A stretch of DNA of 64,000 bases from a bacterium (GTDB taxonomy: Bacteria; Electryoneota; Electryoneia; Electryoneales; Electryoneaceae): positions 576,001 to 640,000 of the forward strand of contig OY769902.1 in assembly GCA_963669175.1 (NCBI GenBank), given 5' to 3'. The notes beneath the pieces were generated by a model. The model had not been told where the DNA came from. It made no database searches and saw only the letters and a program-made list of their open reading frames with translations. This document shows, piece after piece, positions 1 through 64,000 of this stretch; within the stretch, counting starts at the first letter, position 1; the number at the start of each line of letters is the position of its first letter. The position numbers and the translations under genes were made by a program.

Positions 1-2
1 TG

Positions 3-998
3 AGTAATACACAAATTATCTTGAATAATTCAAAAACCATTATCACTAATACTATATTCTATGCACAAAATCACATAGCAAATATTAGAGCAGATAATGA
101 ATCAGTGCTATCAATATCAGATTGTAAATCGTACAATAATGGCTATGTGTCGATAAATATGGGAAGCTATGGCGAAATAAGGAGGTGCAGTTTTTATCAA
201 ACTCGTCTTGGAGTTACATTTGCCAACCATGCTACAGGTATCGTTTCCAACTGCTTATTTAATGGTTTAGGGACAGACACATTTGGCGCCGGTGTCAGTG
301 TTCCAAGAAAAGCCATCCATGTTGAAAACAATGTTTTTGTGAACAGCTATTCGGGGGTTCGATTTTTAGCTGTTTCATCCGGTGATACGCTTCCTATTGT
401 TGTAAATAATTTATTTTTAGGTAACCATTATGCTATACAAGCAGTGGATGGATCAGAAGATTTGACTTCTATTGAATATAATAATTTCTTTGAAAATGAT
501 TCGCTTGTATATCAATGTACATTAGGTGAAAATAACATGTTTCTAGATCCTTGTATCGTAGATGTAGATTCATTCTATTTGTATAATAATTCTCCACTCA
601 TTGATGCAGGATATCCCGGTTTATTGCATAATGATAAAGATAGTACCCGCAACGATATTGGCCTATGGGGAGGACCGCATGGCAAGTCCTATGTATATCC
701 ATTATCAGTCTATGAAAATGAGGTGTTTTTGCCGTCAGAATTCGCAATACTGTCAACCTACCCCAATCCATTCAATTCAAGCCAAGTTGTGACTTTCACT
801 ACGCCAGAACTAAGTGCTGTAGAGTTCACGCTTTTCAATCTTCTTGGACAATCGGTATTGACAATAGACTGGCCTTCACTGCAACCCGGTTTTCATCACA
901 AATCTTACAACGCTTCCGGTTTCGCTTCGGGCGTGTACTTCGTTCAACTATCTACAGGAAAGGAGAGCCAAATACGACGTGTATTTTTGATAAAGTAA
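3..998 (+). CDS. Secreted beta-helix protein with C-terminal T9SS-type sorting domain (5'-truncated by window edge)
   Basis: Frame is open from position 3; parallel beta-helix-like 'NNxF' repeats, 'SPLIDAG...D.G..GG' motif, C-terminal 'YPNPFN...SGVYFVQL...RVFLIK'. Confidence 0.75.
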   Translation, partial: SNTQIILNNSKTIITNTIFYAQNHIANIRADNESVLSISDCKSYNNGYVSINMGSYGEIRRCSFYQTRLGVTFANHATGIVSNCLFNGLGTDTFGAGVSVPRKAIHVENNVFVNSYSGVRFLAVSSGDTLPIVVNNLFLGNHYAIQAVDGSEDLTSIEYNNFFENDSLVYQCTLGENNMFLDPCIVDVDSFYLYNNSPLIDAGYPGLLHNDKDSTRNDIGLWGGPHGKSYVYPLSVYENEVFLPSEFAILSTYPNPFNSSQVVTFTTPELSAVEFTLFNLLGQSVLTIDWPSLQPGFHHKSYNASGFASGVYFVQLSTGKESQIRRVFLIK

Positions 999-1001
999 AA
1001 A

Positions 1002-1073
1002 ACACCGCACGGAGTAGTCGGCAAACTTCAGCCGTGCGGTGTAACCACAATGATCAACACAAGGGTGTTGATC
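1002..1073. other. Two intergenic hairpins
   Basis: ACACCGCACGG/CCGTGCGGTGT (1002-1042) and GATCAACAC/GTGTTGATC (1052-1073) inverted repeats between two co-oriented genes. Confidence 0.5.
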
Positions 1074-1096
1074 CTCAAGAAGATAAGGAGTGAAGT

Positions 1097-4000
1097 ATGT
1101 TTAAAAAAGTGCTCTATATCGCTGTATCGGTGCTGCTGGTGACTTCGTTAACTTCAGCGCAGAACTACCTTGATGAAGATATAGATGAAGATCTGACACT
1201 AAATCCAGTCGCATACATTGTACGTGCACAGACTGAAGGCGATGGAATTATTGAAATAATTGATAATGCTACACTGACTATTTCCCCTGGATGTACCCTT
1301 CAGTTCATGCCTGAACGCAGTATTTTTATCGATGGCGGATCCGCGCTAACAGCATCAGGTACAGCCGTTAGCCCAATTATTTTTACCAGTAATTCTGATC
1401 CGCAAGCTGCAGGTGATTGGGGTCAGATCATCTTTGCCGGTGATAATGCCGTTGATGTTGCTACAGGTACTTTCTCCAACTGTATATTTGAGTACGGTGG
1501 CAACGAAGATGACGATACCGGCGGGTTTCCAGATGGCGCTGCTGTCATGGTGGCCGGATTTGCAGATCTGACCGTGGAGTATTCTACCGTACGGTATTGC
1601 GAAGGGACTGCGCTAGGTGTCAATTATGGAAACACACTTGATCCCGTCACCGTGTGTTTTCAGTATAATGATATCTATCATTGTAATTCCGGGATAAAGA
1701 TTTGCGATCATGACGCCAGTTCCATTACCGTTGAAGGCAATAACATTATAAAGCCGTACAGGGAGAGCGGTGACGCAGACGGTGATTACAGCGGCATAGG
1801 TATTTTAATTAACAGTGGCACGATATATACTGATTTATATGTGAAGAACAACAGTGTGGCCTATGCCAGTTCACATGGTGTGATTACCAATGATATAAAT
1901 GAATTCTACAACAATACAATTATTCATTCCATGTTGTGCGGTTTTGTATACAACGGCGTCGTGACTGTAACAGACCATTTCAAGAACAATATCGTCTATG
2001 GTTTCTCGGAACAAGCAGGTATTGATTCTGTTGGAGTCTATGCTCGAACAGCAATGGGCGCTGAGAACTGTTGTGTATATGATCCTGCTGCAGTTGGGTT
2101 TTACAATGTGACCCCTACCGATACGATTCGAACACTTCCAGGTCTGATTGACACTAACGGATTTGTACCGGAAGATCTGGATCTGCACTTGATGTTTTCT
2201 TCCCTGTGTCTCCATTCAGGCGATTCTACGGCAGCCGCGGACACCAACCTGAACGGAACCCACATTGATATGGGAGCCTATGGTGGTATAAAGGCTCGGG
2301 ATTATTATATGGGGGTAACCGGTACTCTTCCCGATGGTGGAAGCATTACAGGTGAAAAGGGATCGCCCTTTTATGTTACCGGTGAAGTGATACTGCCTGC
2401 AGGGGACGAATTCGAGATAGCTTCTGCCGCTGAAGACCTGGTTTTTGAACATGGGCCATCGGCAAAATGGACAATCCTGGGTGACCTGAACATTCGTGGT
2501 ATTTCAAACAGTGTTAACGACAGCCGGGTAAACGTGCAGATCCTGATATAGGATGGACTGGGATACAGTTTTACGGCTCATCAATCGATACACTGATATA
2601 TGTAGAAATATCGGGATCTGATTGTGGTCTGAAGATTGGAGGCAATGCGCAGGTGAAGTATAGTAATCATCTTGTCATTCGTGACATTATTGATGATGGT
2701 ATCCAATCCACGTCGAGCAATCCTTCTGTTTTTAATGATGTTGATATCTCATGTGCAGGCGATTATGGTCTTCGTTGCACAGGAGGTGCTGTCAGCTTCT
2801 CGCTTGGAAGAATAGATTCGTGTGGTACAGGCATCTCCATAACCAATAGTACAGGTTCTGTAATTGATAGTAGCGTTATTGCTTATAGCACTCACTACGG
2901 AGTCTATATCAATAACAGTAATCCTGTAATAAAGCGAAATACAATTTCCCGAAACGGGAAAACAGGGTTGTATTTATATAATACGTCAATAAATGTAGGT
3001 GTAACACGACAAGATATGGGCAATCGTATGGAGTCAAATGGTATGACAGGATCTACTGCATGGGATAGAAGCGAAGTTATGATAAACTTCGGCTCACCTG
3101 GATTCAAGTATTGTCATAACGATTTTGTCAATCAGAATGCATCAACAAATAAGCTGGTGTATATCATGAATGGTACAATTCCTGTCGGTTGTGGCAACTA
3201 TTGGCGTGGTTATGGGCCTGATCCGGAATTCTGGTTTCTCCCGGATGGCGCTATTGATGACGTGTCTTCCTGGGATGTAACCAACAACCGTCCGGCCTTT
3301 ACCAGTACTGTAGACTTGATTACCCTGGCTTCTTCCTTTGAACTGCAAGGTGACTACGAAGATGCGGCGGATACCTATATGCAAGCTTTGGAAGCAGATA
3401 ACGATGTTCTGGGGCTCAGTGGTTGGATCAGGTGCCAGACAATGCTTGGCACATCGCCATCAACCATCCTCGCAGAAGTGGAAACCTGGATTGATGATGA
3501 AACAACAGTTGGTGAGTCCGCTTTCTGGTTCTCTATTGCACTACAGAATGGGATGGCGGATTTTGAAACTTCCATTGACGAGCTTGACGCTTACATTGAC
3601 GACGCTGACACGCCTGAGGATTCTTTACGTGGTGTGTTTGGTCAATTGGTGACCTACTACCAGATGGCACATGCAGAAGAAGGCGGCCTGGGCGTAATGA
3701 ATTACACGGGTGATGATACTGAATCCCAGCCCTTCGGTCTGCCGCAGTTGGGACGTTTGAACTTCCCGGTTCCACGTAACGAAGCGGATTACATGCGAAA
3801 GAGTGATGAGTTGCTGTCCATGTTCGGCCAGATTCACAACCAAGAGTTCGGTGACAATTCAGGTCTCCCAACATCTTACGCCCTTCGTCAGAACTACCCG
3901 AATCCCTTCAACCCGACCACGACGTTGAGCTTTGACCTGATGCGTCCAGAGACGGTCAAGCTATCGGTTTACAACATCATGGGCAAGGAAGTGGCGCGAT

Positions 4001-4134
4001 TGGTGGATCGTCCGATGCAGGCGGGTACGCATAACGTGACTTTCGACGCGAGCCCACTGGCCAGCGGAATGTACTTCTACCGGATCGAGGCGGGATCATT
4101 CACCGATATGAAGCGGATGGTTTTGGTGAAGTAG
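1097..4134 (+). pseudogene. Large secreted beta-helix/TPR protein with C-terminal sorting domain, split by a frameshift near 2530 (ORFs 1097-2551 and 2653-4134)
   Basis: The first ORF has the signal peptide, the second the 'QNYPNPFNPTT...SGMYFYRI...KRMVLVK' tail. The second frame is open from 2518 (RADPDIGWTGIQF), echoing the 'GDWGQIIF' repeat of the first ORF. Confidence 0.7.
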
Positions 4135-4164
4135 TGTCCGTTGATAATAACAGTGTTCCTTCCG

Positions 4165-4196
4165 CCATAGCCCGAAATGCGAGTTTCGGGCTATGG
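4165..4196 (+). terminator. Hairpin/terminator
   Basis: CCATAGCCCGAAA-tgcgag-TTTCGGGCTATGG directly after the gene. Confidence 0.6.
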
Positions 4197-4463
4197 TCAT
4201 TCAAGTCATCGTCCCACGGCAGTAACACCATGAAAACCTGCGTACCACAACCATGTGAGCCCCGTCACAGCTTGGATAGCAGCATTTTCAACGGTTTCGT
4301 ACTTTTCGGATTCATCTTCTAACCTGGTCTCCGGGTACCCCTTTCGCAGATAAAGAAGCACTGGATTTTTCGTTCAAGCATTGGTAGAGATTCTCAGGAT
4401 GATTATATTGTTTTTACGATCGGGAACCGACGGGGAGAATTTCCTGTTTCCACGTACTCCCCA

Positions 4464-5132
4464 ATGGTGTTACTCCCACCTGTATACCTATCAGCAGCGT
4501 CAACCAGCATCAGTCGGGAATCGATGACAGCTCTATCCGTACAGCGTTCTCCCTCATGGTCCGAGGGTTCGGGCCTGTTGGGCGCATTGGCGATCTTCTT
4601 CGCAGCGTATGCACCGATGTATTCGCTGTTCGGGAAGAGTGTGTCGCTTCTGTGCCTGATTCCGGTGGTGGTCGCTGCGATGGATTTCGGCAGTCGTGGC
4701 GCCCTCCTTGCAACCGCTGCCAGCTTCCCCCTGAACTTGTTCCTGTTGTTCGCGCTTGGCGAAGATTCGGCATTCCCCTGGTTTTCCGTGCTGGATGGAG
4801 TGATCTGGTTCGCTGTGCTGGTTGTGGGACTGGCAACCGGGTACCATTGCGATCTGAGCCGGAAGAAGCGGGAGGATCTGGAACACAGCCGACAGGTGGA
4901 AGAAGACCTGGAGGATACGCTGCTGAAACTGGAGCGATTGAAGCAGCAGGTTCACCCCCGTGGGGGTGTGGTGGCGATCTGTGTCCATTGCATGCGAGTA
5001 AAGGACCATACACAGGAGTGGCAACCGTTTTCCACCCACCTCACTTTCGATGCCAATACGCATTTTGTTCGCAGTGTCTGCCCGGAATGCGAAGAGGAAC
5101 TTACCCACAGGTTTTCGGTGAGGTCGAGGTGA
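4464..5132 (+). CDS. Membrane protein with coiled coil and C-terminal Cys-rich 'ICxxC...W...CPEC' domain
   Basis: About four hydrophobic helices, then a coiled coil and 'AICVHCMRVKD...W...SVCPEC', a tail often seen on signalling proteins. Start uncertain. Confidence 0.6.
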   Translation: MVLLPPVYLSAASTSISRESMTALSVQRSPSWSEGSGLLGALAIFFAAYAPMYSLFGKSVSLLCLIPVVVAAMDFGSRGALLATAASFPLNLFLLFALGEDSAFPWFSVLDGVIWFAVLVVGLATGYHCDLSRKKREDLEHSRQVEEDLEDTLLKLERLKQQVHPRGGVVAICVHCMRVKDHTQEWQPFSTHLTFDANTHFVRSVCPECEEELTHRFSVRSR

Positions 5133-5476
5133 ATTTGTTGAAGTGGAAAAAGTGAAAAAGGTAAAGAAAGTACATGTGACGCAGTATGTATTTAAAAAGA
5201 GGTGTATTTCCTTACATCCCCATCATTGACGTCCTTCCTTATCCTGCGCATCCTGTGAATTCTTGATCCAATTCTTGCCAGCCAACCCATTTCTAATTCC
5301 TCATTTCAAATTCCTAACCCGAATATTTCATGAACGAAACATGGATAATCATCTTAACACAGTTCATATCAGCACAATACAACTGATTCATACAGCATTT
5401 TCAGGGTACAGTTTGCTCCGGTAGTCCTTTGCGTGTTTATTCCCTGTTTCGCTGGCAAAATGAGGCTGAGTATCGG

Positions 5477-5730
5477 CAACCGCCCCGGCAGGGGCAACCT
5501 GTATTAGCCCAGGGCTGCCGCCGTCAGTTTGGCGGCTACCCTGGGAGATAAGGCGCACCATATATTTACTCCGGAAGGAGTAACCTGATAATAATCACAA
5601 GTATACGGCGATAATATCTAGGCAACCCGCTGCCGGGGTTGGCAAGTAGCGTACATCCTATTCCCACCGTGAGCGCCAAACAGACGGCGCTGGACGGTGG
5701 GCTAATACAGAGAACCACTGCCGTGGTTCT
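5477..5730. repeat. REP/MITE-like composite inverted-repeat element
   Basis: CTGTATTAGCCCA (5499-5511) / TGGGCTAATACAG (5698-5710); CGCCGTCAGTTTGGCG / CGCCAAACAGACGGCG; further internal palindromes. Confidence 0.65.
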
Positions 5731-5787
5731 TGTACTGGCCATTTCATCACATACCACATTTGAAATTGCATTGGTGAAATATTCGGG

Positions 5788-6495
5788 CTAATTGATCTCT
5801 CCCGCCAGCAGTAGCACTTCTCCCCGATATTTGGTGTCCGTAGCGACCACTTCATACCGTTCGCAGGTCGCGCCGGGGATGTTCACCACTTTCAGCAGCG
5901 AATCCTGATCCGGGAAATAGTGGATGTGATAATCTTCCGTGTAAAGCAGGTATTCCTGGCAGGGCACCAGTATGACCAGTCGTTTTCGAGTGACACGTTT
6001 CAGTTCTGCGACAGTAGCGTCCAGCGATTTCACATGTTCCAGGGTATGCGCACAAACCGTAACCTCAAAAGCGTTGTCCGCAAAAGGCATCGCTTCCAGG
6101 AATCCCTGTACCATCATAGCGTCCGGGCCAAGACGGTCAGCGGCACGTTTCAATGCAATATGTGACAGGTCGATTCCGCCAACCCGCCTGGACTGACTCT
6201 GCAGCGCCTGTAGCAGGTAACCATCACCACAACCCGCATCCAGGACAGACTCGCATGGTCCCGCAGCTCTGGCAATACGTTGCAGGTCATCCGGGGTCAG
6301 ATCCTGATCATCCCAATGTTGCCAGGATTTCTCGTACACATCCACCCAGTCACGATCCGATGATTGGGACGCTTTTCTGTTCCATTCCACATCAAACCAG
6401 TCCCCGCGCTGTTTGCGGATAATCCGTTTCGAGACAATCCGGTTGTAAGCGTGGTGGATAAATCGTGGCGCTATCTTTTTCAGGAATTGCTTCAT
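5788..6495 (-). CDS. Class I SAM-dependent methyltransferase
   Basis: 'VLDAGCGDG', 'GIDLS', 'MPFADNAFE', 'TLEHV'. Confidence 0.85.
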   Translation of the reverse strand: MKQFLKKIAPRFIHHAYNRIVSKRIIRKQRGDWFDVEWNRKASQSSDRDWVDVYEKSWQHWDDQDLTPDDLQRIARAAGPCESVLDAGCGDGYLLQALQSQSRRVGGIDLSHIALKRAADRLGPDAMMVQGFLEAMPFADNAFEVTVCAHTLEHVKSLDATVAELKRVTRKRLVILVPCQEYLLYTEDYHIHYFPDQDSLLKVVNIPGATCERYEVVATDTKYRGEVLLLAGEIN

Positions 6496-6710
6496 GTTTT
6501 CCGTTTCTGTTACCGCCTGCGGACCGAATCAATGTACGGAATCAGGCAGGCGAGAACACGAACCACGGGGTAGGCCAAAAGGGAAAGCCCGGGATTACAC
6601 TGGTGGACCGTTTCACTTTGACGCCCTCACACATGACGCTTCGCAATGCCCGGGTGCAAGCACGCCGGGCCACACAAAGCCGGGCCACGCATGATATCCA
6701 GGGAATGCTT

Positions 6711-8114
6711 TCAATTCTTCAGGGGGAGCCGGACAGTGAAAGTAGTGCCGGGCGTTGTGGTATCTTCCAGTTCGACATTGCCACCACACCCCTGCAGCGC
6801 CTCACGGCACATCCAGAGCCCAAGACCGGTGCCAACTGGCTTTCTGGTGTCCGGATTTTCATTCGGTGATAGTTTTTTCGTGGTGAAGAAAGGCTCGAAA
6901 ATTCGGTTCCTGATCTCGTCCGGAACACCCGGCCCATTGTCGCGCACTGTTAAAGTCGCCCAACCATTTTCGGCAACCGTGCGCACGTACAGCTCCGGTC
7001 CACTCAGATCATACATGGCTTCCAGGGAATTTCGGACAAGATTGCCTATCACCTGGGCGACGTCGCCGGGAACAACCTGTACGGGCAGTTCTTCTTCGCT
7101 GAGGTTGATGTGTTTGATAACCTCTTTTTTGAAGAAGGGGTCGGCATTCATGAACTGTAGTTCCGAACGAACCAGGTCGTTAAAGTCGATGATGCGATTA
7201 TCGGTGGAAATGTCCATCCTGCCACGTTCCATCAGCGACAGAACCATGTCGTTCAGGTTGGTAACAGCCTGTTCCATATTCAGCACATATTTGTCAATTT
7301 CGCCAGTGTATTCCCAGCAGGAGTGTTGCAACTCATCCTTGCAGTTCTCCATACCTTCTTTGAGGCGTTCGATAGCCATACGAACCAGACGTGCATTTCC
7401 GGAAGCAATTGTGAGGGGATTTTTCAGGTTATGTACAATGCCCTGTACCAGTTGTCCGAATAAAGCCTGCCGTTCCGTTTTCACCAGTTGACGGGTTTGC
7501 TCTTCCAGAACTTCCTCGAGATGTTCCGAGTATTCCTGGATCGTCTGGTTGGCTTTCTGGAGTTCCTGTGTGTTCTGGGTGGCAATGCGTTGCAGGTCAG
7601 CGAGTGTTTCCGCCGTTTCCTCGTTCAAAGCCCATTTTTCCGTCAAAGCCAGCGCCAGTTGACGGACCATATCCGCTTCCAATGGCTTGCGCATCAGGAA
7701 TAATTGATCTGTGTTCCCGAAATGATTGTAAATCGTTTCCCAGGAAAAATCCGAATGAGCTGAAGCCAGAACAATTTGAACGCCGGGATCCTGTTCCCAG
7801 ATTGCTTTAATTGTTTCGATGCCATCCAGCCCCGGATACAGACGAAAATCGATAAATGCCAGCGCGAATGCCTGCCCGGCCTCAACAGCAATAGTGACTT
7901 TTTCTATTGCTTCTTCGCCTGAAGTAGCGTATTCCAACTCATAATAGGGGCGTGATGGTTCCGCTGGAGACGATCCCAGGAATGTATCCTGTGACGCAAT
8001 CAACTCTGTCGGTTCGTCTTCTGGCTGAAGAATGGCAGAGAAAACCTCGTGGATCGATTCATCACTATCGACCACCAGGATCAACCTGTTGGGGGGTAAA
8101 ACAGGGGTCATCAC
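6711..8114 (-). CDS. Hybrid response regulator/histidine kinase (REC-HisKA-HATPase)
   Basis: N-terminal receiver-like domain, 'HNLKNPL', 'NLVRNS', 'DNGPGVP', 'FEPFFTTK', 'GTGLGL'. Confidence 0.9.
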   Translation of the reverse strand: MMTPVLPPNRLILVVDSDESIHEVFSAILQPEDEPTELIASQDTFLGSSPAEPSRPYYELEYATSGEEAIEKVTIAVEAGQAFALAFIDFRLYPGLDGIETIKAIWEQDPGVQIVLASAHSDFSWETIYNHFGNTDQLFLMRKPLEADMVRQLALALTEKWALNEETAETLADLQRIATQNTQELQKANQTIQEYSEHLEEVLEEQTRQLVKTERQALFGQLVQGIVHNLKNPLTIASGNARLVRMAIERLKEGMENCKDELQHSCWEYTGEIDKYVLNMEQAVTNLNDMVLSLMERGRMDISTDNRIIDFNDLVRSELQFMNADPFFKKEVIKHINLSEEELPVQVVPGDVAQVIGNLVRNSLEAMYDLSGPELYVRTVAENGWATLTVRDNGPGVPDEIRNRIFEPFFTTKKLSPNENPDTRKPVGTGLGLWMCREALQGCGGNVELEDTTTPGTTFTVRLPLKN

Positions 8115-8408
8115 AAGACCTTTTCCGCGATCGCAACGGCCCGGAATCCTTACAGCCGGTTTACCAGGATTCCCTCAAGAACACCTTTTTTCCCTACGCT
8201 GTAAGTATATACCAAAAAATCGTAAAAACAAACATATCCGAATGTGCGCTGGGTCAAGTTTTCTGCATTCAAGACGACGTTTCCAGGTAAGCCCGGTATG
8301 CCATTGGATTGGCGAGACTGCCTTGTAACCTGTTATCCTGACAATAAATATCTTTCAATAAAGCCCGGAAAACAATCATAAAGGTTTGAATCTTTTGTCA
8401 CGGGAGTA

Positions 8409-10859
8409 TTATTGGTCAGCATGGGGAGTGTTCTGCCTTTTGTTCCCTTTTGTCTGTTCAAGCTGACTCAACAAGTGATCATATTCGGGAATGAGTTCGA
8501 TAAATTTTTCCAGTATCATGTTGTCCATGTAATAGAGCGCCTGATCCGCCAACCTTGAAAATCCTTCCAATCCATATTTCCTGCTGATCTCCTGGATTTT
8601 GTTGATAACCGATCGCGCTTCTGCCTGGGAATATGCTGTCCCCAGTTCTTTCCATCTTTCATGGATATCCGCTGTCAATTCCCGTATCGCGTTATCGATA
8701 TCTTTCCGGTTCAGCGATAGTGTGCCGTGAACCACGTGAACAGCGGAAAGTTCACTTTTCATGAAGGCTGGATTCTTGCTGGTGTGGTCAAGATATTGTG
8801 TCAGGGTGGCAATCAGCTTTTCACGTGTTACCGGTTTACGCAGGAACACAGCCGCTCCGGCAGCTTTGGCCTTTTCTTCCTGTTCGTGCATAACCGTCGC
8901 GCTCAAAGCAATAATGGGGATGTCAGAAAGTTCGGAATCTGCTTTAAAATGCGTAATTGTCTCCTGTCCATCCATTTCCGGCATGAACAGGTCGGTTACT
9001 ACCAGGTCTGGTTTGTGTGCTCGCGCAAGATCCAATCCTTCTTTACCGTGGTTTGCCACAACCAGCGATAAGTTCGTTGGCGCAAGAAAGGCTCGCATCA
9101 ATTTCTGGTTCAAATGGTTGTCTTCGATCAGCAGTATGGTTGCCGGTTCAAAAGTAATGTTCCGCCATGCTTTTTCAACCTGGCGCGAATCATCCTCAAT
9201 CGCAGCAACATCAATGTTCGGCAAGTGAACAATGAAGGTTGATCCTATCCCCTCTTCGCTTTCAAGCGAAACAGTACCGTTCATCAACGCTACCAGTTTT
9301 CGTGTAATTGTAAGACCGAGCCCCGTCCCGCCAAAGCGTCGCTGATCCTGACCATCGGCCTGGACAAACTCGTTAAATATTGCATCGTGTTGCTCTTTCG
9401 GGATGCCAACACCGGTATCCTGGATTTCAATTGACAGGTCTACAAGGCTGCTACTCTGTTCTGATCTGGAATACCGAACCCGCAAGGTGACAGAACCTTT
9501 CAGGGTGAACTTGATGGCGTTGCCAAGCAGGTTCAGGACAACCTGTTTGATACGCAAGTCATCGAGCAATAGTCCATCCGGGAGCCCTTCCTGCACATCC
9601 AGGGTGAATTTCAGTCCCTTGCCAACTGCTCGTTGTTCCATCAGGAGGTAGATTTCACGGAAAATCTGTGTTATTGAAACAGGTTGAGGATCGATCACCA
9701 ATTTGCCTGCTTCAATTTTTGACAGATCCAGCACGTCGTTAATCAGGTCCAGCAGTGTTTTGCCGCTGCTGGAAATAGCGTTAAGAAATTCCCGGTCCTG
9801 AGGATCTTCGATGCGTGATTCCAGAATCTCGGAAAAGCCCAGGATCGCATTCATGGGAGTACGGATTTCATGGCTCATATTTGCCAGGAACTGGCTCTTC
9901 GCATGGTTTGCAGCATCAGCTTCGATAGCCAGCAGATTGGCGGTGTCTATTGAAGCTTCAAGCTGGCGATTCAATTCCTGGATGGTGATCCGTTCAAGGT
10001 CAGCCTCGCGCGCCAGGGCATTTGCACGGTCCACGGCCATTGCAAGATCCTGGTTGGCTTCTGCTGCATCTTTGTTGGCTGTTCGCAGGTCTTTCAGCAC
10101 GTGGCTCAATTCAAGTTGCCGTTTCCGCTGCATTCGAAACCCTATGCCCACCCCGGTCATTCCCATTAACCATACCACCAGGTGGGTCACTGCGATGACA
10201 GTTGCGTGCCTTTCTTCCGAGCTATACAGTTCACTCAGGGGTGCAGTCACACTTATTCCGCCACGCACATCGCCGAGCTCATATCCCTGTTCAGCATGAC
10301 AGGGCAGGCAGGTTTCATCGGTTTCTAATGGCCACATCAGGCGAATATGGGGTTGTCCGCTGATTTCGATGACTTCCGAGACTTCATCGCTCCCTGATTC
10401 AAACTGTTCCAGGGCTTCAGTTTCCCAGGGATCTGCCTTGTTTGCCGGCCGGATCGGGTTCAGGCTGGTAATATGTCCTTTCACTCCAGAGAATTTTTTT
10501 GCCAGTTCATGAACCTGGCGAGTCATGTATGCCGGGTTGATTTTTGTCAGACGCTTTCCGGTAACCGTCGTAAGGTCGCGGTCTGTGTCATCGAGGAAAG
10601 GGTTGGGCTGGGTTGTTTCATCCACTTTCACATAAACACCACCATGCATGGCGTTCCAGTGACGGTAGAGAATATCCTTTTCGAGGGCTACACGCGCTTG
10701 CGTACGTGCAATGGCCAACGCCTGGGAATGGCTGGAATGTCTGCTCCAGATAAGCGAGCTGGCCAGGGTTAATGTCCAGATAAGGGCAACAAGATAATAC
10801 CCACCGGGCCTCAGGAAGGCTGCAGGTTGAGACATTTTTCTGGTCGACGGCTCTGTCAA
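8409..10859 (-). CDS. Hybrid sensor histidine kinase with DUF3365/Tll0287-like haem-c sensor domain
   Basis: Transmembrane helix, periplasmic 'CLPCH' (CxxCH), second helix; 'FLANMSHEIRTPMN', 'NLLGNAIKFT', 'GGTGLGL'; C-terminal receiver domain. Confidence 0.9.
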   Translation of the reverse strand: MTEPSTRKMSQPAAFLRPGGYYLVALIWTLTLASSLIWSRHSSHSQALAIARTQARVALEKDILYRHWNAMHGGVYVKVDETTQPNPFLDDTDRDLTTVTGKRLTKINPAYMTRQVHELAKKFSGVKGHITSLNPIRPANKADPWETEALEQFESGSDEVSEVIEISGQPHIRLMWPLETDETCLPCHAEQGYELGDVRGGISVTAPLSELYSSEERHATVIAVTHLVVWLMGMTGVGIGFRMQRKRQLELSHVLKDLRTANKDAAEANQDLAMAVDRANALAREADLERITIQELNRQLEASIDTANLLAIEADAANHAKSQFLANMSHEIRTPMNAILGFSEILESRIEDPQDREFLNAISSSGKTLLDLINDVLDLSKIEAGKLVIDPQPVSITQIFREIYLLMEQRAVGKGLKFTLDVQEGLPDGLLLDDLRIKQVVLNLLGNAIKFTLKGSVTLRVRYSRSEQSSSLVDLSIEIQDTGVGIPKEQHDAIFNEFVQADGQDQRRFGGTGLGLTITRKLVALMNGTVSLESEEGIGSTFIVHLPNIDVAAIEDDSRQVEKAWRNITFEPATILLIEDNHLNQKLMRAFLAPTNLSLVVANHGKEGLDLARAHKPDLVVTDLFMPEMDGQETITHFKADSELSDIPIIALSATVMHEQEEKAKAAGAAVFLRKPVTREKLIATLTQYLDHTSKNPAFMKSELSAVHVVHGTLSLNRKDIDNAIRELTADIHERWKELGTAYSQAEARSVINKIQEISRKYGLEGFSRLADQALYYMDNMILEKFIELIPEYDHLLSQLEQTKGNKRQNTPHADQ

Positions 10860-10965
10860 AAGGCTGATACCCCCCAGATTCTCTCAAAAAGAAGTCATCC
10901 AGGTGAAAGATATACTATTGAAGCCCCCGGTGAATAGTATTCAGCAACGATTTGAGGACTTTTTT

Positions 10966-13158
10966 CTATTTAATCAGCACAGCCCGTTGAACCGCGCTGC
11001 TCCCGTTTGCCATGCTCGCTTTCAAGTAGTAGATCCCACTCGGTAAGCCTTCAGCGTTTACCTGTAGTGTATGTCTTCCGGATGCAAGCCAGCCTTTATA
11101 CAGTTCCATCACCTGCTGGCCAAGACAATTATACAACGCAATGTGCGCCTGTCCTGCTTCCGGTACCTCTACCGTGGAAAGCGCTACTGGATTGAACGGA
11201 TTGGGATACAAAGGATGCAGCGTAAACTGCTGCGGTGTCAACGTGTTCGTTATTTCTTCCACGTCAACTTCACTCATGGCGTCCGAGATGTCCAGTACAA
11301 GAATATCTTCTTCACGAATCACATACAGGCTGTTTTCCTTCATTCCTGTTGTAACAATCCCGCACCTGGCGCGGAATTGACCGACACTTGAAATCCAGCT
11401 TGGGTTGGTACAGTTGTAGATCATGATAGTGTTGTTGCGTGTAGTCAAAATGCAGCGTCCAGCTTTAAACAGAACTGATGTTGCAGTGTTTGAAAGCGCC
11501 TTGTGGGCCAGTTCTCTGGGCATATTCGAGTTGGAGATATCCACAATGCCTAACTCGGCCGGATAGGCTGTCTGATCAGCATAGTACACCAGTGTTTCTC
11601 TGTACAGGCTGATCCTGTCCATGCGCATCTGCGCCATCGTTGATCGCAGTTCGGGCGCAAGGTCTTCAGAAACATCGTAGATTCGCAGTTCATTATCCGC
11701 TCTTGCCTGTCCACGCTGGGCGACATATAACCTTGCCCCACATAAAAGCGCATCGGCAAACTCGCAACCAGGATCAGGGGAAATGGACTGGAGAATTGCA
11801 GGAGTGTCCTGAGCATTCGTTTCAAAAACAGTCACTTGATCCGATGTACAGACACACAGCGCAGAGCCATCAAAATGGAATGATCTGTGTTGACCGGGTA
11901 AGGTGAATTCATAAACCATACTGGGGTGGTTATCATTTATCACGTCAATCAGACCATAGGACTGGAAGCCAGATTCAATATTCCCTGTTACACAAGCGTA
12001 ATTGTTCCCCACTGTCACGTCGTTTCCAGCCCCCGGATCAACACACATGGCAAGCGGTTCAAACGTATCCGGACTTGAAGCATCAACGGTATAAAACATG
12101 CCTGGTTGACCTTTTACATAGGCGACATCCTCTTCAAAGCACAAGCCATTGATCTGCAATCCTCGTGTGACATTCGAGGCAATTTCCGGAGTGGAAGGAT
12201 TGGAGTAGTTCCAGCATTGCAACATCCCGTCCGAGCCAATATAAATGTACGGGTCAATGATTTTGATGGAAAATACGGGCGCGGTAATGGTTGTGGTAAT
12301 CACTTCCGGATTCTCCGCATCCTCCATGTCCAGCAGGTATATCTCGTCTTCATTGACAGCGTATACTTTGCCGCCATGAGCAATAACATCGCTTGCTCCG
12401 CTATTGGGCGGGAACGGATCATACCGGCATAATTCAACAGGCACATCCGGATTGGATATATCCAGCAACTTTATCCCGATAAACCGATGCAGCAGATACA
12501 ACCTGTTCTCGAAATGAGCCAGGTCTACCGCAATCCCCTCAATAACAAACGGCTCAGGTGATTCCGGGAATGGCAGCCCATCCAGATTCATAATGGCTAA
12601 TCCGGCTTCGCCATCGGCGATAAAAGCATAATCACCTACAATCTCAATCGCACGAGGGGTGCCAAAGGTATCTATGGTGTTCACAAGAGTCGGATGGAAT
12701 GCATCCGGAATATAAAACACAGCGAGACAGTTGTTGCCCGCTGTTATAAGAAACTGGTTCACTCGAACAAGATCAAAAGAGATATCTATGGGACAATGCA
12801 AAACAGAACAAGTAGTTGGGTGGGCATGATCTGCAATGTTGATAATGTAGAGATCGCGATCAGCCGATGTCGCATACAATACGGTATCACGGATCAGGAT
12901 ATTCGTAAGAATGGTGTTTGCAATCGTCAACCCGCCGATCCTGGTTGGGTTTGCAGGATCGGAGAAATCATAAACTGACAAGGTCTCTGTCCCATTGGTC
13001 GCAGCAAAAACATGCGGTCCTGATGTTTCCAGAGCGTGTATTTCGCCCCAGAATTCCATCGGAATAACGGCTTGGGTGGAGACGTTCAGACTGTCCTGAC
13101 CCAAGACGGGAAGGCAAATCGTGGCAAAAACAAACGCAATCAGTACAAGATGTTTCAT
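10966..13158 (-). CDS. Secreted LVIVD-repeat beta-propeller protein with C-terminal sorting domain
   Basis: Signal peptide; repeated 'YAFIADG..GL.I.DIS.P..P' units; 'YPNPFNP...SGIYYL...AVLIK'. Confidence 0.8.
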   Translation of the reverse strand: MKHLVLIAFVFATICLPVLGQDSLNVSTQAVIPMEFWGEIHALETSGPHVFAATNGTETLSVYDFSDPANPTRIGGLTIANTILTNILIRDTVLYATSADRDLYIINIADHAHPTTCSVLHCPIDISFDLVRVNQFLITAGNNCLAVFYIPDAFHPTLVNTIDTFGTPRAIEIVGDYAFIADGEAGLAIMNLDGLPFPESPEPFVIEGIAVDLAHFENRLYLLHRFIGIKLLDISNPDVPVELCRYDPFPPNSGASDVIAHGGKVYAVNEDEIYLLDMEDAENPEVITTTITAPVFSIKIIDPYIYIGSDGMLQCWNYSNPSTPEIASNVTRGLQINGLCFEEDVAYVKGQPGMFYTVDASSPDTFEPLAMCVDPGAGNDVTVGNNYACVTGNIESGFQSYGLIDVINDNHPSMVYEFTLPGQHRSFHFDGSALCVCTSDQVTVFETNAQDTPAILQSISPDPGCEFADALLCGARLYVAQRGQARADNELRIYDVSEDLAPELRSTMAQMRMDRISLYRETLVYYADQTAYPAELGIVDISNSNMPRELAHKALSNTATSVLFKAGRCILTTRNNTIMIYNCTNPSWISSVGQFRARCGIVTTGMKENSLYVIREEDILVLDISDAMSEVDVEEITNTLTPQQFTLHPLYPNPFNPVALSTVEVPEAGQAHIALYNCLGQQVMELYKGWLASGRHTLQVNAEGLPSGIYYLKASMANGSSAVQRAVLIK

Positions 13159-13368
13159 GATACGCTCCCCCTGGCAGTTCGGGTTTGAAAGTTGATGGGG
13201 TGCGGGGTAACTATGCTCTTGAAAAAAATACCATCATCAACCCTGTTTGCCAAGCAAGGTTCAACAGAAATAATAAAAAGTTGACCTATCTCCAGAGCTG
13301 ATCAGAGAAAGAAAGATCAGCTTCTTTCTTTGCTTCAATCCCCCTTCGTCAAGCTGTGATCAGACATG

Positions 13369-15387
13369 CTATTTCTGGTATAGAACCTTTAATAGGCGAG
13401 TTTGCTCAGCTTCAAGCCTGATGAAATAGACGCCGCTCGCCAGTTCCGTGCCGGGTCTCCAGGATAGCTGCCGTGTACCTTGCGCCACCCCCCTGAACAG
13501 GGACGTCACCTTGCGGCCATGCAGGTCATATACATTTACTGTGACCGGTTGCGCATCCGGCAACGCGAAAGATATCCGCAGCTCCGAGTTGAACGGATTC
13601 GGCCAGCCAGATACCAGGAAAAAATCTGAGGGTACAAATTGATCCTGGTCTTCCGATACATCGGTTACATCAAACCAGCTTGTAATATTCGCCAGTAATT
13701 CACGCATCTGCGGAGAAGGTTCAGCATTACCGGCCGGGGTTGCTTCCAGCGCATCAAACGACAGATACACCGTCTTGCAGCCAAACTCGTTGGAGATATG
13801 CCGTATCCCGGTACAATTGTTTGCAGATGTATAAAAGATCGGGACTGCCCCATTACGTGCGTACAGATAATCGGACCATTCACTCCTGTCATCATCAGCC
13901 AATATGTATTCCTGGATATAAAAAGTACCTGACACAGGATCATCCAGAACCCCGGTCATTACAGTACCGACACCGAGCGGATCGTTCCGTCCCTGGCTGA
14001 TTCCAAAGAAGTCGTAAGCGTAATCACCGACTTCAAACTCCGGTTCTTCACCTTCATTGTTACAATAGAAATAATCCACATCCACATATAACAGGTTGCC
14101 ACCTTTTACCAGGTAATCGACATAAGCATCATCTACCGAGTATTCCCTGGTAACCATCGCGTCATAACCCTGCCCAAAAACAAACACCGCCTCCCAATGA
14201 TTATCGGAAAGCAGAAAACGATCCAGACCATGATGAAATTCCGTACTCCATCGCACCGTGGAGAACCCGGCATCGGAAAGACTGGTCATCACAGGGTTAA
14301 CAACATCCTGCTGAGGAAATGCATCAATGACAAGAATGGAAGCAGCATCCAGTTCGACAACACTGAATTCATACTTTCCGGAAAATCCCCGGTAGACATC
14401 GTAGTAATATTCAACCCAATAGGTAATATTGTCCCCTGCTTCCGCAGGAAACGCATCGAGGTGAATGTAGCCGGTCCAGTTGAAGCTGTCTCCCACCTGG
14501 AACATTTGAATATGTAACGTGTCCGAGTCTTCACAATAACAATGTAATGATACTCCTTCTGGAGGATTCATCGGGAAAAACTGGGCTTTGACTTCGCAAA
14601 ACTTGTGAGGATTCGTAGTATTGGGTAGTTGTGTGACCTGGTATAACTGCGGGGGATTATACCCGGCATAAACTACGCTGGCTTGCAGCATGTATTCAAC
14701 AAGAGTGCCACCATCAAAATTGCTGGAATAGGCGCCCCAGGGCTCTTCGTAATCCTCCAGCCAGGGCCCGCTGAACCAGGAACGGGTTTCGCCGCGATCC
14801 GTAACATTGGATGCCAGAAGATAAGGATACCCTTCCTCTTCCAATTTTACAAACCCGACAACAAAACAGGGGGATTCTTCCAACGTACAAAAGATGGCCT
14901 CGCCGGGAGCAAATTCAACAAGAGTTTCCCAATACTGTGTACCATCCACCGATACTATTTCCGGACCATACAGACATTGCCCCAACGGTGAGATGTCTGT
15001 CGTTCCACGCTCCGGAGCAACCCCGGAAGGAAACAACGACTGACAAGCCGGATTGTATTCCCAGATATAAACTTCTATCTCTCCGTCAGTATAAAACTGC
15101 CCCCGAACAACATAGATACTACACGCCGTAAGCGGCTCTATTACAATACCAAACGTGTCACCAAGGGCGCCTGCACCAAGGTAATACTCCGCGCTGGTAA
15201 GGTAGGTGGGTATTGTAAATAACTCATCAAGTTCATCCAGATTCCCGGATAATACTGGACCACGTAACGCCTGTTGTTCCGGTGACAATAAGGTCAGTTC
15301 ATTTTCACCACAGTACGCCCTCCCGGAAAAAAACACAGAAAAGAGCATAATCAGGCATAGCAGTAAAATCAGATGGCTCCGGCACAT
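13369..15387 (-). CDS. Secreted protein with C-terminal sorting domain
   Basis: Signal peptide; 'WPNPFNS...ASGVYFIRL' tail. Confidence 0.75.
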   Translation of the reverse strand: MCRSHLILLLCLIMLFSVFFSGRAYCGENELTLLSPEQQALRGPVLSGNLDELDELFTIPTYLTSAEYYLGAGALGDTFGIVIEPLTACSIYVVRGQFYTDGEIEVYIWEYNPACQSLFPSGVAPERGTTDISPLGQCLYGPEIVSVDGTQYWETLVEFAPGEAIFCTLEESPCFVVGFVKLEEEGYPYLLASNVTDRGETRSWFSGPWLEDYEEPWGAYSSNFDGGTLVEYMLQASVVYAGYNPPQLYQVTQLPNTTNPHKFCEVKAQFFPMNPPEGVSLHCYCEDSDTLHIQMFQVGDSFNWTGYIHLDAFPAEAGDNITYWVEYYYDVYRGFSGKYEFSVVELDAASILVIDAFPQQDVVNPVMTSLSDAGFSTVRWSTEFHHGLDRFLLSDNHWEAVFVFGQGYDAMVTREYSVDDAYVDYLVKGGNLLYVDVDYFYCNNEGEEPEFEVGDYAYDFFGISQGRNDPLGVGTVMTGVLDDPVSGTFYIQEYILADDDRSEWSDYLYARNGAVPIFYTSANNCTGIRHISNEFGCKTVYLSFDALEATPAGNAEPSPQMRELLANITSWFDVTDVSEDQDQFVPSDFFLVSGWPNPFNSELRISFALPDAQPVTVNVYDLHGRKVTSLFRGVAQGTRQLSWRPGTELASGVYFIRLEAEQTRLLKVLYQK

Positions 15388-15694
15388 ACAACCCCCTGGT
15401 GGATCGAATCACATGAACCGATGGGTACTGAGCGCTACATCATCTTTTCAGGACAAGGCGTATTCCTGAAAACATAGCGGGGTATTTCTAGCGAATACCC
15501 AGCTTGACTTGAACCCCCACCAAACAGATAACAATTCTAAACTAGAGAAATGACAGCAGGATAGCAATTCTTACAGGTCGAAAAAATATTTTTCAACCAC
15601 CGTTTCACGACGTGTATCACTTATTTTTCACGGACAACCTTCCTGTCTCACAATCCCTTAAAAACTATCTCACTATTGTTTACATTGTATTCAA

Positions 15695-16174
15695 GTGGAT
15701 TATCTCACGAAAGGCTTGGACATGACCCCATTCTTACAGCGTGTTTTTCAACCGGCAGACGGCAGTGATGAGTCAACCATCCATCGCCTGGGCCTTGGTT
15801 ATAGCATTCTGCTTCTTGAATCAGCAGATGCGGATGGAGAATTCGACCAGCCTTTGAAGAAAAACCTCTTGCAGACCATGATCAAACGGTACGGTCTTAA
15901 CACCAAAGAATCGTCAGAATTGAACGCACTTTTCCTCGCCAAAAATCATTCTCCCCTGAACGTCTGGGTGCTTTCACAGGACATCCGTCAGGGGATTGAT
16001 CACATGGTAAAATGGAAAATTCTGGATGAAGTCTGGCACGTTTTCAAGCGTGCTCACACCCCGGATTCTCTCGAAGATTACATCACCCAGAAGCTCGGAT
16101 TGTTGCTCGGCGTAAGCATGTCAGAAGCCGCCGAATCTCGTGTCCGAGTGGAAACCGGACTGGACGCTCTCTGA
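15695..16174 (+). CDS. TerB-like protein
   Basis: 'LLLESADADGEF', '..LEDY...KLGLLLGVS' pattern of the TerB family. Confidence 0.55.
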   Translation: MDYLTKGLDMTPFLQRVFQPADGSDESTIHRLGLGYSILLLESADADGEFDQPLKKNLLQTMIKRYGLNTKESSELNALFLAKNHSPLNVWVLSQDIRQGIDHMVKWKILDEVWHVFKRAHTPDSLEDYITQKLGLLLGVSMSEAAESRVRVETGLDAL

Positions 16175-16287
16175 CCTGAAAGTTTACACTCTGTCAACCT
16201 GCTCACCCAACAACTCACAACACTTTCTCATTTACATAGCATGCTTTAAATTATACAATACAAATATTTATCCTCATTTCCCCAAAC

Positions 16288-16304
16288 TGGCCCGCCTCTT
16301 GTAA
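16288..16304 (+). promoter_or_regulatory. Putative sigma-54 (-24/-12) promoter
   Basis: TGGCCCG-CCTC-TTGTA upstream of the VWA gene; -12 is GT rather than GC. Confidence 0.4.
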
Positions 16305-16349
16305 TAGGTGTTCACAACAGGAAACACCTTATCGCAACAGGAGGCAAAC

Positions 16350-18299
16350 ATGCATCAACACTCCCTTTCATCGAGGTCTACACGACCCAACAAAACGGCC
16401 TTCTCGGGATACGTAAACCGTACCTGGATCGTCACCATTCTGGCAATCAGTTTCATCCTGCTGGCCAGCCTTTCCATACACATGCTTTTACACTCGAACT
16501 TCCACAAGCCCACCACCTCAAATGCGGACAAACTGCCTGTCCGCAGCAGAGATGTTCTACCGGCTTCTGACCCTCTTCATACATCACCCGGAGAGAGATT
16601 GTCCGTCTCGACTCCACCATCATCTGTTGCCGGGTCCGACACCGATGCCATTGCAGAATCACCTGCTCCACTCACGTCAGTTGTGATCAACTCTGCAGAA
16701 CCTTTAAGAGAGCAAAGACAACAACTGCTTGTTGAGGCCGCCAGCAGGGCTCAACAGACAGTGTTTGCCGCAAAAGCAAGGGGATACGGCGCTGGAGGTT
16801 ATGATGATTCTCAAGGCATGACCCCTTCTCGTTCAAGGTATACACTAGACAACACGGGATATTCCCCTCCTGTGAACTGGAATACGGAAGAGTATGAATA
16901 CACGGAGGAAAACGCTGTTAAGGCCGTATCTCTGCACCCTACCTCCACTTTCTCCATTGATGCGGATGCGGCATCCTATGCGAATGTCCGTCGGTTTATC
17001 ACAAATGGGAGTCTTCCACCGGCAAGTGCTGTGCGGCTTGAAGAGATGATCAATTATTTTAACTATAATTATCCGCAACCTGAAGGAAATCTTCCCTTTG
17101 AAGTTGTCACAGAACTGTCTGCCTGCCCCTGGAATGACCAGCGTTTGTTGCTGCATGTGGGATTACAGGGCAAGCATGTTGATGTACAGACCGCCCCGGC
17201 AAGCAATCTTGTTTTCTTGATTGATGTTTCCGGGTCCATGAGTTCACCAGACAAACTGGAACTGGTGAAAACCGGGTTCACGATGCTGGTGAATCAATTG
17301 CGCCCAAAGGATCGTGTCGCTATCGTCGTATACGCCGGGAGTAGCGGCCTGGTACTGGAATCGACACCTGGCAAGCACAAGGAAACGATTCTTGAATCCA
17401 TCGGCAGGTTGCAGTCAGGCGGCTCTACGGCTGGTGGGGAAGGTATTCAACTGGCGTACAAGGTTGCCGAAGAGAACTTTATTCGTAGTGGAAACAACCG
17501 CGTCATCCTTGCGACTGACGGTGACTTTAATGTGGGCGTATCCAATACGGGCGATCTGACCCGGATGATCGAAGAGAAGCGTGAGGGTGGCGTTTTCCTG
17601 AGCGTACTTGGTGTGGGGCGTGGGAACCTGAATGACCACTTGATGGAATCGCTCGCAGATCACGGGAACGGCAACTACAACTATCTTGACAATGCTATGG
17701 AGGCCGAACGTGTGCTGGTTGGGCAGATGGCCGGTACCCTGTACACCATTGCCAAGGATGTGAAAATCCAGGTCGAATTCAACCCGGCCAAGGTGAAAGG
17801 TTATCGTCTGGTCGGCTATGAAAACCGGATGCTCGCACACGAGGATTTCACCGACGATAAAAAGGATGCGGGCGAACTGGGAAGCGGACACACCGTAACG
17901 GCCTTGTATGAAATTATACCCGTAGATTCACCGGAAATGGTGCCAACCGGTGAGAATTATCGTTACCAGACCACTTCACCCATCTCTCATACGCAACCGG
18001 ATTTCTCGGAGGAATGGCTTACGGTGAAGCTTCGTTACAAGCAGCCCGACGGTGATGTCAGCGCCTTGATCGAGCATCCGTTATCCGGTACACCGAAGCA
18101 GTTGACAGCGACATCCGATGCCTTCCGTTTCAGTGCGGCCGTGGCAGAGTTCGGGATGCTCCTGAAAGAAAGCGATCAGAAGCAAGATGCGTCTTTTGAA
18201 CAGGCGCTTTCCCTGGCGCGTGGCGCACGTGGCGCTGACGAGGACGGGTTCCGTGCCGAATTCATCCGCTTGGTGGAAACGGCGGCAGCGCTGAAGTGA
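16350..18299 (+). CDS. YfbK-like von Willebrand factor A domain protein (DUF3520)
   Basis: 'STFSIDADAASYANVRR', MIDAS 'DVSGSM', 'LATDGDFNVG', 'DAGELGSGH'. Start moved to the ATG after a GGAGG RBS. Confidence 0.9.
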   Translation: MHQHSLSSRSTRPNKTAFSGYVNRTWIVTILAISFILLASLSIHMLLHSNFHKPTTSNADKLPVRSRDVLPASDPLHTSPGERLSVSTPPSSVAGSDTDAIAESPAPLTSVVINSAEPLREQRQQLLVEAASRAQQTVFAAKARGYGAGGYDDSQGMTPSRSRYTLDNTGYSPPVNWNTEEYEYTEENAVKAVSLHPTSTFSIDADAASYANVRRFITNGSLPPASAVRLEEMINYFNYNYPQPEGNLPFEVVTELSACPWNDQRLLLHVGLQGKHVDVQTAPASNLVFLIDVSGSMSSPDKLELVKTGFTMLVNQLRPKDRVAIVVYAGSSGLVLESTPGKHKETILESIGRLQSGGSTAGGEGIQLAYKVAEENFIRSGNNRVILATDGDFNVGVSNTGDLTRMIEEKREGGVFLSVLGVGRGNLNDHLMESLADHGNGNYNYLDNAMEAERVLVGQMAGTLYTIAKDVKIQVEFNPAKVKGYRLVGYENRMLAHEDFTDDKKDAGELGSGHTVTALYEIIPVDSPEMVPTGENYRYQTTSPISHTQPDFSEEWLTVKLRYKQPDGDVSALIEHPLSGTPKQLTATSDAFRFSAAVAEFGMLLKESDQKQDASFEQALSLARGARGADEDGFRAEFIRLVETAAALK

Positions 18300-18606
18300 T
18301 ATGATTCATACAGGCGAATCTCTTTATCCCCGGCAGGAAGTTTGTGGCCGGGGATTTTTGGTTGGTTTCAGGGAGCCGTTTTTCCTGATCTGATTGATGC
18401 TAATCTGCGAACGGTTTTCCTTGCAACAGAATTATTTTTACTTGGCATACATGTCACTCCTCTCGTAGCAGCATGCTGGATTAATCCTCGATTTCGTTGC
18501 GGCGTCTATTGAGCAGATATAGAACCTCTGTCTAACAAAATCTGGATATATGACCCGGCTGTTGGGAACAAAATCTTGTATCGTTCACCTTGACCAGGGA
18601 GTCCGC

Positions 18607-19848
18607 ATGAACACTCGACCACGTTTGCCACTATTGCTGGCAGCAGTACTCCTCCTGTTTTCAATTCAGGCGTATTCTCAGAACTCACGCCCCGGCACTA
18701 TATCAGGCTATGTATTCAGTAATGATTCTGAGACGCCCTTGTATGATGTACATGTTTCAATCCCGGAACTGGGACGAGAGATTTCAACAGATTCCACGGG
18801 TTTTTACACGTTGATTGCTGTCCAGTCCGGACGACATGACATCGTGTTTTATCGTTCGGGTTATGAAACCTGCACCCTTGAAGGCACCATGGTTATTCCC
18901 GGAAATGAAACCGATGCGGATTGCTATATGCGGCAGAAATCTGTTGCGGGAGAGAATCGCTTCCAATATCGGGAGGAAAAAGGTGTGTTCGAGGGACGTG
19001 TTGTTGATACTCGCGATCAACGCCCGGTTCCGGCTGTCCGGGTCATGATTGAGGAAACAAACCAATTTCAGGTGACAGACCGTGATGGTTATTTCCGATT
19101 CCATGATGTGGATTCCGGGATCTATACGGTAGTATTGCAGCATCGTGATTTTATGGAGAAGCGTTTTGACCGGGTGTATTTTGACGCAGATCGTGCCACC
19201 CCTGAAATCTTTGAGCTGGACACACGTCCGAATCAGCAACTCGCCGAACGTGACAACGAGGATCGTCAAGCTCCCCCTCCACCACAATCGTCCAGCCAAT
19301 ACGCTTTCAGGACAGCCCAGCCGGAATACTCGGCCCAGTCTGATTCTTACCAGCAGGACTACTCTGGTATGCCCATGGGTGATGGTGGTATGGGTAATGG
19401 TCCGGGTATGGGCGGCGGCCCCATCACTGGCGGCATGAATCAGGGTGGAGGCATGGGTGGCAGTCCGGGTATGGCTGGTGGTATGGGTGGCGGACCCGGT
19501 ATGGGCAGCGGTGGTGGCATGGGCGGCCCTCCCGGAAATAACAACCAGTATCGCAACGGAAATGCAGAAAAATCCTATCCCGGTTTGACCATCTATGGGC
19601 AGGTATACTACGCCGATGACACAAGCAAGCCGGTGAATCATTGCCGTGTCAGCCTGAGGAAATCCGGCCAAACTGTATTAACCGATCGTTATGGCAGATT
19701 TCAACTGGTGGCCCCACATCCGGGCGAATATGAGGTGATTGTATCTTGTACGGGTCGTGTGTCAGAGACCTATACGGTTCAACTTAGCTCACGAAGTGAC
19801 CGTAGAGAGCTGCAGATTTTTTTGAAAAGCCAACGCAGTAAATGGTAA
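18607..19848 (+). CDS. Secreted protein with three carboxypeptidase-regulatory-like beta-sandwich domains and a Gly/Met-rich linker
   Basis: Signal peptide; 'G.V......TD..G.F' repeats; MGGGPG low-complexity tract. Confidence 0.75.
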   Translation: MNTRPRLPLLLAAVLLLFSIQAYSQNSRPGTISGYVFSNDSETPLYDVHVSIPELGREISTDSTGFYTLIAVQSGRHDIVFYRSGYETCTLEGTMVIPGNETDADCYMRQKSVAGENRFQYREEKGVFEGRVVDTRDQRPVPAVRVMIEETNQFQVTDRDGYFRFHDVDSGIYTVVLQHRDFMEKRFDRVYFDADRATPEIFELDTRPNQQLAERDNEDRQAPPPPQSSSQYAFRTAQPEYSAQSDSYQQDYSGMPMGDGGMGNGPGMGGGPITGGMNQGGGMGGSPGMAGGMGGGPGMGSGGGMGGPPGNNNQYRNGNAEKSYPGLTIYGQVYYADDTSKPVNHCRVSLRKSGQTVLTDRYGRFQLVAPHPGEYEVIVSCTGRVSETYTVQLSSRSDRRELQIFLKSQRSKW

Positions 19849-19880
19849 TAGTAGGTGACCGATTCTTATGTAAGAAATAG

Positions 19881-19910
19881 ACGGGACTGATTACGTCAGT
19901 CCTGTTTTTA
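19881..19910 (+). terminator. Rho-independent terminator
   Basis: ACGGGACTGA-ttacg-TCAGTCCTGT followed by TTTT. Confidence 0.6.
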
Positions 19911-20021
19911 TGTACTCTGAAGAAATTAACATGAATAAGAGATATTCATTGTTATTACTCCCTGCTTCAAGTACTTTATAAAGCATGACAATTCTTTTTC
20001 AACCATGATCTGGAATAACCC

Positions 20022-21431
20022 ATGCTGACACGCCCTTCATTTTCGCTACGGATCATTTTACTTCTTCTTGTGCTGATTGTACCTCAGGCATACTCCCAGA
20101 ACTCACGCCCCGGCACTTTATCCGGTTATGTTTACAATGAATATTCCGGTGTCCCGTTGGAGAATGTTCGCGTGGTCATTCCGGAGTTGCAGCAGGAAAC
20201 CCTGACAGATGAGGGTGGCTATTACAGCCTCTCCGGCGTTGAACACGGTCGGTACAATGTCATCTTCTTCTACCCGGGATTCGTTACAAAGACCTTGACG
20301 GGGATGATGATTATCCCGGGCAATGAGTCCGAGGTAAACTGTTACCTGGATACACGGGATGCCTACCATGATGTCAGCGCCATGTCCGCTGAAGAATCCA
20401 AGTGGCAACAGGCAAAAAACAAGAGACGGCCTTCACGTCCAGCGCCGTCTTCGATCCTTGGACAGGTAGTAGCGGCTGACAATGGAGAACCGGTTTACCT
20501 GTGCAAGGTATACGTACCCGGTCAGAAAACTTATGCCCTGTCGAAACCGGGCGGGCGTTTCTGGATGGAAAAGCTATATCCCGGAAGTTACACTGTGATC
20601 GCGGAACACCCCGGCTTTGAAACTAGCAGGATCAGTGCTGTTGCTGTGGATGCAGACAAAGAGACAGAACTGACGATCCGTCTGCGACGGAAAACTCCGG
20701 TCGGATTTTTCAAGGGACAGGTGCTCGACGCCTCCACCGGACAGCCTGTTCCTGAAGTATATGTGGAGCTGGAAGAATACCATGAAGCCTGTATCACCGA
20801 TCTGAATGGGTATTTCTATTTCAACAACATTGCCTTCGGGGAATATGGTCTGGTATTTCGTCATCCTGACTTCACATACAAGCGCGTCGAAAATAGTAGA
20901 TTTGACCCGGCGCATGATGATATCGGTGGTTTTCTCCTGGAACCACGTCCCACTCAGTTTATCAGTAACCGTAACGGACGCAACAGCAGAACCTCTGTCC
21001 CGATAACCTTCCGTTCAGGTTCAAAGATGCCTTCCTTGTATGTGGATCATGGTGAGTTCACTAATGAGGGACGCCCCCCGATTCCTTTCGTAACATCGCC
21101 CCCCGGCGATGGAAATCGCAGCAATGGTTCCGGACATCGTAATAGAGGCCAAACGAATCCGGATTCCCAGTTTTCCATCACAGGCCTTGTGTTTGACGCC
21201 AACTTCACGGATAAGGTTGTACGGAATTGCAGGGTCCACCTGGTGGGAACAAAACGGACCGTGGCGACGGACCACTATGGCGCTTTTGCCATGCTTGTAC
21301 CGGAACCGGGCAAGTATGATCTGGAATTCACCTGCTTCGGTTATTATGCGGAAATTGTATCTGTAGACTTCACCAACCCGGACGCCTTTGTACGGCTGGA
21401 GATCTTCCTCAAACCAGTTATCAGCCAGTAG
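20022..21431 (+). CDS. Secreted protein with four carboxypeptidase-regulatory-like domains (paralogue of upstream gene)
   Basis: Shares 'QAYSQNSRPGT.SGYV' and 'VIPGNE' with 18607-19848. Confidence 0.75.
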   Translation: MLTRPSFSLRIILLLLVLIVPQAYSQNSRPGTLSGYVYNEYSGVPLENVRVVIPELQQETLTDEGGYYSLSGVEHGRYNVIFFYPGFVTKTLTGMMIIPGNESEVNCYLDTRDAYHDVSAMSAEESKWQQAKNKRRPSRPAPSSILGQVVAADNGEPVYLCKVYVPGQKTYALSKPGGRFWMEKLYPGSYTVIAEHPGFETSRISAVAVDADKETELTIRLRRKTPVGFFKGQVLDASTGQPVPEVYVELEEYHEACITDLNGYFYFNNIAFGEYGLVFRHPDFTYKRVENSRFDPAHDDIGGFLLEPRPTQFISNRNGRNSRTSVPITFRSGSKMPSLYVDHGEFTNEGRPPIPFVTSPPGDGNRSNGSGHRNRGQTNPDSQFSITGLVFDANFTDKVVRNCRVHLVGTKRTVATDHYGAFAMLVPEPGKYDLEFTCFGYYAEIVSVDFTNPDAFVRLEIFLKPVISQ

Positions 21432-21465
21432 ATTTCTCGTGGACCGAATCACATGACTCGATCCA

Positions 21466-22710
21466 CTACCCTTCTGCGAGCACCTGATCAATCAACAGTT
21501 TAAACGCGGCGGTAATGGAACGCTGACGGTTGGTTTTTCGGTTTCCATCAAACTGCTGCTTGATGAAGGTTGTTTTTTCCTGATCTGCATAGCCGATATA
21601 GACCAGTCCGACCGGCTTGACATCGGTTCCGCCGGTTGGCCCGGCGATACCGGTAATGGCGAGCGCAACCTGGGCGCGTGATTTTTTCAATGCCCCTTCA
21701 GCCATGGCCTGCACAACCTCTGCCGATACCGCGCCGTGCTTCTCCAGCAATTCCCAGGGCACACCCAGCATCTCGTGTTTTGCTTCATTGGTATAGGTCA
21801 CAAAGCCACGTTCAAACCAGTCCGATGAGCCCGGCACATCCACGCATAGCTTGGCCAGCCAACCCCCGGTACAGGATTCCGCCGCGGTCAGCATCAGGTG
21901 ACGGCTTTTAAGCAGTTTCCCGACACCTTCCGCCAGGGTAAAATCATCTCCTTTGCCGACAATCCAGCGGTTCACCTTCTCCTGAATCAAGCGTTCCGCC
22001 TTATCCAGTTCCATTCCTGCCTCTTCGAAACTGGCAGCCTCCACCGTCAGGCGAAGACGAACCGATCCAACACCGGGAAGAAAAGCAAGCTTGGCGTGTT
22101 GCAGGATATCATCACGATTGTCGAGCTTTTCATAGAGTTCCGCTTCCAGCAAACCAAGCAGGTGGAGGGTGCGTGTCAACACAACCTTACCGCTACGCAG
22201 TTTGCGGACACGTGGGATCACGCCCTGCTGCATGATGCCCTGCATCTCGATAGGCACTCCCGGCATGGCGACAAATACCCGGCCTTCACGTTCCACCCAG
22301 ATCCCCGGCGCGGTGCCGTGGACATTACGAAGCGGTGTGGCGCCCTCGGGAAAATCAGCCTGTTCACGGCTGGTCTCGACAAAACTCAACTGCTGCCGTT
22401 TGTACGCTTCACGCACCTGTTCAAGCAAATCGGTGCGAAATACCAGCGGCAGGTTGAAGAATTTTGCGAGGAGCGCCTTGGTAAGATCGTCGTGTGTAGG
22501 CCCAAGCCCGCCCGTGATCAATGTGATATCACTGCGATGATACGCCTTCTGGAATGCGCCCAGGATGGCTTCACGGTCATCCGGAATAACGCTCATGTGT
22601 TGCACGTTGAAACCTTCACGTGTCATCGCACGCGCCATCCAGCCGGCATTGGAATTATCCACCTGGCCCAGCAGGATCTCGTCACCAATCGCAATGATTT
22701 CCACCTTCAT
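21466..22710 (-). CDS. cinA: Competence/damage-inducible protein CinA (MoCF domain + PncC NMN deamidase)
   Basis: 'IGDEILLG', 'TGGLGPTHDDLT', 'AESCTGG', 'ITGIAGP.GG...KPVGLV'. Start at the ATG after GGAGG. Confidence 0.93.
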   Translation of the reverse strand: MKVEIIAIGDEILLGQVDNSNAGWMARAMTREGFNVQHMSVIPDDREAILGAFQKAYHRSDITLITGGLGPTHDDLTKALLAKFFNLPLVFRTDLLEQVREAYKRQQLSFVETSREQADFPEGATPLRNVHGTAPGIWVEREGRVFVAMPGVPIEMQGIMQQGVIPRVRKLRSGKVVLTRTLHLLGLLEAELYEKLDNRDDILQHAKLAFLPGVGSVRLRLTVEAASFEEAGMELDKAERLIQEKVNRWIVGKGDDFTLAEGVGKLLKSRHLMLTAAESCTGGWLAKLCVDVPGSSDWFERGFVTYTNEAKHEMLGVPWELLEKHGAVSAEVVQAMAEGALKKSRAQVALAITGIAGPTGGTDVKPVGLVYIGYADQEKTTFIKQQFDGNRKTNRQRSITAAFKLLIDQVLAEG

Positions 22711-22896
22711 ATTCGCCTCCATTTTTGCCTCGAAAGGAACAGGACAACTCAAGATGGCGCCCCATTCTTCAGGTAAACCACTAAATAAGACCCTATTGTT
22801 CCCGAAAAGCAAGGCAAAAAGGAATATTGTGCGCCCCTACCGTTTCCATTAGAGAATCGAGAAACAATGACAACAAACGCTACGTGATCCTTTCGC

Positions 22897-24440
22897 TTAA
22901 ATAAATATCTTCAGTATCGGCCATATCGCTTTTAAAGGCTCTCTCAGGTTTCGACAGACATAGATGTGCACATTTTGTTCATACGGCATGGACAGGGGAT
23001 GGTTGGTACGTCCTTTCTCTTCTGTTTCTTCAAAGAATTCCCCCAGTCTTTCCTGGCCTTGGTTATCCACAACGATCATAACCTTTCCGTTATAATCTCC
23101 CGGCCCCCAGTGCCAGTAGCTGTTGTGACCACAAATTACAGGTGGCAAATCATACTCTTCCGTGTAGTATTCGAGCGAAGCAGCACGACCATAGTTCGTA
23201 GTAAAAATAACACAATCCGTCTTGTCACTATCCGGTAAAGCCTGATATACAGCAGCGGTTTTTTGGGCGAGTTTTTCCCAACCGAAACGATCAGCGAAGA
23301 ATTGAGGAAGTACGCCCTGTTCATTCTGTTCTCCAGTTTCCAGATTCATACCCGTTTTTCTGGCAAAGGAGATATAATCCTGCACCGGAAGCACAGGAAC
23401 AGCAAAAGGCATGGCAATCAGGAGAGCAATAACAGTGTAAACAACCGTGACCGGCGGCACCCAACGCCATTTCTTTCCCCTGTCAACCAGTCTTTCAATC
23501 GCCAACGCTCCGGTAGCGATAAGAACAGGAAAGCTGGGATTTGCATAGTAAGATTTGGCGCTGCCGGTGAAGACCAGGATGCCCATGACTACAAGCCAGA
23601 ATATTCCCGCCCAACGGTGTAACTTTGTTTCTTTGCTTACGAACAGATAAACCAATCCCGTCACCCAGATCGGGAACAAGAGAGGATTTATCTCAAATGC
23701 AACTGCCACTATAAATTCCAACGGATTCATGGGCTGAAGCTTGTACGTCGTAGCGTTACGTATAAATTCCAGTGTAGGCCATTGGTAAACAATCTGCCAT
23801 ATCAGGTACGGGGAAAATAGCAGTAATGCGATAATCGCGCCCGTCCAGGGGAAGGTGCCTTGAACATAGAACGGTGCCGGGTCGTGATCAAACCGATGAA
23901 GATACCTGCACTCAACCACAATACACTGATTTTATTCATCAGCCCGAGCCCAAGTACAAGGCCGAGGATATACCAGTAGTAGGCCGCACCTCCATTGGCC
24001 AGCATTGCAACGATATAGAGCGCTATGCTCCACACCAGCACATCGAAGCTGTTCATGGAATAGAAGCTATTGATTCCGAGAAAACCGGGGATGGCAATAA
24101 TCATCAGAGCGGTAAGAACCTGGGCAAAAGTACATCCGCCAAATTCCCGTGCAATCAAACCACCAAACACAACCGTCACAGCTCCGGCAAATGCCGGCAG
24201 AATTCTGATCGCAAACAAACTGTCACCGAGAAGACCACGTTCTATCCACAAGAGGAATATGGACAATGCGGGATGATCAACATATCCGAACGCCAAGTGA
24301 TCGGCACAGGCGAGGTAGTAGTATTCATCACGGAAAAATCCGTAACTGTCAACCGCATTAAGGACCAAGTGAAACAGAAGTTTTATCCCGGCGATGATCA
24401 GGATCCAACGTAGCCCGGAGTCAATCTTCGAAAAGCGCAC
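22897..24440 (-). pseudogene. ArnT/PMT-like (GT39/GT83) membrane glycosyltransferase with a 1-bp frameshift near 23853
   Basis: N-half 'FFRDEYYY...GYVDHP' (23802-24440) and C-half (22897-23919) overlap; adding one T restores '...SMFKAPFPWTGAII...'. Confidence 0.8.
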
Positions 24441-24479
24441 AGCATCCTCCCCGACTGGTCCACTAGACCAGCCTCCTGC

Positions 24480-27278
24480 TTAACGCGCCCACGTAGTCAA
24501 CAATATACGTTGCCATTGAGGGTATGTTCCCCGCGTCTCATATTGCCAACGTTCAGGGTTAAACACCCAGCGTGGTGAATGTTCCAGAACCGGCGGTTCG
24601 ATATCCATCCCCTTTGAGCTTCGATATTGGCTGATCAAGGCCAGTACGATTAATAAATCCGGTGATGCTGGCGTCTGGGCTACGTCAACAGTAAATCCAG
24701 TTGGATTGATCAACAACGTGTGCAATAGCCTCATGGCAACAAGATTTTCATTCTCCGGTTCCAGGTTTTCCACTTCTCCCAGTTGTTCTTCGGCCGCATC
24801 GTATTCACCATGCATCAGGAGCACACGTGCGAAATCCAAACGTAGATCTGCGATTCCGGTACGTGTTTCCAGGGCTTTCTCGAAATGTACACGCGAGCTG
24901 TCCAGCAACCCGGATGGTTTCTTGTTCACGAAGGTCTGGCTGCTGTCCCCGAAGGCCAGTCCCAGCCCCCAGTGAGCTTCCGGGAGATCGCTCTGAGCTT
25001 CCAATACCAGGGTGAAAGCGTGTATAGACCGACTGTATTCGCCATTGATCCACGCATAGTGCCCGGTGTCCAACCACAACTCGTGGGGTTCATCCATGCC
25101 GGACAGCAACATACCCTGCCCCAGCGCATCCATGACACTTTCCATCGGCTGATTGGCATGGAAACGCACTGAAGCCAGGTTGATATGGGATTTTGCGTTG
25201 TTGGGATACAGTTCAACGGCGCGTTCAGCCAGTTGGAGCGCATCTGTATCACGATCCAGTATGGACAGCAACCAGGCCTTTATCTCCAGAACCTGCTTGT
25301 CGTTGCTGTTTTCTTCCGGAAGATCTTCGATAAGAATTAGCGCAGAGTCCGCTTTGCCACGTTCAACCAGTTCATAAGCGGCATTCAGCTTTCCGACCAT
25401 GTAATAGGGAGCCATATCTTCAACCGCCAGAAAGCGTTCGACCAATGTCAGAAGCGCCGGGTCCAATTCCTCCAGTCTTTCACGGACAATTTCCGCCGAA
25501 TCATACTGGTGGCGCGGTTTGGAATGATAAGCGTTCACCCCTTCAGCGAAATACTCCCAGAAGGTCAGCCCCTGGTAACGGCTCATGAACCGTTTGCTGC
25601 CGTTAGCCTCATCCGCCTTGGCCTGCCGGTACAGCGCTTCGATGTCCTGCTTTTCTTTCTCGGTCAGGATGCCGTGAACCTGGTGAGTAAGCTCATGAAT
25701 AACAGTGTTGTATCCGCCATAAATCATCCGCTCGACATCTTCCACCCCGGTTACGGTATGATATCCGCCGCAACCACGCACATCATCCCACAAGCGTGAA
25801 TCCAGGTTGATTCGTGCATCCCGCATGGATTCCAACTGCGGGCACTCGGACAGGATTTCATGCAACGGCTTGATGTAATGGGTGGAACCAGTCGCAACCA
25901 GCACTGGCACAAATCGTCGCCATGGATAAACCGACATGGCAACTCGTTTCTGGTGGCGGGGATGCAACGATTGCCAGTTCGGAACATACTCTTCTATCCC
26001 GGGCACTTCCGGGAAGGATTCCGCTTCAAAGTCCTGGTCTTCTTTCTGGTGATAGACTGAAACCCGCATGCGTCGAACTTCCTGAACACGGGCGTAGATG
26101 GCGTGCACGCGACCATACTCAGGCACATCAGCCAACACACTGAAACAGAGCTGTTCCGCGGTAGCCATGTCGCCATCTTCCCAGGCCAACGACGCCAGGA
26201 TTATACGCGGTTCGACAAGTTCCGTGTGTTGTTCCGTAAGGCTTTGTAAGCGTTCACTCGCTTCTTCACGATGCCCGGCCCTCAACAGCTCTTTGACAGC
26301 TCCAATTTCAACAGCTTTCGCTTCACCTGCAAAATGGTCGGGATAGCGTTCGTAAAGCTGGGTGTAATTGTAGTGTCCCATGCCATTGCCGAGATAATAA
26401 TGCGCCATCTCATGGTAGGGATTCAGTTCCAGAACAAGTTCGAAAAGCTGCGTTGCTTCACGCACCCTGCCTAATCGTACCAGGTTCAACCCCAACAGAA
26501 ACAGCGCATCATCTCCGAAGCCACCATTATGGATTGTCCAGACAAGAGTGTCAACTGCCGCCTGGTTCTCCCCTTTCTTTTCCAACGCCTGCGCTGTCAG
26601 GATGGTAGCCTGGGACATCAGCAGTGGATCTTGAAAAGCAACATTTAATACACCTTCCGCATACAGCGTGACTTGCGGGGGGTGAACTTCCACTTTAAGG
26701 CCACGTGCCGCCAACAAGCGCTGACAACAAGCAAGGGCCGAATCAGGATCATGCTGTTTCAGGGCCAGTGTAGCGCCCAGCAGCATACGGTGCGGGAAAT
26801 ACGTGGTATCGTCGGCAAATTCCACGAAGTATTGATTATACAGTTCATCAAGTTGTTCACGGTCTGTCATCAGGCGAAGCGAGTGTGCCAGCTCCGAACC
26901 GAAATCCGGCATCCAATTAATGTGTAGGTTGCTTTTCGCCTGCGGGGGAAGAAATACTCCGAAATACCGCCCCCGCTTGATTTGGGATAGGTTGTACAAT
27001 GAGGTTGAACGTGGCGACCATATCTGTGGCGCAAGGGTCGTATCATGTGTCCAGATACCGAGCTGATAGATAGCTGTAACCTGGTTGTCATTTAGAGCAG
27101 GATGTTTTTTATTCAGCGGGCCGGCCACCTGCAGCAGCGAATCACGTACGGCCAGCACTTCCTGGATCAGAGGGAATTCATCCGCTTCAACATCGCTGCT
27201 AAGTACTGGTTGAATCCCGGTAAATAACGCAATAAAACCAAGTGCAAGTACGACGTAAAATTCTAACTTCTTCATCAT
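24480..27278 (-). CDS. Secreted TPR protein with central zincin metallopeptidase domain
   Basis: Signal peptide from MMKKLEF after GGAGG; TPR helices; 'VIHELTHQVH' and 'EYFAEGV'. Confidence 0.75.
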   Translation of the reverse strand: MMKKLEFYVVLALGFIALFTGIQPVLSSDVEADEFPLIQEVLAVRDSLLQVAGPLNKKHPALNDNQVTAIYQLGIWTHDTTLAPQIWSPRSTSLYNLSQIKRGRYFGVFLPPQAKSNLHINWMPDFGSELAHSLRLMTDREQLDELYNQYFVEFADDTTYFPHRMLLGATLALKQHDPDSALACCQRLLAARGLKVEVHPPQVTLYAEGVLNVAFQDPLLMSQATILTAQALEKKGENQAAVDTLVWTIHNGGFGDDALFLLGLNLVRLGRVREATQLFELVLELNPYHEMAHYYLGNGMGHYNYTQLYERYPDHFAGEAKAVEIGAVKELLRAGHREEASERLQSLTEQHTELVEPRIILASLAWEDGDMATAEQLCFSVLADVPEYGRVHAIYARVQEVRRMRVSVYHQKEDQDFEAESFPEVPGIEEYVPNWQSLHPRHQKRVAMSVYPWRRFVPVLVATGSTHYIKPLHEILSECPQLESMRDARINLDSRLWDDVRGCGGYHTVTGVEDVERMIYGGYNTVIHELTHQVHGILTEKEKQDIEALYRQAKADEANGSKRFMSRYQGLTFWEYFAEGVNAYHSKPRHQYDSAEIVRERLEELDPALLTLVERFLAVEDMAPYYMVGKLNAAYELVERGKADSALILIEDLPEENSNDKQVLEIKAWLLSILDRDTDALQLAERAVELYPNNAKSHINLASVRFHANQPMESVMDALGQGMLLSGMDEPHELWLDTGHYAWINGEYSRSIHAFTLVLEAQSDLPEAHWGLGLAFGDSSQTFVNKKPSGLLDSSRVHFEKALETRTGIADLRLDFARVLLMHGEYDAAEEQLGEVENLEPENENLVAMRLLHTLLINPTGFTVDVAQTPASPDLLIVLALISQYRSSKGMDIEPPVLEHSPRWVFNPERWQYETRGTYPQWQRILLTTWAR

Positions 27279-27348
27279 ACCTCCACGGTTTTCCAAAATA
27301 TCGCAATGCCCGAATACACACTTTCTATTATACCATCTCCAGCCATAT

Positions 27349-27580
27349 GTCATCCCAGCGAAGCAGGCTGCATCAGAATCGGCTACACTCTCATCCCAGC
27401 GAAGGCTGGGATCCAGGCAAGTATCGACAATACAACAAGTTGCTCGCACAAACAGCTCTCAATGTACCGCGCCTCTTGAGAATACTTAATCTCTTGTAAT
27501 ATCGCAACATGACTGGATCCCAGCCTTCGCTGGGATGAGAATATCATTGATTCTGAGACACCCTGGAAAGCTGGGATGAG
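27349..27580. repeat. Cluster of palindromic REP-like repeats
   Basis: Perfect 28-bp inverted pair TCTCATCCCAGCGAAGGCTGGGATCCAG (27389-27416) and 27513-27540, plus partial copies at about 27349 and 27568. Confidence 0.8.
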
Positions 27581-27679
27581 AGCCTCAAAAATTCCGATAC
27601 AACCTGGCAAACGGGGATCTACTCCATAGGCCGTACTTACCAATGGCTGTGTAAGGAACAATCGTCCCGACTCGAATTA

Positions 27680-28729
27680 CTACCTTTCAAACAGGCACGC
27701 GCAATCTTCCTTATGCGGGCCGTTATCGTCGCAGATTGCAAAATCGCTCGGTCCCCACATGGACACCCCGGCATGGTCGCCATTCGGACCGATCAGGTAA
27801 AACTTCAACCCGAAATTGGGACGCCCATCTTCCTGGAGCAGGTGCTTTTCACGGGTGGTATGCGCCACACGCCGTAACACTTCCAGCCCGGCATCGACTG
27901 GTGACATACCCTGACGCATCAATTCAACCCCGGCAAAGGAACACAGGTTCTGCAGGTTGGCCTCGCCACGCCCTGTACTGCCGCAGGTTCCTACTTCGTT
28001 ATCGCAATACAGCCCGGCGCCGATGATGGGTGAATCGCCAACACGGCCCGGCATTTTGAAAAACAGGCCACTGGTGGTCGTCACGCAGGAGACATTTCCT
28101 TTCGCATCAATCCCGCCGCAGTGAATCGTCCCGGTGGGGCGTCCGAAGAAATCACGCACGTACGGCTCCAGCTCCTCGTCTGGCGGGGTCAGCCAGTCAT
28201 CGTCATCGGAGAGGGATTGTTTCCAGTAGAGCCAGATATTGCGAGCCTTTTCGGTCAACAGGTTTTCCTCGGGGAATCCATTGGCGCGTGCGAACTGGAG
28301 CGCCCCTTCACCTACGAGCAGCACATGGTCTGTCTGTTCCATGACCAGCTTGGCGACTTTGGACGGATTCTTGATATTGCGTAGTGATGCTACCGCTCCG
28401 GCACGATGTGACGGGCCATGCATGACCGCCGAGTCCAATTCCACGATCCCGTTTTCGTTGGGAAGGCCACCGTACCCGACAGTGATGTCTTCCGGGTCAT
28501 CTTCTACCACGTTCACCCCGGCGATCACCGCATCCAGCACATCCTCCCCGGAAGTGATCTTTTCGTAGGCAATCCGCACAGCTTCCATACCATTGCCGGA
28601 CGCTACCACTTTCGGGGTGAACTTCCCCTTTTTCTTCACAATCGGAGCGCTATGAGCGCTGGCCCCGGTCAATAAAGTCGCCCCTGCCGCCGCAACACCG
28701 GTTGTCTTCAGAAATTCACGCCTTTGCAT
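27680..28729 (-). CDS. Tat-exported glycosylasparaginase / type 2 asparaginase (Ntn hydrolase)
   Basis: 'RREFLK' Tat motif, 'VGYGGLPN', 'GTIH', 'TTTSGL.FK.PGRVGDSPIIGAG', 'TGRGE'. Confidence 0.9.
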   Translation of the reverse strand: MQRREFLKTTGVAAAGATLLTGASAHSAPIVKKKGKFTPKVVASGNGMEAVRIAYEKITSGEDVLDAVIAGVNVVEDDPEDITVGYGGLPNENGIVELDSAVMHGPSHRAGAVASLRNIKNPSKVAKLVMEQTDHVLLVGEGALQFARANGFPEENLLTEKARNIWLYWKQSLSDDDDWLTPPDEELEPYVRDFFGRPTGTIHCGGIDAKGNVSCVTTTSGLFFKMPGRVGDSPIIGAGLYCDNEVGTCGSTGRGEANLQNLCSFAGVELMRQGMSPVDAGLEVLRRVAHTTREKHLLQEDGRPNFGLKFYLIGPNGDHAGVSMWGPSDFAICDDNGPHKEDCACLFER

Positions 28730-29058
28730 CCCTGTTCTCTCCCCGTAAATAGTCCCTGCCGCTTGAAACCTGTATGCCGTTTCACCACATGATAGAAGGT
28801 GAGAATAATACATGGCAACGCTTCTGCAAAGTAGTGCCCTGTTACCCGATGAACAAGCCTGAACTTCAGGCGAAAAATCGTGATTACCCTGAATTACAGG
28901 GAAGGAATTCATAGGTATTGAATCTCACCTGTCTTACAATATGTTGAGTGAAAACAGACACTTGGTATCGCTCGAGTTCAATGGAGAAATAGCTCTCCTG
29001 ATTCGCTCCTGCCTCTTGCCTTCGGGGGGGTTAGCCTCTAACTTACGACGCTTGAAAC

Positions 29059-29135
29059 GCGCCTGTAGCTCAACTGGATAGAGCATCTGACTACGGATCA
29101 GAAGGTTTGGGGTTCGAATCCCTACAGGCGTACCA
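29059..29135 (+). tRNA. tRNA-Arg (ACG)
   Basis: GCGCCTG acceptor stem, D-loop 'TAGCTCAACTGGATAGAGC', anticodon arm TCTGA-CT ACG GA-TCAGA, GGTTCGAATCC T-loop, 3' CCA. Confidence 0.97.
29089..29133 (+). repeat. attL core (45 bp)
   Basis: GACTACGGATCAGAAGGTTTGGGGTTCGAATCCCTACAGGCGTAC, identical to 52460-52504. Confidence 0.95.
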
Positions 29136-29142
29136 TAAAGAA

Positions 29143-29180
29143 CAAGGGGTTAGGCGAGATGCCTGACCCCTTTGTTTTTT
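29143..29180 (+). terminator. Element-supplied terminator after the tRNA
   Basis: AAGGGGTTAGGC-gagat-GCCTGACCCCTT followed by TGTTTTTT. Confidence 0.75.
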
Positions 29181-29181
29181 G

Positions 29182-29206
29182 CGCGTACATCATATGTACA
29201 TCAAAC
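29182..29206 (+). repeat. Putative integrase arm-type site (left)
   Basis: CGCGTACATCATATGTACATCAAAC, identical to 52319-52343; contains GTACATCA twice. Confidence 0.75.
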
Positions 29207-29218
29207 TCTGCTTTCAGA

Positions 29219-30301
29219 TCAATCTGGCAAGGATTCCGTGTCGTCTGTAAGAACCGCATAAGACAGCTTGGAAATGGCCTGTTCGGCAACGGATGGCGCA
29301 AGGTGGGCGTAATACTTTTCTGTTACTGTCACTGAACTGTGACCAAGCAGTTGGGACACTGTCCAAATCGGAACCCCCTGCTGTACAAGGTTCGATGCGA
29401 ATGTGTGTCGCAATGTGTGTGTACTCGCCCAGGGCATACCGATGCTGGTCAGTACCTTGGAAATATGCTGTCCTACATAGTCTTGATCCCACGGTTTGTC
29501 TGGATACTTGGCAGAACAGAAGACAGGTTTACCTCGCCTTGGTTCCAGTGAACGGATAAGTTTGTCCAGAGCGGGGAATTGCTTGAAGCGTATCATCCGG
29601 TTCTTTTTCGACTTGGTTTTGCTTCCACGGAAGTGAATGACACCGTTCCGGAGATCAATGTCATCACCCATCAGGCTGACCGTTTCGCCACGACGAGCAC
29701 CGGTAAACAGCAAGAAGTCAACCATGGGCGCTAGTGGATCGCCACGAAAAGCTTCACGAAGCTTCTGAACCTGGTGAGATTCCAGAAAGCGCGGTGTTTC
29801 CTTTTCCGGTACTTTGAACTGCTGCATCTTGCGCATAGGACTTTCCACAAGGTAATCCAATTCAATGGCCTTGTTGAAGAAAGCACGAAGATGACGGAAT
29901 TCGATGTTCATGGATACTGGGGATAATGTTTTCAAACGTTCCTGCTGATAGGTCTCGACGCATGCGCGCGTTACGTCCGCAAGCTTTATATCACCTGTAA
30001 ATTCAACGAATCCGCTAATAATGTCACTGTCCATGTTTGCTGTCTTCACTGCTTTATAGTTTTGGCTGTATTCTATGTATTGCGTGAAGTACTCTGACAG
30101 TGAGATAGTGTTGTTATCCGGATCCTGGGACGGGTCGATAGCTTTGATTCCTTCTGCTTCAAACGCGTGAAGTTTTATCGCAGCTTGTCGTTTGTTGATC
30201 TTTCCAAGTGAACGTGTGCGGTTATGGCCAGTTTCGTCCCAGAATTGCAGGTACCAGATTTTCCGGCCATCCTTTCCAATACGGGTATAGATGCGTGCCA
30301 T
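29219..30301 (-). CDS. int: Tyrosine recombinase/integrase
   Basis: 'TGARRGE', 'KTK', 'HTLRHTFAS', 'LLGHSS..VTEKYYAH'; N-terminal arm-binding-like beta domain. Confidence 0.95.
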   Translation of the reverse strand: MARIYTRIGKDGRKIWYLQFWDETGHNRTRSLGKINKRQAAIKLHAFEAEGIKAIDPSQDPDNNTISLSEYFTQYIEYSQNYKAVKTANMDSDIISGFVEFTGDIKLADVTRACVETYQQERLKTLSPVSMNIEFRHLRAFFNKAIELDYLVESPMRKMQQFKVPEKETPRFLESHQVQKLREAFRGDPLAPMVDFLLFTGARRGETVSLMGDDIDLRNGVIHFRGSKTKSKKNRMIRFKQFPALDKLIRSLEPRRGKPVFCSAKYPDKPWDQDYVGQHISKVLTSIGMPWASTHTLRHTFASNLVQQGVPIWTVSQLLGHSSVTVTEKYYAHLAPSVAEQAISKLSYAVLTDDTESLPD

Positions 30302-30310
30302 GTGACCTCC

Positions 30311-30568
30311 TTACGCTGCACGCATGTGTGTTTGGAACACAGTGGAACGTTCACGATGACCATTGATGAAATCCTGAATCTGGTCATAGGTGAACATGAT
30401 CTTGTTCCCTGGAGTCCTTATACATTCAATTTTGCCATCTGCCACCCAATTATAGATGGTGTTGATATGCTTGTCGCCAAGCAACAACGCTACAGCTTTG
30501 ATGTCTTTCAGAAGTGTTCCATCTGGCCAGGTCGGTGTGGTTTTACTACGCGGAGTTTTTTCCTGCAT
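30311..30568 (-). CDS. xis: Excisionase / recombination directionality factor (HTH_17-like)
   Basis: 'IKAVALLLG..HINTIYNWVADGKIECIRTPG..IMF'; its stop codon overlaps the integrase RBS (TAAGGAGG). Confidence 0.8.
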   Translation of the reverse strand: MQEKTPRSKTTPTWPDGTLLKDIKAVALLLGDKHINTIYNWVADGKIECIRTPGNKIMFTYDQIQDFINGHRERSTVFQTHMRAA

Positions 30569-30681
30569 TTGTTGCCTCTACTAAATGGTTGTTGGGGTGA
30601 ATTACTGCGGTTTAGGAAGGAGTCACTGGACAGTGATGATTTTCCCCTACCAATACATATCTCCACTTTTTTTTTCATTTT

Positions 30682-31515
30682 TCACGAGCTCCTGGAGCAA
30701 TAGGAAACAAAACACTTCAAATGCTCATGGTTACTAACATCATTTAGCACGCAAGCACGATTGACAGGGCATGTTTGGCACTGCCATCCAGGATTAGGCG
30801 GGTATACTTCAGCCTGAATTGCATGCAGGATACCGGCTGCAACCTGGAAGAACTGGCTGTCTGATTCAGGGGTACGAATGGAGAACCGCTGGTCAAAATC
30901 CACTGTCTTTGTTTTTACCAGCGCGTCAATGCGGAGCAAGGCGTTTTCGTCGGCTGGGATGTCACCGCGTAACCGTGCGGCATAGGCATACGCCCATAAC
31001 TGAATGTTGTTGACCATATCAGTATCCGCGGGACGCTTCGACAGTACCTTGTGGTCAACAATACTGATGCGTCCCTGATCATCGGCTTCCAGCAGGTCAA
31101 ACCGCCCGACCAGGTCAACAGGCAGGATTAAACCTGTGTCCGGGTCAACCAGTGGAATCCTGAATTCATCTTCGACAGCCACAACGTTGCCTGGGTGGAT
31201 GGAGTCGTAGAAAACTGTCAGCAGTTCACATCCCTGGTGGATGATTTCATCGTGATCTTGAATGTCCAGAACACGGCCATCGGTTTCCTGCCGCCAGTCC
31301 TCCACAAACACCTCATGAAGGTCACCAAGCTGGATCAGGCGTCCCTCCTGCCATTCACGGTAGAAACATTCCAGGGCTGTATGAATTGCAGATCCAAGCA
31401 ACATTGCCGATGGATATACCTCCCAGGGAATGCGGTCGATATACTGCAGCTTGTACTTCTGCGGGCATTGCAGCCACGTCTTGATCTGCGATGCGGAAAG
31501 GTGGTCAAGTTCCAT
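30682..31515 (-). CDS. PD-(D/E)xK nuclease (RecB/AddB/Cas4-like, four-Cys Fe-S type)
   Basis: 'HLSASQI..W.QCP', 'GSAIH', 'GRFDL', 'IVDHK', 'QLWAY', 'CQTCP...AC'. Confidence 0.85.
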   Translation of the reverse strand: MELDHLSASQIKTWLQCPQKYKLQYIDRIPWEVYPSAMLLGSAIHTALECFYREWQEGRLIQLGDLHEVFVEDWRQETDGRVLDIQDHDEIIHQGCELLTVFYDSIHPGNVVAVEDEFRIPLVDPDTGLILPVDLVGRFDLLEADDQGRISIVDHKVLSKRPADTDMVNNIQLWAYAYAARLRGDIPADENALLRIDALVKTKTVDFDQRFSIRTPESDSQFFQVAAGILHAIQAEVYPPNPGWQCQTCPVNRACVLNDVSNHEHLKCFVSYCSRSS

Positions 31516-31526
31516 GTTCGCCCCTT

Positions 31527-31667
31527 TCAGCAACTGATAAAAAGCAGGACAATGATCACAAACAGCAGAACCGCGCCTAAAATGGAATTCCCCGCCGAGC
31601 GTTCACCTTCTTGTCCGGAAAGCCCAAGCAGAATAACGATCAGAGCAGCTATAATGAGCCAAATCAT
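31527..31667 (-). CDS. 46-aa two-helix membrane protein (absent from ORF track)
   Basis: Hand translation MIWLIIAALIVILLGLSGQEGERSAGNSILGAVLLFVIIVLLFISC; strong RBS (GGGAGG); fills the gap in the operon. Confidence 0.65.
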   Translation of the reverse strand: MIWLIIAALIVILLGLSGQEGERSAGNSILGAVLLFVIIVLLFISC

Positions 31668-31751
31668 GTTTCCTCCCTTACAATGCAAACGGGCCAGCAG
31701 CCCCGAATGAGGCTACCAGCCCGCCCAGATGAATGATGTTGTGAATGTTGT

Positions 31752-32510
31752 TTATGCTGCCAGCAAGTGACGCGTGACCTGGCGGTTGACGTTGTCTGCG
31801 TGGTGGGTTTCCTGACGGGTCAGAACGTCGGTCAGGCCATTGTACAGACCCCAGACGTTGTCTTCCTCGATAGACATGAAAGCTTCCGCCTGAAGTGATT
31901 TCGGCAAGTTCAATGTGGTAAACGTGTTCTGGATGAAGGCACGGTCAACCGGGGTCTCGGTCATGCGCTTCATCGTGCGGGTGAGTGGTCCCAGGTTCTC
32001 CGCTACACTGTGCACACGATTGGAGGCAAGCTGTAGTTCTTCCACGAAGCCGTCATGGCCCCAGTGTTTGAACCGAAATCCGCCCAGCATGTAGTCGATC
32101 ATCAGACCGTTCTTACAGATCAGCCGCCGGGCGTTGAAGGACAGTCCGAACAGTGTGCTGGCATCGTACGAATTGATCACGTCCATAGTGACGTGTACCA
32201 GGTCACCGGGCCGGACTTCCATCTCCAGGTCGGGCAGCACCCACCGCTGACGATAGCGTTTGCCGTCGAAGATCATCCCGGCATCATCGAAGTACAGACC
32301 TGTACGGCCAAGAACGTCTAATGCAATGTTGCTGACATCCTCGTTGGTTACAAGCTGATATCCTGTAGAAACGACACCGACTTCCGTGTCGACACCGTTC
32401 TCCGCGATCATGACCGCGTTCCTGCTGGACGGGCTTCCATCCGGTGTGGTCAAAGGAACCAGCTTCACCGGGACGAAGGGATCACTGATATTTGTGTTGC
32501 GTCTGGGCAT
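31752..32510 (-). CDS. DUF932/DUF945 family protein (phage/plasmid/ICE-associated)
   Basis: 'GVVS.GYQLV.N', 'INSYDAS', 'RLICKNGL', 'WGLYNGLT'. Confidence 0.8.
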   Translation of the reverse strand: MPRRNTNISDPFVPVKLVPLTTPDGSPSSRNAVMIAENGVDTEVGVVSTGYQLVTNEDVSNIALDVLGRTGLYFDDAGMIFDGKRYRQRWVLPDLEMEVRPGDLVHVTMDVINSYDASTLFGLSFNARRLICKNGLMIDYMLGGFRFKHWGHDGFVEELQLASNRVHSVAENLGPLTRTMKRMTETPVDRAFIQNTFTTLNLPKSLQAEAFMSIEEDNVWGLYNGLTDVLTRQETHHADNVNRQVTRHLLAA

Positions 32511-32615
32511 GGTACTTCTCCTTTCTGAAGGAACAGAGTTCACCCGTGCATAGGGTTTGGTTTACCCTGCAAGGTCTATTGTGTTACGTGGTTCTTGCCG
32601 AAACTCGGTAGTGGA

Positions 32616-33317
32616 TCAGGCGGCGGTACCGATGATGGTAATCAGGTCTTCGGCCTGCTGTGGTGTAAGCTGGGAAATGTTGGCGTTGAAGTTGTCACGT
32701 GAGAGTTGGATAACACGCGCCTGTGGGATGCCAATGTCACGGGCCGCCTGGAATATCCGTGCAATCTGGTCGTTGCCAACACGATCCTTGCCTGCTCCAT
32801 GTAAACCACCGTTACCGTTCTGAGGATGTGCTGCATGGTTCTGGTGACCATTGCCACGCTGCTGATAACCTCCATTGCGCCGCTGACCGTTCTGGCCATG
32901 CGCGTTGCCGTTACCGTTTCCATTGCCGTTGTGACCGTTACCAGGCTGGTCTTGATACAAATACAACCCAATCCCGGCAAGGGTTGCGCACTTCTTCAGG
33001 GCATCGCTGGCTGCAGATTTCAGGTCATCCGCCAGGGAGATCATATCACCTGTGTCTTTATGCCTGGTAATCCGGCTGCCGCCAAACTGTTCGCGAACAG
33101 TATTGTTGATGGTAAGCCTGCAGCGGACAATGACTTCATCCTGCTCAAACTGGGTGTCTACAACATTGAATGACCAGCCGCCTTCCAGGGCTTCGTTCAG
33201 CCTGTGGATGACACTGTTGGCTTCCACGTACTCGAGCGTCTGCCCGAAGTTGCCACGCCGCGTTTTCACCTGTTCAGGGGCGAACGGCGCTGCGAGTTCA
33301 CTGATGGGGATGGACAT
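32616..33317 (-). CDS. Rad52/Rad22-family (Sak-like) single-strand annealing protein
   Basis: 'L.APF....VK.R.G..G..L.YVE...VI.RLNE...GWSF', 'LKSAASDALKKCA...GIGLYLY'; Asn/Gly-rich linker; AGGAGG RBS. Confidence 0.85.
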   Translation of the reverse strand: MSIPISELAAPFAPEQVKTRRGNFGQTLEYVEANSVIHRLNEALEGGWSFNVVDTQFEQDEVIVRCRLTINNTVREQFGGSRITRHKDTGDMISLADDLKSAASDALKKCATLAGIGLYLYQDQPGNGHNGNGNGNGNAHGQNGQRRNGGYQQRGNGHQNHAAHPQNGNGGLHGAGKDRVGNDQIARIFQAARDIGIPQARVIQLSRDNFNANISQLTPQQAEDLITIIGTAA

Positions 33318-33346
33318 GATGTACCTCCTGGTTTGTTGCCGGAAAA

Positions 33347-33393
33347 CACAACAAGATGTTGACAAGTTGTCGCGAAATCCGGCATATTCACAC
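33347..33393 (+). promoter_or_regulatory. sigma-70 promoter with palindromic operators for abiEi; probably leaderless transcript
   Basis: TTGACA (33359-64), 18 nt, CATATT (33383-88), ATG at 33394. Palindromes CAACA-AGA-TGTTG and GACAA-G-TTGTC overlap the -35. Confidence 0.55.
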
Positions 33394-34026
33394 ATGGATA
33401 CAACTTCACAAGAAAAGCGAGTTCTGGCGATGGTTGCCAAAAGGGGAATCCTTCGCGCACGCGAAGTGGTTGCAGAGGGTGTTGATGACAAGACCCTCCA
33501 TCGTATCCTTGCAAAGGGCCTCATCCAGCGTGTAGGTCGGGGGCTCTACATCTCGGCGGATGCAACACCATCTTCGAATGTTGCGCTGGCCGTAGTTGCG
33601 CGTCGTGTCGGGCACGGTGTTGTCTGCCTGCTAAGTGCGCTTTCATTCCACGGTATCACAACACAACTGCCGCGTGAGGTCTGGCTGGCTGTCAACTGGA
33701 AACCAACCATAGGCACAGATGAGTGGCCGCCGATTCGGACACTGCGTTTCTCCGGTGACGCTTTTACAGAGGGTGTTGAAGTGCACCAGGTTTACCCTGC
33801 GTCGGAAGAGAACGTAAGCAACAGTGTTGCTGTTCGCGTATACAGTCCTGCAAAGACAGTTGCTGACTGCTTCAAGTTCCGGGGAACGGTTGGGCTTGAT
33901 GTTGCCATTGAGGCGCTGCGCGATACACTTCAGCATCAGAAGGCAAGCCGAGATGAAATCTGGCAGTACGCGAAGCTCTGCCGCGTACACAATGTCATGC
34001 GCCCATACCTGGAGGCTACTGCATGA
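33394..34026 (+). CDS. abiEi: Type IV TA antitoxin AbiEi
   Basis: N-terminal wHTH 'RVGRGLY', 'VCLLSALSFHGITTQ.P', 'KTVADCFKFR..VGLDVA.EAL', 'VMRPYLE'. Confidence 0.88.
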   Translation: MDTTSQEKRVLAMVAKRGILRAREVVAEGVDDKTLHRILAKGLIQRVGRGLYISADATPSSNVALAVVARRVGHGVVCLLSALSFHGITTQLPREVWLAVNWKPTIGTDEWPPIRTLRFSGDAFTEGVEVHQVYPASEENVSNSVAVRVYSPAKTVADCFKFRGTVGLDVAIEALRDTLQHQKASRDEIWQYAKLCRVHNVMRPYLEATA

Positions 34027-34940
34027 TCACGTCTTCGCCTAAGAACGTGATCGCCTCTATCCGGCAACGACTGCTTAACCTCAGTCGTGAACGGGTAGAA
34101 AGTTTCGATCTTACGCTGAACCGCTATGCTTCCGAGCGGTTACTCTATCGTCTGAGCCTTTCAGATCACAGGGACAAGTTCATTCTTAAAGGAGCCCAGC
34201 TTTTTGCCATTTGGACTACAGAAATGTATCGCCCTACACGTGATATCGATTTACTCGGGTACGGTGAACCAACCCCAGAACACATGGAAGCTGTTTTCCG
34301 TACGCTGTGCGAGATGCCAGTTGAACATGATGATGGGCTTACGTTCGATGCCGACTCCATACAGGCGGCTGAGATTCGTGAGGACAACAGCTACGGTGGT
34401 ATTCGTGTCAGACTATCTACATGGCTCGGCGCTGCTTTAATACCTGTTCAGATTGATATTGGCTTCGGCGATATCCTGACACCTGGCCCACTTGAAACAG
34501 AATTTCCGGTGTTGCTGGGCCACCCAGCCCCTCAGATCAGGGTGTATCCCATTGAAACCGTCATAGCGGAGAAGGTCCAGGCCATGGTCAACCTTGGCAT
34601 AGCAAACAGTCGTATGAAGGACTTCTATGACGTGGCGCATATTGCAGGTCAGTTTACGTTCCAGGGGGCAACACTGGCAACGGCAGTTCAGGCAACATTC
34701 ACGAAGCGTGGCACTGTAATACCCTCAGGTCGCCCAGTCGCCCTGACTGCGGAGTTTGCTGAGGACAAGACGAAACAGCGCCAATGGAAAGCTTTCCTGC
34801 AACGGACGGGCTTGGATGCTTACAAGGACCTCACCAGCCTCATTGAATTCCTTTTTACGTTCACAGAGCCCGTGCTTGTTGCTGCTCGGCAAGGCGATTC
34901 GCTTCTAAAAACCTGGACGCCCGACAAAGGGTGGGAATAG
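34023..34940 (+). CDS. abiEii: Type IV TA toxin AbiEii (nucleotidyltransferase)
   Basis: 'ERLLYRLS', 'LKGA', 'RPTRDIDL', 'AEK...M......NSRMKDFYD'; ATGA overlap with abiEi. Confidence 0.9.
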   Translation: MITSSPKNVIASIRQRLLNLSRERVESFDLTLNRYASERLLYRLSLSDHRDKFILKGAQLFAIWTTEMYRPTRDIDLLGYGEPTPEHMEAVFRTLCEMPVEHDDGLTFDADSIQAAEIREDNSYGGIRVRLSTWLGAALIPVQIDIGFGDILTPGPLETEFPVLLGHPAPQIRVYPIETVIAEKVQAMVNLGIANSRMKDFYDVAHIAGQFTFQGATLATAVQATFTKRGTVIPSGRPVALTAEFAEDKTKQRQWKAFLQRTGLDAYKDLTSLIEFLFTFTEPVLVAARQGDSLLKTWTPDKGWE

Positions 34941-35337
34941 ACTGAACCTGGTAGCCCTGTTATACGAAGAGTCATGGTCTTCAGCTAATATACTGTCAGT
35001 TATATTTTGGCTGATTGATTCTTCAGGTTGGGGTAATTGTAACGCTGTCATCTCACACTGTATTAGATCGTCTCACTATTGCGTGATGACAAATCCATAA
35101 CTTACTAAATAACAACACTCGAAAATTTGATATTTACTCCTATCACCACAATATTAACAACTTTACTAGAAAGACTTAGATTCTTGTTGTCTTAACACAA
35201 TATTAGATAGGGAAACAGAGGACATCTACTCTTCCGCGCGTCAGCGCAAGTAGTCCGCATCCTGCCCGGCAGGCCCATGTACCTACCTAACAGTGTACTA
35301 TTTTCAGGGAAGATCAACTGCGGTTATGCAGGAAAAC

Positions 35338-37713
35338 TCAGCAGGTACTGGCAGTCAGCCAGTCAGGGGATGTCGGGGCAAGGTAAACGGTCCGGCCACG
35401 AAGCTGAATACGAGCCTGGAAACTCAGGTTCTCTGGGACGGCACTGTACAGCAAATGATCCTGAGGAACCTGTCCCAGGTAAAGCGTGTCCAGCCAGAAG
35501 GCGGCATTGGTTCCGCCATTGGGTCTGGTCGTTACTTTGACAATGTTATCCACTTGCCGAATTTGCGCCAGAACGTCCTCAGGTTTGCTAATCCCCTGGT
35601 TGAGGCTGCCTACCAGCGGGATTACTGCTTCCTGTAGCCAGAGAGGCTGTGGCGTGGATTTCCGTTGGGGTACAATGATAGACCTTATAGTGGACTGCTG
35701 TTCCAGCATAAGGTCTACCGTTTCCTGACTGAAGCAATGGAAAGCAGCGCTGCCGGTTGTCTCGGCACGACTGCCATGCACTACATGCCACATCGCAACA
35801 GCCCAGGCACGGCGGTTGTCGGTCTTGCTTCGATCCCACGCTTCCAGGAAACGGATAGGACCAGCCAGGTCATCTTCACTCGGCTCCGGGTTCTGCTGCA
35901 GGATGGATGCAATCCACTTGTTGTAGGTCATCGTAACCGCCTTCGTCTCTTCGACCAGGTCCAAGGCAGCGGGTTCCATCCAGATCGGGACCAATCCTTT
36001 AAAGTAAACCAGTGAAGAGGTCTGCATGGTGTCCGACTGCCAACGGGCCACCACACGATTGTAGTTGTGGACCAGAGGGAAATCCCGCTCAATCATCTCT
36101 GCTTTCCTGACAAACAGGTCACGGTCTGTCTTTGCTGCAGCGATGTAATCAGGCATCTGCAAATCCGGATCTTCAAGCAATGCCCTGTCAGCTTGCGTGT
36201 TCCATTTCAAACGCTGGACTTCGCACTGCAAACCTGCAGACAAGGCAGCCACTTTATCCAGCCTGCCAGCATGTACAGCGGCGGCGATCCCATAGGTCAG
36301 GGAACCAATCCTGTTGCCAAGTGCCTTGACAGCGACAAAAGGCAATGCCGCAAGGGGATCTTTCAGGCGCGTCTTTGGGGGTGTGTCCTTACGCTGGTAG
36401 TCCGGATACCATTCTGCCGAAGCAACAGCCTCAACCACACTATCCTGTGTATTAATAATATAATAGTCTCCATCAAAGTCACCATCAAGGATACTGGCAA
36501 GATCGTTGTTCAGGTAAACTGTGCCCTCGAGGGGATTGGCTACTGCTTCCGGTTCGTTCCAGACAGCCTGCAGACTCCAGGGATCACGAATTGGGTACCT
36601 TGACAAAATCACCGGGCCAGCAGGGAGATCTACAGCACAGATGACTCCATCAGGCAAATCTGCATAAGCACCCATACAGCCGGTCAATTCGAGCCCACCA
36701 CCAGTGGCAAGTCGGACGTATTCTCGCCTCATCAACTGCACAAGCTGACGATGCAGCCAGGGATGTTCCGGCCCCACACCGGCCTGCAGGAAAGCTTCTG
36801 CTTTGGTGCGAACATCGTTGAACTCATCCTCACGTGACACCAACCCAAGGAAACTCAGGGCGGCCTTACGATCAGTCAGAGCATCACGGATAACATCCAG
36901 CTTCTGTTCGGCCATCGGCCAGACTGCATCCAATACTGCCTGGTCAAACCACTCGGCAATACTGAACGAACTGCTGTAAGGGCGTGTAGTAGCCACATCC
37001 CTGACACCAAACCAGCAGGTCCACGGCTGGTTCTGTGGTGGTGTCCCTGCACCTTTAATCATGCTGTCCGGCAACAGGAAGTTCACCCCGTCATGCAAAT
37101 CGGCGGGCAACAGTGTACCCTTGGCAAGCCATCGTTGATCAGGACTGTCACTGACCAAACGCACCTGTAGCTGTCGTGCAGCCAACCCCAGCTTTTCAAC
37201 CAACGCCTTGGATATGAATCCCATGCCATCGCCAGTGCCAGCCTCACCTTCTGCAACAACATGGCCCTTGATACCATCCAGGCGGTGGATGCCGTGATGA
37301 CACCCGCTGAACAAGGTGCCGAGGTAGCTCAATGCTTCCTGGCTGCTGCGAAAGAAGGGGTGAATCAGCTTGCGGACCTCATCGGTCGCCAGCCAGAAGT
37401 GGCCTTTCTTGATTGAACTGGACCCACCGAGGATACGGAATCGTTTCCCGTCATGGTCCAGCCCTCCCCCCAGCAGGGCCTCACAGGCAGCGTACCAGCG
37501 GTCATCAGGGCCGTCCTCTGGATACTTCAGCTGGATCCGGACCAGGTTGAAAGGATCGATCATCCTTTCTATGATCGTATCCCTCAAGGGAATAGACGGC
37601 GCATGCTTCAACCGCGCTCCATTGTAGGTGTAACACGGAATCATCCTCTGATAAACCTCCTTTGCAAGTTGACGTACCTGTTCTTCTGTCTGCGCCGACA
37701 CTTCGATCTTCAT
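35338..37713 (-). CDS. Single-subunit two-barrel RNA polymerase, eukaryotic RdRP / YonO-like (~791 aa)
   Basis: Ordered motifs 'GKRFRILGGSSS.KKGHFW', 'GTLFS', 'GDGMGFIS', 'QVR...KGTL', 'DSMIKG', 'VILSRYP', catalytic 'DGDFDGD', 'IGSLT'; AGGAGG RBS before the ATG at 37713. Confidence 0.82.
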   Translation of the reverse strand: MKIEVSAQTEEQVRQLAKEVYQRMIPCYTYNGARLKHAPSIPLRDTIIERMIDPFNLVRIQLKYPEDGPDDRWYAACEALLGGGLDHDGKRFRILGGSSSIKKGHFWLATDEVRKLIHPFFRSSQEALSYLGTLFSGCHHGIHRLDGIKGHVVAEGEAGTGDGMGFISKALVEKLGLAARQLQVRLVSDSPDQRWLAKGTLLPADLHDGVNFLLPDSMIKGAGTPPQNQPWTCWFGVRDVATTRPYSSSFSIAEWFDQAVLDAVWPMAEQKLDVIRDALTDRKAALSFLGLVSREDEFNDVRTKAEAFLQAGVGPEHPWLHRQLVQLMRREYVRLATGGGLELTGCMGAYADLPDGVICAVDLPAGPVILSRYPIRDPWSLQAVWNEPEAVANPLEGTVYLNNDLASILDGDFDGDYYIINTQDSVVEAVASAEWYPDYQRKDTPPKTRLKDPLAALPFVAVKALGNRIGSLTYGIAAAVHAGRLDKVAALSAGLQCEVQRLKWNTQADRALLEDPDLQMPDYIAAAKTDRDLFVRKAEMIERDFPLVHNYNRVVARWQSDTMQTSSLVYFKGLVPIWMEPAALDLVEETKAVTMTYNKWIASILQQNPEPSEDDLAGPIRFLEAWDRSKTDNRRAWAVAMWHVVHGSRAETTGSAAFHCFSQETVDLMLEQQSTIRSIIVPQRKSTPQPLWLQEAVIPLVGSLNQGISKPEDVLAQIRQVDNIVKVTTRPNGGTNAAFWLDTLYLGQVPQDHLLYSAVPENLSFQARIQLRGRTVYLAPTSPDWLTASTC

Positions 37714-38010
37714 GATGAACCTCCTGTTGGTTGGTACTTCCATGCATGGAAAAGCCCACATCCCAGTCAAAGCTAAGGCTTTGTTTTTTATGGGGTGGGC
37801 GTGAAAACAGTTGTAAATATAACACTTATTCTCAATTGGTGACCACGAAATTTTGCTGATGTCCTCTCTATATGGATTTTGGTTAAAGCGATATATAGCT
37901 GGGTATACAATTCTGTGTACAAATCTTCTAGTGCGTGTGGAGTATATAGGTATGAGGGCTCAGAAGGGAGCACCTGATCAAACCTGACGAAACAGAAAGG
38001 GCAGGACACA

Positions 38011-38586
38011 ATGCATAAAGAATGTTCGTGCAACCGAATTATCAGATTCATGGTTGCCAGCAAATACGAGTTCAAGGATGGGGCTGTGCGCAAGCCGAAC
38101 GGAGAAAAGATGTATGTCCGGAAATCGGATAACCCCAAACGATACCATCACGTGCAGATAACATGCGAACACAAACGGTACACCATCCAACACTCTCGCC
38201 TTGTTTGTTGGCTGGCTAATATTGAACCACCGACGGAATACCACTTTGTGCATCACCGCAATGGGAACAGGCACGACGACAGTCCCGAAAACCTGGAGTG
38301 GATTAATCGGGCTGAAAATGCCAGGCTGGTTTCACCTGAAACCGCAGCTCAGCGTGTAAAAAACCTGCGTTCCCGTGCGGAAAAGGCAAGGCGGGCAAAG
38401 AGGAAGGCGCCAGTTTACTTACATGATACCCAGAAGGTGGAAATATGCCACAAGTACGAAAGCGGCCTATACACCATTAGAGAACTAGCTGAAGAGTACG
38501 GTCCCTCTTCAGGAACCATTAGCAGGACCGTTCGCAAGGGCTTTTCTTGTGAGGAAAAAGCCCTTGATCTCAAACAGGCTGCGTAA
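38011..38586 (+). CDS. HNH endonuclease with C-terminal helix-turn-helix
   Basis: 'HSRLVC...VHHRNGNRHDD..ENLEWI.R.EN' (HNH_3 type) and 'TIRELAEEYG.SSGTISRTVR'. Confidence 0.8.
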   Translation: MHKECSCNRIIRFMVASKYEFKDGAVRKPNGEKMYVRKSDNPKRYHHVQITCEHKRYTIQHSRLVCWLANIEPPTEYHFVHHRNGNRHDDSPENLEWINRAENARLVSPETAAQRVKNLRSRAEKARRAKRKAPVYLHDTQKVEICHKYESGLYTIRELAEEYGPSSGTISRTVRKGFSCEEKALDLKQAA

Positions 38587-38721
38587 CATAGCAACTCCGG
38601 GTTGATGCGAACCACCCGTCAACCCGGAGATGCTGAACTGCTTGACAGTAGATTTGTGTTCCCTCTTTGTAAATAGTGCCCTCAACGCAACGAAATACGA
38701 TAAACTCAGGAGACTTTAACC

Positions 38722-40449
38722 ATGCCAGAAATCCCTGGATATCCTGGTGGTAAAAAACCTAAAAGAGCTGGGAAAGCTGTGCGTCTCGACGCATCAGGTA
38801 TTACAGAAGCACAGCTTACACTATATAAATCGTGCTTCACGATGAATCGACGCTATGGGTTACACGTCGTTCGAGATACGTACCCAGGAGCAAAATGGAC
38901 CTCTGTAAATTGGCCGTTTCAGGAACGTGATATTTTGATGCATCTGACTCAGGAACACATCATAGGCTTGCGTTGGTCTAACTATGTAAAATGCGTGGCT
39001 ATCGATATTGATTGTCATTTCAGAACACAAGACTCATTTTTTGTATACCATCCAGGGAATGAAAGAATGGAAAGCATCATAAAAGCATTCGGAGGAGCTA
39101 AACCGCTTATAGTGCAATCATCAGATTCACAAGGTCTGCATTTATATTACTTTCTCGAGAAAGAAGTGCATATTCGCAACGTGGAATTCAGTATTGATCG
39201 TCTTTTCAATAACGCAGGAATTCAAATTCGTTCTGGTTGGATCGAACATGCTACAGGTACCACGAATAGGGCATTAAGACTGCCATTAGGCGAAGGAAGT
39301 CATATCTTACAGTATGAAGATCTTACCCCGGTAGGAAGATCTCTTGGACAGCAGCTTCAGTACCTTGAACACAGGCTTGAGGATTTTACCTACAGGTTTG
39401 AGGACCTTGTGAACACAATGCCGCGCAATTCAGTGTATACTGACTTGGATGATGATAGTGTGAACGGTAATAGTGGACAGACCCATAACAGTAGCCAGGC
39501 GGTTGTAGCACTCACGGATGCAGAAGGGAGGGTTTACCCAAGGGCGGATGATTCCTGTGAGTCAAGGCGGAAATGCGACATCTCGCATGATGATGAAGCC
39601 ATCACTGACAAGCCGCCCCTCTCTCGAGGCCGGAAATACTTCGCGCCTATCAAACTTAATAGAACAGATTATGTTTCTAAAAAAGAACACTCCTCAACTG
39701 CACCCGTTCAGGAACAATTCCAGACAGCTATGTACGCCCTCAAGAATGGCTTGGAAACAGAAGGAACCCGCCAGCATATTACACTGTGCATAGTGACGTA
39801 CACAATGCTCAAACTGGGATTTTCGAAACTGCAAGCCAAAAAGTTTATCAAGTCATGGATCCGTGACAAACACAATGGCAAGTCAAAGGATTGGAATGCC
39901 GGGCCGCGTAAACAGCAGGAAATCTTTGAGGACATTGAACGCCTTGTTGACAAGTGGAAACAGAGAGAAAGCACCGAGGTTTCTTCACTGACTTTAACTG
40001 CTGACGAAATACACAACATTCATAAACTTGACGCCACATTACAGGAAAAAGTGTGGATTGCAGAGTTTTACTCGAAAGTCAAACCTGCGATAAGACAAAA
40101 CCCGTCCGAGCCGCTTGAACTCACCCACTTTTGGTTCCAACGTATCTGGGAGTGCACAGCCGGGACAGCAACGAAAAGAATCAATACACTTATACGATTG
40201 GGAATTTTGGTGCTTGAAACAAACTACTCCGATAAAGCACATGGACGAATCTGGAAAGTGAACAACGTAACCACCGAGATCGGCCTTTACACAACATTCT
40301 GTGAAGGGCTGGATATTCTGTTTTCACGCGAGGAGTTGAAGCAGACATATTCGAAAGCCCAGCTAAGGCGACTCCGGGAACAGTTCACTTCTCCCCATGC
40401 AACAAAAACTGAACAAACTGACCCATTGTGGCAGGACAAAGCCGCCTAG
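38722..40449 (+). CDS. Archaeo-eukaryotic primase (AEP) superfamily primase-polymerase / replication protein
   Basis: Motif I 'AIDID', motif II 'SSDSQGLHLY', 'LRLPLG'; PriCT-like 'GTRQ' helical domain; C-terminal wHTH-like region. Confidence 0.75.
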   Translation: MPEIPGYPGGKKPKRAGKAVRLDASGITEAQLTLYKSCFTMNRRYGLHVVRDTYPGAKWTSVNWPFQERDILMHLTQEHIIGLRWSNYVKCVAIDIDCHFRTQDSFFVYHPGNERMESIIKAFGGAKPLIVQSSDSQGLHLYYFLEKEVHIRNVEFSIDRLFNNAGIQIRSGWIEHATGTTNRALRLPLGEGSHILQYEDLTPVGRSLGQQLQYLEHRLEDFTYRFEDLVNTMPRNSVYTDLDDDSVNGNSGQTHNSSQAVVALTDAEGRVYPRADDSCESRRKCDISHDDEAITDKPPLSRGRKYFAPIKLNRTDYVSKKEHSSTAPVQEQFQTAMYALKNGLETEGTRQHITLCIVTYTMLKLGFSKLQAKKFIKSWIRDKHNGKSKDWNAGPRKQQEIFEDIERLVDKWKQRESTEVSSLTLTADEIHNIHKLDATLQEKVWIAEFYSKVKPAIRQNPSEPLELTHFWFQRIWECTAGTATKRINTLIRLGILVLETNYSDKAHGRIWKVNNVTTEIGLYTTFCEGLDILFSREELKQTYSKAQLRRLREQFTSPHATKTEQTDPLWQDKAA

Positions 40450-40497
40450 AGCTGTTCAGAATCTTGACGTTAATGCAACTTTGCTGATCCTGATTGA

Positions 40498-40532
40498 GCC
40501 CGTGAACAGTCCAAAACTGTTCCGGGTTTTTC
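40498..40532 (+). terminator. Rho-independent terminator after the primase gene
   Basis: CCCG(T)GAACAGT-ccaaa-ACTGTTCCGGG followed by TTTTTT. Confidence 0.65.
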
Positions 40533-40873
40533 TATGGGTGGTAAGATGACAGCCAACCCTCACAATTAACCACCGTATTCCGTTTTAGAGAGGCGGTCGT
40601 TACCATGGAGCTCTTACCCACTGGGGTCAACCTGATCGTGGCTTAGAAGCGGATTCCGTGCACGGGTTCTTCACCCAGTTCGGGTAAGTTAGACAAATAC
40701 CGTTTTGGTCCACGATTGTTTGAATACCACTGTTTGGAGCAATACACATCCATATTGCAATTCATTGAAGGAAGAGGCCGATGGAAAGTATGGGGTAGCT
40801 CCGGTTTTATCCTCGAATGCTATAATATTGCCGCCAAATATTAATTATTATGCTTTATGACTTTGGAGGAAGA

Positions 40874-43570
40874 ATGTTTATAGCTAAATGGGATGGCGAT
40901 GACACCCATGATCTGATCGCTCACGTGTTAGATGTAGCAGCAGTGGTGAAACTGCTGATACACGACCATCTGACAAAGAATAGCCGTGCAACCCTTTTAG
41001 AATCGTTCCCCGGGTATTCAGTGGAACCTGTTATTCAGTTAGTGTGTTTCCTTGCGGGACTGCATGATATTGGCAAGGGAACTCCCTGGTTCCAAGCGAG
41101 ACATCAACCAACATTACAAGCCCTCGTCACTATGGGATATGCTTTTCGCGGTTCTAATCAACCTCACGCGTTCCTATCCCAATACCTCATTCCCAGCATT
41201 CTCCTTCAAATTTGGCCAGAGTGGAGAGATTCCCAAAAATGGTTAAATCGTGTGGGCAAGCTATTAGGTGGTCACCATGGTCTATTCTGCGCATCATTTA
41301 CACCCCCGCGCCGAGACCTGGGGGATGGCAAATGGGATCATACTCGGTTGGAAATAGTTCGAACAATCGCTCAAGTCCTACAGATTGATTCTTCAGTACA
41401 ACCAACAATTGAGTATACATCTGATCGTTTCAATGTGACCTTCGCGGGTCTCGTAACCATAGCAGACTGGATCGGAAGCCAACAGGACTTTTTTCCGTTT
41501 GTCCCCATAATTGATGATCCTTCCTCGTATTGGCGGACAAGCCAAGAGCAAGCAAGACATGCACTGGATAAGATGGGCTGGCGAACGCACCGTCCAGTAG
41601 CTGTCTCTAATCAGCTTGATAGGTATTTTCCGGATGCTAAGGATCCCGTATGGCGCCCGGTTCAGGAGATCGTTAAACGGGCATTGCCTGATAAACCTGC
41701 AGCCTCCCTGATCATTGTCGAGGATAGCACCGGAGGCGGAAAAACAGAGGCATCATGGTTGGCCGCAGAAACAGATTGGCATCGACTGGAACAAGCCGGT
41801 CTATATATAGGGATGCCAACAATGGCTACCAGTAATGCTATGCATAAACGTTTGCAGGAATACCTCGCCTCAAGCTACCCAGACGAAGTGGTCAATCTGC
41901 AACTTGCGCATAGCCTTGCAACTCTCGATAATCCATCAGCGCTCACATCTGTAGGTGATCCTGAAGCCAATAATAATCACACCCACGGTACAACAACCGC
42001 AGAATCCTGGTTTCTTCCAAAAAAGCGTACTCTTTTCGCGCCGTTCGGGGTGGGAACTGTTGACCAAGCACTTATGGCTGTGCTGCAAGTCAAACATTTC
42101 TACCTGCGTCTATTCGCACTTGCTGGGACAACGGTCATTTTTGATGAGATCCACGCGTATGACGTGTACATGTCCACACTTTTTGATTGCTTACTCCGCT
42201 GGCTCGGAGAACTGGGCGTTACAGTGGTGCTTCTATCGGCAACTTTGCCCTCAGCACGTCGCAAACAACTCATAGAGGCATATTGTGGTCAGGTTGACTT
42301 AAAGGTTCCAGATACTACCGACGGGGAATTCCCCAGGGTTCATGTTGTCAACTCCGATGGAATCTATTTAAACACACCCGGTAAAGCCGCAGTACCCTCC
42401 ACACCGAATAGATCTGTGTCAGTACAGGTTGTGTACGAGGAAGATGAGGCAATACTTGAACGCCTACACAACTTTCTGCAAGATGGGGGCTGCGGGGTCT
42501 GGATCTGCAATACCGTCGCGGACGCGCAGAAACGATATCGTGACTGGCAAGAACGATATCCGGATTGGCTAGAGGAAGAAATGATCCTCTTTCATGCCCG
42601 TTTTCCCTTTGGCCGCAGAGCTGAAATCGAAGAGCAGATTCAGAATCTGTTTGGCAAGAACGACACGATACGACCAACTAGGACTATAGTTTTCGCGACT
42701 CAGGTAATTGAGCAGAGCCTGGATGTTGACTTCGATGTGATGGTGTCGGACCTGGGACCTATCGACTTACTGATTCAGCGTATCGGCCGCCTCCAGCGAC
42801 ACAGGCATCTTCAACGCCCGGAACGCTTCAGTGACAATCCTGTTTGTTTTGTAGCCTCGCCGCTATTGGGCAAAGATGGTGTTCCGCTGTGGGGAAACCA
42901 AGCGAAGATTTACGATGAATTCATTTTGCTGAAAACGTGGCGGGTTCTCGGATTGCTTGACGGACACCCGGTCAGTCTTCCCACGGAATCTGACCACCTC
43001 ATCAACTTTGTATATGACACAATGATTCCAAGCAATCTGCCAGACCGATTGGACCAGGTGTTTATTGCAGCAAAGGCAAAATCAGACAAGGCTGCCGAGG
43101 ACGATAGAACAAAGGCGGAAACAATAGTCATCAAGGAACCACGACCTGTTGGCAGAGAAAGCATCATGGATCAGGCAAGTAAGAATCTCGATGAGGATGA
43201 TCCTTTAATACACGAGTCCTTACGTGCAGCAACAAGGCTGGGGCCACCCTCTGTAACCGTGATATGTGTCCACCAGGTAAAACAAGGTATAGCGTTAGAT
43301 GCAAAAGGTTCAGACCTGTTTGACCTGAACACGGATATCAATCATAAGCTTGTACAGGATTTAATGCGTCAGTCACTCAATATTTCATGCTACAATCCAG
43401 CCAGGTTAACTGCAGTATTCGAGGCTTCGGTTATGCCAGTGGGTTGGAAAAGACACGCGGCATTACGATACACAGTATTGTTACCTCTGGTCGATGGCCA
43501 GATTCAGTTGGGAAAGGAGGTGTTTCGGCTGAACGATGATGAAGGATTGGTAATCACGAGGCAATTCTAA
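40874..43570 (+). CDS. cas3: CRISPR-associated HD nuclease/helicase Cas3
   Basis: 'H..DVAAV', 'LHDIGK', 'HHG', 'IADWIGS', 'TGGGKTEA', 'DEIH', 'SAT', 'QVIEQSLD.DFD', 'QR.GRLQRH'. Confidence 0.96.
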   Translation: MFIAKWDGDDTHDLIAHVLDVAAVVKLLIHDHLTKNSRATLLESFPGYSVEPVIQLVCFLAGLHDIGKGTPWFQARHQPTLQALVTMGYAFRGSNQPHAFLSQYLIPSILLQIWPEWRDSQKWLNRVGKLLGGHHGLFCASFTPPRRDLGDGKWDHTRLEIVRTIAQVLQIDSSVQPTIEYTSDRFNVTFAGLVTIADWIGSQQDFFPFVPIIDDPSSYWRTSQEQARHALDKMGWRTHRPVAVSNQLDRYFPDAKDPVWRPVQEIVKRALPDKPAASLIIVEDSTGGGKTEASWLAAETDWHRLEQAGLYIGMPTMATSNAMHKRLQEYLASSYPDEVVNLQLAHSLATLDNPSALTSVGDPEANNNHTHGTTTAESWFLPKKRTLFAPFGVGTVDQALMAVLQVKHFYLRLFALAGTTVIFDEIHAYDVYMSTLFDCLLRWLGELGVTVVLLSATLPSARRKQLIEAYCGQVDLKVPDTTDGEFPRVHVVNSDGIYLNTPGKAAVPSTPNRSVSVQVVYEEDEAILERLHNFLQDGGCGVWICNTVADAQKRYRDWQERYPDWLEEEMILFHARFPFGRRAEIEEQIQNLFGKNDTIRPTRTIVFATQVIEQSLDVDFDVMVSDLGPIDLLIQRIGRLQRHRHLQRPERFSDNPVCFVASPLLGKDGVPLWGNQAKIYDEFILLKTWRVLGLLDGHPVSLPTESDHLINFVYDTMIPSNLPDRLDQVFIAAKAKSDKAAEDDRTKAETIVIKEPRPVGRESIMDQASKNLDEDDPLIHESLRAATRLGPPSVTVICVHQVKQGIALDAKGSDLFDLNTDINHKLVQDLMRQSLNISCYNPARLTAVFEASVMPVGWKRHAALRYTVLLPLVDGQIQLGKEVFRLNDDEGLVITRQF

Positions 43571-43589
43571 CAAACCGAAAGGTATATTC

Positions 43590-45173
43590 ATGGCACCATT
43601 CAACCTTGTAACAGAAGCCTGGATTCCGTGTTTGAAGCCCGATTGGATCGTCGTGGAAGCTGGGCTGCGGGATGTACTTCTGAGCGCTCATGAGTTCCGC
43701 GAGATGCAGGATACATCTCCCTTGGTCACAGCATCGTTGCATCGTCTCCTGATAGCTCTGGTTGCGTCCATGTACTCACCCAAGACGCTTGATGACTGGT
43801 TGGCGCTCTGGGAGAAAAAGCAATTCTATGCTGAAACAGTGAATACCTATTTCGCAGATCGGATGGATCGATTCGATCTGTTCCATCCCGATTACCCTTT
43901 CTACCAGGTAGCGAAATTCAAGGTCAACAAACCATCTCCGATCAGCCAGCTAGCCATGGAAGAAGTGTCAGGGAACAACCCAGTGCTTTTCGACCATCGT
44001 AGGGACGATGCGCCTGATCCAATTCCACCCGAAGTCGCTGCACGGCGACTTGTCGCGCTACAGAACTTTGCGGTTGGATTTGGACAGAGCGCAAAACCGG
44101 AGATAGATGGAAAGAATGTAGTGACCAAACGTATCGACACAGGTGATGGTCCACTCGCACGCGGATCGACCCTGATTGTTTATGGTGGCAACCTATTCGA
44201 AACTCTGATACTGAACACGCTTCCGGCTTCCCTACGGGAAGAAACCCTTCTCGAGAATGGAACAGCAGTGTGGGACCGAATCAAGCCAGTTCGGCCAGGC
44301 GAACCACGACACCCTGACGGATACTTGGACCAACTTACCTGGCCTACTCGCTGGGCTCGTCTGCTTCCAGATGGTGTTTCCTGCAAAACTCTATCGTCAG
44401 TATATCTTGCGCAAGGCTCACGGATGTCAGGTGACGTTATGGATCCTATGAAGCGGTACAAGCGGGATGAAAAGCAGGGTTGGTTATCCCAATCGATGAG
44501 AGCAGACCGCGCACTCTGGCGGGATAGTGCTGCCTGGTTGGAATTCAGCGATACGAACCGTCCTCCAGCGACACTAAGAATGATCCGGAACTTGGTGGAG
44601 GAATCAGATTTAGACACCTCAAAGACATTGGATCTTCGCGTCTTTGGTTTCGGAACCAAACCAGGGAAAGCTGCCGCTATCCAGTTCTGGCGTGCAGATG
44701 CAATCTCGGTCCCAATGGAATTTCTTGAGGATGAGGATCTGGTGGCACGACTTCGTCAATGCTTGGAGTGGGCCGAGCGTGGTGCAAAGACTCTTCGTAG
44801 CGCCATCTGGAAATTCGGTGATGTTTACCTCCCCGATATGGGGAAAGATCAGAAGACCGCCAAAATTGAAGATTTAATTCAAAACCTGGCTCCCATTAAT
44901 CGTTACTGGCCAGACATGGAGCTTCATTTTCGCGCCCTGTTGTTCGCCTTGATTGATGATCCGGACCAGGCAGAAACCGACTGGATGGATCAGATCGAAA
45001 ACACCGCAAGAAGTGCTCTCGAACATACCCTTCGAAAACTACCCATCAAGGGCCGAGACCAACAGGCAGCTGTTCATTCACGGGGCGTATTGAACAGCCT
45101 GTTACGCAGAATTCGCAATGATGCAGGGTTATTGCCTGTACCAACAGAGGAGGATACCTATGACAGTAAATGA
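43590..45173 (+). CDS. casA: Type I-E Cascade large subunit Cas8e/Cse1
   Basis: 'FNLV.EAWIP', 'RFDLFHP..PFYQ', 'G.NLFETL.LN', 'LTWP.R..RL'. Confidence 0.93.
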   Translation: MAPFNLVTEAWIPCLKPDWIVVEAGLRDVLLSAHEFREMQDTSPLVTASLHRLLIALVASMYSPKTLDDWLALWEKKQFYAETVNTYFADRMDRFDLFHPDYPFYQVAKFKVNKPSPISQLAMEEVSGNNPVLFDHRRDDAPDPIPPEVAARRLVALQNFAVGFGQSAKPEIDGKNVVTKRIDTGDGPLARGSTLIVYGGNLFETLILNTLPASLREETLLENGTAVWDRIKPVRPGEPRHPDGYLDQLTWPTRWARLLPDGVSCKTLSSVYLAQGSRMSGDVMDPMKRYKRDEKQGWLSQSMRADRALWRDSAAWLEFSDTNRPPATLRMIRNLVEESDLDTSKTLDLRVFGFGTKPGKAAAIQFWRADAISVPMEFLEDEDLVARLRQCLEWAERGAKTLRSAIWKFGDVYLPDMGKDQKTAKIEDLIQNLAPINRYWPDMELHFRALLFALIDDPDQAETDWMDQIENTARSALEHTLRKLPIKGRDQQAAVHSRGVLNSLLRRIRNDAGLLPVPTEEDTYDSK

Positions 45174-45798
45174 CGAAAAACGTGAGGTTGCGTTCGTCCG
45201 CAAACTGGTTGACTTATGGGAAGACCGGGGAGCAATGGCGAATCTGCGTCGAGGTCTTCGGGTTGAAAACCCGAAAGCAGACGCCCGCATGGTGTCAACG
45301 ATTGCACCGATGCTGTATGGAGTGTCCGCATCTGACGAAGATCGCTTCTATTGGATTGCATCTCTGTTCGCTACAGTTCATACCGGTTCGAATAAACCGG
45401 TCTGGATGAAGATGCATCTCGATGAACCGGCTGAAATCTGGAAACGCCATACAATTGGGGAGGCCTTCCATAAGATGAGTGCGGCTGAACGGCGAGAACG
45501 TAACCTCAAGCCGGACAAAAAAACCAGCACAGATAGCCGCTTTGAAAAACTGATGAACAGCAACTGGGAAGATCTGCCCAACAGGCTGCGCCACGCTGTC
45601 CGTCAACTTGCATCACGCCATGGCTCGGATCGTGAACGGGTGGACATTGACTGGGTCCGCCTGCTGCACGACATCGCACCGCGCAGGTTCAATAGTCCAG
45701 AACGATACATCCAGCAGGCTTGGGCGAATAGCTACTGGCGTACCACCACGAAGAAGGAAGAAGAAAACAAAACAACTGAAAAGACTGAAAACGCATAA
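45160..45798 (+). CDS. casB: Type I-E small subunit Cas11/Cse2
   Basis: 'A.LRRG', 'RF..L', 'LRHAV', 'IDW..L..D', 'WA..YW'. Confidence 0.88.
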   Translation: MTVNDEKREVAFVRKLVDLWEDRGAMANLRRGLRVENPKADARMVSTIAPMLYGVSASDEDRFYWIASLFATVHTGSNKPVWMKMHLDEPAEIWKRHTIGEAFHKMSAAERRERNLKPDKKTSTDSRFEKLMNSNWEDLPNRLRHAVRQLASRHGSDRERVDIDWVRLLHDIAPRRFNSPERYIQQAWANSYWRTTTKKEEENKTTEKTENA

Positions 45799-45815
45799 CA
45801 CAAGGAGAAAGACCC

Positions 45816-46967
45816 ATGTTTATCGAATTGCACATGATCCAGAACATTCCCCCGGCCAACCTGAACCGGGATGACAGTGGCGCTCCCAAGGATTGTGAGT
45901 TCGGCGGCCATCGTCGTGCACGGATCTCATCCCAGAGCCTCAAGCGTGCGATCAGGTTTCATGATGATATGCGAAATTTGGAAGGTGCATCACCGTCCCA
46001 GCGTACAAAGCGAATTGTGGAACAGGTCGTTGATCGGCTTGTCAACGGCGGTCATGATAAGGAAAAAGCGGAATCCATCGTCAAGATCGTTATGGACGCC
46101 GCAGGGGTTTCGACAGATGACAAGGGGAAATCCAGCATCCTGTTCTTTATCAATGACGCCGCAATGGACTGCATTGCTCAACTCATCCATGACCACTTTG
46201 AAGACTTGGACCAGAAGAAAAAGAAGGACATTCCCGGCGATGTCGTCAACGAGATCGTGGACATTTTCCTGGAAGAGATCCACTCCCCGGATCTCGCCCT
46301 GTTCGGTAGGATGGTGGCTGTCGATCCCAAATCACCTCTCGGTGCAAAGAACTTGAAGATCAACGCTGCCTGCCAGGTCGCACACGCCATAAGCACCAAT
46401 CGTGTCAGCATGGATGAAGACTTCTTCACCGCTGTGGATGATTTGAATCCTGATGAAGAGACTGGCGCTGGCATGATGGGCGTGATCGATTTCAATAGCT
46501 CGTGCTTTTACAGATACAGTGTCATCGATACCCGCGCCCTGGAAGCGAATCTGGGCCATGACCAGAAACTCGCTGAGAACACAGTTCACGCTTTCATCAA
46601 AGCGTCTGTCGAGTCGCTGCCGAGCGGCAAGCAGAACAGCTTCGCCGCACATACTCGTCCGGATTTCGTGCTGGCCATCGTCCGTAAGGGGCAACCACTC
46701 TCCTTGGCTAATTCGTTCGCCAACCCGGTTCGTCCCTGGCAGAACGAAGGCATGGTGGAGGCTAGCGTGAAAGCAATGTATGAACACCTCAAGAAGCTCA
46801 CCGAAACGTATGGTGACGGCGACCTGATCGAGCATTTCTGGATCTATACAAAAGATCTGTCCGAAGAAGACAAAAAGAGGTGGGAAGAAGTGTTTGGTTT
46901 CAAGGACGAAAGCCTCGAAACCCTCATTGGTGACACTATTGGGCAAGCATTTCCCGAGGAGGATTAA
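45816..46967 (+). CDS. cas7: Cas7 (Cse4)
   Basis: 'NLNRDD.GAPK...FGG..RARISSQSLKRA.R', 'ALFGRM', 'QVAHAIST', 'PSGKQNSFA'. Confidence 0.96.
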   Translation: MFIELHMIQNIPPANLNRDDSGAPKDCEFGGHRRARISSQSLKRAIRFHDDMRNLEGASPSQRTKRIVEQVVDRLVNGGHDKEKAESIVKIVMDAAGVSTDDKGKSSILFFINDAAMDCIAQLIHDHFEDLDQKKKKDIPGDVVNEIVDIFLEEIHSPDLALFGRMVAVDPKSPLGAKNLKINAACQVAHAISTNRVSMDEDFFTAVDDLNPDEETGAGMMGVIDFNSSCFYRYSVIDTRALEANLGHDQKLAENTVHAFIKASVESLPSGKQNSFAAHTRPDFVLAIVRKGQPLSLANSFANPVRPWQNEGMVEASVKAMYEHLKKLTETYGDGDLIEHFWIYTKDLSEEDKKRWEEVFGFKDESLETLIGDTIGQAFPEED

Positions 46968-46970
46968 ACC

Positions 46971-47657
46971 ATGGCAGTCTTACTCCTGCAACTGATGGGT
47001 CCGATGCAGGCATGGGGGCTGCAAAGCCGGTTCGATATCCGGGATACAGGACGTGAACCGTCCAAGTCCGGTGTAGTAGGAATGCTTGCTTCGGCTTTAG
47101 GCAGATCTCGTTCGGAACCCATTGATGATCTGGCCGCTCTACGTATGGGAGTCCGTGTGGATCGTGAGGGTGTTCTGATGCGGGATTTCCAGACCACCAT
47201 GTCTGTACCGAAAGCGGCCGGAGGTGAATTTGGGACCGTAACTAGCGACCGATATTACCTGAGTGATGGTGCATTCCTTGTGGGACTGGAGGGTGAGCGC
47301 TCGCGACTGGAAACCGTATCGCAGGCCCTGGCTATCCCACGCTGGCCGCTATACCTGGGGCGTCGGGCGATGCCGCCCGCGGAACCGTTGCTGGTCGGAA
47401 ACGGCGAACTTATGGATACAACCCTCGAGACCGCTTTGCAGAATCACCAATGGCTTCATGACTATACTCACAATCCCAGTCGTCCGGCGAAAGTCCGCCT
47501 GTTGATCGAGGTTACTCCGAACGATGCACACAAGGCAGGCGTAACTGTTGAAAGACGACCGGATCAACCGGTGACGTTCATGCCGCCAACCCATACCATC
47601 CGGTATGTAGCCACCAAGTTTATTCCCCTTCCACCCGAAGATAGAGGAGGTGAATGA
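46971..47657 (+). CDS. cas5: Cas5e
   Basis: 'L.GPMQAWG..SRF..R.T..EPSKSGV.G', 'YLGRR'. Confidence 0.95.
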   Translation: MAVLLLQLMGPMQAWGLQSRFDIRDTGREPSKSGVVGMLASALGRSRSEPIDDLAALRMGVRVDREGVLMRDFQTTMSVPKAAGGEFGTVTSDRYYLSDGAFLVGLEGERSRLETVSQALAIPRWPLYLGRRAMPPAEPLLVGNGELMDTTLETALQNHQWLHDYTHNPSRPAKVRLLIEVTPNDAHKAGVTVERRPDQPVTFMPPTHTIRYVATKFIPLPPEDRGGE

Positions 47658-48304
47658 TGCCCTATCTGTCACGACTGCTGCTTAACCCTGTCGGACGGGG
47701 CGTTGTCCGAGAGCTGCAGCATCCCTATGAGATGCACCGAACGCTTATGCGGAGCTTCGCGCCCAGGTCGCGTGAGGAGATTGGAAGCGTACTGTTTCGG
47801 GCAGATCTTCCGAAGGATACAACTCCCATCAAACTCTACGTCCAGTCTGATCATGAACCCGATTGGACCTTCCTCGCTGATTGGGAAAATTACCTGGTGA
47901 ACTGCGATTCAGCAACCACCAATCCTGCTGTCAAGCCATTCAAACCAGAGTTTTCCACTGGAATGCATTACCGGTTTCGGTTGCGCGCCAACCCAACCGT
48001 CAAGAAAAACGGGAAACGGATCGGTTTGGTCGGCCAGAAAGCTCAAGTGACCTGGATGCTGCGGAAAGCAGAACAACATGGATTCACATTATCCTCAGAG
48101 TCACTGCTTGCTCGCAACGAGGGCTATCTGCGAACTGGGACGTTGCAGAAAAACGAAGCCCAACACATGATGACACACCTGGCCGTTACGTATGATGGGG
48201 TGCTGCGTGTCGTTGATCCCTTAAAATTCCACGACGCCTGGCGCAACGGTATCGGTCCGGCTAAAGCCTTCGGATTTGGTCTGCTGAGTCTTGCGCCGGC
48301 TTGA
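47654..48304 (+). CDS. cas6e: Cas6e crRNA endonuclease
   Basis: 'YLSRL', 'Y..HR', 'FRLRANP', Gly-rich 'GIGPAKAFGFGLLSL'. Confidence 0.95.
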   Translation: MMPYLSRLLLNPVGRGVVRELQHPYEMHRTLMRSFAPRSREEIGSVLFRADLPKDTTPIKLYVQSDHEPDWTFLADWENYLVNCDSATTNPAVKPFKPEFSTGMHYRFRLRANPTVKKNGKRIGLVGQKAQVTWMLRKAEQHGFTLSSESLLARNEGYLRTGTLQKNEAQHMMTHLAVTYDGVLRVVDPLKFHDAWRNGIGPAKAFGFGLLSLAPA

Positions 48305-48551
48305 GTTGGAAGGAATTAGTTTTCAATTGACAGGGTACCTGGGCAACTGAGTATCCACCATCCAGTTCTTTGACAAGCGAACCTATGACAGTCAGATATG
48401 GAAAATGGGGGCTGGCTCGATTTGTTTTGTTCAATGGTGATTTCAGCTTGCTGAAGTTTCGGAACAAATGGTGTCTGTCCCGCATTTTCCGGTCATGAGA
48501 ACGATAACTTCCAGGAGAAGTATGAGTTCCTGATATCACCGGAGGTATATC

Positions 48552-49478
48552 ATGCAGGATTATCGTTCATTGCCGAAGCTTCGGGACAGCATCAGCCATT
48601 TGTATGTGGAGCATGCGCGTGTGGACAAGGAGGCGCAATCCATCGCTTTGCAGGACAAGGACGGGATTGTGTCTGTGCCTGTATCCGCGTTAACCCTGCT
48701 GATGCTCGGTCCCGGGACAACCATTACCCACCAGGCGGTCAAGGTGCTTGCGGACAGCGGGTGCCTGACAGTCTGGTGCGGAGAAGGCGGCATCCGTTAC
48801 TACGCGCATGGGTTGGGCGAGACCAGGAAAGGCTACAAGCTTGAACGGCAGGCACGGTTGTGGGCGGACGAAGAGAAACACATGGCGGTTGTTCGTGCCA
48901 TGTATTTCAAACGTCTTGGTCTTCGCAACCTGAAACCGTACAACCTTGAGCAGTTGCGTGGGATGGAAGGCGCACGGGTCCGTGACAGTTACGCCCAGAT
49001 GAGCCGTGAGACCGGCGTGCCCTGGAAGGGACGTCAGTATGACCGGAGCGCCTGGAACCGTGGCGATGAGGTCAACCGTGCCCTCTCTACCGCCAACTCC
49101 TGTTTGTATGGTCTTTGCCATGCCGCGATCATTTCTGGCGGGTATTCTCCCGGATTGGGCTTCATCCATTCCGGTAAACAGCTTTCGTTTGTCTACGATA
49201 TCGCTGACCTGTACAAGATGGAAGTTACTGTACCGGTTGCCTTTAACACGGTCAAAGAAGGCCCGGAACACCTGGAACGGACCATCCGCAAGAACTGTCG
49301 GGATCAGTTTTTCAGGACAAAGCTGTTGTCACGTATTCTCCCGGACATCGACGAACTGTTCAACCTGGGCGAACGTGCGGATGAACTCCCCCTTGACGAC
49401 TGGCCTGAAGATGAAGATCCGGCACGTCCGGCGCCGTACTGGGGCTCAGACCGTGACAGTGGAGGTGAACCATGGTAG
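48552..49478 (+). CDS. cas1: Type I-E Cas1
   Basis: 'LMLGPGT.ITH.A', 'LRGMEG.RVR', 'GFIHSG...[11 protein letters not shown]'. Confidence 0.96.
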
Positions 49479-49753
49479 TCATGATTGTGGAACGGGTTTC
49501 ACCTTCACTGCGAGGCGAACTGAGCCGATGGCTGATAGAAGTGAAAGCCGGAGTGTTCGTTGGCAAGGTATCCGCGTTGGTCAGGGATAAACTGTGGGAG
49601 AAAGTGACTGAGAAACGAAAGGATGGCGCCGCTGTTCAGGTCTGGTCCACCAACAACGAACAGGGCTTCGTGATGCGTATGGAAGGAGACCGTTCACGTC
49701 AACTTGCCGACTTCGAGGGTCTTCAGCTTGTAAAACGCACCGTAAGTTCTTAA
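49472..49753 (+). CDS. cas2: Type I-E Cas2
   Basis: '[25 protein letters not shown]', 'NEQGF', 'DFEGL.LV'. Confidence 0.95.
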
Positions 49754-49763
49754 TTTACGGAGT

Positions 49764-52180
49764 GTATTCCCCACACCCGTGGGGATGAACCGGTGTTGGA
49801 TGCAGCGATCGATATCATCATCGAGTATTCCCCACACCCGTGGGGATGAACCGGTCGGGGGTATTTTCTATGGTGCCTATCAAAGGTATTCCCCACACCC
49901 GTGGGGATGAACCGTTGTCCGTTCACGTATACAGGGAATTCACCCCGTATTCCCCACACCCGTGGGGATGAACCGCCTATGCCCTTCCAAAAACCCCTTT
50001 CCTGATAGTATTCCCCACACCCGTGGGGATGAACCGGAGATACAGTTGTTAATGGGGTGCCTGTAGAAGTATTCCCCACACCCGTGGGGATGAACCGTCT
50101 GCGTCAAATTGCGAAGCGCCGCAATTGGCCGTATTCCCCACACCCGTGGGGATGAACCGCGTAGCCAGTGCGTTGGTTTCTTCGTTCGCCAGTATTCCCC
50201 ACACCCGTGGGGATGAACCGAAGGGTTCAGGGTATTTCAAGGGCCATATTGAAGTATTCCCCACACCCGTGGGGATGAACCGCGGCAGCTTACCATTGTG
50301 ACAGGGTGATAGGCCGTATTCCCCACACCCGTGGGGATGAACCGGAGAAGATGAAGGACCACGCGGCGGACTGTGTAGTATTCCCCACACCCGTGGGGAT
50401 GAACCGCTCTGTGGATGGAATCGGATGGTATGATGGCAGTATTCCCCACACCCGTGGGGATGAACCCGGAGACGTCGGTCCCGATGGTGATGGTAGTCGT
50501 ATTCCCCACACCCGTGGGGATGAACCGCTGCTGTACCCAATGTTGGCGAAATAGAACCAGTATTCCCCACACCCGTGGGGATGAACCGTTTTACAACCAG
50601 CACATGAGACAGGAATTCAAGTATTCCCCACACCCGTGGGGATGAACCGAACAAGCACACGGGGTACGCGAATTATTACATCGGTATTCCCCACACCCGT
50701 GGGGATGAACCGAGGCTGGCCGCAAGAAGGGCAAGGCAGACTCCGTATTCCCCACACCCGTGGGGATGAACCGCAATACAAGCCACTAAAGCAACTCCTC
50801 CAAGAGTATTCCCCACACCCGTGGGGATGAACCGTGCAGATGTTATAGCGCAACTAGCGTTCGAGGCGTATTCCCCACACCCGTGGGGATGAACCGCGGG
50901 GTTCGGGGCAAACGCCGAGCTTTGGAAAGTATTCCCCACACCCGTGGGGATGAACCGTTCACCTGAACTTGACAGGCTGGAGAGTGAAGAGTATTCCCCA
51001 CACCCGTGGGGATGAACCGCCAATGCGGCGACTGAAGATAAACCACTTACGTATTCCCCACACCCGTGGGGATGAACCGGAAAGCAGACCGGCCCGAAAA
51101 CCGAGGCGGGGGTATTCCCCACACCCGTGGGGATGAACCGCTGAACGAGTATGCAGCGGCCGATTTGTCGCCGTATTCCCCACACCCGTGGGGATGAACC
51201 GATGGGCCGGGGCGGATTCGATTTTGGTTTAAAGTATTCCCCACACCCGTGGGGATGAACCGGGTTTCGTTCAATTTTATCTTGAACTTAGTTCGTATTC
51301 CCCACACCCGTGGGGATGAACCGAAGATGTCTGAAACCGAGTACCAAAAGAAGTTGTATTCCCCACACCCGTGGGGATGAACCGAAAGCAAAAGGAAAGC
51401 ACTACTATGCGTAGAAGTATTCCCCACACCCGTGGGGATGAACCGGCCGTTGAGGGCACAACCCTGACCTGGTCGGGGTATTCCCCACACCCGTGGGGAT
51501 GAATCGTATTTGGCAATAATCTCGATAAAAGCACGGGCGTATTCCCCACACCCGTGGGGATGAACCGGGGTAGGGATGCGTGACCTGCGATTCGAGCACG
51601 TATTCCCCACACCCGTGGGGATGAACCGACCCTGAACGTAAACTGTGCCGTGAGTTTGGCGTATTCCCCACACCCGTGGGGATGAACCGTTCGGCATGAT
51701 GATTCAGACCCTGATTTCGCCGTATTCCCCACACCCGTGGGGATGAACCGTATATAAATCAGGCCAAAGAAGGCCTTACTGAAGTATTCCCCACACCCGT
51801 GGGGATGAACCGGCGGAGCGGGCACTCAGGCGGCTTCCGAAGCCGTATTCCCCACACCCGTGGGGATGAACCGACGACGTACAGCGCAAATAAAGGCCAT
51901 TGAGCGTATTCCCCACACCCGTGGGGATGAACCGCTTCACGGGCAAAACTGAACATTGAAAAGGGAAGTATTCCCCACACCCGTGGGGATGAACCGGAGT
52001 AAGCATGAAACCTTCAGATTTGCAGAAAGTATTCCCCACACCCGTGGGGGTGAACCGCCTTGCGAAATAAAGTTTCGTGCTGTCGTGGAAGTATTCCCCA
52101 CACCCGTGGGGATGGACCGCACTGGGGGATGCCATTGGCCGAGATGCCGGGGTATTCCCCACACCCGTGGGGGTGAACTC
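49764..52180 (+). CRISPR. Type I-E CRISPR array, 40 repeats / 39 spacers (31-34 nt)
   Basis: 29-bp repeat GTATTCCCCACACCCGTGGGGATGAACCG with ~61-bp period; the last three repeats are degenerate, marking the trailer end. Confidence 0.98.
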
Positions 52181-52311
52181 TCAGCGTAATGAGGAATGAG
52201 GAATTAGCAATTAGGAATGAGGAATGAGAGTGTCTTCGTAAGTCGTTTAATTTCTAATTCTTAATTCCTAATTTCCTCACCCCGTGGGGATGAACTTTCA
52301 GCGTAATGAGG
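52164..52311. repeat. Heptamer-repeat hairpin cassette flanked by a 31-bp duplication of the terminal CRISPR repeat
   Basis: CCCGTGGGG(G/A)TGAACT(C/T)TCAGCGTAATGAGG at 52164-52194 and 52281-52311, with (AATGAGG)n ... (CCTAATT)n between them. Confidence 0.75.
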
Positions 52312-52318
52312 TTGCTTC

Positions 52319-52392
52319 CGCGTACATCATATGTACATCAAACCATGTTGAAACACTGTGAAAAAGGGTGATGAAGTGTGATGAACTGTGAA
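52319..52392 (+). promoter_or_regulatory. Right arm-type site plus four 10-bp-phased GTGA repeats (putative Xis sites)
   Basis: 25-bp repeat identical to 29182-29206; GTGA at 52358, 52368, 52378 and 52388. Confidence 0.65.
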
Positions 52393-52459
52393 GGGCTAAC
52401 CGACTGGTAAAACAATCAACTAGAGTGTATTTCTTCTGTTACCAAAATGCCTTCTTGAC

Positions 52460-52504
52460 GACTACGGATCAGAAGGTTTGGGGTTCGAATCCCTACAGGC
52501 GTAC
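52460..52504 (+). repeat. attR core (45-bp duplicated tRNA-Arg 3' part)
   Basis: Identical to 29089-29133. Confidence 0.95.
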
Positions 52505-52511
52505 ACAGAGA

Positions 52512-52540
52512 GGCTACTGCGAATCGCAGTAGCCATTTTT
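52512..52540 (+). terminator. Original host tRNA terminator
   Basis: GGCTACTGCG-aat-CGCAGTAGCC followed by ATTTTT. Confidence 0.75.
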
Positions 52541-52604
52541 ATTTCTGAAAAATCAAAGGCCGAATATGTTTGACAATACTTAAAAACTCTGCCAATTTCT
52601 ACTT

Positions 52605-54254
52605 CTAATCCACCAGCTTCGATTCCGGTTTATCCGTGCTGGCTTTCGGGAGTTTGAACTGGTTCGGACGATCCTTCACCACTCGTTCCAGCCATTCCTG
52701 CGAATAGCCGGCTTCGGCGGGGCGTCCCTGTTCATGTTGCATGTATCCATCATTGTATTTTCGGATCAGGTCTTCGCCCAGTTCACGCCAACGTTTGACC
52801 GTCAACTCACCACGTGACACTGAATAATCCGTTAAATACTGCATCATCAGGTCCGGGTCCTGCTCGTACAGTTCTTTCGCGGTTTGATCAATTGCGGGTT
52901 GCAGTGTGATGGCTGCGCCCTCGAGTTCGCTCTGTACAGCCTGGATATCCACGATCATGTCCGCATAGCGCAGGTTGGCGAAGTTGGCTACGAAGTTGAA
53001 AACCCAGAACGCGCTATCCCAAGTGAAGTTGCTCAGGCTGCCACCCGGCCCACCGGTATAGGACCAGGGAATATCATTGATGCCACAATACAGGGGCACA
53101 TAACATGTGGTATAGGTATCGTCTACCCCGTACCAATATACCCCGCCGATGGGGTCAGGCAGGGATTTACGGGACTGGGAGACGAAAGAAAAGCCTGTCT
53201 GCTGGGTGCTGATCGGACGTTCCCATACATAGTGTTCGGTAGTGTCTTCCAGGGTCCAGACCATGGGACGGCTGCGCATCGGATTGCCGAATGGTCCCGC
53301 GTCAACACCCTTGGTCATGTCAAAGTCCGTCCCTTCGTAATGGTCCCGCATCAGGGAAAACACGTCCGCAAGGGCGAGCTTATTATCCGGCTTGATCCAC
53401 AACGGGTACGGTTCAGCGCCTTCAACTGCACGATGATAATCGGGGCTCAGATCCAACGATGGCGCTGCACGACGGAAAATGCTCCAGACACGCATTGCGC
53501 CGTAGCGTTTATTACGTGGTGTGGAGGGATTGTACGCTTCGTTGAAACGGAATGGTTCCCCGGAATCCGGGTCGTAATAGCCCCTTTCAACCGCAAAATC
53601 GATCACGTCTTCCGAGTATATACAGTTCTTCGGATCGTTCAACGGAAAAGTGCTGATGACCGCTTTATTGGCATGGGCGCAGACCATACCGTCCGGCACT
53701 CGCATCGCTACCCAGACAGCCCCCTCACCACCCGGCCCCTTTCCGATAATTTCCAGAAGCCATGCTTCGTTAGAATCGCCGATTGAAATAGATTCCCCGG
53801 TGGAGCCATAACCATATTCGGCTACAAGCGATGTCATCACCTCAACTGCTTCACGTGCGGTTTTGGTACGCTGCAACGCCAACTGCATCAGATCCCAGTA
53901 GTGCAGCAGGCCATCCGGATCGCGCAGTTCCTGTCGTCCATCGAAAGTGGTTTCTCCAATGGCAAGCTGGTGCTCGTTCATGATGTCAACCACCGCATAG
54001 GTATGCTCGACCTGTGCGATCTTGCCGACGATTTTTCCGCTCCAGCGCTTGATTTCCAGCGAATCACCCGGCTCGTAATCTTCCGCGGGGATGTAGTCAA
54101 GGCGCGGATGGAAACGTCCGTCACAGGTATAACAGATATTCACCGATCCATCCGCCGACGCGCCCCTGGTTACGATCAGGTTGGTGCAGGCATGGGACAG
54201 GTTGACGGTTACGGTGACGATAAGCAGAAAAGCGGCAAAGACCTGTTTTTTCAT
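52605..54254 (-). CDS. Secreted C69 family dipeptidase (Ntn hydrolase)
   Basis: Signal peptide then 'ACTNLIV...AS.DGS', 'MNEHQLAIGETT', 'TAREA', 'ERPIS'. Confidence 0.9.
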   Translation of the reverse strand: MKKQVFAAFLLIVTVTVNLSHACTNLIVTRGASADGSVNICYTCDGRFHPRLDYIPAEDYEPGDSLEIKRWSGKIVGKIAQVEHTYAVVDIMNEHQLAIGETTFDGRQELRDPDGLLHYWDLMQLALQRTKTAREAVEVMTSLVAEYGYGSTGESISIGDSNEAWLLEIIGKGPGGEGAVWVAMRVPDGMVCAHANKAVISTFPLNDPKNCIYSEDVIDFAVERGYYDPDSGEPFRFNEAYNPSTPRNKRYGAMRVWSIFRRAAPSLDLSPDYHRAVEGAEPYPLWIKPDNKLALADVFSLMRDHYEGTDFDMTKGVDAGPFGNPMRSRPMVWTLEDTTEHYVWERPISTQQTGFSFVSQSRKSLPDPIGGVYWYGVDDTYTTCYVPLYCGINDIPWSYTGGPGGSLSNFTWDSAFWVFNFVANFANLRYADMIVDIQAVQSELEGAAITLQPAIDQTAKELYEQDPDLMMQYLTDYSVSRGELTVKRWRELGEDLIRKYNDGYMQHEQGRPAEAGYSQEWLERVVKDRPNQFKLPKASTDKPESKLVD

Positions 54255-54411
54255 GGAGAAACCCAGGTTGAGGTTGCTGGTTACACGGGAATGCAAAGGC
54301 GTGCAGAACCCAACGTCCTGTCATGCCGATGTGTGAAAGATAGACGACCTTCTACTGACAATCAACCTGGCTGTCAAATACGTAAAACGAATTGAGGGAC
54401 AAACCACAATA

Positions 54412-54657
54412 AGGACTAACTTCTTTATTCTATTTAGAATACACCCCGCCGGACAGCCGTTTCCGCTTCGCTACAGCATGCTTCAAGCCGGACGGGGCCA
54501 AACTAGGACTAACTTCTTTATTCTATTTAGAATACACCCCGCCGGACAGCCGTTTCCGCTTCGCTACAGCATGCTTCAAGCCGGACGGGGCCAAACCAGG
54601 ACTAACTACTTTATTCTATTTAAAATAGACCACCGCTGACAAGCAAGCGGGGCCAAA
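54412..54657. repeat. 93-bp tandem repeat (two near-identical units plus a shorter variant) with GC-rich hairpins
   Basis: Units start at 54412, 54505 and 54598 with AGGACTAACT.CTTTATTCTATTTA and end GGGGCCAAAC. Confidence 0.85.
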
Positions 54658-54675
54658 CAGCGCGAAACTCTACCA

Positions 54676-55575
54676 CTAAACCGTTTCAGCCACAAATCCC
54701 CGGACAGCATCCCACAACTGACGGATATCTTCGGCCGCGCCTTCTGTGGTGAAATCGACCAACGGCACTCCTGCAACCTGGGCGTAGGTAGTACGTTCAT
54801 CAAAACGGATTCGTCCGATGACCGGGTTGCCGGTTTCCTGTCCCCACTTTGTTATGGAGTCACTGATTTCCGGGTTCAAATCCCATTTATTGATGCAGAT
54901 TCCGGTCGGGATAGAAAAATGTTTCGCCAGCGCGGCGATACGTTCCATATCATGCTGCCCGGAAAGGGTTGGTTCGGTAACAATCAGCGCGTAATCGGCC
55001 TGGGTCAGGGCGGCGATCACCGGGCAACCGATTCCCGGAGGGCCATCGATCAGGAGCATGGCGTATTCCCGGGCGCGTGCGATACCCTGGGCGAAATTGC
55101 GTACGATGGTAACAAGTTTCCCCGAATTCTCCGCAGCGATGCCCAGCTTGGCATGGACCATGGGGCCATATTCGGTCTCCGAGACAAACCAGTGACCGGC
55201 ATTCTCTTCTTCCATCTTGATCGCCTGGGTCGGGCAGAACCAGGCGCATACCCCGCACCCTTCGCAGGCAAACGGGTCCACACGTAAAACGGATGCTATA
55301 CCGTGGCCTTGTTCAGCGCCATATCCAATCGCACCATACCGGCACAGCCCCTCACACAGATCACAATCGATACAGGCGTCAGGATCAATGTGCGCGATCT
55401 TGGCGCCATAGAACGTGTTTTCGCGTTTGACTTCCGGCTTCAGCACCAAGTGTAAATCCGCCGCATCCACATCACAATCCGCCAGTACAACCGGTTTGGC
55501 AAGCGCAGCTAATGATGAGACCACGCTCGTTTTCCCGGTTCCGCCTTTTCCACTGACTACGGTTATCGTTTTCAT
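54676..55575 (-). CDS. MinD-superfamily P-loop ATPase with inserted 2x[4Fe-4S] ferredoxin (COG1149, Orp3/Orp4-like)
   Basis: 'SGKGGTGKT', 'DCDVDA', two CxxCxxCxxxC motifs, 'DGPPGIGCPV', 'VTEPT'. Confidence 0.9.
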   Translation of the reverse strand: MKTITVVSGKGGTGKTSVVSSLAALAKPVVLADCDVDAADLHLVLKPEVKRENTFYGAKIAHIDPDACIDCDLCEGLCRYGAIGYGAEQGHGIASVLRVDPFACEGCGVCAWFCPTQAIKMEEENAGHWFVSETEYGPMVHAKLGIAAENSGKLVTIVRNFAQGIARAREYAMLLIDGPPGIGCPVIAALTQADYALIVTEPTLSGQHDMERIAALAKHFSIPTGICINKWDLNPEISDSITKWGQETGNPVIGRIRFDERTTYAQVAGVPLVDFTTEGAAEDIRQLWDAVRGFVAETV

Positions 55576-55608
55576 GGCGCTACCTGTATCCTGAGATATG
55601 TTTTCCTG

Positions 55609-56463
55609 TCAAGCAACCGGTTCCAGTTCCAGTAGTCGCGCTGCCAGTTTCCCGAAGAGGTCGTGCAGGTCGGGGAGCTGCTCGACCAGTACCCCGCCAC
55701 GCGAATACGCTTCCGCGACCTGGCGTGAAAATGGAATACGCAGCAGAATCTCGATGCCCTGTTCACGGCAATACGTTTCTACCGCATCATCGCCCACGCC
55801 ATCCCGGTTAATGATGACACCAAACGGAAGTTGCAGAGCCTGCATGGTTTCGACCGCCAGGATCAAATCATTCAACCCGAAAGGTGTAGGCTCGGTGACA
55901 AGGACAACGTAATCCATCCCACGTACGGCCTCTATCACCGGACAAGAGGTTCCCGGCGGGGCATCGACGATGCTGATGACGGTGTCCGTCGAGAGTTTCT
56001 GCTTCACCTGTCTAATCAGGGGAACCGCCGTTGCTTCGCCAATGGTCAATTTGCCACTGATGAAACGGATTGGTCCGGATTGACCGGTTTCCATTTCACC
56101 GATGGGACGGTTTACCTCCGTAATCGCCTTCTGCGGACAGACCAGGGTACATCCCCCGCAACCGTGACAAAGTTCCGGGTAGGTCACCACATTCCCCTTG
56201 ATCACAATAATCGCGCTGAATTCGCAGATGTCCGCGCACAATTTGCAACCATCACATTTGTCAGCGTCCACCTCGGGAATGGGGACATATACATTTTCTT
56301 TCTGCACCTGTGACGGTTTCAGGAACACATGCCCGTTGGGAGCTTCCACATCACAGTCGCAATACTCCACACGGGAACCGTTTTCGGCAAAAATATGGGC
56401 AAGGTTCACGGCAACCGTGGTCTTTCCGGTGCCCCCCTTGCCACTGGCAACAGCTATCTTCAT
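55609..56463 (-). CDS. MinD-superfamily P-loop ATPase with ferredoxin insert (COG1149, Orp3/Orp4-like)
   Basis: 'ASGKGGTGKTT', 'DCDVEAPN', ferredoxin motifs, 'DAPPGTSCPV', 'TEPTPFGLNDL'. Confidence 0.9.
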   Translation of the reverse strand: MKIAVASGKGGTGKTTVAVNLAHIFAENGSRVEYCDCDVEAPNGHVFLKPSQVQKENVYVPIPEVDADKCDGCKLCADICEFSAIIVIKGNVVTYPELCHGCGGCTLVCPQKAITEVNRPIGEMETGQSGPIRFISGKLTIGEATAVPLIRQVKQKLSTDTVISIVDAPPGTSCPVIEAVRGMDYVVLVTEPTPFGLNDLILAVETMQALQLPFGVIINRDGVGDDAVETYCREQGIEILLRIPFSRQVAEAYSRGGVLVEQLPDLHDLFGKLAARLLELEPVA

Positions 56464-56486
56464 GTCGGTTTCGCCTTACACCACGT

Positions 56487-56759
56487 TCAACCTTTTCGAT
56501 ACAGGGTTGCGCCACATTCCGGGCAGGTCATTTCCCTGCAAGGCACACCCCGTTCATGCGGAACAGTAGCGCCACACTTGGGACAAACGCATTCGCTTGC
56601 CGGTCCGAATCCCTGACCGCCGCCGCGACCACGGCCGCCACCCTGACCCATTCCGCCGCCGCCACGGCCAAAGCCCTGACCGCCGCCTGAACCTTTTCCC
56701 TGGCCGCCGCCGCCACCGCCACGACCGCCACCGGATCCACTGCCTCCACCACCGGGCAT
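56487..56759 (-). CDS. Small Gly-rich protein with Cys-rich metal-binding C-terminus
   Basis: 'CVCPKCG...PHERGVPC....CPECG'; lies within the operon. Confidence 0.7.
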
Positions 56760-56776
56760 CGCTCTATCTCCTGTGT

Positions 56777-57136
56777 CTACCAGTGTCCTGTAACGTCTGC
56801 ACCATTTAAAAGTTGCAGCTTGTTATCCGCCAACCCGGCCAACGCTTCACGGATTTTGCCGCCGGGACAGGCATACACTGCGATCTTCGCAGCCTGTAAT
56901 GCGTTGAACGCCTTGGGACCACAATGGCCCGTAATAACAGCGTCCACATCATGATTCGCGACCAGTGAGGCCGCCTGAATGCCTGCTCCACCCATGGCGC
57001 CGGCATTTTCGAGGTTGTTCAGGGCTTCAATCACGGTTCCCTGTTCATCCGTAATCAGGAAAAAGGAACAACGGCCAAACCGAGGGTCCAGTTCACTGTC
57101 AAGGGTTTCACCCTGTGCTGAAATGGCAATCTTCAC
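56777..57136 (-). CDS. NifB/NifX-family Mo-Fe cluster-binding protein (Orange-protein-like)
   Basis: 'DPRFGRC..F', 'GAGIQAA', '[12 protein letters not shown]'. Confidence 0.88.
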
Positions 57137-57229
57137 CTTGCTATCCTTTCACAACGATTTTAAAGCTTTTGCTTTTAGCCCGACATCTTGCCAGTCGGGG
57201 TTCTTACGAATCCACAAAACAGTATTCTT

Positions 57230-58579
57230 CTATTCCAGCCCCATCGCAGCCATTTTGCGCCACAGGGTTGACCGGTGCATACCCAGCTCACGTGCGGCGC
57301 GTGTACGATTGCCGTTATGCCTGCGTAAGGCATCACGGATCATCGCCTCTTCGTTGTCTTCTGAATCAGGCTTGCTCGTGTGAATACTGATGGCGTCCAT
57401 GATATGATGAGGCAGATGTTCCGGTTTGATCGTATCACCGTGGCACATGACCAGGGCATGTTGAATGGCGTTTTCCAGTTCACGAACATTGCCGGGGAAA
57501 GCATAGTTGCGCAGATAGGCCAGGGCTTCCGGGCTGACACTGGTGACCTGCTTCCGGATACGCTTGCGTGACTTGGCCAGGAAATGGTTTACCAGGACAG
57601 GAATGTCATCGGGACGATCCCGTAGCGGCGGAATCTTGATATCGACAACATTGATCCGGAAGTAGAGATCTTCACGGAATTTCCCTTCCCTGATATACTG
57701 TCGCATATTGGCGTTGGTCGCTGCAACAATGCGAGCATCAGTGTGCATGGTGCGTGTGGAACCCAACGGCTGGTATTCGCCATTGTTCAATACACGTAAC
57801 AATTTTGCCTGTAGCGAGACATCCATTTCGCTGATTTCGTCCATCAGCAGCGTGCCTCCATTGGCAAGACAGAACATGCCCGGCTTGCTGCGCTTGGCAT
57901 CCGTGAACGCGCCCTTTTCATAGCCGAACAGCTCAGATTCCAACAGTGTTGCAGGTAATGCACCGCAGTTGATACGGATATACGGACCGTACTTACGTGG
58001 GCTCAACGAGTGAATCGCCTGGGCGATCAGCTCCTTGCCTGAGCCACTCGGGCCTTCGATCAGAACATTGCATTCTGCCGATGCGATGTCAGGCAACAGA
58101 CCGATTAACTGTTGCATCTTATCGTTGACGCTGATAATGCCTTTCAGCGTATGCTTACGGTGTAGCTGACGCTGTAAATGTTCGATTTCAGTGACATCCT
58201 GGAAAAACTCAACCGCTCCGATCACCACCCCGGCCTCGTCACGCAACAGTGTTGTAGAAACATTGATCGGTGTTTCACAACCCTCACGAGTGATCATGGT
58301 GACGCGAGCATTTTCTACCGGTTCTTCACTTTTCAGGGTGTCCTTCAACGCACATTGCTTGTGGCAAACCTCTGTGCGGAAAATGTCGAAACAGTGCTGA
58401 CCCTTTGCTTCCTGGCGGGAAAACCCTGTGATTTCCTCGGCCGCACGGTTGAACGAAGTGATGATACAGTCCTTGTTTACGGTAAAGACACCATCACGTA
58501 TGTTCTCGAAAATGATCTTGCTGAATTTCTCGTCCAAGCAAAACTCCTTTTTCACCTGAAAACAACATTTTTGTCGCAA
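57230..58579 (-). CDS. PAS-domain sigma-54 activator, OrpR-like
   Basis: PAS with C-X8-C-X3-C, 'GPSGSGKE', 'ESELFG..KGAFTDA', 'FREDLYFRI', C-terminal Fis-type HTH. Confidence 0.9.
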   Translation of the reverse strand: MRQKCCFQVKKEFCLDEKFSKIIFENIRDGVFTVNKDCIITSFNRAAEEITGFSRQEAKGQHCFDIFRTEVCHKQCALKDTLKSEEPVENARVTMITREGCETPINVSTTLLRDEAGVVIGAVEFFQDVTEIEHLQRQLHRKHTLKGIISVNDKMQQLIGLLPDIASAECNVLIEGPSGSGKELIAQAIHSLSPRKYGPYIRINCGALPATLLESELFGYEKGAFTDAKRSKPGMFCLANGGTLLMDEISEMDVSLQAKLLRVLNNGEYQPLGSTRTMHTDARIVAATNANMRQYIREGKFREDLYFRINVVDIKIPPLRDRPDDIPVLVNHFLAKSRKRIRKQVTSVSPEALAYLRNYAFPGNVRELENAIQHALVMCHGDTIKPEHLPHHIMDAISIHTSKPDSEDNEEAMIRDALRRHNGNRTRAARELGMHRSTLWRKMAAMGLE

Positions 58580-58740
58580 TCGATTTTATTAGTCTACCTG
58601 CCTGTAAACAATTGATTATGATTAAAATATAATCATCATATGCTATAAACCCAACCCATGAGAGGCCTGAGTCTCGCCCAAGAGAAAGAGCATGACAGTA
58701 AAAATCATGCTCTTCCTCAGACACCAAAGCGGGATAGGTG

Positions 58741-59268
58741 TTATTTATGAATCAGTAATTCTTTTGCGTAGGGCAGTTGCAATTGATCGGAAATCATCTT
58801 CGCCGGTTGGTTCAGGCGAATCTCGTCCGGATGATGCGGCCCGACCAGCATCATGGGAGCGCCGAATTCGTAGGCGAAGCGTTCTATCGGCTGCCCACCA
58901 AACGTAGTCGCTTCATCCAGGAATGGCACTATGATAAGCTGGAATTCACGTTTGATCAGGCAGCGACGCAATTCGGTCCATTCACGATCTTCGCAAACAC
59001 GGAACCCGGCTTTCAGATGTTCGCCCAGCATCTCGTCATAGTAGAACCTGAGTTCACGTTCTTTCTGAACGATGATCTGGTTGCGTTCTCCACGTGAAAT
59101 CCCCTTTGGCGGAGCCTGGTCCAACCCGTATGGATCTTCCAGAAAATAGAAGATGTTGAGCTGGATATTTCGTTCCTGCGCCAGTTTGAACGCCACATCA
59201 AAGGCCCAGTCACCCTGCTTGGAATAGTGCGCGCACAAACCGATCGACTCTAAAAGTACGCTGGTCAT
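58741..59268 (-). CDS. Universal-stress-protein-like protein
   Basis: 'IGLCAHYS.QGDWAF..A..LA' USP-like N-terminus; has an RBS. Confidence 0.5.
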   Translation of the reverse strand: MTSVLLESIGLCAHYSKQGDWAFDVAFKLAQERNIQLNIFYFLEDPYGLDQAPPKGISRGERNQIIVQKERELRFYYDEMLGEHLKAGFRVCEDREWTELRRCLIKREFQLIIVPFLDEATTFGGQPIERFAYEFGAPMMLVGPHHPDEIRLNQPAKMISDQLQLPYAKELLIHK

Positions 59269-59316
59269 GATGTACTCCTTTATGTGTGTTTTCGTTTGTT
59301 TCCGTGTATGTTGCGG

Positions 59317-60324
59317 TTATTCCTGCTCCGCCAGTTCTACCATTTTTCCAACTTTTCGTCCGGAAGGATTGGACGCTTCTTCCAGGTAACGATCTGAATA
59401 CACCGCTCCGACCGGGTTGTTGGCCAGCGCCTTGTCTTTGACAAAAAGTGTGGTCACCGGGGCGTTGCTGTGACGGGTAAAAACACAGTCCGACCCGATA
59501 CAAAGCCCTACAATTACATTGACATCCGTACCGATCTCGTTCAGTACCTGCGCCTGCATCACCGGGTTGCATTCATGTTCATGGTGCAGTTCGTCCAGGG
59601 ATTCCCAGTGCAATTTGCAACAGACCGGATACACATCGAAAAAGCGACGCAACACTCGGGTCAGTGTTTCAACCGGGCCGGTCATGTCCGTGCAATAGGC
59701 CACACCTACTGACCGATATCCCATTTCCAGGCAGAAATAGACCAGCTCCGACAAACGGCACAGCCTGCGTTCATCTTCGAAACTGATATCTCGCGCCACT
59801 TCCAGCATATCCACCTGTTCACGCGACACTGTCGCAGAAAGGCTCTCGGACAACAAACTGCACCCTTTTCCCTGCAGGCAGGTCTTGTTTTCGCAGGCAA
59901 TGCAGTCAATTGAGGGACCGGTTACCTTCTGGGGAGTCGGTGGCTTGCTGGACTTTTGCGATGGTTTTCCGGTATCCTGAGTTCTTCGTTTACACAATTC
60001 CTGCATGGCATCCACACCGGGACGGATAATTCCCTGGGCAATGTCATCAAGAATCTCGTCAATGGTTCCGACCACGTTGGGAATAATATCTATCTGGTAT
60101 GGCTCCAGCAGTTCACGCGTATCACGGCTGATCCCGCCACACAACAAGGTATCGACCTGGTTTTCACGCAACGCCAGGCTTAAATCCAGACCATTCTGCA
60201 CTTCCTGTCTGATCTGTCGTCTGTAGGTGATGCGTCCACGTTTAACCGTTCCGAACACTATTCCATCTGCGACAGTGCAGCGTGGTGCAACTCGATCTCC
60301 CAAAAGGGGTATTCCAAAACGCAT
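59317..60324 (-). CDS. NifX-like domain fused to DUF1847 Cys-rich metal-binding domain
   Basis: 'RVAPRC', 'LLCGGI'; C-terminal 'GVAYC', 'VCCK', 'CNPVMQA', 'GLCIGSD..F', 'TTLFVKD'. Confidence 0.75.
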   Translation of the reverse strand: MRFGIPLLGDRVAPRCTVADGIVFGTVKRGRITYRRQIRQEVQNGLDLSLALRENQVDTLLCGGISRDTRELLEPYQIDIIPNVVGTIDEILDDIAQGIIRPGVDAMQELCKRRTQDTGKPSQKSSKPPTPQKVTGPSIDCIACENKTCLQGKGCSLLSESLSATVSREQVDMLEVARDISFEDERRLCRLSELVYFCLEMGYRSVGVAYCTDMTGPVETLTRVLRRFFDVYPVCCKLHWESLDELHHEHECNPVMQAQVLNEIGTDVNVIVGLCIGSDCVFTRHSNAPVTTLFVKDKALANNPVGAVYSDRYLEEASNPSGRKVGKMVELAEQE

Positions 60325-60354
60325 AGGTGTCCTCGGTTGTCTGCTGCGGTAAAA

Positions 60355-60370
60355 TGCAAGGGATATGCCC
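60355..60370 (-). promoter_or_regulatory. sigma-54 promoter for the leftward operon
   Basis: Minus strand GGGCATA-TCCC-TTGCA (GG-N10-GC). Confidence 0.7.
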
Positions 60371-60549
60371 GGGTGAAAGGGGACACACGACTTCCGGGCA
60401 CCTTGAGGGAGGTTGAACAGGGAGCAGGGACAGGAACAAACTTACGATTATTCAAACAAATACGAACATATTATCCTACTGGAAACGGTAGAATATGGCG
60501 GCGCTCGAGTCTACTCCCGAGTCTCTTCCCTTCCGGTGTAAACAGGTGA

Positions 60550-60660
60550 AACACTGTTGCAACAGTGTTGTCTTGCAACAATACGTTGCAACAGTTGCAA
60601 CAACCACAACCGTTTCTCCTGTTCACTTATACATTCGGGTAAACTAACAACCTGTTGCAG
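60550..60660. promoter_or_regulatory. Cluster of TTGCAAC palindromes, putative activator enhancer
   Basis: Perfect palindrome AACACTGTTGCAACAGTGTT plus further TTGCAACA copies between two divergent sigma-54 promoters. Confidence 0.6.
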
Positions 60661-60808
60661 AACCACCTGGAGTCCTCCATTTCTCCCCGGCTGTTCACCG
60701 CTCCAAAATCGACCCGCATATTCAAGAAATATCAAGACGTTATGTCTTTCCTTTTCTTTGCGAGTGTTGTAGAGAAACACCCGGTGTTGAGGCTCGTGTT
60801 GCATTCCC

Positions 60809-60824
60809 GGGTATACCCTTTGCG
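60809..60824 (+). promoter_or_regulatory. sigma-54 promoter for the Hmc/Tmc-like operon
   Basis: GGGTATA-CCCT-TTGCG (GG-N10-GC), 46 bp before the ATG. Confidence 0.65.
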
Positions 60825-60869
60825 AGCGCCCGGAGCAAACAACCTACTCGCAACCCTTTGGAGGGCAGC

Positions 60870-62327
60870 ATGGCCATCACTGGTGTACCAACTGATGTTT
60901 CACATGATAAGGATAACGGGTTTGTGCATGATTTAAGCAAACGCCTTCCTTATCATGTTGAAAATCCACATCCTGAGAACACAGTCGAGAGGTTCCTGGA
61001 TGCGTTCGCAGCGGTTCTCGAGCATACCGACTACAAGTCGTTGTTGGACTCTTACTGTCGCACAACAAACAAATGCAACAGGTGTTCCGTCACCTGTCCC
61101 GTGTACCAGGTGACAAAAGATCCGCGTGATATTCCCTGTTACAAAACCACCCTGCTCCTGCAGGTATACCAGAGGTATTTCACCTTTGGCGGGTGGCTAC
61201 GTTCCAACTTTACACCCAGCAGCTTTGAACTGACGCCGGAAGTCATCGAAGAGATGGCGGAAGTGTTTTATCGTTGCACAGCGTGTCGTCGTTGCACACT
61301 GGAATGCCCGATGGGGATGGATCATGGTCTGATTACACGTCTGGGACGTTATATCCTGAGCCTGATCGGGATCAGCTCCAAGGCGTTGCAGGTCAGTGTG
61401 CGAGAGCAACTGGAAGGCGAAACACACAACACGTCCAAGATCCCTAAACCCGCTTTGATGAGCAACCTGGAATTCCTTGAAGAAGAGTTTGAAGACCAGT
61501 TCGGTATTTCGCTCAAGGTGCCAGTGGATGAGATGAACCGTGAATACACCTTCTTCTGCGCGGTCAGCGACTACCTGATGGAGCCGGACACGCTGCTGGG
61601 GAACATGGCGGTGCTGTACGCGGCCGGTGACTGGGACAAATGGACCATCGGCTCCCAGAATTTTGACGGTATCAACTACGGCCTGTTTTACAGCGACTGG
61701 CATCTCGAAAAAATCATCAAGCAGCTCGTCCGTGAAACCACACGCCTCAAGGGCCAGAAGTTGCTGATTGGCGAGTGTGGTCACGCCTCCCGTTCTGCCC
61801 ATGACTTCGTCCCGGTATTTGGCGGAGCAGAAGCATATCCGGTCGTCAGTTTCATAGAATACACACTTGATTGTGTACGCAAAGGCAAGATCAAGCTGAA
61901 CCCGGACATCATCACGGAGAAGGTGACCTATCACGATCCCTGCAACATGGCGCGTGGCGGTTGGATTGTGAACCAACCTCGTGAAATCCTCAAAACATTT
62001 GTCAAGGATTACGTGGAAATGACCCCCGGCGGACGGAACAACTACTGCTGCGGCGGCGGGGGCGGGCTGGTTTCCATTGACGAGATCTATGATTACCGGA
62101 TGGAAATCGGTGGTAAGGTCAAGGCGGATCAGATCGTGGCTACAGGCGCAAAAATCTGCATCGCCCCCTGCGCCAACTGCAAGAAACAGCTAAAGGAGCT
62201 GGTCGCTTATCACAAGATCGACTGTGAGGTGATCGGTTTGCATGACCTCATCCTGAAAGCTATCGAAATTCCCGGGGCGAAAAGCGCTGCCGAACGCAAG
62301 GAAGAAGCTGAACTTTACGCCATGTAA
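60870..62327 (+). CDS. Fe-S/CCG-domain protein (HmcF/TmcB/DsrK/HdrD-like)
   Basis: 'C..CNRC...CP', 'CTACRRC...CPMG', 'GECGH', 'YHDPC', 'CCGGGGG', 'PCANC'. Confidence 0.85.
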   Translation: MAITGVPTDVSHDKDNGFVHDLSKRLPYHVENPHPENTVERFLDAFAAVLEHTDYKSLLDSYCRTTNKCNRCSVTCPVYQVTKDPRDIPCYKTTLLLQVYQRYFTFGGWLRSNFTPSSFELTPEVIEEMAEVFYRCTACRRCTLECPMGMDHGLITRLGRYILSLIGISSKALQVSVREQLEGETHNTSKIPKPALMSNLEFLEEEFEDQFGISLKVPVDEMNREYTFFCAVSDYLMEPDTLLGNMAVLYAAGDWDKWTIGSQNFDGINYGLFYSDWHLEKIIKQLVRETTRLKGQKLLIGECGHASRSAHDFVPVFGGAEAYPVVSFIEYTLDCVRKGKIKLNPDIITEKVTYHDPCNMARGGWIVNQPREILKTFVKDYVEMTPGGRNNYCCGGGGGLVSIDEIYDYRMEIGGKVKADQIVATGAKICIAPCANCKKQLKELVAYHKIDCEVIGLHDLILKAIEIPGAKSAAERKEEAELYAM

Positions 62328-62340
62328 GGAGGCTGAAGTC

Positions 62341-63042
62341 GTGATAGACAAATGGATTGACTTTTTCATGGGTCCCATGTTCGCCCTGACTTTCCTGTTC
62401 ATGGTGTTAGGTTTGGGACGTCACCTGGTTCTCCAGTTGGATACCCTTTTCCGTAGAAAAGGCGACAGGCTGAAACACATGCCCTGGCGGAAAATGATGA
62501 AGGATTCCCTGGGGTGGGCTTTCCCGATCAAGCACCTGGTTACGGGAAATGTGATTTTCTCCAACGCTTCTTTCCTCTTCCATATCGGCGCGATCCTGGT
62601 CCCGTTATTCCTGCTGGATCATATCGCACTGTGGGAGGGGTTGCTGAAGATCAATCTGCCTGCTTTGAGTCCCATGTGGGCAGATATTCTGACTGTGATC
62701 ACCATCGTAACCCTGCTGGTTTTGCTGATGAACCGTACCATTTTTGCTAAAATGCGCGCCATCGGCCGGCCTTCGGATTACTGGATACTGGTTTTAACCC
62801 TGTTGCCATTCGTGACAGGCTTCCTTGCAGCGCATCCTTCGATGAATCCGCTGCGCTGGGAAACCATGTTCCTGCTGCATCTGCTGAGTGCGGAAGCGCT
62901 GTTCCTGATGATCCCGTTCAGCAAGCTTTCCCATATCGTTCTGATCTTCTTCGACCGCATCAGCGAGGTTCACTGGCAGTTGCGGCCCGGCGCCGGTGAC
63001 CGTGTTGCCGAAGCGCTGTACGGGAAGGAGGCGAAGGTCTGA
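62341..63042 (+). CDS. Membrane cytochrome b subunit (HmcE/TmcC/NarI-like)
   Basis: About five TM helices with His ligands 'FHIG', 'DH', 'LHLLS', 'PFSKLSH'. Confidence 0.85.
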   Translation: MIDKWIDFFMGPMFALTFLFMVLGLGRHLVLQLDTLFRRKGDRLKHMPWRKMMKDSLGWAFPIKHLVTGNVIFSNASFLFHIGAILVPLFLLDHIALWEGLLKINLPALSPMWADILTVITIVTLLVLLMNRTIFAKMRAIGRPSDYWILVLTLLPFVTGFLAAHPSMNPLRWETMFLLHLLSAEALFLMIPFSKLSHIVLIFFDRISEVHWQLRPGAGDRVAEALYGKEAKV

Positions 63043-63836
63043 TGAAAACTGTTGGCATGTTGATAGATGTTACCAAATGTATTGGCTGTGAACGCTGTGT
63101 TGCAGCCTGTGTAGAAGCGAACCACCTGGACCCGGTACGCGCGGATCATGACAAGGCAGTCATTTCCGACGGCCTTTCCGCAAACCGGCTGAGTACGGTG
63201 GTTCAGCTCACCAGCGACCGTTTTGCCAAGAAAGCCTGTATGCACTGCGTAGATCCGAGCTGTGTCGCTGCATGTCTCGTGGGTGGCATTACAAAGTCGG
63301 AAAACGGCGCTGTTGTTTACGATCCCGATAAATGTATCGGCTGCCGGTATTGTATGCTGGCATGCCCGTTCCATGTACCGCGTTATGAATGGGGCGAGAT
63401 TGTCCCCTTCATGAAGAAATGCGAATTGTGTGAAGAACGGTTGGCGCAGGGCGAAATTCCCGCTTGTGCAGACGCCTGTCCGCAAGATGTGATCACGTAC
63501 GGTGACCGTGAAGAATTGCTCGCCGAAGCACACCGTCGAATCCAGGCGAATCCCGGACAATACCTGAACCATGTCTGGGGCGAAGAGGAATTCGGCGGGA
63601 CATCAGTCATGTATATCTCCGATGTAGATCTGGCCGAACTTGGCTGGCCGGATGCCAAGGCGGAGCCGATTCCCGAAATGGTTGCCCCGGTTGTTCATGC
63701 CACCCCCTACATCGCCGGAAGCGTGCTGTTCAGTGTAGCCGGTTTGAACTGGGTGGTTCGTCGCAGGATGCAACGTATGGGTGAAGCCGAATCCACAGAA
63801 GGAAAGGCACACGATTCAGAGGAGACGGCGTCATGA
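63042..63836 (+). CDS. 4x[4Fe-4S] electron-transfer subunit (HmcB/HybA-like)
   Basis: 'CIGCERCVAAC', 'CMHCVDPSCVAAC', 'CIGCRYCMLACPF', 'KCELC..R......PACADACP'; C-terminal TM anchor. Confidence 0.88.
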   Translation: MKTVGMLIDVTKCIGCERCVAACVEANHLDPVRADHDKAVISDGLSANRLSTVVQLTSDRFAKKACMHCVDPSCVAACLVGGITKSENGAVVYDPDKCIGCRYCMLACPFHVPRYEWGEIVPFMKKCELCEERLAQGEIPACADACPQDVITYGDREELLAEAHRRIQANPGQYLNHVWGEEEFGGTSVMYISDVDLAELGWPDAKAEPIPEMVAPVVHATPYIAGSVLFSVAGLNWVVRRRMQRMGEAESTEGKAHDSEETAS

Positions 63837-64000
63837 ACGAGGAATTGAGCAGAGAACGTATACGCCGCATCAAGGACATTTTCTGGATTCTGGCGTTTGT
63901 TGGTGTTGTTGCCATGGTGTTGCGGTTTGTCTTCGGCCTGGGTGCAACGACTGAATTGACCGACCGTGTGCCCTGGGGCCTGTGGAAGATTTTCAACATG
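63833..64000 (+). CDS. NrfD/HybB/HmcC-family membrane subunit (3'-truncated)
   Basis: Hand translation MNEELSRERIRRIKDIFW...LRFVFGLGATTELTDRVPWGLWKIFNM. Confidence 0.8.
   Translation, partial: MNEELSRERIRRIKDIFWILAFVGVVAMVLRFVFGLGATTELTDRVPWGLWKIFNM

Follow-up and report, generated by a model that had tools for sequence, protein, structure and literature searches.

The window, which is the whole 64,000-nucleotide stretch of DNA that was analysed, contains a 23.4-kb element bracketed by a 45-nt direct repeat. The repeat search found the two copies to be 100% identical and 23,371 nt apart. Sequence reading showed that the left copy consists of the 3′ portion of tRNA-Arg(acg), the sole tRNA found in the window by ARAGORN. 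The exact att boundaries claimed in the sequence-only reading were thus confirmed. The 33-nt subterminal repeats may be arm sites for the integrase or Xis. An analogous 25-nt pair occurs just inside both ends of the related element G009:C28. The G+C content of the element (0.45–0.56) is not distinct from that of its flanks. The features are summarized in Table 1.

Table 1. Features of the element and its integration site.
Feature	Position	Strand	Evidence or remark
tRNA-Arg(acg)	29059–29135	+	Integration target; 3′ part is attL core; ARAGORN, sequence read
attL core, 45 nt	29089–29133		Identical to attR; repeat search, family D5, 100%
Left subterminal repeat, 33 nt	29174–29206		Family D6; partner 52311–52343, 91%
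Tyrosine integrase	29219–30301	-	PF00589 Phage_integrase, E=9e-23; SAM-like N-terminal domains
HTH_17 protein, excisionase/AlpA-like	30311–30568	-	PF12728, E=1e-6; phrog_66 "excisionase and transcriptional regulator", 6.7e-5
PD-(D/E)xK exonuclease	30682–31533	-	PF12705 PDDEXK_1, E=3.4e-32; phrog_69 exonuclease, 3.4e-30
53-aa ORF, small membrane protein candidate	31527–31688	-	Two hydrophobic segments; ORF translation
DUF932 protein	31752–32543	-	PF06067, E=9.6e-16
Rad52/Sak-type single-strand annealing protein	32616–33317	-	PF04098 Rad52_Rad22, E=2.7e-17; phrog_1097 Erf-like SSAP
AbiEi antitoxin/regulator	33394–34026	+	PF13338, E=1.5e-8
AbiEii nucleotidyltransferase toxin (type IV TA/abortive infection)	34023–34940	+	PF08843, E=4.4e-45
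Single-chain two-barrel polymerase, RdRP/YonO-like, 791 aa	35338–37713	-	Asp triad, AF2 model, Foldseek; PF05183 sub-cut-off
HNH endonuclease, C-terminal HTH-like region	38011–38586	+	PF13392 HNH_3, E=2.4e-8; phrog_59 HNH, 1.5e-16
Hairpin, 16-nt arms, 94% complementary	38590–38634		Repeat search I1; between HNH and AEP gene
Probable AEP, 575 aa, helical/HTH C-terminal part	38722–40449	+	Sub-threshold primase matches
Type I-E cas operon, eight genes	40850–49753	+	All eight above Pfam cut-offs
cas3	40850–43570	+	Pfam
cse1	43590–45173	+	Pfam
cse2	45118/45160–45798	+	Pfam
cas7	45816–46967	+	Pfam
cas5	46971–47657	+	Pfam
cas6e	47654–48304	+	Pfam
cas1	48552–49478	+	Pfam
cas2	49472–49753	+	Pfam
CRISPR array, 40 repeats of 29 nt, 39 spacers of 31–34 nt	49764–52180	+	
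Trailer: repeat 3′ half + TCAGCGTAATGAGG, two copies 117 nt apart, flanking hairpin	52164–52311		Family D4
Right subterminal repeat, 33 nt	52311–52343		Repeat search, family D6
attR core, 45 nt	52460–52504		Repeat search; then hairpin and T-run 52509–52540

Gene content of the two arms

All genes that the sequence-only reading had assigned to a leftward arm (int, xis, PD-(D/E)xK, small TM ORF, DUF932, Rad52 and RdRP-like) were located on the minus strand. Its proposed insertion of AbiE into this arm was also borne out, as Pfam placed AbiEi and AbiEii on the plus strand between the Rad52 and polymerase genes, both of which are on the minus strand. The Rad52 ORF is open to 33524, and its start was assigned to the ATG at 33317, which has AGGAGG upstream; the AbiEi ORF is open from 33052, and its homologues align from about residue 74–115. 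The exonuclease is conserved in the related elements, the DUF932 copies of which are 54–58% identical to that of the element, and the integrase shares 29–30% identity with theirs. In the right arm, the HNH protein with its HTH-like region, the genes from cas3 to cas2 and the array lie on the plus strand as described, but the AEP of that description is retained as probable only. An HNH homologue (31% identical) adjoins the polymerase in G009:C28. The hairpin between the HNH and AEP genes may be a terminator or a regulatory site.

The type I-E operon is complete and is followed by 39 spacers, so that the full CRISPR-Cas of the earlier description stands, and the 11.3 kb that reach from the beginning of cas3 to the end of the array agree with its estimate that about half of the 23.4-kb element is devoted to adaptive immunity. 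Substitutions occur in the three repeats closest to attR, and the trailer hairpin is AT-rich with 26-nt arms. No Cas1 match other than the cas1 of the element was obtained in the 5.45-Mb genome. Cas7e was found in one of the 15 other genomes of the family; of the other genomes of the phylum, eight of 78 had similar CRISPR arrays, but the same-genus genome had none. An integrase island that can excise and that holds a type I-E CRISPR-Cas system is already known in GI-24 of Vibrio cholerae, which likewise carries a complete type I-E system with an array between attL and attR, and the excision of which was demonstrated by nested PCR (PMC6360697). GI-24 differs in that it is 17 kb long, non-self-mobilising and described with a recombination module only; the available part of that source mentions neither a replication module nor a polymerase.

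The polymerase and the probable primase

The polymerase start was corrected by an AGGAGG-preceded start codon. The longer ORF (35338–37770) matched PF05183 RdRP at E=0.0035 with 16.5 bits, below the cut-off of 23.8 bits. Residues D412, D414 and D416 (DGDFDGD) are invariant across 28 polymerase homologues. The AF2 model (pLDDT 79.4, pTM 0.70) was compared with the PDB using Foldseek, and the top matches were RDR2 of maize and of Arabidopsis together with QDE-1 (E=3e-20 to 2e-17 for the best hits and up to 1e-16 overall, TMq 0.47–0.61), followed by phage single-subunit RNAPs (E=1.6e-9 to 4.7e-4) and cellular RNAPs (E about 1e-3 to 1e-2). These results show that the modelled fold is two-barrel RdRP-like and resembles the eukaryotic RNAi polymerases, being nearer to RDR2/QDE-1 than to the solved phage enzymes (E=3e-20 versus 1.6e-9 or weaker). 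The single chain, the two double-psi barrels and the DxDGD metal site are shared with the RdRP/YonO-like polymerases of phages and "selfish elements".

RdRP-like genes in bacterial selfish elements, adjoining REase-fold DNases, have been published (Iyer and Aravind 2011, as summarised in PMC3417536). According to the consulted part of the same summary, some are associated with RNase H, and a primase role was proposed for the enzymes by Aravind and co-workers (PMC3417536). All three themes, the REase-fold DNase neighbour, RNase H and primase, recur in the present family; in G009:C28, an RNase H gene follows the AEP gene. No published description of an architecture combining tRNA att sites, Rad52/DUF932, AEP and defence slots was found in the literature searched.

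The 575-aa ORF had no Pfam match at E≤0.01, and no helicase domain was detected in it. Weak primase matches were obtained with phrog_21866 (6.4e-4) and NF040561 PrimPol (1.7e-3), PF22548 AEP-TOTE was matched in two of its four homologues (best 0.0049), and the ESM Atlas linked the protein at 0.98 to AEP-TOTE clusters. Its invariant residues D95-x-D97 and S133/S134/G138/H140 align, weakly (E=0.013 and 0.024), with the DxD and sGxGxH of two other primase-like proteins; the AF2 model (pLDDT 48.6) was unusable. These sequence matches suggest that the protein is probably an archaeo-eukaryotic primase. The description of the element as self-replicating leans on this weakly supported AEP, and a search of the element for iteron-type origin sequences found none.

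Related elements and exchangeable cargo

A contig scan of related genomes with the polymerase as the query returned 10 loci, seven of which, in five related genomes, encode a polymerase at 52–76% identity. Rad52 was present in all four polymerase loci with more than 2 kb downstream, and the order Rad52-DUF932-PD-(D/E)xK-int was found in three of these; the fourth contig stops within Rad52. The combination from polymerase to int, which the sequence-only reading had allowed might never co-occur elsewhere, therefore recurs in other genomes. A homologue of the 575-aa protein occurs in three of the seven polymerase loci and is absent from the 50-kb contig of G044:C17. The G009:C28 element spans ~26 kb between tRNA-Ser(gga) and a diverged copy, 58 nt long, of the tRNA 3′ end. 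Overall, the relatives are located at different tRNAs (Arg, Ser-gga and Ser-cga), and some genomes hold two copies.

As the suggested comparison of cargo slots brought out, the arms hold swappable slots, and the cargo differs element by element. G009:C28 carries a type I R-M system with PDC-S02, PDC-S32 and PDC-S06, an ISL3 transposase and AbiE; G043:C32 carries HmaA/B/C-like genes; and G044:C17 carries a type I R-M system, ThsB-TIR, SLATT and TIR-NACHT. DrmD, DrmMI, a DEAD+DUF1998 protein, DarT with a macro-domain protein and a different AbiE subtype were found in G001:C36, the cargo systems of which are DISARM with DarTG. Tblastn with the Cas proteins of the window found no cas gene in the seven close or 18 distant polymerase loci, and a coupling of the polymerase to CRISPR is therefore unsupported. 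On these sequence comparisons, the CRISPR-Cas system appears to be acquired, interchangeable cargo.

The loci with a polymerase were all found using a polymerase query, which makes its status as a core gene partly circular. A DUF932-anchored search gave backbone loci without the polymerase, indicating that the polymerase is a replaceable module. The polymerase-less sister islands G030:C25, G051:C13 and G051:C18 of the same phylum share the int/PD-(D/E)xK/DUF932/Rad52 backbone at 38–53% identity and adjoin tRNA genes; G030:C25 is 12.4 kb long with a 38-nt direct repeat at tRNA-Gln. In such islands, a CHC2-zinc-finger primase-like protein or a DUF5906 protein replaces the RdRP-like polymerase and the 575-aa AEP, and part of the cargo is non-defence, with a subtilase and a beta-helix T9SS-tail protein among it. 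In the polymerase-less backbone loci L074 and L075, the gene located upstream of Rad52 encodes a protein of 1018 aa or 847 aa that contains a DnaG-type CHC2 zinc finger, that of L074 also having a weak AEP small-subunit match (0.0093). In the distant locus L056, the polymerase lies alongside a PriCT_1 primase-like protein, an integrase and tRNA-Gln. The term "new class" was overstated, because the backbone is also found at tRNAs in polymerase-less form and RdRP-like genes of selfish elements were already on record (PMC3417536).

The right flank was found in three of 20 relatives, in none of them beside a tRNA; no empty attB was found in the relatives because this flank is not syntenic. Contig depths of element and flank were similar (32.4 versus 29.8 and 41.6 versus 34.9), and the assembled contigs, which break within the att core, cannot show junctions.

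Nature of the element

The absence of virion, terminase, relaxase, T4SS and CI-like genes noted from the sequence held up. Of the element ORFs of at least 60 aa, 20 were compared with Pfam, 10 with PHROGs and 7 with NCBIfam, and none matched a capsid, portal, terminase, relaxase or T4SS family; no virion or transfer gene was found among 60 ORFs of related loci using Pfam, PADLOC or PHROGs. The tested ORFs of three delimited elements (12.4, 23.4 and ~26 kb) include no virion or conjugation genes, so that an origin of the element by deletion from a larger prophage or ICE was rejected. That the second delimited element, at tRNA-Ser, also lacks virion genes indicates that the element is not a prophage remnant.

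It is unlikely, although it is the strongest rival explanation, that the element is a true phage satellite, for which a helper phage would induce excision and replication and package the element in its capsids while the defence cargo guards host and satellite against other phages. The general build fits: P4-like satellites, PICI, PLE and marine VEIMEs, as far as the available parts of the sources describe them, share a tyrosine integrase for site-specific integration, an HTH protein of the excisionase/AlpA type, a private primase-type replication module, variable anti-phage cargo, with defence hot spots in P4-like satellites, and the lack of virion genes (PMC9618062, PMC9122126). The HNH endonuclease would also suit a satellite. 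HNH proteins aid cos cleavage in some phages, but HNH was found in only two of the five elements with enough sequence. Furthermore, Pfam, PHROGs and NCBIfam revealed no gene for a small terminase, for capsid size or for packaging redirection in the element, a CI- or Stl-like repressor was not recognised either, and no sign of a helper was found. The proposed virome screen returned no polymerase relative in 2.9 million IMG/VR contigs, using two exact peptide patterns that can miss relatives. At 23–26 kb, the elements exceed the 7–20 kb quoted for satellites in the part of PMC13376191 consulted. The Rad52/exonuclease/DUF932 module and the two-barrel polymerase also differ from satellites; "RNA polymerase", "Rad52" and "DUF932" are absent as terms from the main text of PMC9618062.

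The polymerase could alternatively be a conflict or defence effector, for example one that makes antisense or double-stranded RNA against invaders, possibly linked to CRISPR-Cas. Its position between two defence-rich cargo slots and its structural similarity to RNAi polymerases would agree with this role, which we consider improbable: its conserved-side neighbours are recombination and primase-type genes in close and distant clades, a primase-like gene takes its place in the polymerase-less relatives, and no cas gene accompanies it in the loci searched. A reading as an immobile remnant, either a prophage in decay or a fixed genomic island with leftover att repeats, in which the polymerase and other core genes are dead cargo, would accord with the lack of an excision signal in contig-level data and of an empty attB, and with the flank-like G+C, but is very improbable given the exact 45-nt repeats, the intact core ORFs, the relatives in different tRNAs with different cargo and in two copies, and the absence of phage structural genes from every delimited relative.

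The boundaries, the gene content and the recurrence of the core with exchanged cargo are observed directly. The element is quite probably a member of a small capsid-less, conjugation-less integrative family at tRNA 3′ ends with swappable, mostly defence cargo. The family backbone would comprise the tyrosine integrase, the HTH_17 excisionase-like protein and the PD-(D/E)xK/DUF932/Rad52-type recombination module, to which a sub-family would add a replication module of the single-chain two-barrel RdRP/YonO-like polymerase and a helicase-less AEP-like protein. Recombination at the 45-nt core by Int and Xis may release the element as a circle, in the copying of which the polymerase and the AEP may assist. 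We tentatively prefer a reading in which the RdRP-like enzyme would act at the origin and synthesise the RNA for initiation, either as a primase or by generating R-loops; a role as a private, YonO-like transcriptase is possible but doubtful. The characterised relative YonO, from the full-size phage SPbeta, is a DNA-dependent RNA polymerase acting as a transcriptase, as stated in the available part of PMC5467207.

In the proposed family, the Rad52/exonuclease module would serve recombination, repair and cargo exchange, and transfer from cell to cell could proceed by a helper phage ride, mobilisation, transformation or vesicles. Three positions would receive cargo: the arm that diverges from the polymerase gene, the polymerase-Rad52 gap and the int-att gap. 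In the present element, the cargo consists of AbiE and a complete type I-E CRISPR-Cas system, which is the source of the host's only Cas1.

Boundaries and gene content of the element

The single tRNA gene detected in the window by ARAGORN was tRNA-Arg(acg). The last 45 nt before its CCA end were repeated exactly at the far end of the 23.4-kb element, and a second repeat of 33 nt (91% identity) was found just within both att copies. In common with phage satellites, the element has an integrase with attL and attR at a specific site. The coordinates of the features are summarized in the table.

Coordinates of features in the window, in its own genome (G000), and in related genomes (G0xx:Cy, contigs of these genomes; L0xx, loci fetched from genomes or metagenomes)
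Feature	Sequence	Coordinates	Strand	Contig coordinates
tRNA-Arg(acg)	window	29059-29135
att core, tRNA copy	window	29089-29133
att core, far copy	window	52460-52504
Subterminal repeat, left	window	29174-29206
Subterminal repeat, right	window	52311-52343
AbiE pair	window	33394-34940
Polymerase, 791 aa	window	35338-37713	-
575-aa protein	window	38722-40449	+
Interval from cas2 stop to first CRISPR repeat	window	49753-49764
Array trailer with duplication	window	52164-52311
Short tandem motifs	window	52360-52400
Partial integrase copy	G000			G000:C1:5258765-5259349
Region with further integrase matches	G000			5224424-5241272
6.6-kb island at tRNA-Arg(acg)	L035			G009:C33:313500-322500
~21-kb island at tRNA-Arg(acg)	L036/L037			G018:C1:2133500-2156000
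AbiE with DUF6088-type AbiEi	L003	12911-14554
FGE-sulfatase-domain protein	L006	13012-15561		G044:C17
FGE-sulfatase-domain protein	L072	11497-12771		G044:C67
QueC-like and TGT-like genes	L038	3950-6810		G044:C17
RNase H gene	L043	5219-5815		G009:C28:25219-25815
663-aa ORF	L039	7808-9799	-	G044:C17:24808-26799

The element ORFs were searched against Pfam, PHROGs, and NCBIfam. The sequence-only reading had described two divergent arms, and the family searches returned the same gene sets. The leftward arm consists of an integrase (int), an HTH_17 excisionase-like protein, a PD-(D/E)xK exonuclease, a 53-aa hydrophobic ORF, DUF932, a Rad52-type annealase, and the polymerase ORF (810/791 aa). An AbiEi regulator (PF13338) followed by an AbiEii nucleotidyltransferase (PF08843) lies between Rad52 and the polymerase ORF on the opposite strand. 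The rightward arm consists of an HNH endonuclease, the 575-aa ORF, eight type I-E genes (cas3, cse1(cas8e), cse2, cas7, cas5, cas6e, cas1, and cas2), and an array of 40 repeats of 29 nt and 39 spacers. No capsid, portal, terminase, or tail family and no relaxase, coupling protein, or T4SS family was matched in the element in the three collections, in agreement with the absence of virion, terminase, relaxase, and T4SS genes noticed earlier. Helper-packaging redirection genes (terS, cpm/sid-like) were not detected by family searches among the element ORFs of at least 60 aa, and the intergenic stretches 34900-35400, 37700-38800, and 40400-40900 showed no origin-like iterons.

The cas2 stop is separated from the first CRISPR repeat by just 10 nt, so any leader must lie inside cas2; the repeats at the far end of the array are degenerate. 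The element carries the only Cas1 of its genome, Cas7e was found in 1 of 15 other genomes of the family, and no similar CRISPR array was present in the same-genus genome, which fits an acquisition of the CRISPR-Cas system with the element. Spacer targets elsewhere in the genome did not exceed chance (best match, 20/21 nt), and searches of a phage collection, plasmids, and 79 genomes of the phylum gave repeat-to-repeat matches only. The array trailer contains a 117-nt duplication, in which the 3' half of the repeat and TCAGCGTAATGAGG are present twice; the TCAGCGTAATGAGG duplication flanks an AT-rich hairpin with 26-nt arms. In the interval from the subterminal repeat to attR, short GTGATGAA-like motifs are arranged in tandem and may serve to bind a recombinase or Xis.

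The left flank and the tRNA were found in all 20 relatives, and the right-flank dipeptidase was found in 3 of the 20, never beside the tRNA. The sequencing data were three runs of one study (X1-X3) in the form of assembled contigs (Logan). In X1 and X2, the contigs end within the att core, at 29104, a break that a 45-nt repeat is expected to cause. The contig-level depths of flank and element were similar in these two runs, and no excision signal was seen at this level. X3 yielded no more than dispersed 151-nt pieces, and the one odd joint among them (33753 to 39652, side 21) was taken for noise. A scan of IMG/VR based on exact matches to two peptide patterns gave no polymerase relatives.

tRNA-Arg(acg) is an integration hot spot. 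The 6.6-kb island of G009 occupies the same tRNA gene, with a 47-nt repeat that contains the 45-nt core of the window and an integrase just 26% identical to that of the element, and the ~21-kb island of G018 is accompanied by 59-nt and 85-nt repeats. Elsewhere in the window's own genome, in a region with several more integrase matches, the C-terminal half of the element integrase has a second copy at 50% identity.

The polymerase and the 575-aa protein

The polymerase matched PF05183 (RdRP) with 16.5 bits, below the Pfam gathering cut-off of 23.8 bits. A word-indexed search of 5.8 billion proteins gave just 39 relatives, mostly unnamed MAG proteins, and a precomputed PF05183 match exists for 8 of these. 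When 1.84 billion representatives were searched with a full profile, 968 matched at E<=1e-3, of which 262 reached E<=1e-30, and just five scored above 890 bits. These results indicate that the superfamily is moderately large and that the polymerase clade within it is small.

In the alignment of the homologues, the DGDFDGD triad is invariant, as are a number of Arg, Lys, and Pro residues; across 28 sequences, the invariant residues include D412, D414, D416, R372, P374, D162, R185, and K198. The polymerase thus has the metal-binding DxDGD loop and the basic and Pro residues of a two-barrel enzyme. An invariant-residue pattern of this kind is given for all two-barrel polymerases in extracts of PMC2919709, and our residues were mapped to the eight listed there by order only, with no residue-level alignment. 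An AlphaFold model built from 11 sequences had a pLDDT of 79.4 and a pTM of 0.70. The top Foldseek matches of this model in the PDB were plant RDR2 and fungal QDE-1 (E=3e-20 to 1e-16, TMq 0.47-0.61), followed by single-subunit RNAPs (Thermus phages and a crAss-like phage) and then by cellular RNAPs. The BFVD matches were phage proteins labelled RdRP (E=5.7e-15 to 6e-11). A PDB sequence search with the polymerase profile gave nothing at E<=1. The assignment of the polymerase as an RdRP-like RNAP is sound.

The matches of the 575-aa protein to the PHROG primase, NCBIfam PrimPol, and Pfam AEP-TOTE families were all sub-threshold, and the ESM-Atlas feature match to AEP-TOTE clusters was 0.98. AEPs are characterized by motifs I (DxD), II (sGxGxH), and III (an acidic residue). 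DxD and S-S-x3-G-x-H were invariant in the four homologues found in a large protein collection, and the motifs aligned weakly with those of two primase-like proteins (E=0.013 and 0.024). The AF2 model had a pLDDT of 48.6, which is too low for a fold search, and a PDB sequence search with the AEP profile gave nothing at E<=1. From its sequence, the 575-aa protein is a probable AEP with no recognizable helicase.

Conserved backbone and variable cargo in related elements

The recurrence scan, which covered one genome per species, returned 10 loci, 7 of which carry the polymerase at 52-76% identity. The seven loci lie in five genomes of the window's taxonomic family, two of them with two copies; in all, the polymerase was found in 6 of the 79 phylum genomes, every one in this family. 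On three of the seven contigs, the sequence stops at the polymerase or shortly after it. Rad52 follows in the other four, and the complete Rad52-DUF932-PD-(D/E)xK-int run (the backbone) is present in three of these. An AEP homologue was found in three of the seven loci, either divergent from the polymerase as in the window or between PD-(D/E)xK and int. The core of the gene combination, for which the sequence-only reading had proposed a co-occurrence check, thus recurs in related genomes. No virion genes were detected in the related elements by Pfam, PADLOC, and PHROGs, including ten leftover ORFs examined in PHROGs. We conclude that the integrative element in the window is real and apparently intact, and that it belongs to a family that recurs.

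The element on G009:C28 spans approximately 26 kb and is delimited by tRNA-Ser(gga) on one side and by a diverged copy of the last 58 nt of this tRNA on the other; a 25-nt repeat lies just within each end. Its order is AbiE, int, PD-(D/E)xK, DUF932, Rad52, 14 kb of cargo, HNH, and polymerase, then divergent AEP, RNase H, and HTH_17, and finally the tRNA. The RNase H gene (PF00075, 6.7e-12) comes immediately after the AEP gene; unlike this element, the window element has no RNase H gene. In G043:C32, tRNA-Ser(cga) is followed by cargo, the core, and int at the contig end. G044:C17 is the one element with no homologue of the 575-aa AEP. It carries a 663-aa ORF between PD-(D/E)xK and int, which has no Pfam or PHROG match; this ORF may encode a different protein for replication, or it may be antisense and spurious.

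Because these loci were found with the polymerase as the query, its presence in them is by construction. A search with DUF932 gave relatives in 14 of the 79 phylum genomes, and the full backbone was present in 4 of the 10 loci fetched. One of the four (G044:C67), which carries an AAA_25 ATPase, is on a contig that ends too near Rad52 to judge the polymerase. The other three (G030:C25, G051:C13, and G051:C18) belong to genomes without any polymerase match and adjoin tRNA-Gln, tRNA-Gly, and tRNA-Ser. G030:C25 holds a complete 12.4-kb element with a 38-nt repeat at both ends and carries a DUF5906 protein. In the two G051 loci, the gene upstream of Rad52, in the exact position of the polymerase in other elements, codes for a protein of 1018 or 847 aa that has a CHC2 zinc finger of the DnaG type, and one of the two proteins has a weak AEP small-subunit match. 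The backbone is thus older and wider than the polymerase. The polymerase and the 575-aa AEP together appear to be one replication module among several alternatives. A distant polymerase clade (31-37% identity) comprises 16 metagenome loci and three from the genome scan; tblastn detected no backbone genes in the 16 metagenome loci and two of the three genome loci. In one distant locus (L056), the polymerase is accompanied by a PriCT_1 primase-like protein, an integrase, and a tRNA. The DUF932 search also gave a second clade at 44-48% identity, with members in G045:C2 (five places), G003:C77, G043:C3, G044:C49, and others; this clade has no Rad52 and only sometimes an integrase nearby, and may belong to another element type.

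As far as annotated, the variable parts of the related elements are largely anti-phage systems. G009:C28 carries a type I R-M system with embedded PADLOC candidates PDC-S02, PDC-S32, and PDC-S06 and an ISL3 transposase, and G043:C32 carries HmaA/B/C-like genes. DISARM-like genes (DrmD, DrmMI, and a DEAD+DUF1998 protein) were found in G001:C36 and G044:C60, the former also with DarT and a macro-domain protein. G044:C17 carries a type I R-M system, ThsB-TIR, SLATT, and TIR-NACHT. AbiE pairs of differing subtypes lie in the polymerase/Rad52 gap or beside int. No related polymerase locus has cas genes, so the CRISPR-Cas system is one interchangeable load; a coupling between CRISPR and the polymerase was rejected on the same ground.

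Further genes were observed in these slots. The AbiE pair in the polymerase/Rad52 slot of the window differs in subtype from the pair in this slot of the same-genus genome (locus L003), where AbiEi is of the DUF6088 type; in tblastn, the window AbiEi and AbiEii gave just one short match at L003, which covers AbiEi residues 52-93 and runs opposite in strand to Rad52. A large FGE-sulfatase-domain protein, which is not a known defence gene, lies beside Rad52 in two elements of G044, one copy having Big domains. The QueC-like and TGT-like genes in the cargo arm of G044:C17 suggest a 7-deazaguanine (Dpd-type) DNA modification system.

Possible role of the polymerase and significance of the family

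The family combines integration at a tRNA 3' end, with duplication of the att core, with a conserved gene core and swappable cargo. In the mechanism we propose, Int and the HTH_17 protein would excise a circle, and the polymerase and the AEP would take part in copying it. The Rad52/exonuclease pair would recombine or repair the circle and may drive cargo exchange.

We tentatively favour a role of the polymerase in starting replication, to which we give a nearly even chance. This role is favoured because primase-type genes replace the polymerase by position in sister elements, because the polymerase is linked to AEP or PriCT proteins in two clades, and because an RNase H gene lies beside the AEP in one member. 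It also accords with a published proposal: according to excerpts of PMC3417536, RdRP cognates occur in firmicute phages and 'novel selfish elements', often beside REase and URI DNases and sometimes with RNase H, and may be primases. The main alternative, a YonO-like private transcriptase of the element, is a serious possibility. A defence role of the polymerase is less likely. A broader reading, which we consider rather unlikely as a whole, is that a polymerase resembling eukaryotic RdRPs replaced the conventional primase in capsid-less elements, together with a helicase-less AEP and in some members RNase H, and that these elements are dedicated shuttles of whole defence systems, up to CRISPR-Cas with its array. 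If true, it would provide an experimentally open bacterial system for the pre-eukaryotic job of RNAi polymerases.

Defence hot spots in satellites and other islands are already well known. The window element shares with GI-24, as described in part of PMC6360697, a type I-E system on an island, excisable in GI-24 and att-flanked here. The proposal of a new class of tRNA-integrated satellite-like element was not borne out, as integrative defence islands, CRISPR-Cas islands, and RdRP-like genes in selfish elements are already known. We found no description of this architecture in the full-text papers searched or by terms in the main text of PMC9618062. The element family does not overturn current views, and its most interesting aspect is the natural swap of polymerase for primase.

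If the replication-start role holds, sister elements that share one backbone and carry either the polymerase with the AEP or an ordinary primase would offer a natural comparison for bacterial RdRP-like function, and this comparison would directly test the proposal that RdRP-like enzymes began as selfish-element replication primers. The polymerase ranks with the prokaryotic proteins that match RDR2 and QDE-1 most closely in structure and is a useful outgroup for the origin of RNAi polymerases. The element supplies the only CRISPR adaptation module of its genome, and the family would represent a recognizable mobile platform in a little-studied phylum, by which whole defence systems, adaptive immunity among them, are carried from one tRNA site to another.

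Follow-up and report, generated by a model that had tools for sequence, protein, structure and literature searches.

The gene at positions 35338..37713 (reverse strand) of the window (that is, of the whole 64,000-nt stretch of DNA analysed) encodes a protein, P0001, that is very probably a two-barrel RNA polymerase of the RdRP superfamily, consisting of a single chain and with its catalytic site intact (its activity being predicted), and we consider with good confidence that it is a backbone gene in a family of tRNA-integrating islands with exchangeable anti-phage cargo. The P0001 branch, which comprises one bacterial family and a marine metagenome clade, is rare and to our knowledge has never been studied. 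Enzymes of this type have already been described from bacterial mobile elements (in the accessible parts of PMC3417536 and PMC2919709).

The open frame extends over 35338..37770 (reverse strand) and would yield 810 aa if read from a TTG (as in the ORF listing), while an ATG at 37713 gives the 791-aa product (plus stop). As this ATG is preceded, at a distance of 7 nt, by an AGGAGG ribosome-binding site, and as the same M-K/R-I start is found in the alignment in all close homologues, the boundaries and length adopted here (which agree with those of the first-pass annotation) are right. The polymerase core covers residues ~23-680 and is followed by a beta-rich C-terminal domain (residues ~695-791) without family match. 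A regular-expression check recovered the complete series of seven motifs that had been read from the sequence, in the same order: GKRFRILGGSSS (residues 89-100), GTLFSG (132-137), DGMGFIS (162-168), QVR...AKG (183-199), SMIK (217-220), SRYPIR (371-376) and DGDFDGD (410-416), the last being the metal-binding loop of barrel A, whose codons fall (as computed from residue numbers) at 36466..36486 on the reverse strand.

In an alignment of 22 sequences reaching down to 25% identity (A1), residues D162, Q183, R185, K198, G199, T200 and K220, and likewise R372, P374, R376, G411, D412, D414, G415 and D416, are invariant in 22/22. Profile alignment places the RYPxR...GDFDGD of the family against the catalytic GDYDGD of QDE-1, and the SRYPIR of the P0001 family against the ‘RSP’ of the same enzyme. 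Judging by order and conservation, K198, K220 and D162 would be the active-site residues of barrel B, which we take to be K979, K987 and D837 in Rpb2, and D709 in QDE-1. The R-x-P that precedes the metal loop across the superfamily corresponds to R446 and P448 of Rpb1 (according to the available excerpt of PMC2919709). The invariance of all catalytic residues at such distances, the frame (unbroken and devoid of internal stops in 8/8 copies of the phylum, and also intact in the full-length marine copies) and the strong ribosome-binding site before the start all argue against the view that P0001 is a relic devoid of activity, or serves only in structure or DNA binding, and persists by hitch-hiking on the island, a view that we regard as hardly credible.

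Pfam RdRP (PF05183) was the sole family match of P0001, with a score of 16.6 bits (E 0.0034) that did not reach the gathering cut-off of 23.8 bits, while the same profile was matched by 14/22 relatives at E<=0.01 (best E 2.7e-10) and its cut-off was exceeded by several distant homologues. P0001 was therefore filed in the superfamily, and not as a Pfam-threshold member: the link to PF05183 made by the first-pass annotation stands for the relatives, whereas the query itself remains below the cut-off. A profile search of PDB sequences arrived at QDE-1 with an E of only 0.14, and a single-sequence search of the same collection with P0001 gave no match at E<=1. For P0001, PHROGs yielded 0 families at E<=1 and NCBIfam no family, and PADLOC contained no model matching either the polymerase or its 575-aa partner protein (described below). 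Furthermore, tblastn of P0001 against 50,697 phage records produced no match at E<=0.01, and an IMG/VR pattern scan with a narrower alignment returned 329 pattern matches with 0 relatives among them. The specific kinship to the phage enzyme YonO that had been proposed was thus not borne out at this level (no tblastn match in the phage records and no PHROG). The expectation that automated annotation would call such a gene hypothetical proved accurate, the source names of the homologues being in all cases ‘hypothetical protein’.

The membership of P0001 in the two-barrel RNA polymerase superfamily was confirmed, at the level of a predicted structure, by the AlphaFold2 model (pLDDT 88, pTM 0.77) and by its comparison with experimental folds, in which both Foldseek and VIA retrieved full-core two-barrel matches to RDR2, QDE-1 and gp64-type phage enzymes (in accordance with the two double-psi barrels that had been anticipated). 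The matches were headed by RDR2 and the QDE-1 proteins of Neurospora and Thielavia, and continued with the Thermus-phage polymerases, and then with the crAss-like gp66 and the largest subunits of cellular RNA polymerases. With Foldseek, the model matched maize RDR2 (7w82) at E 1.7e-22 and the QDE-1 entries at E about 1e-17 to 1e-18. With VIA, the match to RDR2 had a Z of 26.7 (595 residues aligned, rmsd 4.0; P0001 residues 23-674 superposed on RDR2 372-1111), that to QDE-1 a Z of about 19.5, and those to the Thermus-phage polymerases a Z of 24.5 (8f72) and 23.7 (8f5m) over about 515 residues, while residues 336-554 (barrel A) matched Rpb1-type subunits with a Z of about 11. Within the model, strand patterns for the two barrels were recognised at residues 142-246 and 343-421, and the DxDGD loop lies between a helix (403-408) and a strand (417-421). 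The matches, the secondary structure and the whole-core superpositions imply that the DFDGD loop would be situated at the barrel interface.

P0001 resembles RDR2 (7w82, 7rqs, 7eu1) and QDE-1 (2j7n, 5fsw, 7y7p-t), the structural representatives considered together with PF05183, in being a single chain with two double-psi barrels, in its motif order (the DxDGD loop included) and in the superposition of the core and of the helical region that follows barrel A. It differs from them in sequence (identity 12-17%), in size (791 aa as compared to about 1000-1400 aa, without the eukaryotic N-terminal regions), in possessing its own C-terminal beta domain (~695-791) and in being encoded by a bacterial mobile island without RNAi partners. 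The non-virion polymerases of Thermus phages (8f72 ‘Phage P32 gp64’, 8f5m ‘P74 gp62’ and P23-45 gp64) have a comparable two-barrel single-chain fold and, like P0001, are encoded by mobile genetic elements; they transcribe phage genes from specific promoters (as stated in the available part of PMC10770324). In contrast to these phage polymerases, P0001 is located on an island without virion genes, and no sequence-level similarity between them was found. The similarity to the virion polymerases P23-45 gp96 (8h2m) and crAss-like phi14:2 gp66 (6vr4) was much weaker (Z 14, Foldseek E 5e-4). YonO, a protein of about 100 kDa from a Firmicute prophage, reportedly transcribes phage late genes and offers a functional precedent for a DNA-dependent enzyme. 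Encoded by the Bacillus prophage SPbeta, it is likewise a single-chain, element-encoded member of the superfamily (PMC2919709 and PMC7824862, in the portions accessible). The RdRP-like polymerases of selfish elements (Iyer and Aravind, as reported in the available text of PMC3417536) share with P0001 the setting of bacterial mobile elements; according to the same text, their genes have neighbours of the restriction-endonuclease fold or other DNases, and show links to RNase H in the cyanobacterial forms.

Homologues of P0001 formed 22 clusters (query included) in a collection of 5.8 billion proteins, and a search of 1.84 billion proteins gave 168 representatives with E<=1e-3. Within the phylum the gene is patchily distributed, with 8 copies in 6/79 genomes, all of them of one family, and the closest copy (76%) belongs to another genus, whereas the copy from the same genus shows 69%. 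Distant homologues were also encountered on 21 cyanobacterial plasmids, and one of the distant homologues (P0113) carries a fused RNase H domain. A pattern search of genome contigs with the single P0001 sequence gave 18 pattern matches and 0 relatives.

The description of the gene as element-encoded was upheld by the borders of a 23.4-kb island, delimited by a tRNA-Arg gene and a perfect 45-nt direct repeat, and equipped with one integrase. The 3' 45 nt (29089-29133) of the tRNA-Arg (ACG) gene (29059..29135, forward strand) constitute attL, and the right copy of the repeat (attR; 52460..52504, forward strand) is 100% identical to them and is succeeded by a hairpin and a T-run, which probably represent the original tRNA terminator. 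A 33-nt repeat (29174..29206, forward strand; second copy at 52311-52343, 91% identical) would flank the att core if the island were circular, and its two copies are therefore candidate arm-type integrase sites. The left part of the island contains, on the reverse strand, a tyrosine integrase (29219..30301; PF00589, E 9e-23), which is the only recombinase found in the island, a PD-(D/E)XK (Cas4/RecB-like) nuclease (30682..31533; PF12705, E 3e-32), a DUF932 protein (31752..32543), which is a backbone gene common to related elements, and a Rad52/22-type single-strand annealing protein (32616..33524; PF04098, E 3e-17), whose match starts at residue 76, so that the actual start codon probably lies internal to 33524. 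On the forward strand, an AbiEi-AbiEii toxin-antitoxin/abortive-infection pair (33052..34940, with the true AbiEi start probably near 33400) lies before the polymerase gene, while an HNH_3 homing-endonuclease-like gene (38011..38586, divergent from the polymerase gene; a similar neighbour is present in the related locus L011), the gene of the 575-aa partner protein P0169 (cluster c8; 38722..40449), a type I-E cas operon (40850..49753; cas3, cse1, cse2, cas7, cas5, cas6e, cas1 and a probable cas2 at 49472..49753) and a CRISPR array (49764..52180; 40 repeats and 39 spacers of 31-34 nt) lie beyond it.

No virion families (capsid, tail, portal, terminase) were present among the ORFs of the island, Rfam detected only the tRNA, a search for iterons and inverted repeats over 29130-40900 gave nothing convincing, and the promoter and terminator scan around the polymerase gene gave the same result as shuffled sequences. 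The CRISPR spacers had no match at E<=0.01 in the related loci or the rest of the window. The left flank of the island was present in 15/16 genomes of the family and the right flank in 2/16, on different contigs, and in these relatives the flanks are not syntenic. Contigs from two sequencing runs over 33000-52999 represented only the assembled organism, with the second run contributing identical low-depth fragments. Fragments of tRNA and CRISPR-like sequences from other organisms were also observed among the sequencing-run contigs over this interval, which contained nothing informative about excision or about differences between strains.

Related polymerase loci adjoin tRNA-Ser and tRNA-Val genes, and the relatives share the same backbone while having different defence cargo at every locus. 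The other backbone genes all pertain to DNA metabolism (Rad52, PD-(D/E)XK, Gam, RadC, ArdC and DUF932). As the cargo varies by locus and the polymerase stays with the backbone, the polymerase is not tied to one defence system. CRISPR-Cas occurs beside the polymerase in 1/8 loci of the phylum (that of the present genome), and a functional tie between the two was considered and dropped, since cas genes are found in 0/7 of the related phylum loci.

The N-terminal part of P0169 is AEP-primase-like (ESM Atlas 0.96 to AEP-TOTE clusters; PF22548 in 2 relatives, at E 0.0049 and 0.011), and the helical C-terminal part contains a winged helix. Its AlphaFold2 model is poor (pLDDT 52; N-terminal domain about 50-60), and a VIA-wide comparison of residues 420-545 gave only winged-helix matches with Z<=7, which is below the trusted level, and which include the ORC2 C-terminus, a plasmid initiator and the DnaD N-terminus. 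The AEP-like protein was identified in 4/79 genomes of the phylum, always sharing its contig with a polymerase copy (adjoining it in three genomes and about 4.8 kb off in locus L013), and was never found without the polymerase. On the other hand, 4/8 polymerase copies of the phylum are without an AEP-like gene nearby, and the genome G027 (two polymerase copies, 91% complete) has none at all. In 4/19 marine loci a DNA-polymerase-A-like gene (PF00476) is situated one or two genes beyond the polymerase on its downstream side, separated from it in 3/4 of these loci by a small ORF (HTH or unassigned), and in L011 an RNase H gene is located two genes from the polymerase. The commonest marine neighbour (c2, 8 loci) gave no PDB or Pfam match, and its nearest named ESM Atlas cluster was PF00476 at only 0.81; hhalign of c2 gave an E of 0.13 against the PolA-like c10, and an E of 0.044 with a probability of 1% against c8. 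The PolA-like motifs that we recognised in c2 by eye are presumably no more than a lead.

We tentatively favour, at somewhat less than an even chance, a function in which DNA-templated RNA synthesis by P0001 primes the replication of the island. Probably once the island has been excised or transferred, the polymerase would use island DNA, in single-stranded form or at an origin, as the template for RNA. With this RNA as primer, and with the participation of the DNA-polymerase-type protein encoded next to the polymerase (AEP primase-polymerase-like in the present island, family-A DNA polymerase-like in certain marine relatives), the island would be replicated, whereupon RNase H and recombination genes would process the products. 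The linkage of the polymerase gene to AEP-like, PolA-like and RNase H genes, and the DNA-metabolism character of the other backbone genes, speak for priming. For the RdRP-like enzymes of bacterial selfish elements, a primase role has been proposed, along with DNase-gene associations and fusions to RNase H (in the available text of PMC3417536), and a DNA-dependent activity is described for QDE-1 (in that of PMC9508822). The priming function is preferred to a YonO-like transcription, which is nevertheless a serious contender of lesser probability: by analogy with YonO or P23-45 gp64, P0001 may be an island-specific transcriptase that would recognise its own promoters, dispense with the host polymerase, resist rifampicin and transcribe island genes e.g. 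after excision or upon entry into a new cell. Every experimentally studied relative from prokaryotic viruses is a transcriptase, as far as the accessible parts of PMC5467207 (YonO) and PMC10770324 (P23-45 gp64 and gp96, DNA-dependent like YonO) go, and the match to the non-virion phage enzymes nearly equals that to RDR2 (Z 24.5 and 23.7 vs 26.7). Moreover, as the island already has a candidate primase of AEP type, there is no obvious need for another enzyme that makes primers, and the scattered occurrence of this AEP-like gene, the lack of a family match for c2 and the lack of origin-like iterons over 29130-40900 also speak against priming. A transcriptase, in turn, is at variance with a backbone of about ten genes on both strands, in which there is no virion or late block in need of a dedicated polymerase, and with the lack of a conserved transcription-factor partner; the intergenic regions showed no conspicuous repeated motif, the number of sigma-70-like sites (9 vs 6.4 +/- 2.6 in shuffles) gives no sign of depletion, and sequence-level similarity to phage proteins was not found in PHROGs, IMG/VR or the 50,697 phage records.

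An RNA-templated polymerase, generating antisense or double-stranded RNA in conflict (defence or counter-defence) or in regulation of the island, is in our opinion unlikely. The best structural match, which extends over almost the entire core, is indeed to eukaryotic RNAi polymerases, no family other than Pfam RdRP was matched, and in the relatives defence cargo is always beside the polymerase gene. Nevertheless, PADLOC offers no match for the polymerase, its neighbourhood includes CRISPR-Cas in a single locus of the phylum, the island and related loci showed no neighbour of the Dicer, Argonaute or RNase III type, and the links to RNase H point to RNA-DNA hybrids. We regard it as quite improbable that P0001, as an island-borne relative of RDR2 and QDE-1 copying transcripts, would be a functional precursor, in prokaryotes, of the RNAi amplifier.

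The RNAi polymerases of eukaryotes have their presumed origin in enzymes of bacterial phages and selfish elements, and on the prokaryotic side we know of only a few phage transcriptases that have been studied. In the predicted structure, the whole core of P0001 appears to resemble plant RDR2 no less closely than it does any characterised phage enzyme. As it is small (791 aa), has a high-confidence model and is encoded by an island of non-phage type whose gene set is simple, P0001 is a convenient candidate, which could address both the function of the non-phage branch (priming, transcription or RNA copying) and the question of which template preference is ancestral. If true, the pairing of a two-barrel RNA polymerase with an AEP or PolA partner to prime the DNA replication of a mobile element would be an undescribed arrangement. 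Furthermore, the islands matter as carriers of exchangeable defence systems, as illustrated here by the complete CRISPR-Cas system enclosed within the att boundaries.

An open frame at 35338..37770 (-) in the ORF listing contains the polymerase gene, in which an ATG at 37713, preceded by AGGAGG 7 nt upstream, opens a 791-aa product (P0001) whose start residue is the same as in close homologues of the alignment. The seven motifs reported in the first-pass annotation were all found in P0001, in the order described there (residues 89-100, 132-137, 162-168, 183-199, 217-220, 371-376 and 410-416). In an alignment of 22 family sequences (identity as low as 25%) the residues that never vary include D162, Q183, R185, K198-G199-T200, K220, R372, P374, R376 and G411-D412-x-D414-G415-D416. 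Homologues formed 22 clusters including the query (E≤1e-3; 8000 scored candidates from a 5.8-billion-protein collection), and a search among 1.84 billion gave 168 representatives at E≤1e-3, 89 at 1e-10 and 28 at 1e-30. Judged by these sequence comparisons, the gene (a single copy in the window's genome) is real and conserved.

The sequence-only case for P0001 as an RdRP-type polymerase is weak. The anticipated match to Pfam RdRP (PF05183) held for the family (14 of 22 members at E≤0.01, best 2.7e-10), but not for P0001 itself, which remained below the 23.8-bit cut-off (E 0.0034, 16.6 bits); PHROG and NCBIfam searches with P0001 gave no match, phmmer against PDB chains found none, and the family profile paired '...sRYPvRd...GDfDGD...' with '...aRSPahf...GDYDGD...' of QDE-1 at an E-value of only 0.14. 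Since the fold decides where the sequence is weak, we identified P0001 through an AlphaFold2 model built from the alignment (mean pLDDT 88, pTM 0.77, poor only at residues 676-695), which matched maize RDR2 (7w82; Foldseek E 1.7e-22; VIA-align Z 26.7, 595 aligned, rmsd 4.0, model 23-674 on chain 372-1111), Arabidopsis RDR2 (about 1e-18; Z 18.8-20.7), QDE-1 entries (4.5e-18 to 7.9e-16; Z 18.9-19.7), the Thermus-phage polymerases 8f72 / 8f5m (9e-12 / 3e-11; Z 24.5 / 23.7, about 515 aligned), P23-45 gp96 (3e-5; Z 14), crAss-like gp66 (5e-4; absent from the VIA-align list) and the largest subunits of cellular polymerases (0.002-0.03; Z about 11, model 336-554). The last match is as expected if residues 343-421 form the barrel of beta-prime/Rpb1 type, with the bridge-helix region after it. 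The best BFVD matches of the model include viral 'RNA dependent RNA polymerase' proteins and a P23-45 protein (best E 1.9e-16). Eight residues are described in PMC2919709 as common to all two-barrel polymerases: P0001 directly matches the first five (the three Asp of the DxDxD loop and the R and P before it), while K198, K220 and D162, judged from their sequence order and lack of variation, are candidates for the two Lys and one Asp contributed by the other barrel. As modelled, P0001 is an intact two-barrel polymerase, in agreement with the identity first proposed for it, and we regard it as very improbable that it represents an inactive relic. Residues 695-791 (window about 35341-35631) form a confidently modelled, family-conserved, beta-rich C-terminal domain that lies outside every polymerase structure match.

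That the polymerase is element-encoded, as the first-pass annotation had it, is borne out by the ends of the 23.4-kb island in which its gene lies. A tRNA-Arg(ACG) gene (29059..29135) is adjoined by a tyrosine integrase (29219..30301), and a 45-nt stretch from the 3' end of this tRNA (29089-29133) is repeated exactly at 52460-52504, downstream of which a hairpin and T-run look like the original tRNA terminator. Just within each end lies a 33-nt repeat (29174-29206 and 52311-52343, 91% identical), which includes the palindrome GTACATCATATGTAC; in a circular form its copies would sit on both arms of the att core, as candidate arm-type integrase sites. Between the att copies are found the integrase, a PD-(D/E)XK nuclease, a DUF932 protein and an annealing protein of the Rad52/22 type, then the AbiEi/AbiEii pair, the polymerase, an HNH endonuclease, a protein of 575 aa and, with its CRISPR array of 40 repeats, a type I-E cas operon that is complete, and no virion genes. 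The type I-E system (40850-52180), in which cas3 through cas1 and a probable cas2 are followed by 40 repeats and 39 spacers, may therefore move with the island. Only about 10 nt separate the stop of the probable cas2 from the first repeat, and there is thus little space for a leader. The degenerate final repeat, with the sequence beyond it, is duplicated about 117 nt downstream (52164-52194 and 52281-52311), and between the two copies lies an AATGAGG heptamer run with its inverted complement (52188-52228). Elsewhere in the window we observed a 93-nt tandem repeat (54412-54636, 2.4 copies, 96% identical) between C69 peptidase and CbiA/ferredoxin genes, and several large secreted proteins with T9SS C-terminal sorting domains (Por_Secre_tail; 1-15400). 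Some homologues carry the name Calditrichaeota in the sources, which with the sorting domains hints at a host from the FCB group, perhaps Calditrichota.

Within the phylum, the polymerase is present in 6 of 79 species genomes (the window's own included) as 8 copies, all within one family (5 of 15 other family genomes versus 0 of 63 across the other eight families). The nearest copy (76%) belongs to a different genus, the same-genus copy having 69%, and related loci abut tRNA-Ser (L011) and tRNA-Val (L016). A pattern scan of metagenome contigs added at least 19 polymerase loci at 31-38% identity among the 592 pattern matches listed; a pattern scan of IMG/VR yielded no relative, and the phage records searched held no homologue. 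Distant homologues, every one annotated as hypothetical, occur on 21 cyanobacterial plasmids, with VapE, HU and a protein of the Gp157 family among their neighbours.

ORFs were clustered and annotated across 27 loci, many of them short contigs, for which reason absences of genes carry little weight. The recurring backbone comprises a recombinase (tyrosine integrase in the window's locus, L013 and L023; serine resolvase in 4 marine loci), DUF932 (3 + 3 loci), Rad52 (the window's locus, by Pfam, L010, L012 and L013), PD-(D/E)XK (the window's locus and L013), HNH (the window's locus and L011), small HTH_17 proteins, RadC (6 loci), ArdC and Mu Gam/Gp157. Beside the polymerase gene, the cargo of the phylum loci examined was always defence and never the same twice: type IIG RM, DarT-DarG and a DruE-like helicase (L010), PDC-S06 and type I RM (L011), type I RM (L012), HmaB/HmaC-like genes (L013), DrmD, DrmMI/IIG and a DruE-like helicase (L014), and AbiE and CRISPR-Cas (the window). 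This slot behaves as a cargo hotspot and, as the backbone recurs and the defence cargo is locus-specific, the polymerase is a backbone gene bordering it, in a family of tRNA-integrating islands.

A neighbouring partner gene encodes the 575-aa P0169 (38722..40449 (+)), for which no more than 3 further clusters came from the big protein collection. Its type occurs in 4 of 79 phylum genomes, each time sharing a contig with a copy of the polymerase (adjacent to it in three, about 4.8 kb off in L013) and never without one; 4 of the 8 polymerase copies are without it. The N-terminal part of P0169 appears AEP-like (ESM Atlas features 0.96 to AEP-TOTE primase clusters, 23 of 30 hits; weak PF22548 in two relatives, E 0.0049 and 0.011), and its poor AF2 model gave marginal structure matches for the winged-helix C-terminal part only. 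In the marine clade, the polymerase gene is followed at 8 loci (L017, L019, L020, L021, L022, L024, L034 and L035) by a 640-670-aa protein that matched no family and in which PolA-like motifs, apparent by eye, were confirmed by no tool, and at 4 loci by a PF00476 DNA-polymerase-A-like protein (E 2.2e-12, above cut-off), with a small ORF in between in 3 of the 4. In L011, furthermore, the gene after that of the partner encodes RNase H, and the distant homologue P0113 (1900 aa) has an RNase H/RVT_3 domain at its N-terminus.

We infer that P0001 carries out DNA-templated RNA synthesis, RNA-templated synthesis being unlikely. Our tentative preference is that it would prime island replication, because its gene is linked with neighbours of DNA-polymerase type (AEP-like, PolA-like), with RNase H and with recombination genes, because neither a conserved transcription partner nor a late-gene block goes with it, and because priming is suggested for RdRP-like enzymes of selfish elements in PMC3417536. 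The main rival, judged only slightly less likely, is that P0001 is instead an element transcriptase of the YonO/gp64 type: every studied relative is a transcriptase (PMC5467207, PMC10770324), and the AEP-like partner could do the priming itself, but the lack of a conserved transcription partner or late-gene block speaks against this reading.

P0001 is a further member of an already described polymerase superfamily; its members in bacteria and phages have been published, as has their occurrence in 'novel selfish elements' beside DNase genes and with links to RNase H (PMC2919709, PMC7824862, PMC3417536, PMC5303251, PMC5467207, PMC9508822, PMC10770324). Specific to the present case are the near-complete structural likeness of a 791-aa bacterial protein, as modelled, to plant RDR2, the AEP-like partner of the polymerase, and its residence in islands with defence cargo, which in one island includes a full CRISPR-Cas system.
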